Shown here in pieces: positions 1 through 64,000 of a stretch of 64,000 nt of DNA; the first letter of the stretch is position 1; the number at the start of each line of letters is the position of its first letter. Below the pieces are notes generated by a model. That model made no database searches. It worked only from the letters and a program-made list of their open reading frames with translations, and was not told the origin of the DNA. Source of the DNA: an uncultured delta proteobacterium (GTDB lineage: Bacteria; Desulfobacterota; Syntrophia; Syntrophales; Smithellaceae); NCBI GenBank assembly GCA_963753975.1, contig CAVWEH010000002.1:1-64000 (forward strand), read 5' to 3'. The translations under genes were made by a program, and so were the position numbers.

Positions 1-2590
<2,590 letters not shown>

Positions 2591-2762
2591 ATTAATTATA
2601 ATAATGAGACTCATATTTCATTAAGCTTAGCTTAATGAAATATGTAAGTCGAATTATCCTACATGCGAAGCCATGTGGGATTAATATGGTCTAATCATAA
2701 TTAACTATAACGCTCAATTTTCAACATAGCGATATGCATTGTCATGCAATTATATAGATAAT

Positions 2763-2878
<116 letters not shown>

Positions 2879-2880
2879 TT

Positions 2881-2922
2881 AATAACAAAACCCCTTTGAG
2901 TAATCAAAGGGGTTTTGTTATT
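2881..2922 (+). terminator. rRNA operon intrinsic terminator
   Basis: Perfect inverted repeat AATAACAAAACCCCTTTGA-GTAA-TCAAAGGGGTTTTGTTATT directly after 5S. Confidence 0.9.
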
Positions 2923-2923
2923 T

Positions 2924-3186
2924 GCGACCTCGTAAAAAGTCCATATGCTGCGTTGCGCTGCAGCTTTTAGTCACTGCGACCTACTCAAAAGTAGGCCTCA
3001 TTCCTAAAGCTTCGCGCGCCTTGCCTCTGGAACTTTTTCCAAGGCCGCCGAAGTTAGAATTTATTTGTAGTTGCCGCCGCGTTCCACTTTGCCTATCAAA
3101 GTTGCAATTAATTTAGCGAGCGCCTTGCCGGCGTTTACCCCATGCATACGGGGGAGCTTTTTGCAAGACCGCCGAAATTATAATTT
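2924..3186. repeat. MITE/REP-like palindromic element with a partial tandem second copy
   Basis: Imperfect terminal inverted repeats GCGACCTCGTAAAAAGTCC / GGAACTTTTTCCAAGGCCGC; internal hairpin CCTACT-CAAA-AGTAGG; the end block at about 3029-3062 is repeated at about 3153-3186. Confidence 0.65.
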
Positions 3187-3201
3187 AATTACTCGCCTTT
3201 A

Positions 3202-3315
3202 CTTCCTGTAATCCACAAACCAACAACATCTACTAAAATGCTGGACTTCAATCCGTTATCAATGAGGCTGTGTATTTTCATATTTTAAAAAAAGGAGATT
3301 GTGATAAACTAATAT
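3202..3315 (+). repeat. Cassette leader repeat, copy A (right half of junction plus about 110-nt conserved leader)
   Basis: CTTCCTGTAA followed 45 nt from its start by TTCAATCCGTTATCAATGAGGCTGTGTATT; same gap-free spacing at 4108 and 42355. Confidence 0.8.
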
Positions 3316-3334
3316 TTACATTTACGGGGTAATA

Positions 3335-4006
3335 ATGCGACCAAAAAAAGTTCAATACAATATTAATAAATTGCCTCGGATGGCTATTGCATCTTTCAAG
3401 AACGCAATACGTCTACACGAAGATGCCATTTTGTTATTCAAAAAAAACAGAATCCCATCTGCACTTCACACCACTATATTATCGATTGAAGAGCTTGGAA
3501 AATACGGCATTTATGAACATGTATGGTATCACAGCAGAGTCGATCCGTATTTACAGAGCATCGAAGAGCTTCAAAGAGATTTGCTTAGTTCCTATTCTCA
3601 TTCAAAAAAGCAAATGTGGTTCTTATCTGACTGGGATGAACCTTATTCCTCTAAACTTCTTTACCGAATACTTAAATATGGTGACCTTGAAAAAATCAAA
3701 CAACAGGCAACATATGTTGGAATCCCCAAAAAAGGGAAAAACATAGATTTCAAAAAGCGAATGACGTCTCCTTTTCGCGCATCAAAAAAGATGGCAGAGA
3801 AACTTATCACTTTAGTAAACGACTACATTATCGTTATGGCAATTGGTATTCGAAAAAGCTATTACGAGCTTGATATTGATGAGATAGATGACTGGCTGGC
3901 ACAAAAGGAAGTCGAGGACCATTTTGTTAACCTTTGGCCGATAATGCAACCTTCAGCCAAGAGATTCGTTGATGAAGCACGCAAACATGAAGATGCAAAA
4001 AGATAG
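3335..4006 (+). CDS. AbiV-family (HEPN) abortive infection-like protein
   Basis: NAIRLHEDAILLF...ILSIEELGK, H-SKKQ and KQQATYVG motifs typical of AbiV/HEPN_AbiV proteins. Confidence 0.75.
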   Translation: MRPKKVQYNINKLPRMAIASFKNAIRLHEDAILLFKKNRIPSALHTTILSIEELGKYGIYEHVWYHSRVDPYLQSIEELQRDLLSSYSHSKKQMWFLSDWDEPYSSKLLYRILKYGDLEKIKQQATYVGIPKKGKNIDFKKRMTSPFRASKKMAEKLITLVNDYIIVMAIGIRKSYYELDIDEIDDWLAQKEVEDHFVNLWPIMQPSAKRFVDEARKHEDAKR

Positions 4007-4082
4007 TGCGAACCATCACTTCAAGTATAACGTCATTCAATCAGTAATCTTTGGCTTATTTATTCTTGTTGCCGTCGGAAAC

Positions 4083-4226
4083 TTGTAGGTGTTTTCAGCA
4101 AGCACTTCTTCCTGTAATCAGTAAAATATTAATTTCTCTGAAAATACAAGATTTCAATCCATTATTATTGAGGCTGTGTATTTATCTCTTTTAAAAATAA
4201 TAAATATTGCTATTATAATATTAAAT
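4083..4226 (+). repeat. Full 37-bp junction (4083-4119) plus leader repeat, copy B
   Basis: TTGTAGGTGTTTTCAGCAAGCACTTCTTCCTGTAATC is identical to 43223-43259; the downstream leader is homologous to copies A and C. Confidence 0.9.
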
Positions 4227-4280
4227 TCTATAGAGGGAAAATGAACTTCGGATATTGATTGTTGAAAGGAGAACAGTGAA

Positions 4281-5549
4281 ATGAAATCAATAAAACCTAT
4301 CATTTGCTTTGTTGCGCTTTTGGTGCTTCCAAGTGTAAGTTGGGGAACTGATTACACAGGTATTTGGAAGGGTGATTGTTCAGATTTTTTTGGAGTGCAA
4401 ATCAAACCCGCTGAGAATCAACTGTATTCCGTATCTTTTTGTGCGCTCCATGGTTGCGACAAGCCCGGAAATTGGACACCGAATACACGCATTGAAGGAG
4501 ACCCGAAATATAAAGTTATTTCTCCTAGTGAACTTGGAATAAAACGCGAAGATGAAGGGTACTTCTTCTACAAAAAATGCACGAGTGACCCCGCATGGAT
4601 TGTTGCTGAGCCTAAAAGAACCCCGCCTGTGCCATGCTACACAATCGGCAAGACGCACTCGACCGGATTAAAAGACACAACCTTGATAGCGCTACTAGTA
4701 GTTAAGGAAGATTTACTTAAAAACAAAATACATGATGAGATTTTACTCATCGGCAAATATTCCCACGGCAAGTATGATGTTGTTAGTCGATGGGATGATA
4801 ATAAAAAAGTGGAAATATCTGAAAGAAAAGATTTGCTTCAAGCTCACAACAAATACATCGTGTATCAAAATGGAAAATCTATCAAGGAATCAGTTATTAA
4901 TAAAATATGTAAGGCTGGGTATGAATGCAGTGCTATTGACATTGGCTGCGGTCAAACCACATCATTGACGACAACAACAAAGAAAGTGAAAGGAAGGCTA
5001 GAGAAAGAATATCAGGGTTTCAACAATGGGATAGATTTCAAGGAGAGGACATCTGCATTTGTTGCGCTTAACAGCGATGCTCCAGCTGCTAAAAAGCAGA
5101 AAGCGTCTATCATGATAGAGGAGACACCTCAGGCCGTCATTGTGAAGATTTCAGAATATGTTAAAAAGGTAATTTTAAAAGATCAGCCTAATTTAAATGC
5201 ACGAGACGTTAAAATAAGCCAATTGCTCGCTTTTAAACTGACAAGAGATGACTCAGTCCAGTATGTTGTTGAAGCAAAAGCAGAAAACGAAAAAATTAAG
5301 GTATCTGGAATTTACATTCTTCAGTTAATCAAAACTAATATTAAGGAACTGTTCTCAGTAAAAGAGAGCAATGACCCAGAAAGTTGGGGCAATGGTTATA
5401 GTTTCCTGGATGCTTTGGATATTGATGGTGACGGAATACCAGAGTTAATATTTGAAGTTCGTGGGTATGAATCGACAGGATACCGAATATATCATTTAGA
5501 AAAAGATGGCTACAAGCAAGTATTCGATGACGTGATATCAGGTTGCTAA
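4281..5549 (+). CDS. Secreted hypothetical protein, Cys-rich N-terminal module, C-terminal FG-GAP-like Ca-binding motif
   Basis: 422 aa ORF, RBS AAAGGAG, signal peptide, DIDGDGIPELI motif. Confidence 0.7.
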   Translation: MKSIKPIICFVALLVLPSVSWGTDYTGIWKGDCSDFFGVQIKPAENQLYSVSFCALHGCDKPGNWTPNTRIEGDPKYKVISPSELGIKREDEGYFFYKKCTSDPAWIVAEPKRTPPVPCYTIGKTHSTGLKDTTLIALLVVKEDLLKNKIHDEILLIGKYSHGKYDVVSRWDDNKKVEISERKDLLQAHNKYIVYQNGKSIKESVINKICKAGYECSAIDIGCGQTTSLTTTTKKVKGRLEKEYQGFNNGIDFKERTSAFVALNSDAPAAKKQKASIMIEETPQAVIVKISEYVKKVILKDQPNLNARDVKISQLLAFKLTRDDSVQYVVEAKAENEKIKVSGIYILQLIKTNIKELFSVKESNDPESWGNGYSFLDALDIDGDGIPELIFEVRGYESTGYRIYHLEKDGYKQVFDDVISGC

Positions 5550-5643
5550 GATTGGGCTCTAATTGTTGCTAGTCTAATATTTTTCTGTCATCATTTGATA
5601 GAGTGTGTAGATCACCCATTTCAAACACAAATCATTAAAATAC

Positions 5644-5671
5644 TTATTTACCATATTTGTTTCTTTGTAGG
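5644..5671 (+). repeat. Left half of junction closing islet 1
   Basis: TTATTTACCATATTTGTTTCTTTGTAGG matches 43202-43229 at 23/28 positions and ends in TTGTAGG. Confidence 0.6.
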
Positions 5672-5778
5672 CGAAATAAATAACTGATACAGGACTTAGT
5701 GGGCACTCTTGCTTGTTGTTTGGTGCAATATTGACGTTTTGGGGAGCAGTTAGAAAAAGTAAATAATAGGGATAATAT

Positions 5779-6666
5779 ATGGGAAAGCTTATGTTTTATA
5801 TCGTGGATGTTTTTGCGGAACAAAAATATGCCGGAAATCAATTGGCTGTGTTTCGCGGCGGGGCGAAGCTTTCGCCAGAGCAAATGCAATCGCTTGCCCG
5901 CGAGATGCATTTTTCAGAAACGACCTTCATTACATCGGAAGAAAAGCACGAGGGCGGTTATGATGTCCGTATTTTTACACCAGAATCAGAAGTTCCCTTC
6001 GCCGGTCATCCCACTTTGGGGACTGCCCATATCATTCGCAGTGAAATAGCAACTGATGCTCCAAGAGAAGTAGTATTAAATTTAAAAGTTGGGCCAATAC
6101 CGGTTACATTCAAACAAGAGAAAAACGGCACTATAGGTTGGATGAAACAGATCAATCCTGAATTCGGGAAAAATATTGATGCTAACCTCATTGCTGACGT
6201 ATTGAGACTTAGACGATCGGAGATAGATGAACTCTTTCCGGTTGAAGAAGTATCAACAGGGTTGCCGCATATCATCGTTCCTCTAAAAACACTGCTTTCA
6301 TTAAAAAGAGCTCATGTGAACAAAGAAAAATATTTTAATCTCATCAAAAATACGTGGGCGAAACCAATTTTGATTTTTTGTCCTGAATCACATCAGGGAT
6401 TGGATAATATCAGCGTGCGCATGTTTGCCGATTGTTATGGAATACCCGAGGATCCCGCCACAGGCAGCGGCAATGGTTGTCTTGCCGCTTATTTGGTGAA
6501 ACATCGTTACTGGGGGAAAAATGAAATTGATATTCGCTCGGAACAAGGTTATGAAATTAATCGTCCTTCTCTTTTATATTTAAAAGCTCAAGAAATTAAT
6601 GGTAAAATCGATGTGCATGTCGGCGGTAAATCAATCACTATTGCTAAGGGCGAATTTTTACCATAA
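5779..6666 (+). CDS. PhzF family isomerase
   Basis: VDVFAE..YAGNQLAV, FSETTF, EVPFAGHPTLG and EDPATGSGNG motifs. Confidence 0.93.
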   Translation: MGKLMFYIVDVFAEQKYAGNQLAVFRGGAKLSPEQMQSLAREMHFSETTFITSEEKHEGGYDVRIFTPESEVPFAGHPTLGTAHIIRSEIATDAPREVVLNLKVGPIPVTFKQEKNGTIGWMKQINPEFGKNIDANLIADVLRLRRSEIDELFPVEEVSTGLPHIIVPLKTLLSLKRAHVNKEKYFNLIKNTWAKPILIFCPESHQGLDNISVRMFADCYGIPEDPATGSGNGCLAAYLVKHRYWGKNEIDIRSEQGYEINRPSLLYLKAQEINGKIDVHVGGKSITIAKGEFLP

Positions 6667-6844
6667 TATTAAGAGTAATTTTCGTTAAAATTTTTCCTTG
6701 GTATAGTAATTAAAAAATGTTATTGACTGCCGGTAATTATAATCAAGGACTATCTTGATTTAAAAAATCATTTTAAAATAAAGCAATTAATTTATTAAGA
6801 AAAAACCGTACCTACGGAAAAATAATAGAAGAAAGGAATTTGTT

Positions 6845-8026
6845 ATGAGAGAAGTTGTAATTGTTAGCGGTGTCAGAACAGCAATTGGAGATTATATGGG
6901 GTCGCTTTCGAGCCTGACTCCTGTACAGTTAGGCGTGACGGTTTTAAAGGCGGCCATCGCTAAGGCCGGTATTGACAAAAACCTGGTTCAGGAAGTGATT
7001 GCCGGTCAGTGCAACCAGGCCGGCGCGCCGGGAAACAGCGCCCGTCACATTGCTATGGGTGCGGAACTGCCGGTCGAGTCCTTCGCTTTTACGGTTCACC
7101 AGCAGTGTCCCTCTTCCATGCGCGCCTCCGAATTACTTTCACAGGAAATTATGCTGGGCAAAATTGACATCGGCGCAGTGGTCGGCATTGAAAGCATGAG
7201 CAACGCCCCCTATCTGCTCTTCGGCGCCCGCAAGGGTTATCGTCTGGCTGATGGTGAAAAGATTCAGGACAGTTTGATGATCGGCGGTCTGGTCGATGCG
7301 CTCTTGGGCTATCACATGGGTATCACGGCGGACAATATTGCCGACCAGTACAAAATTTCCCGCCAGGAGCAGGATGAATGGGCTCTGATGAGCCATCAGA
7401 GAGCCTGCGCCGCCATTAAAAAGGGCTGGTTCAAAGATGAGATCGTTCCGGTGGAAGTCAAAACTAAAAAAGGCCCGGCTATAATCGATAGGGATGAACA
7501 TCCCAGAGAAGACACCAACATGGAAGCCCTGGGCAAACTGAAACCCGCTTTCAAAAAAGATGGTACCGTTACCGCCGGCAACGCTTCCGGCCTGAACGAC
7601 GCGGGTTCCTGTATGATCATGATGGCTGCCGACACAGCCAAGAAAATGGGTATTAAACCCATCGCCAGAGTAGTTGCTTCCGCCCCCGGCTCCGTTGAGC
7701 CCCGCATCATGGGTATGGGCGTTGTTCCGGCTGTACGAAATGCCCTAAAATTCGCCAATATGAAGCAGGAGCAGATTGATTATTTTGAATTCAATGAAGC
7801 TTTTGCCGCTCAGATCATTGGCTGCAACCGTGAGTTGAAGATTAGTCTGGACAAAATCAATGCCGTCGGTTCCGGCATCAGCATGGGCCATCCGGTCGGC
7901 GCAACCGGCGCCAGGTTGATCATCACCATGATTAATGAAATGAAGCGGCGCGGCGTAAAATATGGTTGTGCTTCTCTTTGCGCCAGCGGTGGTCCCGGTC
8001 ACGCGTTTATCGTTGAATCCATTTAG
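6845..8026 (+). CDS. Acetyl-CoA C-acyltransferase (thiolase)
   Basis: VRTAIG, catalytic Cys in QCPSS, TAGNASGLNDAG, NEAFAAQ, GHPVGATGA, C-terminal CASGGPG. Confidence 0.96.
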   Translation: MREVVIVSGVRTAIGDYMGSLSSLTPVQLGVTVLKAAIAKAGIDKNLVQEVIAGQCNQAGAPGNSARHIAMGAELPVESFAFTVHQQCPSSMRASELLSQEIMLGKIDIGAVVGIESMSNAPYLLFGARKGYRLADGEKIQDSLMIGGLVDALLGYHMGITADNIADQYKISRQEQDEWALMSHQRACAAIKKGWFKDEIVPVEVKTKKGPAIIDRDEHPREDTNMEALGKLKPAFKKDGTVTAGNASGLNDAGSCMIMMAADTAKKMGIKPIARVVASAPGSVEPRIMGMGVVPAVRNALKFANMKQEQIDYFEFNEAFAAQIIGCNRELKISLDKINAVGSGISMGHPVGATGARLIITMINEMKRRGVKYGCASLCASGGPGHAFIVESI

Positions 8027-8040
8027 GTTATAAATTGAAA

Positions 8041-8078
8041 AATCCATCCCCGCAGCTTTATGCCGCGGGGAGGGATAT
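8041..8078. terminator. Hairpin between convergent thiolase and yjbQ (probable bidirectional terminator)
   Basis: ATCC-ATCCCCGCAGC-TTTAT-GCCGCGGGGA-GGGAT. Confidence 0.55.
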
Positions 8079-8079
8079 A

Positions 8080-8499
8080 TTACTCGCCGATTATCTTGAC
8101 CAAAACTCTTTTCTTTCTTTTGCCGTCAAATTCTCCGTAAAAAATTTGTTCCCAGGGACCAAAATCAAGCTTGCCTTTGGTAACAGCTGCCACCACTTCC
8201 CGCCCCATTATTTGCCTTTTTAAATGCGCATCACCGTTTTCTTCGCCAGTTCTATTATGGAGGTAGCGGGAGATAGGTTCATGGGGAGCAATTTCCTCGA
8301 GCCAGCGGTCATAATCATGATGCAGGCCGGATTCATCATCGTTAATGAATACGGATGCCGTAATGTGCATGGCGTTTACCAGTACCAACCCTTCCTGAAT
8401 GGCACTTTTTTTTATGCTCTCTTCCACTTTTGTCGTTATGTTGACAAAGCCTCTGCGGCCGGGAACATTAAACCAGTACTCTTCGCGATAAGATTTCAT
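8080..8499 (-). CDS. yjbQ: YjbQ/UPF0047 family protein (secondary thiamine-phosphate synthase)
   Basis: [42 protein letters not shown]. Confidence 0.92.
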
Positions 8500-8671
8500 G
8501 ATTTAATTCCTTTTTTTCTTCGACCATACCCAATCAAAATTTGATTGTCAAAATAAAAAGAGAAAAAGGAACGTCTTCGCCCGGTTAAAAGTTGTAAATA
8601 ACTTTACAAGCTTATTGCCTTGTGTTATTAGGCAAAAAAAATTATAGTTATAACGTTTCAGGAGAAAGAAT

Positions 8672-9421
8672 ATGTCCGGCCATTCCAAATGGAGTACGAT
8701 CAAGAGGAAAAAGGGGGCTATTGACGCCAAGCGCGGGAAGATATTTACGAAAATTATCAAAGAAATAACCTTAGCGGCAAGACTTGGTGGCGGCGATATT
8801 GAAGGTAACGCGCGTCTCAGACAAGCGGTTCTGGCGGCTAAGGAAGAAAACATGCCTAAAGATAATATCGAAAGGGCGATTAAAAAGGGAATCGGCGGCG
8901 GTGAAGGTGCGGCCAATTATGAAGAAGTGACTTATGAAGGTTACGGTCCCAGTGGAGTGGCGGTTCTCGTTGAAGTCATGACGGACAACAAAAATAGAAC
9001 TGTGGCGGAAATTAGGCATATCTTTTCCAAGCATGGCGGAAATCTTGGCGAAAACGGATGTGTAGCCTGGATGTTTGCTAAAAAAGGCAGTATTGTTATT
9101 GATCAGAAGGCAATTGATGAAGACACCTTGATGGAGCTTGCTTTGGATGCAGGGGCTGAAGACGTCAAGAGCGAAGATGACGAATATGAGGTAATTACAG
9201 CTGCTGCCTCCTTCGAAGCGGTAAAAAAAGCTATTGACGATAAAGGCATAAAACATCTGGAAGCACGTATCGGAATGATTCCTTCCACAACAGTGAAATT
9301 GGAGGCAAATAAAGCGGAACAAATGTTGAAAATGATGGAAAAGCTTGAGGATAATGACGATGTACAAAATGTCTATGCCAATTTCGATATTGATAAAGAT
9401 GTGATGGAAAAATTAAGCTAA
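8672..9421 (+). CDS. yebC: YebC/PmpR family protein
   Basis: [33 protein letters not shown]; directly upstream of ruvC. Confidence 0.97.
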
Positions 9422-9451
9422 AATTCAAACCATTCTTATACGGAATAAAAA

Positions 9452-9931
9452 GTGAGAATTTTAGGAATTGACCCCGGCAGCCATGTTACCGGTTACGGCG
9501 TTATTGAAAAAGACGGCAATTATTTGCGGCATATAATTCATGGCGAGGTCAAACCGCAAAAAGATTCAACCTTATCGGCGATATTAATTTCCATCCACCG
9601 GCAGATATCTCAAATCATTGCCCAGACGGCTCCTCAAGCTATTGCACTGGAGAATATTTTTTACGGGAAAAATGTACGCAGTTTGATTAAGCAGGCGCAA
9701 GTAAGGGGCGTCGTTATATTTGCCGGCGCAGACAAAGGCATATTAATTTTTGAATATGCGCCTTTGGAAGTGAAAAAAGCCGTGGTCGGTTATGGACGTG
9801 CCGAAAAAAGACAAGTACAGTCAATGGTTAAAGCGATTTTAAAACTTCCTGTTTTGCCTCCGGCGGATGCTGCCGACGCTCTGGCGGCGGCAATCTGTCA
9901 TGCTAACTTCTTAAAGGAGCAAACAATCTGA
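9452..9931 (+). CDS. ruvC: Holliday junction resolvase RuvC
   Basis: ILGIDPGS, VKKAVVGYGRAEK, DAADALAAAICH. Confidence 0.97.
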   Translation: MRILGIDPGSHVTGYGVIEKDGNYLRHIIHGEVKPQKDSTLSAILISIHRQISQIIAQTAPQAIALENIFYGKNVRSLIKQAQVRGVVIFAGADKGILIFEYAPLEVKKAVVGYGRAEKRQVQSMVKAILKLPVLPPADAADALAAAICHANFLKEQTI

Positions 9932-10539
9932 TGATTGCCTTGATCAGCGGAAAAATTGTTTATAAGGGCATTTCCCATGTCGTTATCGATGCCCATGGTG
10001 TTGGTTATCGTGTTTTTATTCCTTTGACGACTTTTTATGAACTGCCTGAAGCGGGACAAATCATAACATTGCATATTCATACCCATGTCAAGCAGGATGC
10101 CATCAATTTATTTGGTTTTTACACTGTTCAAGAACGGGATCTTTTCCAATTAATGCTCTCCGTTAACGGCATTGGACCAAAGATGTCCATGAATATTCTT
10201 TCCGGTATTTCGGTGCAGGAAATGTTACGCGCCATATCCGGCGGAGATGTAAGGAAACTGATCAGTATCCCCGGGTTAGGTAAGAAGTTGGCTGAACGCT
10301 TGATTCTGGAGTTAAAGGAAAAAATTGTAAAGAAAATGATGGCCGAAGAGGTGCCGGCGATGGACGGTCAGCAAAAAATAAATGAAATTATCAGGGAAGA
10401 TGTTCTTTCTGCCTTGATCAATTTAGGGTATAAAAGTAATGTCGCTCAGGATGCGTTAAACAAAGTATTATACACATCGGCACAGGAGTTGGCGATGGAT
10501 CAACTCTTGAAAAAGACGTTAAAAAGTCTTTCCGGTTAG
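9931..10539 (+). CDS. ruvA: Holliday junction branch migration protein RuvA
   Basis: GVGYRV, LFGF, VNGIGPK, IPGLGKKLAERLILELK, ALINLGY. Confidence 0.97.
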   Translation: MIALISGKIVYKGISHVVIDAHGVGYRVFIPLTTFYELPEAGQIITLHIHTHVKQDAINLFGFYTVQERDLFQLMLSVNGIGPKMSMNILSGISVQEMLRAISGGDVRKLISIPGLGKKLAERLILELKEKIVKKMMAEEVPAMDGQQKINEIIREDVLSALINLGYKSNVAQDALNKVLYTSAQELAMDQLLKKTLKSLSG

Positions 10540-10564
10540 AACGAATCAATAGAAGTGTAATATT

Positions 10565-11594
10565 ATGGATACTCCTATAAAAAATCCTTTAGTCAATCCC
10601 GGCTGCAACGAAGATGAATATAGATTCGATGCTAATTTGCGTCCGATAAAATTAAATGATTATGTAGGGCAGGAAAAAATCAAGAGTAACTTAAAAATAT
10701 TTATTGAGGCGGCGAAAAAACGTCGTGAGGCGCTTGATCATGTTCTTTTGCATGGTCCGCCGGGCTTAGGAAAAACTACTTTGGCTTATATTATTGCCAA
10801 GGAAATGGGTGTGGAAATCAAAGTCACTTCCGGACCGGTTATTGAAAGGCCGGGAGATTTGGCGGCGATTTTGACCAATATGCAAGAACAGGAAGTTCTT
10901 TTTATTGACGAAATCCACAGGCTTTCGCATGTAGTTGAAGAAATATTATATCCGGCCATGGAAGATTTCCATATTGATATTTTAATCGGACAGGGTCCGT
11001 CGGCAAGATCAATGAAACTGGATATACCTAAATTTACTTTGGTCGGTGCAACGACTCGTGCCGGACTTTTGACTTCTCCCTTACGCGACCGTTTCGGCAT
11101 GCATTTTCGCTCTGGAGTTTTATTCGCCGCAGGAACTGGCCGTAATTATAAAGAGATCCGCCTCAATCTTGGGAATAAAACTTGCGTCGGCGGGTGCAGA
11201 AGAATTGGCCAAACGCGCGCGCGGAACACCGCGCATTGCCAATCGATTGCTCAAGCGTGTGCGGGATTATGCTGAAGTAAAATCAGATGGAACAATTGAT
11301 GCAAAAATAGCGCATAGAGCACTGGATGCTTTTGAAGTTGACCAGAAGGGATTTGATCAAATGGACAGGAAACTACTCTTGACTTTGATTGAAAAATTCA
11401 ACGGAGGACCTGTAGGGGTGGAGAGCCTCTCTGCGGCGATGGGCGAGGAGAAGACGACGATTGAAGATGTATATGAGCCGTATTTGATTCAGGAAGGTTA
11501 TGTACAAAGAACGGCAAGAGGGCGGATCGCCTCCGCCAAGGCCTATGAACATTTTGGTCTAAAAGTTTCCAACGGCCAGAAAGAGTTTTTTTAA
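10565..11594 (+). pseudogene. ruvB: RuvB helicase split by a 1-nt insertion near 11111 (real frameshift or assembly error)
   Basis: [11 protein letters not shown] and FIDEIHRL in 10565-11275; [16 protein letters not shown] in 11169-11594; removing one base in CGC-T-CTGGAGTTTTAT restores RLEFY. Confidence 0.9.
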
Positions 11595-11631
11595 GCTAAA
11601 GCGGTTTTTTTGTCAAGGCAAAGTACCCACC

Positions 11632-12159
11632 ATGAAACTATTAATGCATATCTGTTGCGGACCATGTACAATTTACCCACTAAAAGAATTACGGACCCAG
11701 GGACATGAAGTGGTGGGTGTTTTTTATAATCCCAATATTCATCCTTACGAGGAATATCGAAAGCGCCGCCGGACTCTAAATGATTATGCAGCCATGGCAT
11801 TTTTGAATGTTATTTGGTCAGAAGGATATCCCATGGAAGAATTTATAAGGAACATTGCTTTTAAAGAAAAGGAAAGGTGCGCCTACTGCCTCACGGATCG
11901 CCTAAAATATACAGCCGAATTGGCAATCCAGGAAAAATATGATGGATTTACAACGACTCTCCTCTACAGTAAATATCAAAAGCATGACCTGATTCGGGAA
12001 ATTGGAGAAAATTTAAGCAAGGAATTGCGAATAATTTTTTACTATCAGGATTTCCGCGTCGGCTGGCCGGAAGGCGTAAAAATTTCCAAAGAATTGGGAT
12101 TGTATCGTCAATCGTATTGCGGCTGTATTTACAGCGAAAAGGAGCGATTTTATAAATAA
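11632..12159 (+). CDS. queH: Epoxyqueuosine reductase QueH (DUF208)
   Basis: LLMHICCGPC, FYNPNIHPYEEY, RCAYC, YRQSYCGCIYS. Confidence 0.93.
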   Translation: MKLLMHICCGPCTIYPLKELRTQGHEVVGVFYNPNIHPYEEYRKRRRTLNDYAAMAFLNVIWSEGYPMEEFIRNIAFKEKERCAYCLTDRLKYTAELAIQEKYDGFTTTLLYSKYQKHDLIREIGENLSKELRIIFYYQDFRVGWPEGVKISKELGLYRQSYCGCIYSEKERFYK

Positions 12160-12300
12160 ATTATAGCAGTTAGATTTATTTCACAATTTACTGTGGCTTT
12201 TTGGACACACAAAGATAATCTAAGTCGATTCACTATTGCGTCATTAAAGAAAATAATAATTATTACAATGACTTAAATTCAACAAGTAGATACGATAAGA

Positions 12301-12316
12301 TGGTATAATACTTGCT
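12301..12316 (+). promoter_or_regulatory. sigma54 (-24/-12) promoter of lpxC
   Basis: TGGTATAATACTTGCT fits TGGYAY-N5-TTGCW; TGT-N10-ACA element at 12192-12207 upstream. Confidence 0.7.
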
Positions 12317-12351
12317 TATCATATTCATATATTCATTCGAGTAAAAACCCT

Positions 12352-13284
12352 ATGTATTTACAGCGAACATTAAAAAAGGAAATAAATTGTTCCAGTGTTG
12401 GATTGCATACTGGACGAAAAGTTAACATGAGGATAAAACCGGCGCATGTAGATGCAGGTATTATCTTTAAGCGTAATGATTTGCCCGATACCCCTTCAAT
12501 TCGGGCGGAGTTTAATAATGTCTGTGACACTACATTGGCAACTTCATTGGGAAGTAATGGCGTCACTGTTGCTACCGTTGAGCATATCCTTTCAGCTTTC
12601 AGCGGTATGGGTGTGGACAATGCCGTTGTCGAGCTGGATTCCTTCGAAGTTCCTATTATGGACGGCAGCGCTCTTCCCTTCGTAAATCTCCTGAAAGAAG
12701 TGGGTACTCATGCACAAGGAAAAACAAAGAAACTTCTGCTAATTAAAAAGCCTGTCTCGGTAGCGGAAAAAGAAGGTAGTGCTGTTTTACTCCCTGCTGA
12801 AGAATTCAAAATTACTTATGAAATTGATTTCCAGCACGCCATAATCGGCAGGCAATCTTTTAGCATGACTTTTTCTGATGAAAAATATGAAAAGGAAATT
12901 TGTTCCGCCCGTACATTCGGTTTTTTAAGAGAAGTCGAATATTTGCAGGCAAAAGGTTTGGGACTGGGAGGATCGCTGGAAAATGCTATCGTTCTTGACG
13001 ATCAGAAAATTATTAATAAAGACGGCCTTCGTTTTCCCGATGAGTTTGTGAAACATAAGATTCTCGATGCCATTGGTGATTTGTTTTTGCTGGGTATGCC
13101 GATTATTGGTCATTTTGTGGCTATCAGGTCAGGCCATCGCTTGAATAATCTATTGCTCAAAGAATTGATGTCCAAAACAGATTGCTGGGAAATTGTCAGT
13201 TGTATCAATAAAGATGAAAGTACCCACAAGATCGGTTCATTAAAGATTCCCTCCTTCAGAATTCTGGACGCCGTTCAGATTTAA
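12352..13284 (+). CDS. lpxC: UDP-3-O-acyl-N-acetylglucosamine deacetylase
   Basis: QRTLK, VGLHTG, TVEHILSA, PIMDGSA, ARTFGF, HKILDAIGDL, GHRLN. Confidence 0.98.
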   Translation: MYLQRTLKKEINCSSVGLHTGRKVNMRIKPAHVDAGIIFKRNDLPDTPSIRAEFNNVCDTTLATSLGSNGVTVATVEHILSAFSGMGVDNAVVELDSFEVPIMDGSALPFVNLLKEVGTHAQGKTKKLLLIKKPVSVAEKEGSAVLLPAEEFKITYEIDFQHAIIGRQSFSMTFSDEKYEKEICSARTFGFLREVEYLQAKGLGLGGSLENAIVLDDQKIINKDGLRFPDEFVKHKILDAIGDLFLLGMPIIGHFVAIRSGHRLNNLLLKELMSKTDCWEIVSCINKDESTHKIGSLKIPSFRILDAVQI

Positions 13285-13624
13285 ACCAAATTAATCTTGA
13301 TTTTTATCGTTATGTTACCTAGTATATAACCCTTTAAAATTTTTTATAATTAAGAGCAGGGCGTGTGGGGCCGTCTTTTCCGGCAAAAGCACCGATTTTG
13401 CACCATATTAAGAATAAAATTATAGTGCATCTTCCCATCTGCCGTACTATGCTGTTATTAAGCGTATTAACGGGGCGAAGGCGCCATGCTAGTACTGTTT
13501 GTCCATGAGGGAATGCCGTCCCTGGCGTCGTTGATAATGATTGTATCTAGGGTACTTATTAGAAGTTAATCCTTGTGAAATATATGATTATGTTTTTCTT
13601 AAATTTGCAGGAAGTTGACATATT

Positions 13625-14197
13625 ATGGAAAAGATAAAAAAATATTTTCATGCCGGAATTTTTGTTTCTTTGTTCATTTTTGCAGGTTGGCCGATAAAAG
13701 CGCAGGCTATTGAACCGAGAATAACGGATATTTTGATTAGTAATAATGCCGAAAACGTCCTTTTATATGCGCATTTGATAAACGGCTTTAAACCGGAAAT
13801 GGAATCGGCAATTCTTGCCGGCGTTCCCACAGTCTTTACTCTACAACTCGACGTTTATAAAGTAAGATCCTATATTTGGAATAAAAAAATAAATAGCCAA
13901 GAAATTAAGCGTATTATAAAGTACGATAATCTTCAAAAAACCTTCAGCATTTACACTACCGGCAATCCGGAGCCGTCTATTTTTCCTGATTTTGAAAGCG
14001 CTCAAAATGCCATGGCGGATTTTAGTGGAATTATAGCGACTCCTATATCTTTTCTGGAGAGAGGGAAAAATTATTATCTGGAGATGAAAATAAAAATAGA
14101 TAAGGTGCGTTTGCCTTTGCACATGGAATATATCTTTTTCTTCGTATCTTTTTGGGATTTTGAAACAGATTGGTATCGACGAAATTTTACTTACTAA
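13625..14197 (+). CDS. DUF4390 family periplasmic protein
   Basis: Signal peptide, AILAGVP, C-terminal FVSFWDFETDW; usual position upstream of ntrY. Confidence 0.8.
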   Translation: MEKIKKYFHAGIFVSLFIFAGWPIKAQAIEPRITDILISNNAENVLLYAHLINGFKPEMESAILAGVPTVFTLQLDVYKVRSYIWNKKINSQEIKRIIKYDNLQKTFSIYTTGNPEPSIFPDFESAQNAMADFSGIIATPISFLERGKNYYLEMKIKIDKVRLPLHMEYIFFFVSFWDFETDWYRRNFTY

Positions 14198-14244
14198 TAG
14201 CTTATTTCTCAAGAAATAATGAAGGGGATTGAACTGAATAGTCA

Positions 14245-16461
14245 ATGGAAAAAAAAAGAAAAAGAATTAATATTGATGAAAAGGAATTAAGAAAACGGCG
14301 GCGTGAGCGGATTATTATGGTCGTTGTCGGCGTTTTAGCCATTACTTTCACCTTAATAGCCAGCCATTTGTTCAACAAAGATGATTTACCCATAACGACA
14401 AATATCTTTGTTTACGGTCTCACCAGCATTAATGTTATCTTAATAATATTATTGCTTTTTCTGATTGTCCGGAATGTTGTCAAGCTTTTTTACGAGCACC
14501 GCCGCGGCATTATTGGTTCAAAATTAAGGACAAAGCTTGTAACTGCTTTTGTCGGTTTATCCCTTGTGCCGACCGTCTTACTTTTCTTGTTTGCCATGAA
14601 TTTTCTTTCTTACAGCATTGAGTTTTGGTTCAATATTAAGATTGGTGATGCATTGAACCGGTCGCTGGAAGTGGCGCAAGTTTATTACGAGCAAATGGCG
14701 GAACAGGCAAAGTTTAACGCCCGTCAAATAAGCGCTGATATTACCAAAAACCGTCTTTACGAAAGAGAGCGGGTGGAATATTTAAAAAGTTTTATCGGAC
14801 AACGTCAAAAAAATTATAAATTGGGCATGGTCGAAACTTATTTTGACTTTCAAAAAGCAAATATGGTCTTTGCCGATCCTGAACATCCGGAACTGGTTCC
14901 GTTAAGTCTCGTTCCCAAAATGTTGGAAGATATTTATTCCGGCAAAGAAGCATCGGCAATACAACCAACGAATGCCGGAGAGGAAATTGTCGGCGTTGTC
15001 CCTGTTTTTTCTTTTGCCGTACCCTCGGAAGTGATTGGCCGTATTTCAGTAAGTTATAGCGTGCCTAAAGGTTTTGTGGATAAACTCCGAAGCATTGCTG
15101 ACGCTTCGGAACAATATGGACAGATAAATATTCTAAAAAATCCCATTAAATTCAATTATCTAATCACATTGTCTATAGTGACACTGGTAATTATATTTTT
15201 GGCGACATGGTTTGGCCTTACTCTAGCCAGCGGAATTACCGGACCTATTCAAGATCTAGCGCAGGCCACCAATAAGATTACGCAGGGTGATTTGGACATC
15301 CAAATTGATATTGAAGCGGACGATGAAATAGGATTGCTGGTAAAATCTTTTAATCAAATGACCAAAGATTTGAAGAAAAGTAAAAATGGTTTGGAAGAAG
15401 CTAACCTAAGTTTGGAACAACGGCGCAAATATATGGAAGCAGTTTTGCGCAATGTGTCCGCGGGCATTATTTCTATGGATGGGAATGGGATGATCACCAC
15501 AATTAATCATGCTGCGGAAAAAATGTTTGATCTTGATCCCGCCAATATCCTGTTTCATAACTACCGTGATTTGATGATACCGGAACATCTAATCCTCGTT
15601 GAAGAATTTCTACAAGAAATGAAAGAAAACAATGAAAGTATATTGGAAAAACAGCTGGAACTTGTACTCCAGGATAAGGCTCTTACTATACTTCTCACCA
15701 TTACAAAAATTAAAGATGAGGACGGCAACGATTCCGGCATCGTTGTGGTATTTGAAGATTTAACTCAGCTGCAAAGGGCAGAGCGTGCTGCCGCCTGGCG
15801 TGAAGTAGCAAGGCGTATGGCTCATGAGATCAAGAACCCATTAACACCTGTACAGCTTTCTGCACAACGGCTACAACGAAAATATGGAGATAAGTTAGGT
15901 GAAGAGGGTTCTGTCTTTAAAGAATGCACTCAGATAATTATTGATCAGGTAGAAGTATTAAAAAAGTTGGTCAATGAATTTTCCCGTTATGCACGCATGC
16001 CCGTTACCACTCCGACATTGAATGACCTGAATGAGGTGGCTGCGGATTCTGTTTTACTCTTTCAGGATGCCCATAAGGATATAGTATTTGAATTGAACAA
16101 GTCTGAAGGATTGCCAAAGTTTGAATTTGATGCCGAGCAAATTAATCGAGTTCTGATTAATTTGCTGGATAATGCCGTCGCGGCGATTAATAAAAAAGAA
16201 GGCCGGATTGAAATTCAGGTAAGTTATGACGAACAACACCGTAAGGCCGTAGTGGCAGTTGCCGATGATGGCCCGGGGGTTCCGTCAAGTTACAAACGGA
16301 AGGTATTTGATCCATATTTTTCAACTAAAAAATCAGGCACCGGTTTGGGTTTGGCAATCGTCAGCTCGATAATTTCGGACCATCATGGCCAGGTAAGTGT
16401 ATCGGACAACAACCCCACGGGGACGGTTGTTTCTTTTCAATTGCCGGTTTCCGGAGTTTAA
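14245..16461 (+). CDS. ntrY: NtrY-like sensor histidine kinase (HAMP, PAS, HisKA, HATPase)
   Basis: GSKLRTKLV, AAWREVARRMAHEIKNPLTPVQLSAQRL, N/G boxes. Confidence 0.92.
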   Translation: MEKKRKRINIDEKELRKRRRERIIMVVVGVLAITFTLIASHLFNKDDLPITTNIFVYGLTSINVILIILLLFLIVRNVVKLFYEHRRGIIGSKLRTKLVTAFVGLSLVPTVLLFLFAMNFLSYSIEFWFNIKIGDALNRSLEVAQVYYEQMAEQAKFNARQISADITKNRLYERERVEYLKSFIGQRQKNYKLGMVETYFDFQKANMVFADPEHPELVPLSLVPKMLEDIYSGKEASAIQPTNAGEEIVGVVPVFSFAVPSEVIGRISVSYSVPKGFVDKLRSIADASEQYGQINILKNPIKFNYLITLSIVTLVIIFLATWFGLTLASGITGPIQDLAQATNKITQGDLDIQIDIEADDEIGLLVKSFNQMTKDLKKSKNGLEEANLSLEQRRKYMEAVLRNVSAGIISMDGNGMITTINHAAEKMFDLDPANILFHNYRDLMIPEHLILVEEFLQEMKENNESILEKQLELVLQDKALTILLTITKIKDEDGNDSGIVVVFEDLTQLQRAERAAAWREVARRMAHEIKNPLTPVQLSAQRLQRKYGDKLGEEGSVFKECTQIIIDQVEVLKKLVNEFSRYARMPVTTPTLNDLNEVAADSVLLFQDAHKDIVFELNKSEGLPKFEFDAEQINRVLINLLDNAVAAINKKEGRIEIQVSYDEQHRKAVVAVADDGPGVPSSYKRKVFDPYFSTKKSGTGLGLAIVSSIISDHHGQVSVSDNNPTGTVVSFQLPVSGV

Positions 16462-16501
16462 AATATATGTTAAAAAAGTAACTGGATGAAAAAAAATAAT
16501 T

Positions 16502-17866
16502 ATGAACGAAACAATTCTTATAGTTGATGATGAAGAGAGCATTTGCCAGTCGTTAAAGGCTATCTTAAGCGACGAAGGACATCAAGTGATAGTGGCGGAC
16601 AGTGGCGAAGCTGCCATTAAAATTGTTGAGGAAGAAATGCCGAGGCTGGTATTGTTGGATATCTGGCTGCCGGGTATGGATGGCTTGCAAACACTAAAAA
16701 CAATTAAATCCGAACACCCTGATGTATTGGTAATTATGATGTCCGGCCATGGTACAATTGAAACCGCAGTTAAAGCAACAAAACTGGGCGCCTTTGACTT
16801 TATTGAAAAGCCTCTCTCCCTCGATAAGGTCATAATCATGGTAAATAACGCTCTCAATGTAATTCGTTTGGAAGAGGAAAACATTTTATTGAAGCAAAAA
16901 GTATCTCACCAATACGAATTGACCGGTATTAGCCCGCAAATAACGGAACTCAAAGAAATGATCGGTATTGTTGCTCCTACCAATGCCTGGATTTTGATTA
17001 TGGGGGAGAACGGTACGGGGAAGGAATTGGTGGCGCGCTCCATACACCACCTAAGCCGGAGGTCTAACAAACCCATTGTCGAAGTCAATTGTGCTGCTAT
17101 ACCGGAAGAGCTTATCGAAAGTGAATTATTCGGGCACGAAAAAGGATCCTTCACGGGAGCCACGGAAAAAAAGCGTGGTAAATTCGATCTGGCCCATGAA
17201 GGCACGATCTTTCTCGATGAAGTAGCCGATATGAGCTTGAAAGCGCAAGCGAAGATCTTACGGATACTGCAGGAAAAGAAGTTTGAAAGAGTCGGCGGGA
17301 ATAAGTTAATCGATATGGATGTGCGGGTTTTAGCGGCAACAAATAAAGACCTGGAAAAAGAAATGGAGGTGGGACGTTTCCGTAACGATCTTTATTACCG
17401 TTTGCATGTTATTCCTCTGCGCGTTCCGCCACTGCGTGAAAGAAAGGAAGATATTAAACCGTTGGCGGAGCGTTTCCTACTGGATGCCGCCGTCAAAGAG
17501 GGTCAGGAGCCGAAGACCTTAACCGACGACGCATTGGCGTTGTTGATGGAACATAATTGGCCCGGCAATGTACGGGAGTTGAAGAATATTATAGAGAGGC
17601 TGATAATCCTAACTCCTACTAATGAAATAACTATCAAAGATGTTCCTCTTTTGAATATCAAGGCGGAAGAAACAAAACCTCCTTGCCTCGATAATATGAT
17701 TACCGATTCTCTAAAAAACGCGAAAATGGATTTTGAAAAGCACTTTATTTTAAAGAAACTGGAAGAAAATGAAGGTAATATTTCGAAAACCGCGGAAGCG
17801 ATTGGCTTGGAGCGCAGCAATCTGCACAAGAAGCTGAAAAGCTTTAAAGTGGCTCTTAAAGAATAA
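16502..17866 (+). CDS. ntrX: NtrX-like sigma54-dependent response regulator (REC-AAA-HTH)
   Basis: LLDIWLPGMDG, GENGTGKE, ESELFGHEKGSFTGA, WPGNVRELKN, C-terminal Fis-type HTH. Confidence 0.93.
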   Translation: MNETILIVDDEESICQSLKAILSDEGHQVIVADSGEAAIKIVEEEMPRLVLLDIWLPGMDGLQTLKTIKSEHPDVLVIMMSGHGTIETAVKATKLGAFDFIEKPLSLDKVIIMVNNALNVIRLEEENILLKQKVSHQYELTGISPQITELKEMIGIVAPTNAWILIMGENGTGKELVARSIHHLSRRSNKPIVEVNCAAIPEELIESELFGHEKGSFTGATEKKRGKFDLAHEGTIFLDEVADMSLKAQAKILRILQEKKFERVGGNKLIDMDVRVLAATNKDLEKEMEVGRFRNDLYYRLHVIPLRVPPLRERKEDIKPLAERFLLDAAVKEGQEPKTLTDDALALLMEHNWPGNVRELKNIIERLIILTPTNEITIKDVPLLNIKAEETKPPCLDNMITDSLKNAKMDFEKHFILKKLEENEGNISKTAEAIGLERSNLHKKLKSFKVALKE

Positions 17867-17904
17867 TGGAGCGCGCAATTGAGCTGCCGACGATTTTATT
17901 TGAA

Positions 17905-18897
17905 TTATGTGTTCAATTTATTTTGATTCAGTTGCTTTTTCACGTCAGAAATAGAAAATTTATTGAAGGGAAGAAAGATAACTCCGAGAACAATTACAAG
18001 GGCTATGGACAGGAAGTGGTAAACAACCGCAAAAGAAAATGCCGCGGGCTTGGCGACACCGAAAATATTTAATCCCAGGATACAGGCATAATGCCAGTTG
18101 CCGATATAACCAGGAGCCGTGGGAATGGCAATACCGACAATGAGAATGATCATCACAACAAAGGAAGCCATTACCGGCAAGGTGGTAAACCCAAAAGCTA
18201 AAAACAACACATAAATTGCCAGAACGTCCACCAGCCATACTAAGGCCGATAGTAAAAATAAATATAGCAATATCTTTACATTGCCGACCACCTGAAAACC
18301 GTCAATGAAATGATGGATCAATTCATCTATCTTATGAGTAAATTTTCCGGGTAGCCTGCTCAAAATTCGGTTGATAACCCTCATAGATGCGTCTCTGCGC
18401 CAGACCAGTCCAACAATGAAAAAAAATATCAACAGAGTCAGGAATAAAAAAATAACGCTTGATTTAATCATCCAGGGAGGTAAATCGTTAAGAAAAATTA
18501 CGACAAAGGCAATAGCCAGCACGGAAAAGCTATCTAATGCTCTTTCCACAATTACAGTGCCTAGCGCCGCCGACATTTTTATTGTGCTTCTTTTAGAGAT
18601 GAGATACGGCCGGGCCAGTTCACCGATGCGTGCGGGAATTGCGGCTATGGCTAAAAACCCTACAGAGGTAACCGAAAAAAGCGAAAGCTGAGGGATCTTT
18701 TCCAGAGGTTGTAAAATTACCCCCCAGCGGTAAGATCGCAGCACTTGCAGTAAAAAGATAATCAAAACAAATAGGGCGACATAAGGGAGACGGATTTTTT
18801 CTAAATCAACAAGAATATCCCTGAAATTTATTCCGCTTACAGATAAATAAACTAGAACAACACTAAGGAGAATGCCGAAAAATATTTTTTTATTCAT
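17905..18897 (-). CDS. Lysylphosphatidylglycerol synthase TM domain / flippase-like protein (UPF0104)
   Basis: LRSYRW, PARIGELARP, VIVERALD, IPTAPGYIG; multi-TM. Confidence 0.85.
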   Translation of the reverse strand: MNKKIFFGILLSVVLVYLSVSGINFRDILVDLEKIRLPYVALFVLIIFLLQVLRSYRWGVILQPLEKIPQLSLFSVTSVGFLAIAAIPARIGELARPYLISKRSTIKMSAALGTVIVERALDSFSVLAIAFVVIFLNDLPPWMIKSSVIFLFLTLLIFFFIVGLVWRRDASMRVINRILSRLPGKFTHKIDELIHHFIDGFQVVGNVKILLYLFLLSALVWLVDVLAIYVLFLAFGFTTLPVMASFVVMIILIVGIAIPTAPGYIGNWHYACILGLNIFGVAKPAAFSFAVVYHFLSIALVIVLGVIFLPFNKFSISDVKKQLNQNKLNT

Positions 18898-18928
18898 TTT
18901 TTCCCGGCGTGAAAAATTTTATCATTTG

Positions 18929-19330
18929 TTAGTTTTTGGCCAGGTTGTCGGCGATTTTATCATGCAAAAGCTGAGAGGATAGTTTATTGCCGAGTAAGCC
19001 CACGCGTATGGAAACGGTAGTAAAATTCTTCGATTTATAAGTTATGTCGAATTTAACCTTTTCGTCATTGATCACCGTCGTAATTTTTCCCTCGGCGATT
19101 TCCTTTACGGGAACGACTTCAGTGCCGCGCATATCTGCTATTGTTTTCTCGCAGGCATTCCAAGTCTTATCAAAAGATGCATTATAATCAGTTTTCATTT
19201 CACCGCTAACGTAGAAATAAGTTCCCGTACCGGCTCCTACTGCGGCACCGCCAACAACAAGGGCAGCGCAGCCCGAGAAAAGAAAGACAATAATCGATAA
19301 GAGAATAAGAGCAATGGGATTTCTTTTCAT
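18929..19330 (-). CDS. DUF3568-like lipoprotein
   Basis: Start chosen at MKRNP after a GGAGG RBS; lipobox LFSGC, Gly-rich segment, VSIRVGLLG. Confidence 0.75.
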   Translation of the reverse strand: MKRNPIALILLSIIVFLFSGCAALVVGGAAVGAGTGTYFYVSGEMKTDYNASFDKTWNACEKTIADMRGTEVVPVKEIAEGKITTVINDEKVKFDITYKSKNFTTVSIRVGLLGNKLSSQLLHDKIADNLAKN

Positions 19331-19597
19331 GTTTCGTCCTCCAGTGATTATTACATTGCAATTTTTAATCACATGTTTACCGTTATTGCAATAATTATTA
19401 TATGACAACACTGATTTTGCTTTTGTTTAAGATTGCGTTGCTTAGGTCATCTTTGTAATATTTTTCTCAAAAGATGAAATATATGTGTTTAATTTTTATT
19501 TCGTATTGACGTTCTGTGGAAAGGTAATATTGCCGGGATTAACTTTTTTGCCGATGACTTTCGGCTGACAACAAAGTAACTTTCCCGCAGGTAGGTG

Positions 19598-20662
19598 TTA
19601 GTTGACGGGTGGGCTTAGTTTATCAAATTCTTTTAAAAGTTCTTCTTGTTTTTTGCTAAGATCGGTAGGTGTGTGCACAAATATTTCGATGATTTGATCA
19701 CCGCGTCCAAAACCGCGTACATGAGGAATACCTTTGCCCTTCAGCCGCAAGGTTTTACCGGTTTGAGTCCCTTTGGAGATTTTTATTTTTTCATTATCCT
19801 GAAGGGTAGGAACTTCAATTGTTGCCCCCAATGCAGCCTGAACGAAGGAAATGGGGACGCGGCAAATTATGTCGTCGCCTGATCTGGTAAAGTACTCATG
19901 TTCTTCGACATGTAAAAAGACATATAAATCTCCACTGGGCCCGCCATGATTGCCTGATTCGCCCTCGCCGTGCAAACGCAAACGAGAACCGGCTTCCACG
20001 CCGGCGGGAATTTTTAGCTGAACAGTCTTTGTGATTTTTTCCTGACCAGTACCTCTACATGTTTTGCATGGTTTAGAGATTAATTTGCCGTGGCCTTGGC
20101 ATTCAGGGCAGGTGGAACTAATTGTGAAGAATCCGCTGGCTTGGATTACTTGACCGCGCCCTTGACATGTCCGGCATGTTTCCGGAGAAGTTCCCGGTGC
20201 GGCTCCGGTGCCTAGGCATTCATGGCAGGTGGCTAGTTTTTCCAGTTCAATTGTTGTGGTCAGTCCAAAGGCGGCATCAAGGAAAGAAATTTTCAGATCA
20301 TAACGCAGGTCAGCTCCGGTACGTACGAATGAATGCTGTCCGCCTCTTACCCCGCTAATCCCAAAAACATCCTCAAAAATATCACTGAAATGAGAAAAAA
20401 TATCGTCAAAACCGCTAAAACCTCTGAAGCCGGTACTGCTTAAACCTTCATGACCGTAATGGTCATAGATATCCCTCTTTTGTTTATCGCTTAATACTTC
20501 GTAAGCTTCAGCCGCTTCTTTGAATTGTTCTTCCGCTTTTTTATCGCCCGGATTTCTATCCGGATGGTATTTCATTGCTCTTTTACGGTAATTCTTCTTT
20601 ATTTCTTCATCTGAAGCTGTCGGTGTTACGCCGAGAATTTCATAATAGTCTCTTTTTGTCAT
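19598..20662 (-). CDS. dnaJ: Molecular chaperone DnaJ
   Basis: [17 protein letters not shown] region, four CxxCxGxG repeats. Confidence 0.96.
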
Positions 20663-21057
20663 GCGCTTTTTCCATGTTTCTCCGCTTCCATAATTTTCTT
20701 GAGTGAATTTAAAGTCTCCTGATCGCCCGCTCTTTCGAGAGCATGTTGAGCAAAAGAATATTTTTTTAATGCGGCCGCTTTTCGGCCGATATTTTCCCAA
20801 TCGGTTTTATTTAGTTCCAGGTTCAGGGCTTTTGCGGCGCGTTGAAAAAGCATTACATCCCCGGCATCATAAGCCATTTCCTTTATTTTTTGCATACCTT
20901 CACGGTACTTTGCTTTTTCATAAAAATCGAGTGTATCGGAAAGGCTGCCTTCTTCGAGAAACAAATTGCCGTAATTCTGAAGAACTTCGGGGCTGGTATG
21001 ATCAACATACAATATTTTTTGTTTTAAGTTGTAATCCGGTAGTTTTCTGGAGCTCAA
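20659..21057 (-). CDS. Hypothetical helical (TPR-like) protein, overlapping the dnaJ start by 4 nt
   Basis: 132 aa ORF, RBS AGGGAG, ATGA overlap. Confidence 0.7.
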
Positions 21058-21135
21058 ATGTTTCTCCCTGCAAATTTTATGTTTGATTAATCGGCAAGTT
21101 TAATGATTATTTTGTTTATGTCAACAGTTAATATA

Positions 21136-22020
21136 TTATTTTATTACCAGACGTTTTAGGGCTTCCTCGTATTTCGCTGTAGTTTTTTCAATAATTTCCG
21201 AGGGCAATTCCGGTGCGGGCGGTTTCTGGTTCCAGTTGATCGAGAGTAAATAGTCTCTCAAAAATTGTTTGTCGAAACTTTTTTGCGCTCGTCCTTCCTG
21301 GTAATCATTGCTCGGCCAGAAGCGGGAGGAATCAGGAGTGAGCAGCTCATCGATCAGGATTAATTCCTCGCCGATAAGGCCGAACTCCATTTTAGTATCG
21401 GCAATGATAATTCCGGCTTTTCTTGCAATAGACGATGCCCGCTCATATATGGCTAAAGAAATGTTTATAATTTTAGCTGTCAATTGCGCGCCAATTATAT
21501 CTTCCATTTTATTTCTGGTAATCGCTATATCATGCTGGCCTTCGGGAGCTTTGGTTGTCGGAGTAAAAATGATCTGGGGCAGACGCGAAGATTCCTTCAG
21601 TCCGGGCGGAAGCTTAATGCCCGAAATTGATTGGCTTCGCAGATAATCCTTCCAGCCGGAGCCGGAGAGGTAGCCGCGGACAATGCACTCCACCGGCAGC
21701 GGAGAGGCTTTTTTTACGAGCATGCTCCGGCCTTCCAATGCTTCTCGATAGGGAGAACATTCGGCGGGAAAATCGGCCACATTCGTTGATACAATATGGT
21801 TGCCGATAATATCTTCCATCTGTTGGAACCAAAAAGCGGACATGCGGGTTAAGATCACGCCTTTGCCGGGAATCGGATTGGGCATAATAACATCAAAAGC
21901 GGAAATACGGTCTGTGGCCACGATCAGTAAATAATCTTTTACGGCGTAAATATCGCGAACTTTGCCGCGATTAATAAACTTCAACTGGGTGAAATTGGTC
22001 TGCTGCATGCTTTTTTTCAT
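21136..22020 (-). CDS. purC: SAICAR synthase
   Basis: [50 protein letters not shown]. Confidence 0.98.
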
Positions 22021-22037
22021 AAAAGGTATACTCTCCG

Positions 22038-22667
22038 TCATCTCACTGATGGATTATATTTTTTTTCATGGCCGATCGTGGAAGTAGGTGTGCGTCCGTA
22101 ATTATGTCCAGGCATAACTTTAGTATCATCCGGCAGGGTGAAGAGTTTCTTTTGAATGGCATTGTACATTATCTGCCAGGAGCCGCCCGGCAAGTCTGTT
22201 CTGCCTACCGCTTCCACAAAAAGGGTATCACCGGTGAAAATAAATCCGGGAGTATAAAGGCACATTCCGCCGGGAGAGTGCCCGGGGGTGGAAATAACTT
22301 TCAGCTCAATATTGCCCACAGAGATTATATCTCCGTCTTTAACCAGAATATCGGCAGGTGGGGACTGTTTGGCTCCGAACATCTTGAGCATCATCGCCGG
22401 TGTGGAAGTGAGCATCGGGGCGTCGTTTTCATGAATGATTATTTTAGCGCCGGTAAGCTTCTGCATTTCCGCATTTCCGCCGATGTGGTCGACATGGCCG
22501 TGAGTATTGACAATATAGTTGATCCGCAATTTATTTTGTCGGGCTTCGGCAATAATATCTTTAACATCATCCGCAGGATCAATGACCAGCGCATCACCGG
22601 TGACGGTATCTCCGAGCAAATAGGCAAAAACAGCCATGTGGCCGACCTGCTTTTGTTTTAGGAACAT
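22038..22667 (-). CDS. MBL-fold metallo-hydrolase (glyoxalase II-like)
   Basis: [27 protein letters not shown]. Confidence 0.93.
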
Positions 22668-22755
22668 GAAAACTCCTCCGCAAAAAAATGTTTTGCAGGC
22701 TATCATTTTTTTGTTTCTTTCGTCAATTCAAATCAACCAAGTAAAAAAGATTACA

Positions 22756-24099
22756 TTATTGACATTTTAATATTGCTCCGAAAAAACCATCCATATTATT
22801 CGTATGCGGGTAAGTATGATAAAAATTGCGTTTGTCTAAAAGTTGAGGCTTTATTGACGAAGGAGGCTTTTCTAAAGAAAAACGTTTATTCGACTCGATG
22901 AAATCATCTATAATGCATTCATTTTCTTCGGGCAAAAGTGAACAGGTCGAATATATTAAACGGCCGCCTTTTTTAACGGTCCATGCCGCATTATCTAAAA
23001 TACGCTTTTGACCCGAAATATAATTACGCAAGTCTTCGGGGCGGAGGCGCCATTTGATTTCGGGATTTCGCCGCAGAGTTCCGGTGCCGGAACAGGGAGC
23101 ATCGACAAGAACATGATCGAATCTTTCCTTTAAAGAATCGGGTAAACTATTACTTAGATCAACTGCTTCGGTTGTTACATTTGCAATTCCCATTCTTGCT
23201 AATTCTTTTTGCAACTCGGAAATCTTTTCTGAATCATAATCAGCGGCAACGATTTCACCTTTGTTTTTCAAAATTGCCGCTAAATGAGTTGTCTTTCCGC
23301 CTGTGCCGGCGCAAATATCCAGAACTGTTTCATTATTTTTCGGACCGACCAGATAAGAAATACACTGTGAGCCCTCGTCCTGAATACGAATCAATCCTTG
23401 GCGAAAAAAAGAAGTTTTTTGAATCGGTTGATCTGCATGAGACAGAGTAAAACCATCAGGAGAAAAAATTGTTTCCTTGCTAATAAATACGGAATCAGCA
23501 AGTTTTTCTTTGAGTTCTTCGCGCGTGGCTTTTAAGGTGTTAACGCGTATGGTCAAAGGCGGCACCTCATTGTCAGCAGTACACAATGCCAGTGTCTGTT
23601 GTTTACCGAAAATATCAATCCATTTATTAACTAGCCACAGGGGATGGGAATGAAATGATGCAATGTGTTCAGCTGCGTTTTTTTGGAAAGAAGGAAAAGA
23701 TATGCTTTTGCCTGAGCGAAGGTAGTTTCTTAAGATTGCATTGACCAGCGCTCCTTTAGCGGGTTGAATTTTTTTGGCAACTTTGACAGCTTCATCGACC
23801 ACCGCAAAATCCGGGATCCGTTCGCTGAATTTAAGTTGATAGAGTGCTACGCGTAAAACATTTTTAATCTTTTCGTTGAGCGTCGAAAAATCACCCTGAT
23901 AAAGTTTCGTAATTATCCAATCGAGATGTCCCTGGAAGCGCAGTTCGCCGTAAACAAGATGCGTAAGCAGGCGCCCATCGGCAGTGCCGGATAATTTATA
24001 AGCATCAAGGCACTGATCGATAAGCGTTGCGGCAAATTTCCTGTGCTGATGAACCAAAGTTAAAATGTCGACCGCCAGATGGCGAATAGATTTGCCCAT
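22756..24099 (-). CDS. rsmB: 16S rRNA m5C967 methyltransferase RsmB/Sun
   Basis: NusB-like N-terminus, IQDEGSQ, DICAGTGGKT, VDAPCSGTG, YSTCS. Confidence 0.95.
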   Translation of the reverse strand: MGKSIRHLAVDILTLVHQHRKFAATLIDQCLDAYKLSGTADGRLLTHLVYGELRFQGHLDWIITKLYQGDFSTLNEKIKNVLRVALYQLKFSERIPDFAVVDEAVKVAKKIQPAKGALVNAILRNYLRSGKSISFPSFQKNAAEHIASFHSHPLWLVNKWIDIFGKQQTLALCTADNEVPPLTIRVNTLKATREELKEKLADSVFISKETIFSPDGFTLSHADQPIQKTSFFRQGLIRIQDEGSQCISYLVGPKNNETVLDICAGTGGKTTHLAAILKNKGEIVAADYDSEKISELQKELARMGIANVTTEAVDLSNSLPDSLKERFDHVLVDAPCSGTGTLRRNPEIKWRLRPEDLRNYISGQKRILDNAAWTVKKGGRLIYSTCSLLPEENECIIDDFIESNKRFSLEKPPSSIKPQLLDKRNFYHTYPHTNNMDGFFGAILKCQ

Positions 24100-24234
24100 A
24101 GTCCTATATAATTATGTGATTATTGATAATAAATACAGTCGTTTAATGCCGGGAAATACGAGTACATTGGCATATTGATCATCAAGGGACATTCTTGCAT
24201 ACATACATCATATCCGATGCATTATAAAAATAAA

Positions 24235-24837
24235 TCATTTTGGGGGACGAAGAGCAGCGGGGCTTGTTTGATCAGGGTGCTTTCCCTTGACTGTTAGATA
24301 AAAATCACGAATGACGCGCATGTCCCGATCTATGTCTCCAGTTGGATAAATAAGAGGTCCGGCGCCGCCCGTTTTACTGGCATAATCAATAAAAGCTAGC
24401 AGGATGGGAACATGTGCGCCTTCCGCTATATGGTAAAAACCGGATTTCCAGTAAACTACTTTGTGACGGGTACCTTCAGGAGCTATAGCCAGGACGAATT
24501 TCTCATTTGCTTCAAATTCATGAATCATTCGATCCACAATATTACTGGATAATGTCCTGTCAATCGGCAATCCGCCCAGCCATTTCATTAGCGGACTGAA
24601 GGGCCACCTGAATAATTCTTTTTTAGCGAAAAAGCGAGCGTCAAGCTTTAGCGCAAAAGCCAGGATTACACCATAGAATACATCCCAATTAGAAGTGTGC
24701 GGCGCAACAATGAGTAAATATTTTGCTTTTTCGGGTAGCTGACCGATTTCTTTCCAGCCGAGTATCCTTAAAAAAAACAGAGATACACCTAGCAAAATTG
24801 ATTTAACAAGGGGTGTATTAAATATTGTGTAAGGCAA
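24235..24837 (-). CDS. PlsC-like lysophospholipid acyltransferase
   Basis: APHTSNWD, IAPEGTR, WKSGFYHIA. Confidence 0.9.
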   Translation of the reverse strand: MPYTIFNTPLVKSILLGVSLFFLRILGWKEIGQLPEKAKYLLIVAPHTSNWDVFYGVILAFALKLDARFFAKKELFRWPFSPLMKWLGGLPIDRTLSSNIVDRMIHEFEANEKFVLAIAPEGTRHKVVYWKSGFYHIAEGAHVPILLAFIDYASKTGGAGPLIYPTGDIDRDMRVIRDFYLTVKGKHPDQTSPAALRPPK

Positions 24838-25013
24838 AGCTGTTTTCCCAATTTTATAGAATTAATTATTTATCAAAACGTTGAGTTATCGGCTTTTTTT
24901 AATTTCACTTCCTCATTTTTTATATATATTAAATGTTTGTCGTACCTGTCAAGATAATAAGGCCGTTCGTAAATAAGACAGCTCTTGCTCTTGATCAGGA
25001 TTATATTTACAGG

Positions 25014-25955
25014 TCATGAGCCTAGAATGACATTGGGATTAAGGCGATAACCGCGCAGAAATGCGCCCACCGGCATCTTTTTTTTACCGGTGAGTTGCAA
25101 CTCTTTTAAAAGCACATACCCGTTTTTAGCGGCAATAGGTATGCCCTCTGCGGTTATAATACCGATTGTGCCCGGAATATTATCGACATTGCTAGGTTTT
25201 GGTTCGGCAGCATATATTTTCAGTAAGCGGCCTGCTAAAAGCGTGTAAGCTGCGGGTATGGGGCATAGGCCGCGGATAAGATTTACAATGTCGAAGATAT
25301 CAGCCTGCCAGTTTATTCGGCTGGTTTCTTTTGTCAGGCGAGGGGCAAAGGTGACTAACGAAGGATCCTGTGCTCTATCGGTTAAATTACCTGCGAGTAT
25401 TTGTTCAATAGCAGCTATAAGTAACTGAGCTCCTCGCGACGCTAAGCGGTCATGAAGTTGGCCGTAGTTTTCAGTCGCCGGAATAATAGTTTCGCTCTGT
25501 AAAATAATGTTTCCGGAGTCCATTCCTTCATCCATATGCATAATTGTAACGCCTGTTTTTGTCTCTCCATTAATTATGGCCCAATTGATCGGCGCCGCGC
25601 CGCGATATTTCGGCAAGAGGGAAGGGTGAATATTCAGGCAGCCCAGAGGCGGAAAATCAATGATAACTTTTGGCAGAATTTTACCGAAAGCGGCAACGAC
25701 AACCATTTCTGGATTAAGTTTTTGGAAAAGGTCGATAAAAGATTTTTCGTTAATATTTTCGGGCTGAAAAATCGGCAAACCGAGCTTTTGCGCGAAAATT
25801 TTCACGGGAGGAGCGATTTTTTTTTGACCTCTTCCCCGGGGGCGATCAGGTTGAGTAACAACACCGATAAGGGGATAGCTCCGGGCATGGAGTATATCCA
25901 GCGCAGGAATGGCGAAAGACGGTGTTCCCATAAAAAGAATGCCCGGCTTGGTCAT
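25014..25955 (-). CDS. fmt: Methionyl-tRNA formyltransferase
   Basis: FMGTPSFA, VTQPDRPRGRG, NIHPSLLPKYRGAAPI, MDEGMDSG. Confidence 0.97.
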   Translation of the reverse strand: MTKPGILFMGTPSFAIPALDILHARSYPLIGVVTQPDRPRGRGQKKIAPPVKIFAQKLGLPIFQPENINEKSFIDLFQKLNPEMVVVAAFGKILPKVIIDFPPLGCLNIHPSLLPKYRGAAPINWAIINGETKTGVTIMHMDEGMDSGNIILQSETIIPATENYGQLHDRLASRGAQLLIAAIEQILAGNLTDRAQDPSLVTFAPRLTKETSRINWQADIFDIVNLIRGLCPIPAAYTLLAGRLLKIYAAEPKPSNVDNIPGTIGIITAEGIPIAAKNGYVLLKELQLTGKKKMPVGAFLRGYRLNPNVILGS

Positions 25956-26184
25956 TAAAAAGAATCCTTTCTTTTTTCTGTAAAAACACATATAGGTAAA
26001 TAAATCTAATGTGTCAAGGGCAACGATCTCACAGCTCTTTTATTATAATTGTTGTAAAACTAAACATGTTGTTTTATTCAAAAAAAGATTACTAAAATTA
26101 TTCATAGTGCATTGATAAATATTAAAGGGTAAATTATACAGGGGTGCTTCAACATTTTTGCGATTCTATATTCGGGAGGCAAAT

Positions 26185-26475
26185 ATGAAAAAGTGGCTTT
26201 TCCTTCTGCTAATATTTGTTATTTCCGGCTGCGATCAACCTTCCAATGAAATGATCAAGAATGATTTTCAGCGAATACATCCGAAAGCGCAAATTGTTTT
26301 GATAAAACCGGTGGAGAAGAGTTCCGCTACTTACCGGGTTGATATCAGCTACAGCCCTGATACGAGCTATCTTACGGAAACAACCGGATCATTTCAGGAA
26401 GATACTTTCCTTTATAAAAAGATCAAGGGGAAGTGGGTCAATACTTGGCGAAAATCAAGCGGAAAGAAAGAGTAG
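26185..26475 (+). CDS. Small lipoprotein, hypothetical
   Basis: RBS GGGAGG, MKKWLFLLLIFVISGC lipobox. Confidence 0.7.
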   Translation: MKKWLFLLLIFVISGCDQPSNEMIKNDFQRIHPKAQIVLIKPVEKSSATYRVDISYSPDTSYLTETTGSFQEDTFLYKKIKGKWVNTWRKSSGKKE

Positions 26476-26596
26476 CTTATAGAAAACATAAATTAGCACT
26501 TTTTTGATTTCCCCGATTAATAATTTGAACAGAAAATGAATATTCCTTTGGCAGGTTAATGCTATTATCCAAAAAATTAAAAATAAATTATTTAGC

Positions 26597-27748
26597 TTGC
26601 CCTGGGATTTCCGTCTATTCTTAACAGCCACATTTGTTTTCGGTTTTTCGCAAAGTCTTGTCGACTCGACTTTTAATAATTTTCTCAATGAAACCTATAC
26701 CATTAGTAACCTGCAAAGAGGCTTAATGGAACTGCCGCGGGAGCTTCCCGGCTTTCTGGTGGTATTTTTTTCGGCGATTTTATTTTTTCTTTGTTCCCGG
26801 AGACTGGCATTTGTGGCCAATTTCCTTTGCGCAGTGGGAATTTTGTTAATTGGTTTCTATTCTCCGAACTTTCCCGTCATGCTTATCTGGCTTTTTATTT
26901 TCAGCGTCGGTCAGCATTTGTTCATCCCTTTGAACCAGAGTATCGGTATGGAACTGGCGGCTGATGGGCAGACCGGCAGAAGGTTGGGGCAGTTCAGCGC
27001 CGTGGCCAATGTTTCCGCGATCATCGGAAGTGTTGCCATCTTCGTCGGATTTATGTATTTAGATCTCAATTACAAAATATCTTACTTTGTGGCTTTTCTG
27101 GGGTTTCTTCTCGTATCGATCCTGATCTTCCTGATGAAAAAGGATGAGCCCTATGCAGCCAAGACCAAACTCAAACTCCGCAAAGAGTACAGACTCTTTT
27201 ACTGGCTGAATATTCTGTACGGTACGCGCAAACAGATTTTTCTGACATTTGCCCCCTGGGTGCTGGTAACAGTCTTTAAACAAAAGACACAAATGATAGC
27301 AACGCTGCTGGCCGTTGGCGGTGCTATCGGCATATTTTTCAAACCGATGCTGGGAAGGGCAATCGATCGACTGGGCGAAAGATTTATCCTCAGCGCTGAG
27401 GCTGTGCTTCTTGTTTTTGTCTGCCTGGGCTATGGTTATTCCCGAGAGATTTTTTCCGAAACTGCCGCGCTGTTTGTCGCTTTTGCCTGTTATGTTCTTG
27501 ATCAACTGCTCATGTCGGTTAGTATGGCGCGAGCAACCTATCTGCAAAAAATTGCTGTTGTTCCGGAAGATGTTGCCCAAACGTTGACGATGGGCGTGAC
27601 TATTGATCATGCCCTCTCCATCACGATTGCCCTTACGGGAGGGATTCTTTGGGTGACATGGGGGTATCAGTATATATTTCTTCTGGGCGCCTGCATCGCT
27701 GTGATTAATTTCTTTTCAGCATTGAGAGTTAAAATAAAAAGAACTTAA
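26597..27748 (+). CDS. MFS transporter
   Basis: About 12 hydrophobic segments, GRAIDRLGER motif; start codon uncertain. Confidence 0.85.
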   Translation: MPWDFRLFLTATFVFGFSQSLVDSTFNNFLNETYTISNLQRGLMELPRELPGFLVVFFSAILFFLCSRRLAFVANFLCAVGILLIGFYSPNFPVMLIWLFIFSVGQHLFIPLNQSIGMELAADGQTGRRLGQFSAVANVSAIIGSVAIFVGFMYLDLNYKISYFVAFLGFLLVSILIFLMKKDEPYAAKTKLKLRKEYRLFYWLNILYGTRKQIFLTFAPWVLVTVFKQKTQMIATLLAVGGAIGIFFKPMLGRAIDRLGERFILSAEAVLLVFVCLGYGYSREIFSETAALFVAFACYVLDQLLMSVSMARATYLQKIAVVPEDVAQTLTMGVTIDHALSITIALTGGILWVTWGYQYIFLLGACIAVINFFSALRVKIKRT

Positions 27749-27817
27749 AAAAGTTCAATGATTGCTTGCCGTAGAAATTAGCGCAGAGTTTCTTGATATG
27801 AGTTCGTGCTGAAAAAA

Positions 27818-27978
27818 GGCTCATTAGTGCTCATAATCTTTTTACGACCATGCAACCTCTCGCTCCACTGCCAAAGCAAAACTCGTCCGCTGTGGGCGGA
27901 CTCAAACACTTGCTTTGGTAGCCGTTGCGCTGTGAGGGCATGGTACCCGTAAAAAGCTTAATTCGCACTTCATGAGCC
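27818..27978. repeat. Long imperfect palindrome (REP/MITE-like)
   Basis: Nested pairs GGCTCAT/ATGAGCC, CTTTTTACG/CGTAAAAAG, ACCATGC/GCATGGT, CCAAAGCA/TGCTTTGG, apical GTCCGC/GCGGAC. Confidence 0.8.
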
Positions 27979-28374
27979 AATATTTCAACTACTGCAATAT
28001 TATGTACATTCAGTTAGCTTTACCTTACTTTTGTAAAAGACAAATCATTTGTCATTCCTTGGCGCATTGCCAAGTGCATGCAGGATGACTGAGGAATCCA
28101 GAAAGAATGACACTGGGAGGAATCTGGTTTCTTAAGAAAAATATTGACATATTATTAGGGAATTATATGCTTCACTAATTAAATATCAAATTATTGAATA
28201 AAATATAAAGTATTTTCTCGGTGCTATGCAGCAAATTTTGCAGTATTTCGGTTATTATGGCGGATACATATAAACATTGTTAGCCACCCAGTGGCACTAG
28301 CTGCCAGAACCAGAATAAGGTTGGTGAATGAATTAGAAGCACCGACGTTGCAGAAATGAAGAGGTGATCTTCCG

Positions 28375-29616
28375 ATGTATGTGGCATCTATTATTTTTGC
28401 GCTCACCTACATATTGATTTCTTTGGGTGAGAACAGCCCACGAAAGATGGATCGTCCAACGGCCGCTTTACTTGGCGCAGTTTTGATGTTGATGACTGGA
28501 TCTCTCAGTCGTGCTGAGGCAGCCACCGCCCTGGATTTAAGCACTCTAGCGGTCCTATTTGGTATGATGGTGCTCTTAGCTGTGCTGATGCAAAGTGGAC
28601 TGCCCACGTGGTTGGCTTTCAGGGTACTCAATCGCTGCCGCAACCCGCACACGCTGCTAGCCGTCGTTGTTTTCGCCTCAGGCACAGCTTCTGCCCTGCT
28701 ACTGAATGACACGGTCTGTTTGTTAGGCACGCCGCTGCTCTTGCAGGTAACTGAACGGGCGAAGATTAGAGCAACTCCCTTTCTGCTGGGGTTGGCAACC
28801 AGTGCGAATATCGGCAGTGTCATGACGCTGACAGGAAATCCACAAAACATTATCATCGGGCATGCATCAGGCTGGAGTTGGGCGGGATATGCCTTGCGTA
28901 TGGTGCCAATAGGGTTGATATGTCTCACAGTAAACTGGCTCACACTTGTGCTGCTATTCCGGCGCTCGTTAGCGTCTGCAAACATGCTCTGGGAGAGGGC
29001 CACAATGCCTAAGGTTACAGTGCAGTCTGCTTTGGCGCTCAAAAGCGTGTGTGCATTCGTTGGGCTAATTGTAGCCTTTTGGGCCGGAGCGCCAATGGAT
29101 GTTTCCGCAGTCGCAGCGGCGGCTGTCCTTTTGGTTTGGGCTAACCGCCCGCCTAGAGAGGCATTGGAAGCGGTAGACTGGTCGCTGCTTTTGTTCTTTG
29201 CTGGTCTGTTTGTGGTTGTTGGAGGTTTTGTAAAGGCGGATCACTACCTTCTGAATAAGTGGATTGAAAGACTTGATATGCAGGTCCATTTGATGAGTGT
29301 CGTGCAGATCAGCGCCGCCACAATCCTGGGGAGCAATGTCTTTTCCAATGTCCCCTTTGTGCTTATCGTTAGTCATTGGGTAAAGCAAATGAATAATCCC
29401 CAATTCGTTTGGCTTCTGCTGGCTCTCACCAGCACCTTTGCGGGCAATCTTACCTTGTTTGGCAGCGTTGCGAATGTGATAGTGGCACAGGGAGCCCAGC
29501 AAACAGCACCCTTACGATTTGCAGATTTCCTTCGGGCTGGTATACCAATAACTCTTGGCACTACAGCTATGGGCGTCTTCCTGTTGTGGATATTTTTCAT
29601 TAGAGGCTGGATCTGA
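28375..29616 (+). CDS. ArsB/NhaD (SLC13-like) anion transporter
   Basis: DRPTAALLGA, SALLLND, SANIGSVMTLTGNPQN, SNVP, STFAGNLTLFGSVAN. Confidence 0.9.
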   Translation: MYVASIIFALTYILISLGENSPRKMDRPTAALLGAVLMLMTGSLSRAEAATALDLSTLAVLFGMMVLLAVLMQSGLPTWLAFRVLNRCRNPHTLLAVVVFASGTASALLLNDTVCLLGTPLLLQVTERAKIRATPFLLGLATSANIGSVMTLTGNPQNIIIGHASGWSWAGYALRMVPIGLICLTVNWLTLVLLFRRSLASANMLWERATMPKVTVQSALALKSVCAFVGLIVAFWAGAPMDVSAVAAAAVLLVWANRPPREALEAVDWSLLLFFAGLFVVVGGFVKADHYLLNKWIERLDMQVHLMSVVQISAATILGSNVFSNVPFVLIVSHWVKQMNNPQFVWLLLALTSTFAGNLTLFGSVANVIVAQGAQQTAPLRFADFLRAGIPITLGTTAMGVFLLWIFFIRGWI

Positions 29617-29683
29617 ATTGCGGTTATTAAAGACTAAAGAATGGGTCCAAACGCTGACAATGGAAGCAGGGAAGGGTCTTGAA

Positions 29684-30361
29684 ATGTTCACTTTGCTGCT
29701 CAAATATCTTCGTGATTCACGCTTCGTCTGGGATGTTATGGGACCTGTCTATAACCGATACATTTATGACGCCATTGCTGAGCTGTACGACCATATTGTC
29801 CGTCAACTGGAATCGGAAACACTAACGAGAATTCTTGATGCAGGCACGGGCAGGGGATATATTTCCTTGATGCTTGCGACCCAAAATCCCCAGTCATCCG
29901 TCATCGGGATCGATTATTCCTCTACGCAGGTTCGGGCTGCAGAAAAGCTTCGCCGCAAAAGAAAAATCGCCAATTGTTCCTTCCTTAGAAACAATGTCAT
30001 GGACATTCGGTTCAACGACAATATATTTGATGCCGCCGTCAGCGTGGGATCGATCAAGCACTGGCCCGATGGCCTGAAGGGATTGCGGGAAATTTACCGC
30101 GTACTCAAACCCAGGGGGACGCTCATCATCTCTGAAACCGACCAAGGTGTAACGGATGAGGCCGTCCGGCAGTTTATCCGGCGTTTCCATATTTGGTTTC
30201 TGCCGGACGGACTGCTTTTCTGGGGCCTGCGCCGTGTTGTCTTTGGAGAGAGTTATTCGGAAAAGAGTCTGGAGGATGTTGTGCGTAAAGCCAGGTTCCG
30301 TAATATCGTGCGCCAGAGGGTGCCCGCGTGCCCCTATGTCATCATCAAAGCCTGTAAATAA
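29684..30361 (+). CDS. Class I SAM-dependent methyltransferase
   Basis: ILDAGTGRG, GIDYS, FDAAVS, EIYRVLKPRG; start uncertain (ORF open from 29555). Confidence 0.88.
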   Translation: MFTLLLKYLRDSRFVWDVMGPVYNRYIYDAIAELYDHIVRQLESETLTRILDAGTGRGYISLMLATQNPQSSVIGIDYSSTQVRAAEKLRRKRKIANCSFLRNNVMDIRFNDNIFDAAVSVGSIKHWPDGLKGLREIYRVLKPRGTLIISETDQGVTDEAVRQFIRRFHIWFLPDGLLFWGLRRVVFGESYSEKSLEDVVRKARFRNIVRQRVPACPYVIIKACK

Positions 30362-30381
30362 AGGAACTATCCCGCCCCCTC

Positions 30382-32790
30382 TCACATAAAATTTTCCGGA
30401 TCCACATCCGCAGTAATCTTTACCGCACTATTTGTGCATTTCTGTAAGAGTTCCTGTGCTATCTGATGTAAGATATTCGTATCCTGCCCCTTGATCAGCA
30501 TTTGGAAGCGGAAGCGTCCCCTGATTTTAGACAGTGGTGATTCGGCCGGGCCGATAATTTCCACAGCATTACTGAAACGCGCCGATATCTTTCTTGCCTG
30601 CTCGCCGATGAGGTTTGTCTGCTCTACAAGAGTTTCTTTTTTGTTCGAAGATAAACGCAAATTAATGATCCGGCCAAACGGCGGGTATTGCAGTGATTGG
30701 CGAAAATCGATTTCTTCAGCGTAAAATGATTTGTAGTCGTGATTTTGTGCATGTTTCAGAGCATAGTGTTCCGGATTGAAGGTCTGAATAATGACTTTGC
30801 CGGCGGTGTCGCCGCGGCCTCCGCGTCCGGCGACTTGTGTCAGCAGTTGGAAAGTTCGTTCCGCCGCCCGGAAATCAGGCATATTCAGAGATGTATCTGC
30901 CGCGATAACGCCGACGAGTGTGATAAACGGAAAATCATGTCCCTTGGTGATCATTTGTGTGCCTAAAAGTATATCGATATCCTTCCGCCAAAGAGATTGC
31001 AGAATCTTTTCCTGACTTCCCTTACGGGAAGTTGTATCGGAATCCATTCTTTGAATGCGGGCTTTGGGAAAAAGTATTTCTATTTCGGCTTCGAGCTTTT
31101 GCGTGCCGACACCATAGCTTAGGATGCGGCCGCTTTTGCAGGAGGGGCATAAAGGCATAGCTTTTTGCGTGTAATCACAATAATGGCATTTAATGATATT
31201 TTCGGCGGCATGTTTTTTCAGGGAAACGGCACAATTCGGGCAGCGGAAATTATAACCGCAATCGGCACAGACAAGAAACGTGTCAAAACCGCGTTTATTT
31301 AGAAAAAGTAAAACTTGTTCATTTTTCTCTAATGTTTCGCCGATAGCAGAGATTAACGCAGGGGAAAGGATCGGCGCTTTGCCCTGTTTTTCTTTGAGTT
31401 CTTTCATGTCGATAATCTCCACTACGGGCAAAGGCTTGTTGTTAATCCGTTGAGTCAATTCCAGATAATAGTACTTTTTTGTCTGGGCGTTGAAATATGT
31501 ACGGACGCCGGGTGTCGCCGAACCAAGTACGATTACCGCCTGAGCTAACTTTGCTTTCATAACGGCCAGATCACGGGCGTGGTAGCAAAGCCGTTCATCT
31601 TGTTTATAGGATGTATCATGCTCTTCATCGACGATGATCAGCTGCAGGTTCGGCAAAGGAGCAAATAGAGCGGAACGTGCGCCGATGACCAGATTGATTC
31701 TGCCTCGTTTGATTTGCCGCCATTGATCGTAGCGGATGGATTCCGCAATGCCGCTGTGCAGAACGGCAATCTTTTGTTCGTCGAATCTTCCGGCAATGCG
31801 GGAGATTAGCTGGGGGGTTAAAGCAATCTCCGGGACAAGGTAAATTGCCGTCCCGCCGTTTTCCAGAGCCTCTTCAATTGCATTTAAATAGACCTCGGTT
31901 TTTCCGCTGCCGGTGACCCCGTGAAGTAAAATAGGGGTGAAAACATTTTTCCCCAGATAACGGGAGATCTCTGTGAGCGCCATTTTCTGCTCGTCATTGA
32001 GGGTTATATTTCTTTCGCTGGAATTAATTACCGAATGCAGGGATGCTGTGCGGATCTTTTCTGCGGATGTAAATGAAATAATTTTTTTATTACGAAGATT
32101 ATTGACAACGGCCATGGAAGTTTTAGCCTTTTTTATTAAATCGTTTAAGGCCATGGGATCGTGAGTTTTGAGAAATTCGACAAGCAGTTCCTGTTTGGCG
32201 GTTAATTTCGTTCCGGCGATTTTGCTTTCGTCCAGCACCGCAATTTTTTCACTGCGCAGGGCCAGTTGTTTATTTTGTTTTTCTTCAATCTTTAATAGGC
32301 CTGCTAAATGAAGGCCGCGTACTGCTGAAGAAATATTTTTCAGACTGTTGGTTTTGCTCAGGTTGCTCAAAGTGATGCCTTGCGGGTATTGCCTTAAAAA
32401 GGCCAAGAGGCTTTCCTGCGCAGACGAGAGGAGTATACCAACGGGCAAAGATACGGGAGTAATCCAGAGAAAGTCTTTTTTTTCGGAACCGGCAGGAATT
32501 AACTCCGCCAATGTTTTGCCCAGCGGATAGATAAAGTAATTGGCAATCCATTGATAAAAATCAAGATCGGCCTTACTGAAAAGAGCTTCATCATCAAGTA
32601 ACTCCATAACTGATTTTATCTTGGTCAGGTTACAGGGGACATTGATGGCGACAATAAAACCGGTGCGTTTTCTGCGGCCAAAGGGGATAAAAACTCGTTT
32701 GCCGATTTCAACATCCTTACGTAAATTTGGAGGAACTTCATAGGTGAAGAGTTTATCGGCAGGAATGTTCAAGGCGACATTTACATACAT
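30382..32790 (-). CDS. priA: Primosomal protein N'
   Basis: GVTGSGKTEVY, LVPEIALTPQ, DEEH, Zn-binding CxxC pairs, GTQMITKGHDF, QVAGRGGR. Confidence 0.98.
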   Translation of the reverse strand: MYVNVALNIPADKLFTYEVPPNLRKDVEIGKRVFIPFGRRKRTGFIVAINVPCNLTKIKSVMELLDDEALFSKADLDFYQWIANYFIYPLGKTLAELIPAGSEKKDFLWITPVSLPVGILLSSAQESLLAFLRQYPQGITLSNLSKTNSLKNISSAVRGLHLAGLLKIEEKQNKQLALRSEKIAVLDESKIAGTKLTAKQELLVEFLKTHDPMALNDLIKKAKTSMAVVNNLRNKKIISFTSAEKIRTASLHSVINSSERNITLNDEQKMALTEISRYLGKNVFTPILLHGVTGSGKTEVYLNAIEEALENGGTAIYLVPEIALTPQLISRIAGRFDEQKIAVLHSGIAESIRYDQWRQIKRGRINLVIGARSALFAPLPNLQLIIVDEEHDTSYKQDERLCYHARDLAVMKAKLAQAVIVLGSATPGVRTYFNAQTKKYYYLELTQRINNKPLPVVEIIDMKELKEKQGKAPILSPALISAIGETLEKNEQVLLFLNKRGFDTFLVCADCGYNFRCPNCAVSLKKHAAENIIKCHYCDYTQKAMPLCPSCKSGRILSYGVGTQKLEAEIEILFPKARIQRMDSDTTSRKGSQEKILQSLWRKDIDILLGTQMITKGHDFPFITLVGVIAADTSLNMPDFRAAERTFQLLTQVAGRGGRGDTAGKVIIQTFNPEHYALKHAQNHDYKSFYAEEIDFRQSLQYPPFGRIINLRLSSNKKETLVEQTNLIGEQARKISARFSNAVEIIGPAESPLSKIRGRFRFQMLIKGQDTNILHQIAQELLQKCTNSAVKITADVDPENFM

Positions 32791-32908
32791 AAAAAGTAGT
32801 TTAAGCTATTTTTAAAAAATCAAGAACGATTTTTATACAAACCGATTTCTATACGATTTGTGCTCTAATCAACGGTATTCAACCCGCAGCAATCTTTGAA
32901 AGCCGGTT

Positions 32909-33047
32909 CCTGCGTAGCGGCGTCTTATATACACCGCTATGCAGGATAATTCTACCTGCAAGTTTCAGCGCACTCTGTTTCTGAAGCTTGGGTCTCATTA
33001 CAACTTACCAATTCTGATGCGCTTCGCTTTCAGAATCGAGGTTTCAC
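32909..33047. repeat. Composite hairpin cluster, homologous to 49421-49598
   Basis: CCTGCGTAGCGGCGT/ACACCGCTATGCAGG stem followed by CAACTT...stem-loop...GTTTCAC units. Confidence 0.7.
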
Positions 33048-33051
33048 TAAC

Positions 33052-33081
33052 AAAAAAAACGCCCCAAAGTTAGGACGTTTT
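33052..33081 (-). terminator. Intrinsic terminator after dksA
   Basis: Minus strand AAAACGTCCTAACTTTGGGGCGTTTTTTTT. Confidence 0.7.
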
Positions 33082-33104
33082 CAATAAAGAATTTGTGCTT
33101 GAGG

Positions 33105-33485
33105 TTATTCGCCTTTGAGCTTTTCGATTTTTTCCTGCTTTGTTTTGCAGTCAATGCATAAGGTAGTGACAGGCCTGGCCATTAATCGTTTTTCGGAGAT
33201 CGGCCCGCCGCACACTTCACAAATGCCAAAAATGCCGTCATCAATTCTTTTGATTGCTTCCTGCATTTTCAATATGAGCTTGCGTTCCCTATCCCTGATG
33301 CGCAACTCAAAGTTCCGGTCGGATTCCAGAGATGCTCTGTCGTTGGGATCGGGAAAATTTTCTTTGCCGTTGGTCATTTCCGAAACAGTTTTACCCGCTT
33401 CCGTTAAAAGCTCGTTAATTTTCTGAATCAGTAGTGTCCGAAATGCTTCCAGTTTCTCGGGCTTTAAATTTATTTGCTTTTCCAA
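33105..33485 (-). CDS. dksA: RNA polymerase-binding protein DksA
   Basis: DPNDRA coiled-coil tip, RDRERKLI, CEVC...RLMARP..LCIDCK. Confidence 0.95.
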   Translation of the reverse strand: MEKQINLKPEKLEAFRTLLIQKINELLTEAGKTVSEMTNGKENFPDPNDRASLESDRNFELRIRDRERKLILKMQEAIKRIDDGIFGICEVCGGPISEKRLMARPVTTLCIDCKTKQEKIEKLKGE

Positions 33486-33594
33486 TATTTCTACTCCTCG
33501 CGTAAAAAACTTAACGTTGCTTATTACCTAAAGGCAAATTGTTTGTAAAGAGAAATAATTACGCCAATAATAGCTTTAAAACAGGCTAAATTAT

Positions 33595-34080
33595 TTAATC
33601 GCTTGAACAATACAATTTTTTTATCTTTTCCACAATATTTGTTGTGGATTTGCCTGTAACTTCAGGGATTATTGCCACCCTGCCTCCCCATCTTTTTATT
33701 TCCTCTCTGCCGACAATCTTCTCTTCCGGCCAATCGCCTCCCTTTATAAGGATATCAGGTTGCAGATAATTAATGAGCTCCAAAGGCGTTAACTCATCAA
33801 ATATCGTAATAAAATCAATAAACTCCAGTGCAGCAATAACCTCCGCCCTATCTTCCACACTTACCAGCGGTCTTTTCTCTCCCTTAATTGCCCGCACGGA
33901 AGAATCACTATTGAGCGCCAGGACTAAGACATCGGCAGTTTTCTTCGCCTCTCTCAAGTAGCGGATATGGCCGACATGAAGAATATCGAAACAGCCGTTC
34001 GTGAAGGCGATTTTTTTGCCTTCTTTGCGCAGTTTTTCCAGCTTCTTTTTGAGTGTATTTCTTTCTAAAATTTTTTTCAT
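33595..34080 (-). CDS. rfaE2: D-glycero-beta-D-manno-heptose 1-phosphate adenylyltransferase
   Basis: FTNGCFDILHVGH, LNSDSSV, KGGDW, STTNI. Confidence 0.93.
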   Translation of the reverse strand: MKKILERNTLKKKLEKLRKEGKKIAFTNGCFDILHVGHIRYLREAKKTADVLVLALNSDSSVRAIKGEKRPLVSVEDRAEVIAALEFIDFITIFDELTPLELINYLQPDILIKGGDWPEEKIVGREEIKRWGGRVAIIPEVTGKSTTNIVEKIKKLYCSSD

Positions 34081-34102
34081 TGTCACCTGTGGCCTATTAT
34101 AT

Positions 34103-34222
34103 AATTGAATTCGGCAGCGAGAATTCCCCGTAGCGAGCTTTCGGGCAAGCGAGCGAATACTGAATTATATTATTTCTTAAGAATCGAAGATTCTCCGCGG
34201 CTTGCAGTGGAGAGCTTCAATT
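34103..34222. mobile_element. Non-autonomous palindromic element, probably IS200/IS605-derived
   Basis: Bounded by AATTGAA/TTCAATT; two GC hairpins resembling CCCCGCAGCAAGCTGCGGGG; no transposase. Family call is from recollection of similar repeats. Confidence 0.55.
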
Positions 34223-34951
34223 CTGGAGAACTCTGGCCAGTGTCAACACAGTTACTTTTTGTACCCCGGCTTTGATCAATATTTTAGCGCATTCATTAAG
34301 GGTGGCTCCGGTAGTATAAACGTCATCGATAAGAAGGATATTTCTGCCGATGATTTCCGCCTTGTCAGTTACTTCAAATGCCCCCTTAATATTTCGTTTC
34401 CGTTCTTTTTTGTCTAAACCAGTTTGACTTAAAGTAAATTTACAGCGTTTTAGCAAGGAAAAATTTACAGGTATTTGCCATTTTTTCCCTATAGCATCGG
34501 CAAATATAATGGATTGATTAAAACCCCGTTTTCTTAGTTTTTTAATATGTAAGGGAACTGGAATGATTAAAGAATAATCCGTAAATTCTAAATCAGGAAA
34601 AGAAAAGTCGGCCATGAGGGATGCCAACGAGGCGCCGATGGATAAATCGCGGCCGTATTTAAATTGATGGATTGCGTTGAGAATAGCGGTTTCATAGCCG
34701 GCTACAGCGCGGGCACAAGAGAAATAAGGCTTCTTTTCCAAGCAATTTCCGCATAAATGGCTTCCGGCCGGACTGTCGAAAAACATTATGCCGCAAATAG
34801 GACAAAGACTGCCGGTGAGAAATTTTATTTTTTCCCGGCAAGTAGAGCAAAAAATTTTCTCCGTAATCGGCTGCAAAAGAGCGGTACAGCTTATACACTG
34901 GGGTGGAAAAATGATATCGGCGATATCCCTTAAAATTTCATCTATAATCAA
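34217..34951 (-). CDS. comF: ComF family amidophosphoribosyltransferase-like protein
   Basis: FPPQC..C zinc ribbon, IPVPLH, RGFNQS, LLIDDVYTTGATL. Confidence 0.93.
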   Translation of the reverse strand: MIIDEILRDIADIIFPPQCISCTALLQPITEKIFCSTCREKIKFLTGSLCPICGIMFFDSPAGSHLCGNCLEKKPYFSCARAVAGYETAILNAIHQFKYGRDLSIGASLASLMADFSFPDLEFTDYSLIIPVPLHIKKLRKRGFNQSIIFADAIGKKWQIPVNFSLLKRCKFTLSQTGLDKKERKRNIKGAFEVTDKAEIIGRNILLIDDVYTTGATLNECAKILIKAGVQKVTVLTLARVLQN

Positions 34952-35403
34952 GCCATGGCCTTGTTTAATCTTTTTATTTTCATCGCCTTATCATCGATAC
35001 TCATACGAGGGGCATCCCACAAATCCTCTATTGCGTAGAAGGCTCTCAGCGATTCCTGGAAAATAGAAATTACGATGTCATCGTAATCAAGCAAAATCCA
35101 TTGGCCGTTAGCTTCACCCTCTACACCCAATGGTTTGATCTCTGATTTCTTTAAAAATTCCTGTATTGCTGCCGAAATTGCTTGAACCTGCCTTTCAGTT
35201 GCTCCACTGCAAATAAGCATATAATCCGTAAAGGTGGAAATCCTCTTAACGTTTAAGATAATAATATCTTTAGCTTTTTTCTGCAAAGTCGCGTTAATGC
35301 ACATGAGCAGGCGCTCGTAGGATTCATTTTTCTTTGCCGGCAAGTAAACCTCCAGTTTTTGTAAGATAGGTCCTTCAGCCTTCAGTCTAACGGCCTTAGA
35401 CAC
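34948..35403 (-). CDS. rsfS: Ribosome silencing factor
   Basis: KKAKDI, TDYMLICSG, WILLDYDDIVI, RAFYAIEDLW; true start may be further downstream. Confidence 0.92.
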   Translation of the reverse strand: MSKAVRLKAEGPILQKLEVYLPAKKNESYERLLMCINATLQKKAKDIIILNVKRISTFTDYMLICSGATERQVQAISAAIQEFLKKSEIKPLGVEGEANGQWILLDYDDIVISIFQESLRAFYAIEDLWDAPRMSIDDKAMKIKRLNKAMA

Positions 35404-35549
35404 TTTTATATGCCATAATTAACGTGACATGACAATGCTGCATTTGATTCCAGTATATCGCGGAGTTTGTTTTATAAGTGGTTATTGAGAAAAAAGAATG
35501 GCTATGATAAATTAACATTCCTTATCAAATTCTATAAGGACTCTCTGAT

Positions 35550-36341
35550 ATGCAGGATATTTTAAGCAAGGTTCATGTACACATGCCGTTTCATCTTTTG
35601 CCTCAATATCAGGAAACCATTCTCCGGCAGAGGTTGAATCCGGAAATTTATTTTAGTCACTCTGCGTTGCAGAATTTAGATAAAGCACAATGTACAGAAA
35701 CAGCAAAGCTGTTTTCTGCTGCCGGCTTAAAGATCACTTTTCATGCCCCATTTATGGATTTACGCCCCGGAGCGCTGGATGATAAAATCCGGCAGACAAG
35801 CCTTGATAGAATAAAACAGATATTCGATCTGGCGCCCTATTTCCAACCGTTAAGAATAGTTTGCCATGCTTCTTTTGATGACCGGTATTATGTTGATTGC
35901 GACGATTTATGGCTGGAGAACAGCATTAAAACCTGGACAGAGATGATTGCCCTGGCTAATGATGCTAAAACAATTATTGCCTTGGAAAATGTCTATGAAA
36001 AAAATCCGCATATTCTGCGCCGTCTTTTCGATGCGCTGTCTTCGGATAGTATTTGTTTTTGCTTGGATACGGGACATTTTAACGTGTTTTCTTATGCACC
36101 GCTAAACATTTGGCTTCAGGAGCTGGGGAAATATTTAGGCCAGTTGCATTTACACGACAATCATGGATTGACTGATGAGCACCTGCCGGTCGGCAGCGGA
36201 AGTTTTCCTTTTGCTGAGCTCTTTCAATCTTTAAAGAAAAATAAGATTCATCCGCTAATAACATTGGAGGCTCACGCGCAAGATGATCTTTGGCAGTCGC
36301 TCACGAACATCAAAAGCATGGCCTTATTTGATTATATTTGA
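35550..36341 (+). CDS. Sugar phosphate isomerase/epimerase (AP endonuclease 2 TIM barrel)
   Basis: HAPFMDL, ALENV, CLDTGH, LHLHDNHG..DEHL. Confidence 0.88.
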   Translation: MQDILSKVHVHMPFHLLPQYQETILRQRLNPEIYFSHSALQNLDKAQCTETAKLFSAAGLKITFHAPFMDLRPGALDDKIRQTSLDRIKQIFDLAPYFQPLRIVCHASFDDRYYVDCDDLWLENSIKTWTEMIALANDAKTIIALENVYEKNPHILRRLFDALSSDSICFCLDTGHFNVFSYAPLNIWLQELGKYLGQLHLHDNHGLTDEHLPVGSGSFPFAELFQSLKKNKIHPLITLEAHAQDDLWQSLTNIKSMALFDYI

Positions 36342-36385
36342 TTGTTATTTATTTGGACAATAAAAAATCTGGTTAGGGAATCAGC

Positions 36386-37360
36386 GTGCTTCAATATATT
36401 ATAAAAAGATTAATTTTTATGATCCCGCTTTTACTGGGGATTACAATTATTTGTTTTTTTGTTATGCGTCTGGCTCCCGGCTCGCCGACCGATCTGCAGA
36501 CCCAAATGAATCCAAAATCTTCCGTGGAAATGAAAGAACGCCTCAGGACATTATATGAACTGGATAAACCCATTTATGCGCAGTATTGGTCGTGGCTGAA
36601 AAAGATCAGTCGTGGAGATTTGGGAATATCTTTTTCCTCCGACCTCCGTCCGGTTGCCGCTAAAATTACGGAGCGGCTGCCCATTACCATCATTCTGGAA
36701 TTCTTATCTCTCTTAATTATTATTGGCGTTGCTATACCCATAGGAGTGCTTTCCGCCGTCCATCAGGATTCTCTTTTCGACAAAATCACCGGCGTATTCG
36801 TATTTATCGGTTTTGCCGTTCCCACATTCTGGTTGGCTTTATTGCTGATGATATTTTTTGGCATTCAACTCGGCTGGCTGCCCATTTCCGGTTTACGTTC
36901 CTTAAACTATGAATACCTGACCCCTTGGATGCAATTCGTCGATTTGGCCAAACATTTAGTCTTGCCCGTGTTCATATCCGCCTTTGGCGGATTAGCCGGC
37001 CTTTCCCGTTATATGCGTGCGAATATGCTGGAAGTAATTCGACAGGATTATATTATGACTGCGCGGGCTAAAGGTTTGAGTGAAAGAGCTGTTATTTACA
37101 GACATGCATTGCGCAATGCGCTTTTGCCGGCCATAACGATTTTAGGACTTTCCATTCCGGGCCTCATCGGCGGCAGTGTAATTTTCGAGACAATATTTGC
37201 AATTCCGGGTATGGGACAGCTTTTCTATATGGCGGTTATGGCGAGAGATTACCCGACGGTTATGGGTATTCTGCTCATTGGCGCTATTTTAACGCTTTTA
37301 GGAAATTTAATTGCTGATGTATCTTACGCCGTGGCTGATCCGCGTATTCGCCTATCGTAA
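36386..37360 (+). CDS. Peptide ABC transporter permease (OppB/DppB-like)
   Basis: [39 protein letters not shown]. Confidence 0.93.
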
Positions 37361-37465
37361 ATAGAGCTGAAAAATGAACCCGGCATGCGCCGGGCAGGCA
37401 GTTGGGTAAGTTTTTAATGAAACTATAGATACTTCAAGATAGAACTTTTTCAAGGTACTGTAGCA

Positions 37466-38293
37466 ATGAACTTCTGGGAAATGTTTTATAAAAACAAATT
37501 AATGCTCGCCGGTAGCGGGATTGTTTTAATGTTTTTTCTCATTTCGTTTCTGGCGCCGTGGCTCGCGCCTTATGATTTCGGGCAAATCGATTTGACTAAT
37601 GTTCTGGCTTCTCCTTCGGCCGGCCATTTATTCGGAACTGATCAGCTGGGGCGGGACGTGCTTTCCCGGATGATTTGGGGTGCAAGGATTTCCTTGAAAG
37701 TCGGTTTTGCGGCTACCGGTGTGGCCATCATTATCGGAACAATTCTGGGAGCCGTTTCCGGTTATTACGGCGGCTGGATTGACGCGGCTATCATGCGGTT
37801 TGTGGACGTCATGCTGTGTTTCCCGACATTTTTTCTGATTCTGGCGGTAATCGCTTTTTTAGAGCCTTCTATCTGGAACATTATGATAATTATCGGTTTG
37901 ACCGGATGGATGGGCGTCACGAGGCTGGTCAGGGCCGACTTTATTACGCTGAAGGAAAGGGACTTTGTTCAAGCCGCGAGAGCAATAGGAGCAAACGATT
38001 TGCGGATTATTTTTCTTCATATCCTCCCTAATGCCTTTGCCTCGATTTTAGTAGCCGCAACATTAGGTATTGCCGGAGCGATACTTACGGAATCAGCCTT
38101 GAGCTTTTTAGGCATAGGCGTGCAGCCGCCGACGCCCAGTTGGGGCAACATTTTGACTGCCGGAAAAGACAACATAGATATCGCCTGGTGGCTTTCCTTG
38201 TATCCGGGGCTGGCCATATTACTTACAGTTGTCGGTTATAATCTTTTGGGAGAGGGCATCAGGGATTCACTTGATCCGCGATTAAGGAAGTGA
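37466..38293 (+). CDS. Peptide ABC transporter permease (OppC/DppC-like)
   Basis: HLFGTDQLGRD, ESALSFLGIG, PSWG, GEGIRDSLDPR. Confidence 0.93.
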   Translation: MNFWEMFYKNKLMLAGSGIVLMFFLISFLAPWLAPYDFGQIDLTNVLASPSAGHLFGTDQLGRDVLSRMIWGARISLKVGFAATGVAIIIGTILGAVSGYYGGWIDAAIMRFVDVMLCFPTFFLILAVIAFLEPSIWNIMIIIGLTGWMGVTRLVRADFITLKERDFVQAARAIGANDLRIIFLHILPNAFASILVAATLGIAGAILTESALSFLGIGVQPPTPSWGNILTAGKDNIDIAWWLSLYPGLAILLTVVGYNLLGEGIRDSLDPRLRK

Positions 38294-38324
38294 TTTTAGT
38301 ATTTCGATAAACAATATGTTTATC

Positions 38325-38894
38325 TTAATAAATGAATTGGCTTATATTTTTTTTGTCCGGGAAGGAAAGAGCCAGATGATGTCTCTGGTAATTATCCCTC
38401 CATTTACGCAGTATTTTTCCTTCTATATCAATTTCATCGTTTTCAAAAATGAATCTCACCTTAACAACAGCCCCAATTTCATATTCTTCATCACCCTCGT
38501 ATAAGATGATATGGGTACCGATGCACGATATATCTATGACCTGACTTTCCTTTTCCTGGCAATAAACGCGGACATTCGGAAGTAAATCCAAGCGAATTCT
38601 CGGCCACATTCTCAAATCACAAGGCGCCGGATCGTTTAATTTACGCAGGATAATTCGGGAGTCCGATGTAATAGCCTTAATTCTCGCTTCAAAACCCAGA
38701 CGGCCGGAGTTGGCGGCATTTTTTTGGTAAGTCAAAAGAACGATATGGTTTAAGTAACCGTTTTCAATAGGTTGTTGAGTTTGCTCAATTGCAAAATAAT
38801 CGTTCGACAAAAGTTGAATAAGCCGAGATTTACGAATGTCTTTTCCTTCCAAGAGCAAACATATTTCTTCCGATGGTTCAATGTCCAGCCGCAT
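38325..38894 (-). CDS. PilZ domain-containing protein
   Basis: RMWPR (RxxxR) and DISCIG (DxSxxG) in the C-terminal half. Confidence 0.75.
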   Translation of the reverse strand: MRLDIEPSEEICLLLEGKDIRKSRLIQLLSNDYFAIEQTQQPIENGYLNHIVLLTYQKNAANSGRLGFEARIKAITSDSRIILRKLNDPAPCDLRMWPRIRLDLLPNVRVYCQEKESQVIDISCIGTHIILYEGDEEYEIGAVVKVRFIFENDEIDIEGKILRKWRDNYQRHHLALSFPDKKNISQFIY

Positions 38895-38927
38895 TAGCGA
38901 TTATCTTTCTCCTACTTTAGTATTAAT

Positions 38928-39458
38928 TTAGAATAAAAAAGGAACCAACATCTTTGATTTTCTGGTATAGGAGGCATAGTCATCTCCGAATTTAAGTAGA
39001 TTTTCCTTTTCTTCGGAAAGGGCTGTAGCGTAAACAAATACTAGGGAGACGGCAAACAGGCTTAAAGCCAAAAGTGAAGGATTTTTTAATAAAAAGCCTG
39101 CACCAAGAAATATTAGCGAACTATAAAGAGGATGGCGAACGTATTTATATGCTCCCGATGTTATCAGAGCAGTAGTTGTTTCAATGTTGGCCAAGCTCGC
39201 GGGTTGGCCCCGGTGAATAAGGAGGTAGAAGCCGGGAAGAGCTAAAAGGAGGGAAATTATTATTAATCCCCAGGAAATTATTTGAAAACCGGAAAAAGGC
39301 TTATGAAACCAGTAACTGCTGTTGACTAAAATTAAAATTAGGAGAAACTCAAAGGCAAAAAACCGATAAAACTTTCGACTGCCTGTATCGAATAAAGCGG
39401 GCCAGGAAATTTTGATAAATATTATCGAAACGACAAAAAATATGATAAGTTTAGTCAT
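38928..39458 (-). CDS. Isoprenylcysteine carboxyl methyltransferase family membrane protein
   Basis: LITSGAYKYVRHPLYS, EEKENLLKFGDDY..Y. Confidence 0.88.
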   Translation of the reverse strand: MTKLIIFFVVSIIFIKISWPALFDTGSRKFYRFFAFEFLLILILVNSSYWFHKPFSGFQIISWGLIIISLLLALPGFYLLIHRGQPASLANIETTTALITSGAYKYVRHPLYSSLIFLGAGFLLKNPSLLALSLFAVSLVFVYATALSEEKENLLKFGDDYASYTRKSKMLVPFLF

Positions 39459-39756
39459 AATTGAGCCTCTTTTCAATCAACGAACATAAAATTACCACAG
39501 AGGATATTTGTCTATTTGTTATTTTTAAAATTTGCGGATAATTTTCATGTCCATAGGTATATTTAATTATTAAAAAAACAAGCTTTATAGCAGCAACGAC
39601 ACTATATTTGTTATGGTATTTAACGAAAAGGTTCGTCCGTGTCAAGGTGTTTCCCGTGATAAGTGCTCCGAGGTTTACGTCTTGAGGCTTGATAAATTTG
39701 AAGAAATGTAATAGAAGTCCGCTCGTTCAATTAAGTGTAGAAGGAGAAAGCGTAAC

Positions 39757-39924
39757 ATGTCCAAAAAAGTTAAAGCGGAATTACTTAACCTCGATAAACG
39801 TATTCTTTCCCGCAAGTTATTATCCGGTGAAATATCCGAAAAGGATTTGCAGAGTTTATTAAAAAAAATCCCCGATGTCGCGGAAAATGCCGAGGAAGTC
39901 AGTATCGAAGAAAATGAAAAATAA
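39757..39924 (+). CDS. Small hypothetical protein (55 aa) missed by the ORF track
   Basis: RBS AAGGAG; MSKKVKAELLNLDKRILSRKLLSGEISEKDLQSLLKKIPDVAENAEEVSIEENEK; stop 6 nt before tatD. Confidence 0.75.
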   Translation: MSKKVKAELLNLDKRILSRKLLSGEISEKDLQSLLKKIPDVAENAEEVSIEENEK

Positions 39925-39930
39925 TTTTTT

Positions 39931-40707
39931 ATGCTGATTGATTCCCACGCTCATCTGGAGATGAAAGAGTTCGATTGCGACCGTGAGGAAGTGATCAAGC
40001 GTGCTAAACAGGCGGGAATCGATTTCATTGTTACCATCGGCACAAATCTGGAACTGAGTAAGAAAGCTGTTGCTCTTGCCTACAAGTACGAAAATATTTA
40101 CGCAACAATCGGTATCCATCCCCATGATGTAGTTAACGCTGATAATAAAACTTTCGATAATCTCCGCGAACTTGCCCGCCGGAAAAAAGTTGTCGCCTAT
40201 GGCGAAATCGGATTGGATTTTTTTCGCAATATTTCACCTCCCGAAAAACAATTGGATATGTTTGGCCGTCAGCTCGAATTAGCTAATGAACTGAAATTGC
40301 CGGTGATTATCCATGATCGCGAAGCCCATGAACAAACGCTAAAGATGGTCAGGGCCTCGGGCATTCACCGCGGTGTATTTCACTGTTTTTCCGGCGACTA
40401 TGATATGGCCCAAAAATGTATAGACTTGGGCTTCTATATTTCCGTGCCCGGCGTCGTGACTTTTGATAAGGCAAAAAATATTCGGGATGTCGCGCAGCGT
40501 GTACCTCTTTCTTCATTATTCTTGGAGACGGATGCGCCATTTCTTGCCCCTGTTCCGCACCGAGGTAAAAGAAACGAACCTTCCTTTATTATCCATACGG
40601 CAAAAAAAGTAGCGGAGCTTAAAGGCGTGTCTCTGGGGGAAGTAGTCCAAGCCACGACCAAAAACGCCAAAAGTCTTTTCCATATTGAAACTTCCGGCAG
40701 TAAATAG
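39931..40707 (+). CDS. tatD: TatD family hydrolase
   Basis: IDSHAHL, GIHPH, GEIGLD, IHDREA, HCFSG, ETDAPFL. Confidence 0.96.
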
Positions 40708-40742
40708 TAGCGTATTTTCCCAATAATCCAATAAGTGTCAGG

Positions 40743-41441
40743 ATGATGAAAGATAAACCGAAAGCTGTAGTTTTATTAAGCGGCGGTATCGATTCCACCA
40801 CGACATTGGCTGTCGCCAAAAATTTGGGGTTTGCCGTTTATGCCCTAAGCTTCGGGTACGGTCAGCGCCACGAAGTGGAATTGGAAGCAGCCTCCCGTAT
40901 TGCCCGGCATTTTGACGTAGTCGAACATTTGATTGTCGATATTGATCTGCGCCGCATCGGTGGTTCAGCCTTAACAGCAGATATTGCAGTTCCTAAAAGC
41001 CGCAGCATTAAGCAAATGGGAAAAGAAATTCCCGTAACTTATGTGCCGGCGCGCAATACCATATTTCTTTCCTACGCTCTGGCCTGGGCCGAAACGGTAG
41101 GGGCATTTGATATCTTTATCGGCGTTAATGCTCTGGACTATAGCGGCTATCCTGATTGCCGTCCCGCGTACATTGAAGCTTATGAAAAAATGGCCAATCT
41201 CGCCACGAAGGTTGGAGTGGAAGGAAAGCAAAAAATAAAAATTCACACGCCGCTTATCAAGATGACCAAAGCGCAGATTATCCAAAAAGGAATGGAACTC
41301 GGTGTTGATTATAGTCAGACACACAGCTGTTATGATCCATCGGTTGAAGGCGTCGCCTGCGGCCAATGTGATTCCTGTATCCTGCGTTTAAAAGGTTTTG
41401 CAGAGGCGGGCATTAAAGACTTCATCAGATATAAAATCTAA
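40743..41441 (+). CDS. queC: 7-cyano-7-deazaguanine synthase
   Basis: [30 protein letters not shown]...CGQCDSC. Confidence 0.97.
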
Positions 41442-41451
41442 AAGGTTAACT

Positions 41452-42278
41452 TTGAGCTATTTGGTCAAAGAAATATTTTATTCTATTCAAGGCGAGGGTT
41501 TTCATTCCGGACGTCCGGCGGTCTTTTGCCGGTTTTCCGGCTGCAATTTATGGTCGGGAAAAGAAGTCGACCGGAAAAAAGCAGTTTGTAAATTTTGTGA
41601 TACTGATTTTGTAGGTGTTGGTGGACGTGAAGGCGGGCATTTTCAGAGTTCAGGAGAATTGGCAAAAAAGGTCAGGCAATTTTGGCCGCAAAAAGATTTG
41701 AAATCGGCACAGCCTTTTGTTGTCTGCACGGGTGGTGAGCCGCTCCTGCAACTGGATGCCGAGTTGATCGCCGCGTTGCATGATGAAGGTTTTAAAATTG
41801 CTGTGGAGACCAACGGCACGATCATGCCGCCGTCTGGTATCGATTGGATTTGCGTGAGTCCTAAAGCCAGAGCTGAATTGTTGTTGCGTTCAGGCCACGA
41901 GTTAAAATTGATCTTCCCGCAGTGGGGTGGGGAGCCGAAAAAATATGATCAGCTTGATTTCCAGCACTTTTTTTTGTTAAAATTGCTGTGGAGACCAACG
42001 GCACGATCATGCCGCCGCCTGCTATTGATTGGATTTGCGTGAGTCCTAAAGCCGGAGCTGAATTGTTGTTGCGTTCAGGCCACGAGTTAAAACTGGTCTT
42101 TCCGCAAAAGGGTGCGGAACCGGAAAAATATGATCAACTTGATTTCCAGGACTTTTTTTTGCAGCCAATGGATAACTCCGATCGTGAAGCGAACATACAA
42201 AGAGCATTGGATTATGTCCTTGCCCATCCGCAATGGCGGATTAGTCTGCAGTTGCATAAAATATTGGGAGTAAAATAA
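41452..42278 (+). pseudogene. queE: 7-carboxy-7-deazaguanine synthase QueE interrupted by a 185-bp internal tandem duplication (frameshift)
   Basis: EIFYSIQGEG, CNLW...CKFCDTDF, TGGEPLLQ, ETNGT; the C-terminal LQLHKILG lies in another frame. Confidence 0.9.
41792..42161 (+). repeat. Imperfect tandem duplication, 2 x 185 bp
   Basis: 41792-41976 versus 41977-42161: about 15 substitutions by manual alignment, no indels. Confidence 0.95.
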
Positions 42279-42352
42279 AAAGGAGTAGAGAGACTTTAAT
42301 CACCTTGATCACAATAATTGATCTAGCAGTACTTATCAGCGAAGCTACGGAA

Positions 42353-42475
42353 TTCTTCCTGTAACAAACAAATCGTCAACGTCGATGAATATACAAGATT
42401 TCAATCCGTTATCAATGATGCCGTGTAATTCTCTTTTTAAAAAAAATGTTACATGCTATTATGATATCCAAATTG
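42353..42475 (+). repeat. Cassette leader repeat, copy C
   Basis: TTCTTCCTGTAA...ATACAAGATTTCAATCCGTTATCAATGATGCCGTGTAA...TTTTAAAAA...TGCTATTAT. Confidence 0.85.
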
Positions 42476-42519
42476 TCAAAAAATAAAGTTTGTATATTAA
42501 TTGTTAGTCTGCAAATTAG

Positions 42520-43187
42520 AAGCAACGAGAGGCAACACGGTTTTGGAATGCTCTGAAACGCGTATTAACTGTTCTGATAATATGTTGGGCTGCTATAACT
42601 TTCATTGGCACCCTCATGCCACTACCGGATGAGTTGCAATTCTTCGCAAAGCTGCCCAACAGGCTTCGCTGGTTGCCCTTATTTGTCCTTTTGTTCGGTT
42701 TGTCGGCGCTCAAATATCCGCGTTATTTATCTTGGAATGGACTTAAGGATCTGCTGAGAATTGGTGCTCTTGAGCGCGTGGTAATTGGTATTTCCTTGGC
42801 GTGACGGGCTCGGCTGATCCGTCGGATACGAGAATCATCGGATTTCAGCTCCAAGGGTTCAATAATTCATTACAAACGATGGCAGCAGTACATGCAAAAT
42901 TAATTCTTCCCAACGGAAGAGAAGTACCGTTGGTCGTGACGACCTCCGACGGCAGCATGGACAATGCTGTGAATGTTGATATTGCTCATAGAACCAGGAT
43001 TTACATTAATGGACGGTTCGGCGAATTGAAGCCGAACGATTTGATTGCCACTTATGGCCACTACGTTTTGAGTTCACATGGCGCAATGGTGAGTCTAAGC
43101 TTAAATTCTCTCGACGAGAGATCGATAAGCAGATCCGTCGTTTCGAGAACGATACTAAACCTAAACCGGATACCTTCTGACAATTAA
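42520..43187 (+). pseudogene. Fragmented hypothetical gene(s): membrane segment then soluble segment
   Basis: Hydrophobic frame (RFWNALKRVLTVLIICWAAITFIGTL...) with no good start, ending at 42804; second frame 42801-43187. Confidence 0.45.
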
Positions 43188-43201
43188 CACTCAAAAATAT
43201 T

Positions 43202-43259
43202 TTATTAATCATAATCGTTGCTTTGTAGGTGTTTTCAGCAAGCACTTCTTCCTGTAATC
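43202..43259 (+). repeat. Full 37-bp junction copy (43223-43259) with upstream half-site extension
   Basis: Exact match to 4083-4119. Confidence 0.9.
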
Positions 43260-43431
43260 TTGTTTTTTACATTTTTGTTCCACAATAGAACCTTTCGAGC
43301 AGAAATCATTAGAAAAGATACTTTCACAAGACTTTTCTTCGGTTGACATGCGCAACATTTATTGATAGGGAAATCGCGTTATGTATCATAAAGACAAAAT
43401 TAATTGTGATCAATAATAGGAGGAAAACATA

Positions 43432-44223
43432 ATGAAAAAAATCATTGTGGTATTTTTGTGTCTGTCGTTATTCTTTTTCGCATCATGTGCTGGATCAAAA
43501 ATTATATCTGAACCAAAGATTACTTTTCCCCTAAATTCAAACCAAAATCTAATAGGTGATTTATCGAAACCGGAAGGCGATGGCCCCTTTCCTGCGGTTA
43601 TACTACTTCCTGGTTGCGCAGGTGGTCAATACAATATTAGTGATTGGGAAAATATGTTGGTAAAAGAAGGATACGTAGCTTTCGCTGTGGATAGTCTTGG
43701 CCCCAGGGGGGTTAGAAATGTTTGTAGTAATCCAAAAGAGAATAAACCTACTTCTGAGGATAGAGTTTCTGATGCTTTTGCAGCGAAGCGTTACCTCGAA
43801 ACTCGGCCATTTATTGATAAAGAACGAATTGCTTTAATGGGGTTTTCACACGGCGGAATTACTTCATTGATCATAGCCGTGTCTCCATCCTCGGAAAAAC
43901 CTTTCAAGGAAATTATTGCATTTTATCCTTACTGCTTGCCTATAGATCCTTCAAAGAAGTTCCTTTCATCGCCATTGATGATTCTCTCTGGGGGCAATGA
44001 TGACTGGTGCCCAGCTAAGCTGTGCGAAACATACCCTGAGATATTAAAAGGTTTGAACCATGAAATTGTTTTGAAAGTTTATCCAGGAGCCTATCATGCT
44101 TTTGATAATACCCTGCCAGGACTTTTTAATTATATGGGGCATAAAGTAGGTAGAGACGAAAGTGCGGCAGCCGACTCGATTGTCATGGTGAAAAATTTTT
44201 TGCGGAAACACTTCAATGAATAA
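43432..44223 (+). CDS. Dienelactone hydrolase family alpha/beta hydrolase, lipoprotein
   Basis: RBS AGGAGG, lipobox FASC, GPFPAVILL, GFSHGG nucleophile motif, DDWCP, YPGAYHAFD. Confidence 0.9.
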   Translation: MKKIIVVFLCLSLFFFASCAGSKIISEPKITFPLNSNQNLIGDLSKPEGDGPFPAVILLPGCAGGQYNISDWENMLVKEGYVAFAVDSLGPRGVRNVCSNPKENKPTSEDRVSDAFAAKRYLETRPFIDKERIALMGFSHGGITSLIIAVSPSSEKPFKEIIAFYPYCLPIDPSKKFLSSPLMILSGGNDDWCPAKLCETYPEILKGLNHEIVLKVYPGAYHAFDNTLPGLFNYMGHKVGRDESAAADSIVMVKNFLRKHFNE

Positions 44224-44274
44224 GTATGGGCCTGGAATTGCACCCTTAAAGTGAATACTTACATTGATGACTTT

Positions 44275-44312
44275 AAAAAAAGGCAGAACCAGAAATGGTT
44301 TTGCCTTTTTTT
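44275..44312 (+). terminator. Intrinsic terminator
   Basis: AAAAAAAGGCAGAACCA-GAAA-TGGTTTTGCCTTTTTTT. Confidence 0.85.
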
Positions 44313-44474
44313 ATTATCAATATTTCTACCAATAATTCTTGAGTATTCTACGATGTTGATATTACTTAATAACGGGTGTTTTTTCAGTTGACAGATTTCA
44401 GATGAGATTGAGTTAGTCATTATAAGTGTTTCAAATGGTAATCTTCAATTTACTTTTCAAGTAGCATGTGTGAG

Positions 44475-44504
44475 CTTGTAGGTGTAAATATTATTTGCTT
44501 CTTC
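44475..44504 (+). repeat. Degenerate junction closing islet 2
   Basis: CTTGTAGGTGT-N12-CTTCTTC, same spacing as 4082-4111. Confidence 0.55.
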
Positions 44505-44614
44505 TCGAGAATATATAAACATCCAGAAGGCTTACAACTGTCGCAACAAGTAACCTCTCTCTACCTTGACAATTAAACACATTGCTTTTTGGGAGTTAAT
44601 GTATTAAATTTTAA

Positions 44615-44812
44615 AGTAGGGGTGCCTGTAAATTCGATTTCAAATCGAAGATGATATCAAGGCGGCGAGGAAGAGGCGACGCAGGCGTAGTTAGGTTAGT
44701 ACGTCGAGGAGCAGATGACGCAGCCAACGATGATAGCGCTTTGAGTTGGAATTGGATTAGGCTGAGATTATACCCTTTGAACCTGACCCGGGTAATGCCG
44801 GCGTAGGGAGTG
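44615..44812 (+). ncRNA. TPP riboswitch with greatly extended P3
   Basis: AGGGGTGC (44618) ... GCTGAGATTATACCCTTTGAACCTGACCCGGGTAATGCCGGCGTAGGGAG; upstream of thiamine genes. Confidence 0.93.
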
Positions 44813-44829
44813 GCGACAATAAAATAACA

Positions 44830-44868
44830 TAAGCCATGTCCTTTTGGGTGAAAGGGTATGGCTTTTTT
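44830..44868 (+). terminator. Riboswitch expression-platform terminator
   Basis: AAGCCATGTCCTTT...AAAGGGTATGGCTT-TTTT. Confidence 0.8.
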
Positions 44869-44891
44869 ATTTTGGAAACTATGAGAATGTT

Positions 44892-45563
44892 ATGTCGAAA
44901 AAAGTAATCATAGTGAGCGGTGGGCGATTCGGCGACCCAATATTTTTTAAGAAAAAGATGGCGGAAATAGGAGACGCTCTGATCATCGCCTGTGATGGCG
45001 GTGTGCGCCATCTGCAAAAATTGGGAATAAAGCCGAATGTGATTATCGGCGATATGGATTCGATCGAGCCTTCTCAACTGGCAAGTTACTCAGCACAGGG
45101 TGTCAAGATCATTAAATATCCGGCCAATAAAGACTTCACCGATACCGAACTGGCTCTTGATTACGCTCTGGATTTGAAGCCAGCGGCCATCTACATTTGG
45201 GCTGCTCTGGGCGGCAGACTTGATCATACTCTGGCCAATGTGTTTTTGCTTCTTGAGGCCAAAGATGCAGGAATTAAAACTTATTTGCTCGACGAATATT
45301 GCGAAGCTTTTATCGTGAATAAGGAAGCCGCGTTTGTTGACGCAAAAGGAGTTACCGTTTCTCTTTTTGCCGTGAGTCCCCAGGTCGAAGGTTTATCTCT
45401 CAGTGGTTTTGTTTATCCTCTTCAAGATGCGGCATTGACTATGGGTGAGTTGCGGGGAGTAAGTAACATTATTAATAAAGATCACGCTAAAATCGCTTTG
45501 CGAGCCGGAAATCTTCTGGTGATTCGTTATTGGCAAAAAGATGTTTTTCCGGAGGCGCTTTAA
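44892..45563 (+). CDS. thiN: Thiamine pyrophosphokinase
   Basis: IIACDGG, IIGDMDS, KDFTDTELAL, GGRLDHTLAN, GVSN. Confidence 0.93.
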   Translation: MSKKVIIVSGGRFGDPIFFKKKMAEIGDALIIACDGGVRHLQKLGIKPNVIIGDMDSIEPSQLASYSAQGVKIIKYPANKDFTDTELALDYALDLKPAAIYIWAALGGRLDHTLANVFLLLEAKDAGIKTYLLDEYCEAFIVNKEAAFVDAKGVTVSLFAVSPQVEGLSLSGFVYPLQDAALTMGELRGVSNIINKDHAKIALRAGNLLVIRYWQKDVFPEAL

Positions 45564-45566
45564 TTT

Positions 45567-46358
45567 ATGAAACAGGCTGTAGTATTATGCATCGGTGGCT
45601 CCGATTCCAGCGGCGGCGCCGGAATTCAGGCGGATTTAAAGGCTGTCAGTGCTTGCGGCTGCTACGGGATGAGTGTGATTACGGCATTGACGGCGCAAAA
45701 TACTCTCGGTGTTCAGGGTATTTATCCGGTTTCACCGAAGTTCGTCGCCCAGCAGTTGGAATCGGTGTTAAGCGATATTGGCGCTGATGCGGTTAAAACC
45801 GGAATGCTTTGGACGGCCGGAGTCGTTCAGGTAGTTGCAAAGAAGATTAAGGAGTATAATATAAGCAACGTTGTAGTTGATCCGGTGATGGTTGCTAAAG
45901 GTGGACGTTCTTTAATGCAGGATAAGGCGTGGGAGACTCTCGTGAAAAAAATGCTTCCCTTGGCTTTCAATGTTACGCCGAATATTCCCGAGGCGGAGCG
46001 ATTAACACGATTAAAGATTAAATCGGTTGATGACATGAAGAGAGTAGCGGCTTTGATTCACAAGCTGGGTGCGAAAAATGTTTTAATTAAGGGAGGACAT
46101 CTTCCCGGCGCTAAACAATCAGGCGCGATAGATATTCTCTACGATGGAAATAAGTATTACGAGTTTTCCGCGCCCTGGATGGATACGGCGAATACACACG
46201 GCACGGGCTGCACTTACGCTGCAGCGCTGGCCGCGGAGATTGCTCGCGGTGAAAATGTTCTCCACGCAGTGGAAAAAGCGAAAAAACTGGTGACCGATGC
46301 CATAAAAAATTCGCTGAAAATTGGCGCAGGCCACGGGCCGGTTAATGCATCATTTTAA
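45567..46358 (+). CDS. thiD: HMP/HMP-P kinase
   Basis: GGSDSSGGAGIQADLK, TAQNT, VDPVM, TPNIPEAE, THGTGCT. Confidence 0.97.
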   Translation: MKQAVVLCIGGSDSSGGAGIQADLKAVSACGCYGMSVITALTAQNTLGVQGIYPVSPKFVAQQLESVLSDIGADAVKTGMLWTAGVVQVVAKKIKEYNISNVVVDPVMVAKGGRSLMQDKAWETLVKKMLPLAFNVTPNIPEAERLTRLKIKSVDDMKRVAALIHKLGAKNVLIKGGHLPGAKQSGAIDILYDGNKYYEFSAPWMDTANTHGTGCTYAAALAAEIARGENVLHAVEKAKKLVTDAIKNSLKIGAGHGPVNASF

Positions 46359-46403
46359 ATATTGATGCATTGAGAAAATGAGAATTTGTATACGGAGTAA
46401 CAA

Positions 46404-47675
46404 ATGACACAACTAGAAAAAGCCCGTAAAGGCTTGATTACGGAAGAAATGAAAATTTGCGCGGCCGTTGAAGGTGTGGAGCCGGATTATATAAAGCGGG
46501 GGATAGTTGAAGGAACAATCGTCCTCTGCCGCAATGTAAAACATCAGACAATCAAACCGCTGGCGATAGGAAAGGGTTTGCGTACTAAAGTCAATGCCAA
46601 TATCGGCACATCGAAAGATCACACCGACTTGAATCTGGAATTGGAGAAGCTAAAAATAGCGATTGCGGCCGGAGCCGATGCCGTGATGGATCTTTCCACC
46701 GGTGGAAATCTGGCCGAAATTAGAAAATCAGTTATGAGAAGATCTACGGTGGCCATAGGCACCGTGCCGATATATCAGGCCGCGGTAAAGATGTTGGGGG
46801 ATATGAAAGCAATTTCCGAGATGACCGCCGATGATATGTTTGCCGTCATCGAAGAAAACGGCAAAGACGGCGTCGATTTTATTACGGTTCACTGCGGGGT
46901 AACGCGAGGCAGCGTCGCGACTGTGGAAGGGCAGGGGAGAGTTCTGGGAATTGTCAGCCGCGGCGGCTCCATGACGGCCAATTGGATGCGCTGCAACAAT
47001 CGCGAAAATCCTCTTTATGAGGAATTCGATAGACTTTTGGAAATCGCGCATCGTTATGACATGGTATTAAGCTTGGGCGACGGGCTTCGTCCCGGAGCGA
47101 TCGACGATGCCACTGATCAGGGACAATTGCAGGAGCTGATAATTCTGGGAGATCTCGCCAAACGCGCGCGTGATGCAGGTGTGCAAGTAATGATTGAAGG
47201 CCCGGGGCATGTTCCGCTACCTGAGATCGAAGCCAATATTAAACTACAAAAGAAACTTTGCCAGGGTGCTCCATTTTATGTGTTGGGGCCATTGCCCACT
47301 GATATTGCACCGGGCTATGATCATATTACCTCCGCCATTGGCGGAGCCATTGCCGGAGCAGCTGGAGCAGATTTTTTGTGCTATGTAACACCTGCTGAAC
47401 ACTTGCGTCTGCCCACACTGGCCGATGTCCGCGAAGGAGTTATCGCGGCACGTATTGCGGCGCATATTGCCGATATTGCGAAGGGTGTCCCGGGAGCGCG
47501 GAACAGAGACCGGAAAATGTCAGCATGCCGGAAAAACTTTGATTGGCAGGGACAAGTTGACTTATCTATTGATCCGGAAAGAACGCTCGCGCTCTTGGAA
47601 AAGAGCAAAAGCGCCGAAGACGAAGGTTGTACGATGTGCGGTGAATTCTGCGCTATTAAATTGGGTAAAAAATAA
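46404..47675 (+). CDS. thiC: Phosphomethylpyrimidine synthase
   Basis: [34 protein letters not shown]. Confidence 0.98.
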
Positions 47676-47697
47676 GGAATCCGAAGGAGGCGTACAG

Positions 47698-48006
47698 ATG
47701 ATTCGTGTAATTGCCGTGGCAACGTTAAAAGAGGGTAAGAGAAAGAATTATTTGGAAGAAGTATACAAGATTATGCCCCTGGTGCACATAGAGGACGGCT
47801 GTATCGAATATGGGCCGCACATAGATATAGATTCCGGCATCGCCGGTCAGAAAAAACTTGGTCCGGACACGGTCGCGATTATCGAAAGATGGGAGAGTCT
47901 CGAAGCATTAAAAAAGCACGGAACAACACCTCATATGAATAATTTTCGCCGGGCAGTGAAAAATTTTATGCAGACGATGGAACTAATGATATTGACACCG
48001 GCGTGA
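47698..48006 (+). CDS. Antibiotic biosynthesis monooxygenase (putative quinol monooxygenase) family
   Basis: RBS AAGGAGG; EDGCIEY, IERWESLEALKKH..TPHM. Confidence 0.85.
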   Translation: MIRVIAVATLKEGKRKNYLEEVYKIMPLVHIEDGCIEYGPHIDIDSGIAGQKKLGPDTVAIIERWESLEALKKHGTTPHMNNFRRAVKNFMQTMELMILTPA

Positions 48007-48028
48007 TCATAATCATAAGGAGACGTCC

Positions 48029-49402
48029 TTGACAATTCCCTCGGAGAATAAGAGCACGGATAAGCGCAAAAATGCTGAAGCTATAGTTGGCAAACTGAAA
48101 GAAGCCGGCTTTGTTGCATATTTTGTCGGTGGTTGTGTGCGTGATTCGCTTTTGGGAAAGGTTCCCGGCGATTACGATATTGTAACTTCCGCGCTTCCCG
48201 ATCAAATAATCTCTCTGTTTCCTCGTACCGCGGCAATAGGAGCCAAGTTCGGTGTTGTGGCCGTTATTGTTGCAGGACATCCTTATGAAGTGGCGACATT
48301 CCGCAGCGATGATATTTACGAAGACGGCAGACGCCCTTCCCAGGTTCATTTTTCCACAGAGCGTGAAGACGTTTACCGCCGGGATTTTACCATCAACGGA
48401 CTATTGATGAATCCGGCGACGGGCGAAGTAATCGATTATATAAATGGCCGCGAGGATATTAAGAACAAGATAATCCGCACCATCGGCAATCCCGAGGAAC
48501 GTTTTAATGAAGATTATTTGCGGATGCTGAGAGCGATTCGTTTTGCCGCGAATCTGGATTTTATAGTCGATCCCGATACGAAAAAGGCAATAGAAAGAAA
48601 AGCCGTGAAGATAAAACAAATCAGCGCGGAAAGATTGCAGGATGAACTTTGTAAAGTCCTTACGCGCGGAGGTGCGCGCCGCGGTTTCGAATTAATGGTG
48701 CAGACAGGAATCTTGCGGGAAATATTGCCCGAGATAGATAGCTTGCAGAAAGTGGAACAGCCGCCGCGTTTTCATCCGGAAGGAGATGTCTGGCAGCATA
48801 CATTAATAATGCTGGAGTTACTGCCGAAAGAAAATTCCAGTGTAAGTATACCTCTGGCATGGGCAGCGCTTCTGCATGATGCGGGTAAAGCAGTAACGCG
48901 CTCTGAAGACGAAAAAGGCGTTCATTTCTACGGACATGTTAAAAAAGGAGAAGAGATCGCCGATAATATAATGCAGCGATTAAGATTTTCGCGGGCTCAG
49001 CGGGAAACAGTCCTTGATCTTATACACTACCATATGGTTTTTATGAATGTGCAGAAAATGCGCCCGGGACGGCTAAAAAGATTCTTGCGCATGTCTGATT
49101 TTGATTTGCATCTGGAGTTGCATCGGCTTGACTGTCTGGCGAGCCACGGGATGCTTGACAATTATGAATTTTGTCGTGATCAACTGCAGAAATTGGCGGC
49201 GGAAGATTTAAATCCGCCGCGCCTGCTTACCGGCAATGATTTGATTGCCCGTGGCTTTCTTCCCGGTAAAATAATCGGGCAAATCTTGCAGACATTGGAA
49301 AACGAACAATTGGAAGGCCGTATTGCGACGCGAAAAGAAGCGGAAGAATTTGTTGAAAAAAACTGGAAAAATCACGGGTATGAACCTCAACGCAAGCTTT
49401 AG
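48029..49402 (+). CDS. Class II tRNA nucleotidyltransferase with HD domain
   Basis: VGGCVRD, DYDI, RRDFTIN, EDYLRMLRAIRF, HPEGDV..HT, LLHDAGK. Confidence 0.93.
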   Translation: MTIPSENKSTDKRKNAEAIVGKLKEAGFVAYFVGGCVRDSLLGKVPGDYDIVTSALPDQIISLFPRTAAIGAKFGVVAVIVAGHPYEVATFRSDDIYEDGRRPSQVHFSTEREDVYRRDFTINGLLMNPATGEVIDYINGREDIKNKIIRTIGNPEERFNEDYLRMLRAIRFAANLDFIVDPDTKKAIERKAVKIKQISAERLQDELCKVLTRGGARRGFELMVQTGILREILPEIDSLQKVEQPPRFHPEGDVWQHTLIMLELLPKENSSVSIPLAWAALLHDAGKAVTRSEDEKGVHFYGHVKKGEEIADNIMQRLRFSRAQRETVLDLIHYHMVFMNVQKMRPGRLKRFLRMSDFDLHLELHRLDCLASHGMLDNYEFCRDQLQKLAAEDLNPPRLLTGNDLIARGFLPGKIIGQILQTLENEQLEGRIATRKEAEEFVEKNWKNHGYEPQRKL

Positions 49403-49420
49403 AAACGGATTATATAGAAA

Positions 49421-49598
49421 GCTGCGGTGTTATTATACCCCTGCTTATACAGGATAGTTCAACTAACAAATTTTAATTCACTTCGTTCTTAAAATTTGAG
49501 TTTCACTACCCTCCGCTTCGCGGCACTGTTCAACTTGCCAATTCCGATAAGCTTCGTCCAGCATCCGCTGGGCGTCGCTTTCTGAATTGGAGTTTCAC
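49421..49598. repeat. Composite hairpin cluster, homologous to 32909-33047
   Basis: ...CAGGATAGTTCAACT, then two CAACT...stem-loop...GAGTTTCAC units (49459-49506, 49530-49598). Confidence 0.7.
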
Positions 49599-49683
49599 AA
49601 ATGATTATGCAGCAAATTTATTTTCTGGTACAATAATATTCAGGAGATCAAACTTTAAAAAATATTCAAAGAACGATGAATCA

Positions 49684-50451
49684 ATGAAAAATAACCGAAA
49701 AAAATTCTTTATTCTTCTTATAATATCTTTGTTTATTTTATCCTGTGCCAGCCGCGCGACACATGTAAGATCTGTCGAGCCGACATGGAAAAGAAAACCA
49801 TTGGAAATGATGGGCTATACCATTCAGGCCGGCGCGTTTGCCAAGGTGGAAAACGCAGTTCGTTTGACGGAAAAACTAAAAGCGCGGGGATTGGATTCCA
49901 CATATTTTAAGGCGGCTGATGGATTATTTAAAGTTCGCTTTGGTAATTATCCTACAAAAGAAATGGCCAAACAAAAAGCGCAAACTCTGATAAGCAAGGG
50001 AACAATAGAAGAGTATTATATAGTCCAGCCCGAAGATTACGCTTCCTATAGACAAAAACAATACGGGACCAGTTATTTACGCGAAGCTCTGGTTAAGACC
50101 GCCCATGATTTTATCGGTGTTCCCTATCTTTGGGGCGGCACTTCTTCCGAAAAAGGATTTGACTGCAGTGGATTGACCATGACTGTTTATCAGCTGAATG
50201 GATTGAATTTACCGCGCAACTCAAGAAGACAATTTGAAGTCGGCAGTCCGGTAGCTAACATCAGTCAGTTACAGAAGGGAGATCTTGTGTTTTTTGCGTC
50301 GAAGGGAAAAAGCAGAGTATCTCATGTCGGTGTATATATCGGAGACGGAGAATTTATCCATGCCTCCTCGCGGGGCAAGATTATTCGGATTGATTCTCTC
50401 CATGCCGAACACTTTGTCGAAAGATACAAGGGTGGAAGAACATATCTTTAA
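49684..50451 (+). CDS. SPOR domain + NlpC/P60 peptidoglycan endopeptidase lipoprotein
   Basis: Lipobox ILSC, YTIQAGAF, PYLWGG..GFDCSG, HVGVY, FIHAS. Confidence 0.92.
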   Translation: MKNNRKKFFILLIISLFILSCASRATHVRSVEPTWKRKPLEMMGYTIQAGAFAKVENAVRLTEKLKARGLDSTYFKAADGLFKVRFGNYPTKEMAKQKAQTLISKGTIEEYYIVQPEDYASYRQKQYGTSYLREALVKTAHDFIGVPYLWGGTSSEKGFDCSGLTMTVYQLNGLNLPRNSRRQFEVGSPVANISQLQKGDLVFFASKGKSRVSHVGVYIGDGEFIHASSRGKIIRIDSLHAEHFVERYKGGRTYL

Positions 50452-50744
50452 TGGATAGTCGATATAATACTTAATCGCGGTTTTATTTCCGCAGTGTCGA
50501 AAAAAAGTCAGGCCTTTTTTTATCAGAAGAAATTTCTGCTTCGTCGATGATTTCTCGCAGAGCATATTCCCCGAATGGCTCAAAACGAGTTTTCTTGTAT
50601 TACGAAAAAAATAAAAATATTTTCAATTAGGTCATAGTTTTTGTTGACCTGACAAAAAAAATAAAGTAAAATTTAAGCACGAAAAAAGAAATTTGTAGTT
50701 TTTTGAATCTTAAAAATACAGTTTTACAAAGGAGGCATTATCTG

Positions 50745-50864
50745 ATGAAAGCGAAAGCAAAGAAGAAACCGGTAAGGAAAGTCGTGAAGAAAAAAGCTAC
50801 AAAGAAACCAAAAGCGAAAAAAGTTGTAAAGAAGAAACCGGCAAAGAAAGCAAAAAAGAGATAA
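50745..50864 (+). CDS. 39-aa Lys-rich histone H1-like protein missed by the ORF track
   Basis: RBS AAAGGAGG; MKAKAKKKPVRKVVKKKATKKPKAKKVVKKKPAKKAKKR; followed by a hairpin. Confidence 0.8.
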   Translation: MKAKAKKKPVRKVVKKKATKKPKAKKVVKKKPAKKAKKR

Positions 50865-50927
50865 CGATTAAAAGAATAATCAAACGGCAGTTAGTCGTTT
50901 AATTATTGAATCGTTCAATTTCGCCTT

Positions 50928-50964
50928 AAGTAGAGTAGTGTTTTAAAATGACACTACTCTACTT
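50928..50964 (+). terminator. Hairpin after the small basic protein gene
   Basis: AAGTAGAGTAGTGT...ACACTACTCTACTT. Confidence 0.65.
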
Positions 50965-51035
50965 CAAGTAATATTGAAGTTCCCCGTCTTTTATTAAACT
51001 AATATATTTTCTAAAATGCATTAGAGCGATAATTT

Positions 51036-52598
51036 ATGACCAAAGATTTAATCCTGGCAATCGATAATGGCACGCAATCAGTAAGGGCGTTAATTTTCGA
51101 TTTGCGAGGTAATTTAGTCCATAAAGCGCGAATTCCGCTGGAGCCATATATTTCGCGCGAACCCGGCTGGGCGGAACAAGACGCGGATTATTACTGGAAG
51201 TCTTTATGTCAGGCTTGCCAAAAGCTCTGGAAGGAATCATCAGTATCCAAAGACGCTATTGCCGGAGTTACGATTACCACGCAGCGCGCCACAATGATTA
51301 ATGTCGATAAAAAGGGCAATCCTTTACGTCCGGCTATAGTCTGGCTGGATCAGCGGCGAACAACCGGTTTAAAGCCGGTCGGTGGTTTTTGGGGGCTGGC
51401 TTTTAAAATATCACGGATGTCGGAAACTGTGGCTTATCTGCAGGCTGAGGCCGAATGTAATTGGATCAGACTGCATCAACCGGAGATATGGAGCAAAACA
51501 TACAAATATCTTTTTCTGTCCGGTTATTTGACATATTGTCTGACGGGAAGGTTTGTTGATTCCATCGGCTGCCAGGTAGGATACGTTCCTTTCGATTATA
51601 AGAATAAACGATGGGCATCTTCCTGGAATTGGAAATGGCAGGTTACTCAAATTGAACCTCGAATGTTGACTGAGCTCATTCCCCCGGCCGATATAATGGG
51701 TCAGATTACCAAAAAAGCAGCGGAAGAGACGGGCATACCGGAAGGTCTGCCCGTAATTGCCGCAGCCGCTGATAAAGCTTGTGAAGTTATCGGTGCGGGA
51801 TGCCTGGAGCCGCATATCGGATGTTTGAGTTATGGTACGACTGCCACAATCAACACCACGCATTACAAATATATCGAAGCAATTCCCCTGATTCCGCCAT
51901 ATCCTTCAGCGGTACCCGACGCTTATAGTTTGGAAATTATGATTTATCGCGGTTATTGGATGGTCAGCTGGTTCAAGGAGCAATTCGCCCAGTTGGAACA
52001 AAAAATAGCCGCGGAACGCGGCGTAGAGACGGAAACAATCATTGAAGAATTGTTGCATCAAGTTCCGCCGGGATCAATGGGTCTTATATTGCAACCATAT
52101 TGGTCCCCGGGAATAAAAGTGCCCGGACCGGAGGCAAAAGGTGCCGTAATCGGTTTTGGTGATGTACATAATCGCGCCCATCTATACCGGGCGATATTGG
52201 AAGGTTTGGCTTATGCTTTACGCGAAGGAAAAGAGCGCGAGGAAAAACACAGCGGCATAGAAATAACCGAGTTGAGAGTTTCCGGTGGTGGATCACAAAG
52301 CGACACGGCCATGCAGTTAACCGCCGATATTTTCGGTTTGCCAACAGCGCGACCGCACATCTATGAAACATCGGGATTAGGAGCGGCAATCGACGCAGCA
52401 GTAGGATTAAAACTTCATCGTGATTTTAAGACTGCCGTGCAAGAGATGACGCGCATCGGACAATTATTTGAGCCCAATTTGAACACGCATAAAATGTACG
52501 ATAAACTTTATAAGAGGGTTTATAAACAAATGTATAATCGACTGAAGCCTCTATACGAAGAAATTCGCTCCATTACCGGTTATCCCAACCGGGTGTAG
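51036..52598 (+). CDS. FGGY-family carbohydrate kinase
   Basis: [45 protein letters not shown]. Confidence 0.93.
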
Positions 52599-52714
52599 TA
52601 AAAGTTTATCTTTTTTCTATATTATCATTTTGTGAAGTTAAAAACTTTCAGCATTGAATGCGTTGTTGTGTTGTAACTAAAATTTGCTCCTTATAAAATG
52701 TAAAAGGTTTTCAT

Positions 52715-54187
52715 ATGAGGATTACACTTTTCAATCTATCACCTCTCTTGTCATCCGATGGACCGCGTCTTATTGCATCTTTGCTTAAACGGGCAGGCCA
52801 CAAAGTTAACAGTATATATTTAGCAAGAGCAGAACCTCTGCTTTATAGTACAGATGAATTAATTTTGCTTGACACTATTCTCAGCAAAAGTGATCTCGTC
52901 ATGATTGGGGTTTATAGTACATATGCAGCAAGAGCGGAACAAGTAACAGAATTTATCCATAAGAACTATTCTGGTTTGAGAGTAATATGGGGAGGGCCAC
53001 ACTGCATTTCCGCGCCGGAACTCGGCATTCGACATGCGGACGGAGTTTGTTTTTCTGAGGGAGATGAAGCGGTAGTCGAGCTTGTTACGAGAATGGAAGA
53101 GGGCAGAGATTATATTAGTACACCTAATATGGCTTTCAATATTAAAGGTAATATCGTTTTAAATAAAGTTTTACCGCCATTTATGAATCTGGATAATCTT
53201 CCCTATTGTGATTACGATTTTGCTGATCAGTTTTTGCTGGATAAAAATATTATTACAATGAACAAAGATATATTTAAAGAAAGAATCGCCTTATATCCAT
53301 ACAACATTCCAACTTTATATGTACTTGCATCAAGGGGCTGTCCCAATAATTGTTCGTACTGCAACAATTGCCGTTATACGGCAATGTTTAATCATAATCC
53401 GATTCGGATACAGGACAATGACCGTGTTATAGATGAATTGGCGCACACACTCAAGAAGCTTGATTTTGTGGAAATGATCGGGTTTGGAGATGATGATTTT
53501 TTTGTCCGCAGTTACGAAAAACTGGAAGATTTTGCCCAAAAATACAAACGTCGAATAGGCCTACCTTTTGGTATCGCTATTAGTGCAAATAGTTTTAAGA
53601 AGAAAAAGATGGAGATTTTGTTGAATTCCGGACTGAAGATTATTCAGATGGGTGTACAGTCAGGGAGCGAAAGAGTCCTGAAAGAAGTATTTCATAGGAA
53701 TATAGAAACTTCAAAGACTAGGTGGGCGGTTCAACAGATAGCACCGTATCACAGCACACACGCCTTAGATCTTCTTCTTGATTTCATCATCGATAATCCC
53801 TATGAAATGCGAGATGATATTATTCAAACGGAAAATTACATAAAAGAATTGCCTTTCTCGGTGAAACTAAATATTTTTTTTCTATCGTACTTTCCGGGCA
53901 CCCCTATTTATGAAAGGGCTGTAAGTGACGGCATTATAGAGCTCTTCAGTTATGAATCTTTTCGGCGTTATGGTAGAAGTGAGTTGAAATACCAGAAAAA
54001 CTATGAAATTGTTTTATTGCTTTTTACAATTTATTTGCGGAACAAGTATAAAAAATATTGGACACGATTATTTTTGAGTATTTTAGGCAGTCGTTTTATA
54101 AGAACAATAGCAAACATTCTTCCACATTCATTTTATGCGTCTATTGGAAATTTAATTTTATCCAAAGGCATCAGAAAAAAAAATTAA
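52715..54187 (+). CDS. B12-binding radical SAM protein
   Basis: N-terminal B12-binding-like region (WGGPH, EGDE), SRGCPNNCSYC, DDDF, GVQSGS, FPGTP. Confidence 0.9.
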   Translation: MRITLFNLSPLLSSDGPRLIASLLKRAGHKVNSIYLARAEPLLYSTDELILLDTILSKSDLVMIGVYSTYAARAEQVTEFIHKNYSGLRVIWGGPHCISAPELGIRHADGVCFSEGDEAVVELVTRMEEGRDYISTPNMAFNIKGNIVLNKVLPPFMNLDNLPYCDYDFADQFLLDKNIITMNKDIFKERIALYPYNIPTLYVLASRGCPNNCSYCNNCRYTAMFNHNPIRIQDNDRVIDELAHTLKKLDFVEMIGFGDDDFFVRSYEKLEDFAQKYKRRIGLPFGIAISANSFKKKKMEILLNSGLKIIQMGVQSGSERVLKEVFHRNIETSKTRWAVQQIAPYHSTHALDLLLDFIIDNPYEMRDDIIQTENYIKELPFSVKLNIFFLSYFPGTPIYERAVSDGIIELFSYESFRRYGRSELKYQKNYEIVLLLFTIYLRNKYKKYWTRLFLSILGSRFIRTIANILPHSFYASIGNLILSKGIRKKN

Positions 54188-54583
54188 TTATTTAAATTTG
54201 ATTTATTTGCACTCTTTTGTGGACGAAAGTTCGCATATCTGCCCTATAACGGTGCGTATCAATCTTGGCACTTAAGAATTATTAAAGTATTTAATTAAAA
54301 ATACTTGCAAGTAATGCGATAAAAGTATTAAAAGAACATTATAAGTATTAATAAGATGAACTGGTTATGAGATATTTATCAATAAATAAAATCGCCTCAG
54401 TGGACAAGCTTCATATCGGATTGGGCGCTACCTTACATTTTTATAAATGTGGGACGGAGTATTTTGAATCTGCTGGAGATGAACAGCGCGCTTGATTTAA
54501 TTAAAAATGAGCATTGATTTTGCATCTCGGGGCTTAGGTAAATAACAACTAATGATAATGAAAAGAAAGAATATTATTTAAAA

Positions 54584-55666
54584 ATGAAGACTAAGATCAA
54601 AAGTAAAATCGTATTCAGGAACTTACTGGTAACGGGAGGTTGCGGATTTATCGGCAGTAATTTTATTCGCTATTTAATGGCGCGGAAAGATTATTCCGGC
54701 AAAATCATCAATGTGGACAACTTAACATATGCAGGCAATCCCGAAAATCTGACAGGCATTGCCTCAGATTTTGCTCCAAGATATATATTCCAAAAGGTGG
54801 ATATTTGTGATGCCCCAAAACTGGAAGAAGTATTTCTGCAATATGATATTGATGCAATTTGTCATTTTGCGGCTGAGTCACATGTCGACCGCTCTATAAA
54901 ATCACCTGGTAATTTTATTCAAACAAATATTATTGGAACTTTTAATCTTTTGGAAATAGCCAAATCTCGCGGCGATAAATTCAAAATCTTTCATCATGTC
55001 AGCACCGATGAAGTTTACGGGAGCCTCGGCAAAAAAGGTTTTTTTCACGAAGATACTCCCTATCGTCCCAATAGCCCGTATTCGGCATCAAAGGCTGCTT
55101 CCGATCATCTGGTCCGCTCCTATTATAAAACGTTCGGAATGCCCATGACGATTTCCAATTGTTCTAATAATTACGGCCCCTATCAGTTTCCGGAAAAGCT
55201 TATTCCATTGGTTATTCTCAATGCCTTGGAAGGAAAGACATTGCCTGTCTATGGCGATGGGAAAAATATTCGGGATTGGCTTTATGTCGAAGATCATTGC
55301 GAAGCTATCTGGCAAATTATGACTTCCGGCAGAATCGGGCAAACTTACAATATCGGCGGCAATGCCGAAATGGAAAATATTTTAATTGTGCAAATGATTT
55401 GCGATATCCTGGACGAAATAAAGCCGGCGGGGCAGGGGAAATCGCGGCGCGATCTGATTAGATTCGTTAAAGACCGTCCCGGACACGATAAGCGTTATGC
55501 GATTGATTTTTCCAAGCTCAACCGAGAATTAGGTTGGTCTCCCAAGGAATCATTTAATTCCGGGCTGCGAAAAACTATTAAGTGGTATTTAAAACAAAGA
55601 AAATGGTTAGAAAATATTAAAACCGGCGCATATCAGTCATGGATTAAGGAACAATACGGCTCTTGA
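54584..55666 (+). CDS. rfbB: dTDP-glucose 4,6-dehydratase
   Basis: [56 protein letters not shown]. Confidence 0.97.
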
Positions 55667-55726
55667 TGCAGAACAAATAATTTACAGCTACGATATAATA
55701 TTGTATTCTTCCCCAAGGAGCGAATC

Positions 55727-56572
55727 ATGCCCAAATTGTCCCATCTAAAGAATTTATCTCGAACAAAAGAATATCTCATGGAAAGCGAAGAAGAGACTAT
55801 TCGCCTTGAGATTAAAACTGATCCGGATGCTTTACGTAAACAGGCACTTTGGTGCGGAGTAAAGCCGGGAATGCGCATTCTTGATGTAGGCTGTGGACCG
55901 GGTAAAACAACGGCACTTCTTAATGAAATGATTCAGCCTGGAGGAAGTATTGTTGGAGTTGATTTTTCGGAAACCCGCATATCGTATGCCAGAGAACATT
56001 ATGGCGGCAAAAATAGTATTGAGTTTCATTTGCATGATTTGCGTGAATCAATGGAAAGCTTGGGACAGTTTGACCTCGTTTGGGTAAGATTTGTGCTGGA
56101 GTACTATCGCAAGGAAGCTTTGGATATAGTCAAAAATTTAAAAAAATGTGTCAGGCCAGGCGGTTTACTCTGTCTGCTCGATTTGGATTATAATTGTTTG
56201 AATCACTATGAATTGCCGCCTCGAATAGCTGCGATATTACCCGAAATTATGAAATATGCGGATAAGAAATATAATTTTGATACCTTTGCTGGACGCAAAC
56301 TCTATTCTTTCCTGTATGACAATGATTTTGAAAAGATAGATGTGGAATTAATGGCACATAATTTAATCTTTGGTGAAGTAAAAGATAAAGATAAATTTAA
56401 TTTGAGTAAGAAAATAGAAATAGCAGCGAAAAAAACTAAAAAATTAATAAATTCATATCCGGGCGGCTATCAAAAATTTTCTGAGGATTTTGAAAAATAT
56501 TTTAAAAATCCACGACGTTTTACCTATACACCTTTACTCCTTTGTAAAGGGATTAAACCTTTGCAGAGTTAG
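55727..56572 (+). CDS. Class I SAM-dependent methyltransferase
   Basis: ILDVGCGPG, VGVDFS, FDLVWVRFVLEY, VRPGG. Confidence 0.9.
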   Translation: MPKLSHLKNLSRTKEYLMESEEETIRLEIKTDPDALRKQALWCGVKPGMRILDVGCGPGKTTALLNEMIQPGGSIVGVDFSETRISYAREHYGGKNSIEFHLHDLRESMESLGQFDLVWVRFVLEYYRKEALDIVKNLKKCVRPGGLLCLLDLDYNCLNHYELPPRIAAILPEIMKYADKKYNFDTFAGRKLYSFLYDNDFEKIDVELMAHNLIFGEVKDKDKFNLSKKIEIAAKKTKKLINSYPGGYQKFSEDFEKYFKNPRRFTYTPLLLCKGIKPLQS

Positions 56573-59420
56573 ATTGCAACATCGAGAATATTTCTGAACA
56601 CTTGAGGAGTAAATCATCGGGACGGTATGGTTTGTTAATAAATCCAGCCGCTCCGGCTTTGGTTAAATCTTCTATTTGTTGGGACGTAGAATAGCCGCTG
56701 GTCATTAAAACTTTAGCCTTGTCATTAATGGCCAACAAATCAATGAGGCATTTTTTCCCACCTTTGCCGGGCATATTTAAATCGAGAAGCACCAGCTTGA
56801 TTTTATCTTTTTGAGCCGTATAAAGAGACAGCGCCTGCTCGGCGCTTTCAGCAGTCATTACTTTATAGCCGTAAGAACTTAATGTTTCTTTGACTGTTTC
56901 TAAAATGTTTTTTTCGTCATCGACAACAAGCAATTTCTCTTTGCCGCGAGGAATTTTTACCGGTTTTTCTTGAACTATTTTGTGTGTCTCTCCGGAAGTT
57001 GTTGCCGGTAATAAAATTCTAAAAGTGGTTCCCTCATTGGGGGCGCTTTCGCAGTAAATAAATCCACTGTGATTTTTCACAATGCCGTGAACAACGGCAA
57101 GGCCCAATCCGGTTCCTTTTCCCGGTTCTTTAGTGGTGAAAAAAGGTTCAAAGATGTGTTGGATCAATTCTTTTTCCATACCGCTGCCAGTATCGGAAAC
57201 AGACAATTCTATATAATTGCCGGAAGGAATATTCAAACCGGCTATGGAAGTATTTTCCTGCAAAATAATATTATTTGTACTTATTATTATTTTTCCGCTG
57301 TCGCCCATGGCATCACGGGCATTAATGACCAGATTCATGATAATTTGACCTATTTGCGTGGAATCGGCGATAAGGGGAAAAATATCATCATGCAGGTTCG
57401 TTTGTATTTCAATCATCTTGGGAATGGATTTTATAAGCAAGCTATGTATGCTTCTTATTTCTTCATTGATATTGATAATCTTTGATAACGGTTCAACTTT
57501 TTTGCCGAAAAGCATTAATTGGCCGACAAGCTCTCTGGAACGTTGAATTAGTTCTCCTATACTTTTAAGATAAGATATCTCTGTTTCATTTCCGGATCTT
57601 CCCGAAATCATTATCTGGTTGTAACCCATAATTGCCTGAATAATATTATTAAAATCGTGAGCTATTCCGCCGGTTAGAGTGCCGACGGCTTCCATTTTGG
57701 AGGCTTGCAGAAGTTGTGCTTCCATAATGCGCAATCTGGTGATGTCTTTGAGTGTACCAACAACCCCCATTACATTTCCTTCGGCATCTATGTCCGGTGC
57801 CCCGGTAAAAGTGACATAACGCGGCAAGCCTTTATTATTCAAAATAATAAAATTTTTGTCTCTTATTGTTGATTTATTTTCTAGAATATCTTGAAAAATA
57901 TTAACAAATGCCGCATGATCTTCCTGACGTATAAAATCATTAAAATGTTTGTTCTCAATTTCGTTTTTATTATGGCCTAGAACATCTTTCCATGCAGTAT
58001 TGACATAAGAAAACTTTCCTTCCTGATCCAGACGATAGATGATATCAGGTGAATTATCGCTTAAATTGCGAAAACGTTCTTCGCTTTCCTTGATTTTTTT
58101 ATGGGCAAAAGCGTTATTTAAACTGATGCCGATTTGCTGGGCGATGCCCGTCAGCAAACTCAAATCGCTTTGGGTGGCAGGTATTTCTAATTTACTATTA
58201 TCGACGGCAAGAATGCCTTCAGATTTACCTTCATAAATTATCGGAACGCAAATGAAGCCATTAACGTTTAACCCTTTCATGAATTTTAAGCTTCTTCCGG
58301 AAAGATCATTTTCAATATCATTTACGTTATTAATGAGGAATGGTTTTTGATCGCGGTAAGCAGAATAAAAAATACCTTTAGATTGTGGATTTGTAAGGTT
58401 AAAATTAGCATTATTTAAAAGGTCTTCTTCTTGTTGAGAGTAACCGTAACCGGATACATAAATTAGTTTTGTTTTTTCAGGGTTGGTCAACATAATCATG
58501 CCGCGTTTGAATTGCAGGTGCTTTTGCAAGGCATCAGATATAAATTTTAAAAGCTCATGCGGGTCCAGAATATTAGAAGTTGCTTCGCCAATCTCTCTTA
58601 TGAGCAATGCTTCATTGTAACGAAGATTAATTTGTTCAATTACCTGATCAGAGGCTTTACCCTGTCCCTCCATAGTTATGTATATTTCTTTGATATAAAG
58701 AATATTACCATATAGCAAGGTTCCTAAGGATATTAAGAGAGTAGATAAAAAGAATATGAGCCAATGATTTATGGAGAAGAAGTATAAAATAGGGAAAGAG
58801 GCAAGTAAACTTACGGCTACTAGGTAATATCCGGTTCTTTTCCAGGTAAGTGATGGTAGTTTATCCCATGTTACTATATAATGGCAACAATTGTCACCGC
58901 GGTGAATACATCTAGTATGTTCAATATGTCCATATTTACGAGTAAATACTTCCGCGATTGCTTCAAACATGCCAATACGATTTTCACATTGAAAAGGTTC
59001 TTCCTTGACGTACGGATGAGGTGTTATTGTAATCTCGATTTTATTATCACTTAATTTATTGCTTTTTGTTATTACATGACGAGAAACTGTTGCTGCCAAT
59101 TTTTCGACTGTCCAGTAAGCTATTACCGGACTTATAAAACCTATAGTAATCTGCCGTAAAATACTCGATGACTTCGGAGATGCTATATACCGGCCCGCTT
59201 CTCTAGCAACGTTAGGGTTGTCAGTTACACGACTCGTATATTCTTGAAAACGATTCACTTGTTTTTGGGTCAGCCAGTGGCCTCTGTCTTCAACTTCATG
59301 CTCGGTAATACCGGCATATTCGAGCAACTTTTTCAAATCCAAGTCTGGATATTTGTATTCTAAATATTCCAGATAAGTTTTTATAATAACGGTGTTATAA
59401 AGAGGTCTATCTTCCATCAA
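56553..59420 (-). CDS. Hybrid histidine kinase: V4R-like N-terminal sensor, 2 TM, GAF, PAS, HisKA, HATPase, REC
   Basis: CENRIG...CIHRGDNCCHY (V4R-like), GGIAHDFNN, FEPFFTTKEPGKGTGLGL, LLDLNMP. Confidence 0.9.
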   Translation of the reverse strand: MMEDRPLYNTVIIKTYLEYLEYKYPDLDLKKLLEYAGITEHEVEDRGHWLTQKQVNRFQEYTSRVTDNPNVAREAGRYIASPKSSSILRQITIGFISPVIAYWTVEKLAATVSRHVITKSNKLSDNKIEITITPHPYVKEEPFQCENRIGMFEAIAEVFTRKYGHIEHTRCIHRGDNCCHYIVTWDKLPSLTWKRTGYYLVAVSLLASFPILYFFSINHWLIFFLSTLLISLGTLLYGNILYIKEIYITMEGQGKASDQVIEQINLRYNEALLIREIGEATSNILDPHELLKFISDALQKHLQFKRGMIMLTNPEKTKLIYVSGYGYSQQEEDLLNNANFNLTNPQSKGIFYSAYRDQKPFLINNVNDIENDLSGRSLKFMKGLNVNGFICVPIIYEGKSEGILAVDNSKLEIPATQSDLSLLTGIAQQIGISLNNAFAHKKIKESEERFRNLSDNSPDIIYRLDQEGKFSYVNTAWKDVLGHNKNEIENKHFNDFIRQEDHAAFVNIFQDILENKSTIRDKNFIILNNKGLPRYVTFTGAPDIDAEGNVMGVVGTLKDITRLRIMEAQLLQASKMEAVGTLTGGIAHDFNNIIQAIMGYNQIMISGRSGNETEISYLKSIGELIQRSRELVGQLMLFGKKVEPLSKIININEEIRSIHSLLIKSIPKMIEIQTNLHDDIFPLIADSTQIGQIIMNLVINARDAMGDSGKIIISTNNIILQENTSIAGLNIPSGNYIELSVSDTGSGMEKELIQHIFEPFFTTKEPGKGTGLGLAVVHGIVKNHSGFIYCESAPNEGTTFRILLPATTSGETHKIVQEKPVKIPRGKEKLLVVDDEKNILETVKETLSSYGYKVMTAESAEQALSLYTAQKDKIKLVLLDLNMPGKGGKKCLIDLLAINDKAKVLMTSGYSTSQQIEDLTKAGAAGFINKPYRPDDLLLKCSEIFSMLQSNSAKV

Positions 59421-61490
59421 TTTCTCTTATATTTCATTCTAAAGTTATTATCCATATATTCAGTATATTGATCTGAGTATGGATTATTCTTCAAAATCCA
59501 AAGTTGGTAATTTTTTTCTATCCTAATCCCCTGTCCTGATAGATAATTATCTGGATAAACCAGAAGAGGTATTTGATTCTCTTGGTAATGAGCACTAAGC
59601 TGATTAATTGCGGATAAAAGAATATCAGCTTTTAATACTTCATCCTTAACTACAATTATTTTTACACCGTTGATTAAGTCAGAAAGGTTTAATCCTAGAT
59701 TTGATTGATTAACAATGAAGAACGCTACGTGCTTTCCATTAACGCGTAAGCAAAAGATTTTACAATTTCTTTTAAATCCAGCATTAGTAAAAGCTTTTAT
59801 TAACGGTTGCATATCAGAATCAAGCTCAAAAGCGTCAAGCAAGAGTCCGCCTGAATAGTTATTATAAAAATTTGTTAGCACTTTGAAGTCTTCAGACGTG
59901 CACTCGTATAGAATACAACCTGCGGGAAGATTTTTCTCGGGAGCTGTTTTTTGAAATAGCATATAAGAAAATAGATCAAGGGAACTTCCTTTTGGATTGT
60001 TGAGGTGCCGGGCAAATCCGCCAAATATTTTATCGACAACTCTGTTTTCCGGACGGTAATAAGTCATTACAAACTTCATATTGCCGGAAGAAAAACGGTA
60101 AAAACCATTAATGTAATTAGTTATTTGTCGTAAAATGATGATGCCGGGAATTCTACTTTCAAGCGGTCTTGCTGAAAAGTGATGGATTACCCAAGAAGGA
60201 TTGTAAGCATGAACCATGGCAATGTGACCATATATATTCCCATTTTTTTCATAAACAAAATGCCGCGCGATATCTGGATTATCCTGATACAATTTTTGAT
60301 ATGTTTCTTTGAAATTCTGACGATAAGAATAAAGATGTTCATATTTCTCGCCATAAATAAAACCGGTATCAAAAAAGAATTCCCATAAAGCTTCCATATC
60401 AACATTTGTGGAAACGCGAGCATTGCTATCGAGATGAGCTCCCAGAATGTGATTTAGATAACTGTATGCCTTAACATCCATATCTAAAATAGCCATGCCG
60501 TATTGTACTATTTTATTTTCTTGATCTTCGCGGCGGTAAAGCACTTGAGCAGAACAATCCATTTTAATAATACCAGCATAGATAATAGAAATATTAGGAA
60601 TAATCATTCCGGGAAGTAAAGCTTCTTCCTCAATATTATCAATTATTGAACAGCCTGCAGTAGAAATTTCCAGAATATCCCTTTCTATGTTTTTCTGGAA
60701 AAAAGGGTGCTTGAAACTAACAGCGAAGGAAGGGGTAATATGCTGGCGCGGGTTACGCATTTTTCTTTTGGGAAATCTCTCCATATGTGTTTTGAGGGGC
60801 ATAAAAACAATTTTATCATCGGGAGAATTTATTCCGTTGCGCATTAAACGGCATGGGCCGGAATAAAGTTTGACTCCATTTTGTGTCAGATTGAGTTCGA
60901 AAGAATTATTTTCGTCAAATTTATTTATATTTTCATTTACGGATAATTTAATTCCCAGGGCGCTGGGCGTAAAATCTATGAGCATGCCTTGGGCATTAAT
61001 GCCACCTTGGGATAATTTGCAGGATATATCGTGACAGTAATGGCGTCTTGTTTTGCGTGTTTTTATGATGCGGCTTTCATCGGGCAGTTTTAATTTCAGC
61101 GTATCGCTTTCCAAGTTAAGCAATTGAACCGGTGCTAATATAGCAACAAGCCCATCATCAATCATTAAATAATCCAAATTATATTCGGTCATCTCCGGCA
61201 AATTGTCTTTTTGGATCTAAACGGCAGATTAGTTCATCTTTTATACATGGCTGAGGATAAGCTTTCATTAAGATATGTTCGTCGGTTTGTTGATGGCGAT
61301 AAAGAATAAGAACATAACCATCGATAAAATTCAGATGATTCAATTTATTGACGAGCTTTTTTTGATCCCATGGACGTTCTGTAGTCGTAGAGGTAAGGAG
61401 TTCTTGGTGCTGAAAAAGCCACGGCAGAGAATAATAAGGTGTAATGTTCTGAGCAGGGGTAACTGCGATTTTTTGACTTTTTTCCTTCAA
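59417..61490 (-). pseudogene. PilZ-domain protein with GNAT-like C-terminal region, split by a 1-nt frameshift near 61210
   Basis: RKTRR/DFTPSA and RNPRQ/EISTAG PilZ-like motifs; deleting one A from GATCCAAAAAGAC joins 61490-61179 to 61201-59417 as ...LDPKDNLPEMTEY... Confidence 0.7.
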
Positions 61491-61766
61491 AACGTTATCC
61501 CTTCAATATCAACAAAAGAGAATAAGGTAAGGTTAACAGTTTTTACGGGCTACAATCTTAAAATAAGTTGAATTATAACAGCATTTTGCTAATATTGTCA
61601 ACGAATAATTGACATTATCAATGGATTATTTATAAAAATCATCAATGTTCAAGAGAAAAGTTTGATCCAGCTTCTCATCCACCGCGTTATTGCTCTTGTG
61701 GTTTTAATATAAATTTGTCATTATATTAGCGTTTCGAATATAAAGATTCATCGACCTGGGAGGAAA

Positions 61767-62513
61767 TTGATGATGATCGTGAAAAAAAGTATTTTGGCGA
61801 CGATCGTTTTTGTATGCTTAACTATCTTTGCCGGTTGTACAAGCTACGAAAGGCAGGTAGTTCCTTTCAAATCTCCGGAAAGTCTTCCTAACGCAGTTTC
61901 CATCGACGGCGCTGTAATTGCCGCAAGAAGTTTTGCCAATACAGGTGAAGCAACAGAGGCATTCGGTTTTGACATCAGGTCGGCGGGTATTCTTCCGGTG
62001 CAAGTCGTGTTTGATAACAAGAGTAATCATCCATTAATGATTATGCCCGATCAAACCTTTTTGATTGATGACGAAAGCAATGTTTGGCCTATCCTGGAAC
62101 AGAATCTGGCCTATGACCGCTTAGCCAAGAAAACGGAATTGGGTAAAGTTGCTCCGGAAGCGATAAAAGGCGGATTGCTTCTAGGCGCTGCCGGGGCTGT
62201 TATCGGGGCGGCTATTGGCATAGTCACGGGAACAAATGTCGGTGAGGCGGTAGGTAAGGGAGCGGCTATCGGCGCCGCGGCCGGATTGACTGTTGGTGGT
62301 GCGCAAGGGCTGGATAATACCGATGTAAAGGATAAGATCAGGGAAGATCTGCAAACGCGTTCCTTAAACTATCGCGCCATTAAACCCGGTGAACTGGCTT
62401 ATGGCTTTATTTTTTATCCGGGAGAGGCAAAATCGGCAAAAGTATTACGGCTGCAGCTAAGAGCTAACGATACAGGTAAAATCTATACCTTTAATATGAA
62501 ACTCACGAAATAA
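61767..62513 (+). CDS. Glycine-zipper lipoprotein, hypothetical
   Basis: RBS GGGAGG, lipobox FAGC, GAAGAVIGAAIG...GAAIGAAAG. Confidence 0.8.
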   Translation: MMMIVKKSILATIVFVCLTIFAGCTSYERQVVPFKSPESLPNAVSIDGAVIAARSFANTGEATEAFGFDIRSAGILPVQVVFDNKSNHPLMIMPDQTFLIDDESNVWPILEQNLAYDRLAKKTELGKVAPEAIKGGLLLGAAGAVIGAAIGIVTGTNVGEAVGKGAAIGAAAGLTVGGAQGLDNTDVKDKIREDLQTRSLNYRAIKPGELAYGFIFYPGEAKSAKVLRLQLRANDTGKIYTFNMKLTK

Positions 62514-62635
62514 AAGCGGCGCTAAAGCTAAGATGTTCAAAAAGATTGATTGATAACGCTTTCCAATAAAATAAAAAACTATCACTTGTTTAATTAATTT
62601 ATCTCTTAAAAAAGGAGGCATTTTATTACCAATAA

Positions 62636-64000
62636 ATGAGTGAGATAATTTTAGCCGTCAGCGGTGTAATTCTATTCCTCATCGGCATGGTTCATCTTTC
62701 TTCCGCCGTACAGAAATTAATTAATGTCCGCATAAAAGAATACATCAGATATGCAGTAGAAAAACCTTTGTATGGGCTCTTCACGGGAGCGATTTCTACA
62801 ATTATTTTTCAAAGTTCATCCGCCACTACTGCGCTTACGGTTGGCCTGGTGAGCGCAGGATTGATCAGTTTTTATAGTTCTCTGGCCATTATATTGGGAG
62901 CTGATATAGGTACCACCCTGACTGTGCAGTTTGTTATCTGGCGATTCACGGAAATTTCACCACTCTTTATTTCGCTGGGCGGTCTTTTCTGGCTAACCAG
63001 CAGGGGCAGATGGAAGATTATTGGCGAAATGGTTTTTTATTTCGGCCTTATTTTCTTTGGGTTAGATTTAGTGGGTCAAATGGCAGAGCCCTTGAAGAAT
63101 TCTCCGTCCTTTATAAACTTCATTGCCCAAACAAAAAATCCTTTTTTAGGGATTGGACTGGGGGTGATTATTACGGGCATTGTTCATGCTTCCGCTATAC
63201 CTATCAGTATTTTAGTTCTTCTAGCACAGCAGGATTTAGTATCGCTGGAAAATGCTCTGCCTGTAATTCTGGGGGCGAATATCGGCACTACCGTTACGGC
63301 GCTATTGGCCGGAACAGTAGCAACGATGAGCGGTAAAAGAAGCGCGGTATCTCATCTTATCTTCAAATGCGTTGGTGTAGCTGTGTGCTTTATTATTTTG
63401 CCATACTTCGTCGATTTGGTGAAAAGTATTTCTTCCAGTACTCCTCAGCAAATTGCTCTGGCGCATTTTTTATTTAATCTTCTGGTTGTATTTATCTTTA
63501 TTTTTTTACTGCGGCCTTTTACCGGTTTAATGAAAAGACTTTTACCCGGAGAAGAGGAAGCTTTGCCTATATGGCCCGAATTTCTCGATCAAAAAGATTT
63601 AGTGAATACGGAAAAAGCCCTGGACAATGTACAAAAGGAATTAAAAAGAGAGATCACTCTTGTTCAGAAAATGTTTCTGAACAGTATAAATATGATCGAC
63701 TCTTATCAAGAAGGCAGGAAAAGAGACATTTCGTATATCGAGATGGTAGTTAATAATTTACGTACACAAGTAGTTAAATTTCTGTGGAAAATATCAGCTC
63801 AACCTCTCTCAGAAGAACTCTCGAAAAAGCTTTTTGCTTTTACGGCAATAGCTGCCGATATTGAAAGCATAGGCAATCATGTAGTGTTGATAAGCGAGTT
63901 AGCTTCTGAAAAAGCCACAAAAAAAATCGAATATAGCGAATGCGGCGAAAATGAATTGCGAGAAATAATATCGTTAGTAAGTCAGAATCTTGATGATTCA
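62636..64000 (+). CDS. Na/Pi cotransporter family protein, runs off the window end (absent from the ORF track)
   Basis: MSEIILAVSGVILFLIGM..., QSSSATT, GADIGTT, second repeat HASA/GANIGTT. Confidence 0.92.
   Translation, partial: MSEIILAVSGVILFLIGMVHLSSAVQKLINVRIKEYIRYAVEKPLYGLFTGAISTIIFQSSSATTALTVGLVSAGLISFYSSLAIILGADIGTTLTVQFVIWRFTEISPLFISLGGLFWLTSRGRWKIIGEMVFYFGLIFFGLDLVGQMAEPLKNSPSFINFIAQTKNPFLGIGLGVIITGIVHASAIPISILVLLAQQDLVSLENALPVILGANIGTTVTALLAGTVATMSGKRSAVSHLIFKCVGVAVCFIILPYFVDLVKSISSSTPQQIALAHFLFNLLVVFIFIFLLRPFTGLMKRLLPGEEEALPIWPEFLDQKDLVNTEKALDNVQKELKREITLVQKMFLNSINMIDSYQEGRKRDISYIEMVVNNLRTQVVKFLWKISAQPLSEELSKKLFAFTAIAADIESIGNHVVLISELASEKATKKIEYSECGENELREIISLVSQNLDDS

What the first reader, a model, noticed from the sequence alone, without database searches (positions are those of the whole stretch)
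3202..44504. Two cassette-like islets built around an identical 37-bp junction: candidate non-attC gene-cassette system
Seen: TTGTAGGTGTTTTCAGCAAGCACTTCTTCCTGTAATC occurs identically at 4083-4119 and 43223-43259, each time between two unrelated, co-oriented accessory genes. Islet 1 runs: right half-site CTTCCTGTAA (3202), AbiV-like gene, full junction, secreted protein, left half-site ending TTGTAGG (5644-5671; 23/28 identity to 43202-43229). Islet 2 runs: right half-site TTCTTCCTGTAA (42353), fragmented membrane gene, full junction, dienelactone hydrolase, degenerate junction CTTGTAGGTGT-N12-CTTCTTC (44475). Established: partial sites at the outer ends with full sites between units is the footprint expected when circular units integrate in tandem by site-specific recombination. 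The cargo types (defence, secreted, hydrolase) resemble integron cassette cargo. The site lacks the attC RYYYAAC/GTTRRRY cores, and no integrase is visible in the window. Inference: a cassette-shuffling system acting in trans from a recombinase encoded elsewhere.
Basis: partly seen in the sequence, partly recalled or inferred. Interest (0 to 1): 0.85.

Follow-up and report, generated by a model that had tools for sequence, protein, structure and literature searches.

The report
Non-integron two-site gene cassette system
The repeated 37-base junction belongs to a widespread system in anaerobic sediment and peat bacteria that swaps gene modules between chromosomal arrays at two alternating recombination sites, probably using its own small recombinase; it is neither an integron nor a known dif module.

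Summary
Observation confirmed, interpretation largely supported. The 37-mer is two recombination-type cores back to back: a (G-TAGGT-G) and b (C-TTCCT-G), 23 bp apart. Each has a ~60-bp arm ending in a third palindrome (B). This genome has 73 cores in 27 clusters, all intergenic. A strict b-arm pattern hits 90 of 116 family genomes (up to 109 per genome) and 45 of 401 phylum genomes. Units run b-cargo-a and alternate with a-linker-b modules. Homology between loci breaks exactly inside a or b. None of 13 shared-cargo pairs keeps both neighbours, and islet 2's hydrolase cassette sits at islet 1's position in a relative. No a/b hybrids, attC cores, hairpins or target duplications were found. A 279-aa XerA-like tyrosine recombinase (int279) lies between a and b in four families (b downstream in 14 of 20 close homologs, 0 of 22 distant ones). 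It is missing here and from most site-bearing genomes. Best model: like-with-like recombination at two incompatible cores, logically like Acinetobacter dif modules but with other sites and probably another enzyme. Enzyme and circles are inferred, not shown. Not found in ten literature searches or among this scan's earlier findings.

The parts
3193..3264 (+). Islet 1 left end: b core (centre TTCCT 3203-3207) plus R arm ending in palindrome B (3240-3264)
3335..4006 (+). Cargo 1: HEPN_AbiV protein, 223 aa
   Evidence: PF18728 E 4e-14; no PADLOC match
4030..4090 (+). L arm (B at about 4030-4054) ending in a core (centre TAGGT 4086-4090)
4083..4119 (+). The 37-mer: a core, 18-bp linker module (4091-4108), b core; centres 23 bp apart
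4109..4170 (+). b core (TTCCT 4109-4113) plus R arm with B (4146-4170)
4281..5549 (+). Cargo 2: 422-aa protein of no known family, signal-peptide-like N terminus
5612..5720 (+). Islet 1 right end: L arm (B 5612-5636), a core (TAGGC 5668-5672), then an S-type flank also seen after a cores before unrelated genes
5779..6666 (+). phzF-like gene, right neighbour; preceded by an a core and different cargo in four relatives
42346..42417 (+). Islet 2 left end: b core (TTCCT 42356-42360) plus R arm with B (42393-42417)
42616..43187 (+). Cargo 3: two short overlapping ORFs (62 and 128 aa), probably one broken gene
43170..43310 (+). L arm (degenerate B), a core (43226-43230), linker, b core (43249-43253), R arm (degenerate B); second copy of the 37-mer at 43223-43259
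43432..44223 (+). Cargo 4: dienelactone hydrolase; the same unit lies before phzF in G010 (91%) and before another linker and b core in L203 (95%)
44423..44507 (+). Islet 2 right end: L arm (B 44423-44447), a core (44479-44483), second linker type (44484-44501), degenerate b core (TTCTC 44502-44506) without R arm

Best explanation
A chromosomal gene-cassette system run by a tyrosine recombinase. Its site is an imperfect palindrome of about 25 bp (two 9-10-bp arms around a 5-7-bp centre) with two invariant centres, a (G-TAGGT-G) and b (C-TTCCT-G), and a looser third form, B, 46-47 bp inside each cargo module. All sites point the same way and alternate. So cargo modules (b-R arm-genes-L arm-a; 0.1-6.7 kb) alternate with linker modules (a-...-b; 23 bp in the 37-mer, about 100-120 bp in other families, or a whole recombinase gene). 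Shown by comparative sequence: the boundaries, the alternation and the shuffling. Inferred: (1) a recombines only with a and b only with b because the centres differ; one crossover then excises or inserts a linker+cargo pair as a circle, and two crossovers swap one module, like natural recombinase-mediated cassette exchange. (2) B is an accessory binding site and the point where new cargo joins an arm. (3) The enzyme is int279, a 279-aa XerA-like recombinase that is itself a linker-type module; it is easily lost and leaves orphan arrays such as those in this genome.
For: The R arm travels with its cargo (mean identity 0.79 in 24 pairs, background 0.40), not with the upstream flank (0.38, 25 pairs); L arm likewise (0.70, 35 pairs, vs 0.44, 56 pairs; background 0.45). 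Breakpoints fall inside the two centres. R interiors follow b in 173 of 183 hits and a in 0; L interiors precede a in 99 of 106 and b in 0. The b core is most symmetric about TTCCT (0.51, median 0.26; also for outer sites alone), and all motifs share one arm consensus. Of 13 unit pairs with shared cargo among 120 units, 7 differ on both sides and none keeps both neighbours. In G442, a 3.2-kb int279+cargo unit (96.8%) ends in a cores at two loci, and int279 alone (92%) is bounded exactly by a and b. PWMs trained only on this genome find b-R within 260 bp downstream in 14 of 20 int279 homologs of at least 59% identity (13 at 105-124 nt) and L-a upstream in 7 of 19. They find 0 of 22 and 0 of 20 for homologs up to 50%, 0 in opposite orientation, and 0 of 500 random windows. 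All 15 family genomes with an int279 match have sites. No Y-only empty site among 378 flank pairs.
Against: int279 is found in only 15 of 116 family genomes although 90 carry sites. It is not found in G000, G011 (98% complete, 71 sites), G073, G089 or single-contig G043. Other small tyrosine recombinases (200 aa) also sit between a and b in this family, so the linker slot may simply collect passengers. int279 has its own flanking inverted repeat unlike the cores. Two of 3 homologs at 53-58% have an a-type site in the opposite arrangement. 12 of 27 clusters here begin with a bare b and end with a bare a, which single like-with-like crossovers do not explain directly. Core a is only weakly symmetric (0.42, tied with other centres in the outer set), and B was located with a palindromic template, so its symmetry is partly by construction. 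Pairs are not independent. One 99% duplicate in G362 has its left end away from any site. No circle and no biochemistry.
Confidence: 0.58

Rival explanations
1. Same sites and probably the same enzyme, but the cargo module moves alone like a tyrosine transposon. Its ends are the b and a centres, and it inserts into palindromic arm-N5-arm targets; linkers are remnants of adjacent targets.
For: 12 of 27 clusters start with bare b and end with bare a. Outer flanks are diverse but keep an arm-like bias. The same unit occurs next to a linker or next to chromosomal flank.
Against: No joined flanks (empty site) for 378 b...a pairs (limited sampling). Linker sequences are conserved across genomes and travel with either neighbour. 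The a-to-a unit in G442. A mismatched-overlap exchange as in Tn916 (recalled) should scramble the centres, which are 91-99% invariant.
Confidence: 0.2
2. The host XerC/XerD (or another resident recombinase) acts on these sites, as for Acinetobacter dif modules; int279 and the 200-aa recombinases are passengers.
For: Site-rich genomes without int279 still have XerC/D. The alternation logic matches dif modules (PMC13141974, passages). A 99.4% ompH duplicate in this genome suggests recent movement without int279.
Against: An XerD-arm-like 11-mer (recalled consensus) lies near only 11 of 479 cores. Geometry is about 9-7-9 in direct repeat, not 11-6-11 inverted. 356 of 401 phylum genomes and 26 of 116 family genomes have no strict hit, though XerC/D are expected throughout. 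The site tracks one int279 clade across four families. xerD has a frame break here and in two site-bearing relatives (may be assembly error).
Confidence: 0.14
3. The true element is B-L-a-int279-b-R-B, an IS-like integrative element ending in the B repeats. The 37-mer junctions are its miniature deletion derivatives, and cargo mobility is a by-product of neighbouring copies.
For: Conservation stops at B on both sides. Three 95-97-bp R-B-L units look like its circle junction, and arm families join different cargo just beyond B. One G362 duplicate ends just after B.
Against: Arms travel with cargo, not with the linker. int279 modules are bounded at a and b with different arms outside. Paired B centres are not identical above chance (4.2% vs 3.0%, p 0.29).
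Confidence: 0.05
4. The motifs are operators of a transcription factor, or inert repeats that only promote homologous recombination.
For: Palindromic, intergenic and often in front of genes.
Against: They bracket cargo on both sides in fixed order whatever the gene orientation. Breakpoints sit in a 5-7-bp centre between flanks at background identity. Strict a/b alternation without hybrids.
Confidence: 0.03

Closest known systems
Acinetobacter dif modules (pdif sites, XerCD; PMC13141974, passages read)
   Same: Two module types that must alternate; pairs excise between directly oriented sites with matching spacers; single modules exchange by two crossovers; accessory cargo of one to a few genes in either orientation.
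   Different: Sites here lack XerC/XerD arms and all point one way. Alternation comes from two invariant centres, not from site inversion. Each core carries a 60-bp arm with an accessory palindrome. Arrays are chromosomal and dispersed (27 loci here). A dedicated recombinase gene sits in the arrays.
Integrons and CALINs (IntI, attC; PMC8138268 section 7 read; other features recalled)
   Same: Tandem shuffled accessory-gene units, defence and envelope cargo, many arrays without the integrase.
   Different: No attC cores or hairpin, no IntI. Units carry 0-6 genes in either orientation. Two site types. The recombinase lies inside the array with units on both sides.
Tn4430 TnpI/IRS (PMC2847244, passages read)
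   Same: A simple tyrosine recombinase acting on an inverted-repeat core with nearby accessory motifs sharing the same 9-bp sequence; directly repeated sites.
   Different: IRS is one resolution site in a Tn3-family transposon, with tandem direct accessory motifs. Here the accessory motif is a palindrome, sites number up to a hundred per genome, and two core types exist.
Engineered Cre/lox cassette exchange with heterospecific spacers (recalled)
   Same: Two incompatible centres flanking a cassette allow swap but not excision.
   Different: Natural, chained into arrays, with a different enzyme and site.
Archaeal XerA / simple YRs (nearest solved relatives of int279: 5HXY, 4A8E)
   Same: Domain layout and catalytic motifs align over the whole length.
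   Different: Score 122 against a cut-off of 220 for NF040815; patchy, multi-copy, and tied to these sites.

Membership tests
Integron / CALIN | attC cores RYYYAAC...GTTRRRY around the site | tested here: not met
   1 of 258 site windows has such a pair (consensus recalled)
Integron / CALIN | Site folds as a single-strand hairpin | tested here: not met
   z from -2.21 to +0.21 over 6 folds; no structure shared by the two junctions
Integron / CALIN | IntI integrase with its catalytic-domain insertion | tested here: not met
   No TIGR02249 match above cut-off in 5 of 5 genomes; int279 scores 52.7 against 265 and aligns to XerA without a long insertion. A short IntI-like C-terminal remnant lies far from any site.
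Integron / CALIN | attC covariance model (IntegronFinder) match | not testable with these tools
   No attC model on hand; Rfam finds only rRNA in the window
dif modules (pdif/XerCD) | XerC and XerD binding arms around a 6-bp spacer | tested here: not met
   XerD-like arm near 6 of 270 b and 5 of 209 a cores; best centre 5-7 bp with another consensus
dif modules (pdif/XerCD) | Two module types alternate | tested here: met
   runs such as bbb also occur
dif modules (pdif/XerCD) | Each module flanked by inversely oriented sites | tested here: not met
   Sites are co-oriented; 2 of 27 clusters have mixed strands
dif modules (pdif/XerCD) | Resemblance to the host's own dif site; catalysis by XerCD | tested here: inconclusive
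   The dif search gave no excess over control, so the host dif is not identified; catalysis not testable
DDE insertion sequence / MITE | Target-site duplication | tested here: not met
   Mean flanking direct repeat 1.34 vs 1.43 +/- 0.18 shuffled, 115 units
DDE insertion sequence / MITE | Terminal inverted repeats and a transposase in some copies | tested here: inconclusive
   Unit ends match only partly as inverted repeats (by inspection); no transposase among the cargo scanned; DDE families were not searched genome-wide
IS200/IS605, REP/RAYT (HUH Y1) | End hairpins and a Y1 transposase | tested here: not met
   No hairpin; no PF01797 in G000
IS110 | IS110 recombinase linked to the sites | tested here: not met
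   The one IS110 gene in G000 has no site within its locus; relatives not searched
Serine integrase att sites | Serine recombinase linked to the sites | tested here: not met
   None in G000; three in relatives have no clear site nearby (one weak partial hit, E 0.32)
Tyrosine recombinase system (general) | Inverted arms around a 6-8-bp overlap, crossover in the overlap | tested here: met
   Symmetry and breakpoints; weaker for core a
Tyrosine recombinase system (general) | Enzyme binds and recombines the site | not testable with these tools
   Needs biochemistry

The most novel reading that the evidence does not exclude
A third natural gene-cassette system beside integrons and dif modules. One dedicated tyrosine recombinase clade (int279, part of a family of more than 1,600 clusters) works two mutually incompatible cores and an accessory capture site. 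It builds, swaps and spreads gene modules at up to a hundred or more chromosomal sites in syntrophic and sulfate-reducing bacteria, with the recombinase gene itself as an exchangeable module: natural recombinase-mediated cassette exchange.
Probability: 0.55. Interest if true: 0.92.

Novelty: categorically new. Interest (0 to 1): 0.86.

Why it matters
Only two natural systems are well known for shuffling gene cassettes by site-specific recombination (integrons, dif modules), and current tools find only those. This one would account for a large share of the accessory genome in Smithellaceae and relatives, key syntrophs of methanogenic habitats: more than 100 strict site hits in some genomes. It carries defence, envelope and metabolic genes and would be invisible to IntegronFinder. 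The site anatomy gives direct tests: which pairs recombine, where the cut falls, which enzyme. A 279-aa recombinase with two naturally orthogonal 25-bp cores would also be a ready cassette-exchange tool. 'Categorically new' refers to the element family. The chemistry (tyrosine recombination) and the pairing logic (dif modules) are known, and if XerCD proves to be the enzyme it drops to a new variant of dif modules.

Tried and rejected
The tRNA-Met integrase beside one array in this genome was the first candidate. It belongs to an integrative element (int, xis, Rep), and other phage-type integrases have sites nearby only sporadically. The 200-aa recombinases sit between a and b in Smithellaceae, but their 12 loci in 11 genomes of other families have no site and those genomes have no strict hit; I rank them as passengers. 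Empty alleles at queE-thiN, rrf-phzF and aspC: no clean empty site found; site-free relatives have other neighbours. Sequencing runs: only shares of 0.05-0.06, all contigs. Laying four showed loose ends piling up at 4081-4085 and one joint from 5664 back to 4083 with a 32-letter side, most simply other organisms' junctions; not counted as circles. Search for the host dif site: no excess over control. Joined-flank test for a-a, b-b and linker pairs: the 6, 15 and 8 cases are mostly self-matches through similar arms and are not counted. The S-flank profile was trained on a-flanks, so its link to a is circular. int279 was not found in viral contigs or plasmids; the junction pattern was absent from viral contigs and the b-arm pattern hit one. 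PADLOC matched none of 9 cargo proteins. The tree did not recover site-bearing int279 as one side of a branch (6 changes, shuffled mean 12.5), because degenerate or truncated loci inside the clade score as no-site. No structure or complex prediction was run.
Full report
OBSERVATION. The window is the start of contig C2 of a 2.43-Mb, 95% complete genome. Named records hit by the junction pattern are mostly Smithellaceae or Syntrophaceae, so I infer that family. The 37-mer has 11 copies with at most 9 mismatches in the genome. Profile HMMs of the two sides give no hit below E 0.78 on the reversed genome. With the final models the genome has 39 right-side and 34 left-side sites in 27 clusters; none of the 73 lies inside an ORF of 150 aa or more, which cover 77% of the genome.

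ANATOMY. The right side (R) begins with C-TTCCT-G (core b), and the left side (L) ends with G-TAGGT-G (core a). Each centre is 91-99% invariant per position for b and 87-98% for a, and both are flanked by arms of one consensus, roughly TAWNNAYTW on the left and WAATCAAKA on the right. Core b is most symmetric about TTCCT (score 0.51, median of tested centres 0.26), also among 103 outer sites. Core a is symmetric about the same centre taken as 7 bp, but weakly (0.42). A third motif of the same build with a looser centre (B) lies 47 bp inside R in 189 of 216 sites and 46 bp inside L in 131 of 178; I located it with a palindromic template, so its symmetry is partly built in. The 37-mer is therefore core a, an 18-bp linker and core b, centres 23 bp apart. 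That spacing holds in 64 of 114 a-to-b intervals; others are 24, 49-70, about 110 bp, or gene-sized. Units run b-R-cargo-L-a: 120 units of 95-6,734 bp, median about 1.4 kb, three of them empty (95-97 bp). Cargo lies in either orientation. It includes HEPN/Abi proteins, LprI, Rap1a, OmpA, OmpH, PilZ, Usp, transporters and enzymes.

THE UNITS MOVE. Relatives carry longer arrays with the same head-to-tail order, and the same cargo at other loci. Among 120 units, 13 pairs share cargo: 7 differ in both neighbours, 5 differ on one side with the other unknown, 1 keeps one side, and none keeps both. The hydrolase unit of islet 2 lies directly before phzF, the position of islet 1, in G010, and before another linker in a metagenome contig. 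The R interior follows the cargo (mean identity 0.79 in 24 pairs, background 0.40), not the upstream flank (0.38, 25 pairs). The L interior does the same (0.70 in 35 pairs against 0.44 in 56; background 0.45). These pairs are not independent. Homology begins or ends inside TTCCTG and GTAGGTG, and the linker can go with either neighbour. No hybrid was seen: R interiors follow b in 173 of 183 hits, a in 0, other in 10; L interiors precede a in 99 of 106, b in 0, other in 7. Arm families are also joined to unrelated cargo just beyond B, which suggests capture there. B centres within a unit are only slightly more alike than chance (0.54 vs 0.50, p 0.009; identical 4.2% vs 3.0%, p 0.29).

RANGE. 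A strict pattern for b plus B (one mismatch) hits 90 of 116 family genomes, up to 109, 108, 82, 71 and 69 times, with 6 control hits in all. It hits 45 of 401 genomes sampled from the phylum, in several families, with 1 control hit. Arrays with the same two centres and linkers of about 100-120 bp occur in G442, G378 and others; reversed controls gave 0.

THE ENZYME. This genome has XerC, a frame-broken xerD, a tRNA-Met integrase, two fragments and one IS110; no serine or Y1 enzyme was found. In relatives, small tyrosine recombinase genes sit exactly in the linker position. The best candidate, int279, is a 279-aa protein closest to archaeal XerA with the catalytic motifs visible in the alignment, from a family of 1,669 clusters at E 1e-60 or better. 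With matrices trained only on this genome's sites, b-R lies downstream in 14 of 20 homologs of at least 59% identity and L-a upstream in 7 of 19, always co-oriented, across four families. Homologs up to 50% give 0 of 22 and 0 of 20; 2 of 3 at 53-58% have a site in the opposite arrangement; 0 of 500 random windows pass. In G442 the int279 module alone is bounded exactly by a and b (92% between copies), and a 3.2-kb int279+cargo unit ending in a cores stands at two loci (96.8%): the two products the model predicts. Against it: int279 is in only 15 of 116 family genomes, all 15 with sites. It was not found in G000, G011, G073, G089 or G043. In the phylum sample, 3 of 45 site-positive genomes carry the close clade; the fourth carrier, G442, has sites by HMM only. 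The 200-aa recombinases are also bounded by a and b in this family, but their relatives in 11 genomes of other families have no sites. int279 has its own inverted repeat around the gene; as the gene is not seen inverted in the close clade, I read it as regulatory (inference).

MECHANISM. Inferred from the above and from the general rule that tyrosine recombinases need matching overlaps (recalled; stated for pdif spacers in PMC13141974): a recombines with a and b with b. One crossover between like cores moves a linker+cargo pair as a circle whose junction is the full 37-mer; two crossovers swap one module. Islet 2 fits insertion through b at a chromosomal look-alike, since it ends in a, linker and a degenerate b without arm. 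Arrays that start with a degenerate a and a linker fit insertion through a. Not explained directly: 12 of 27 clusters here begin with bare b and end with bare a. Double crossover, decay of the linker, or movement of the cargo module alone could give that; no empty site for a lone module was found among 378 flank pairs. I give the full model 0.58, lone-module transposition 0.20, XerCD 0.14, a B-to-B element 0.05 and non-recombinational readings 0.03. That the modules are mobile and bounded by a and b I hold at about 0.95.

COMPARISON. Not an integron: an attC-like core pair occurs in 1 of 258 windows, there is no shared hairpin and no IntI. Not an IS or MITE by target duplication (1.34 vs 1.43 shuffled). 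It works most like Acinetobacter dif modules, where two module types alternate, pairs excise and single modules exchange (PMC13141974, passages read), but the sites are co-oriented and lack Xer arms. The core-plus-accessory build recalls TnpI/IRS (PMC2847244, passages read). The survey of tyrosine recombinases (PMC8138268; passages and section 7 read) names no simple subgroup with this role; its supplements were not read and may bear on where int279 belongs. Ten full-text searches (listings and abstract starts only, apart from the three papers named) showed no description of these sites; the library lacks most subscription journals. Earlier findings of this scan on this genome concern hairpin repeats of another kind, and sequence and word look-ups returned nothing.

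VERDICT. A real, widespread and apparently undescribed cassette system. Boundaries, alternation and shuffling are shown by comparison; enzyme, circles and like-with-like rule are inferred. Interest 0.86.

Noticed in passing
G000:C2:602452-603313 (L031); L064; L065: xerD has a frame break near codons 125-131 in this genome and in G002 and G013, but is whole in G011. Assembly indel or real is open.
   Followed up: partly
G000:C2:536671-544046 (L037): A tRNA-Met integrative element (integrase, HTH excisionase, small ORF, rolling-circle Rep) holds a b-a-b-a-b-a array; related elements in G021 also have sites. A possible vehicle between hosts.
   Followed up: partly
G000:C4:123072-123203 (L035); L081: Short C-terminal remnant resembling an integron integrase in this genome and G011, with no a/b site or attC core pair in the locus.
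   Followed up: partly
L127:1440-1500 and 2340-2400: The int279 gene is flanked by its own 10-14-bp inverted repeat, just after the -10-like box and just after the stop; conserved in other families. May pair in the mRNA.
   Followed up: no
G000:C2:435388-436017, C4:223666-224295, C5:370371-370917: ompH occurs three times: two 99.4% identical copies inside units and a third at 92.7%; one copy starts just after B.
   Followed up: partly
G000:C2:435037-435241 vs 441314-441518: About 205 bp from an a core into a radical-SAM gene are duplicated (90%) as a linker-type module, suggesting capture of chromosomal DNA beside an array.
   Followed up: partly
window 41792-42161: 185-bp tandem duplication (92%) in the 3' part of queE, splitting the ORF.
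   Followed up: no
window 44620-44815: A thiamine-riboswitch-like sequence (motif recalled) before thiN carries a longer insert than in relatives and is not called by Rfam at gathering score.
   Followed up: no
G000:C2:319855-321346: One b-R arm lies inverted inside an array in a glycosyltransferase region.
   Followed up: no
L396:5001-5058: One phage-like contig (terminase-like ORF by inspection) carries a b-R arm near its end.
   Followed up: partly
L410:4554-7040: An 828-aa nSTAND1 NTPase with HEAT repeats lies directly upstream of an L-a site; possible defence cargo.
   Followed up: no
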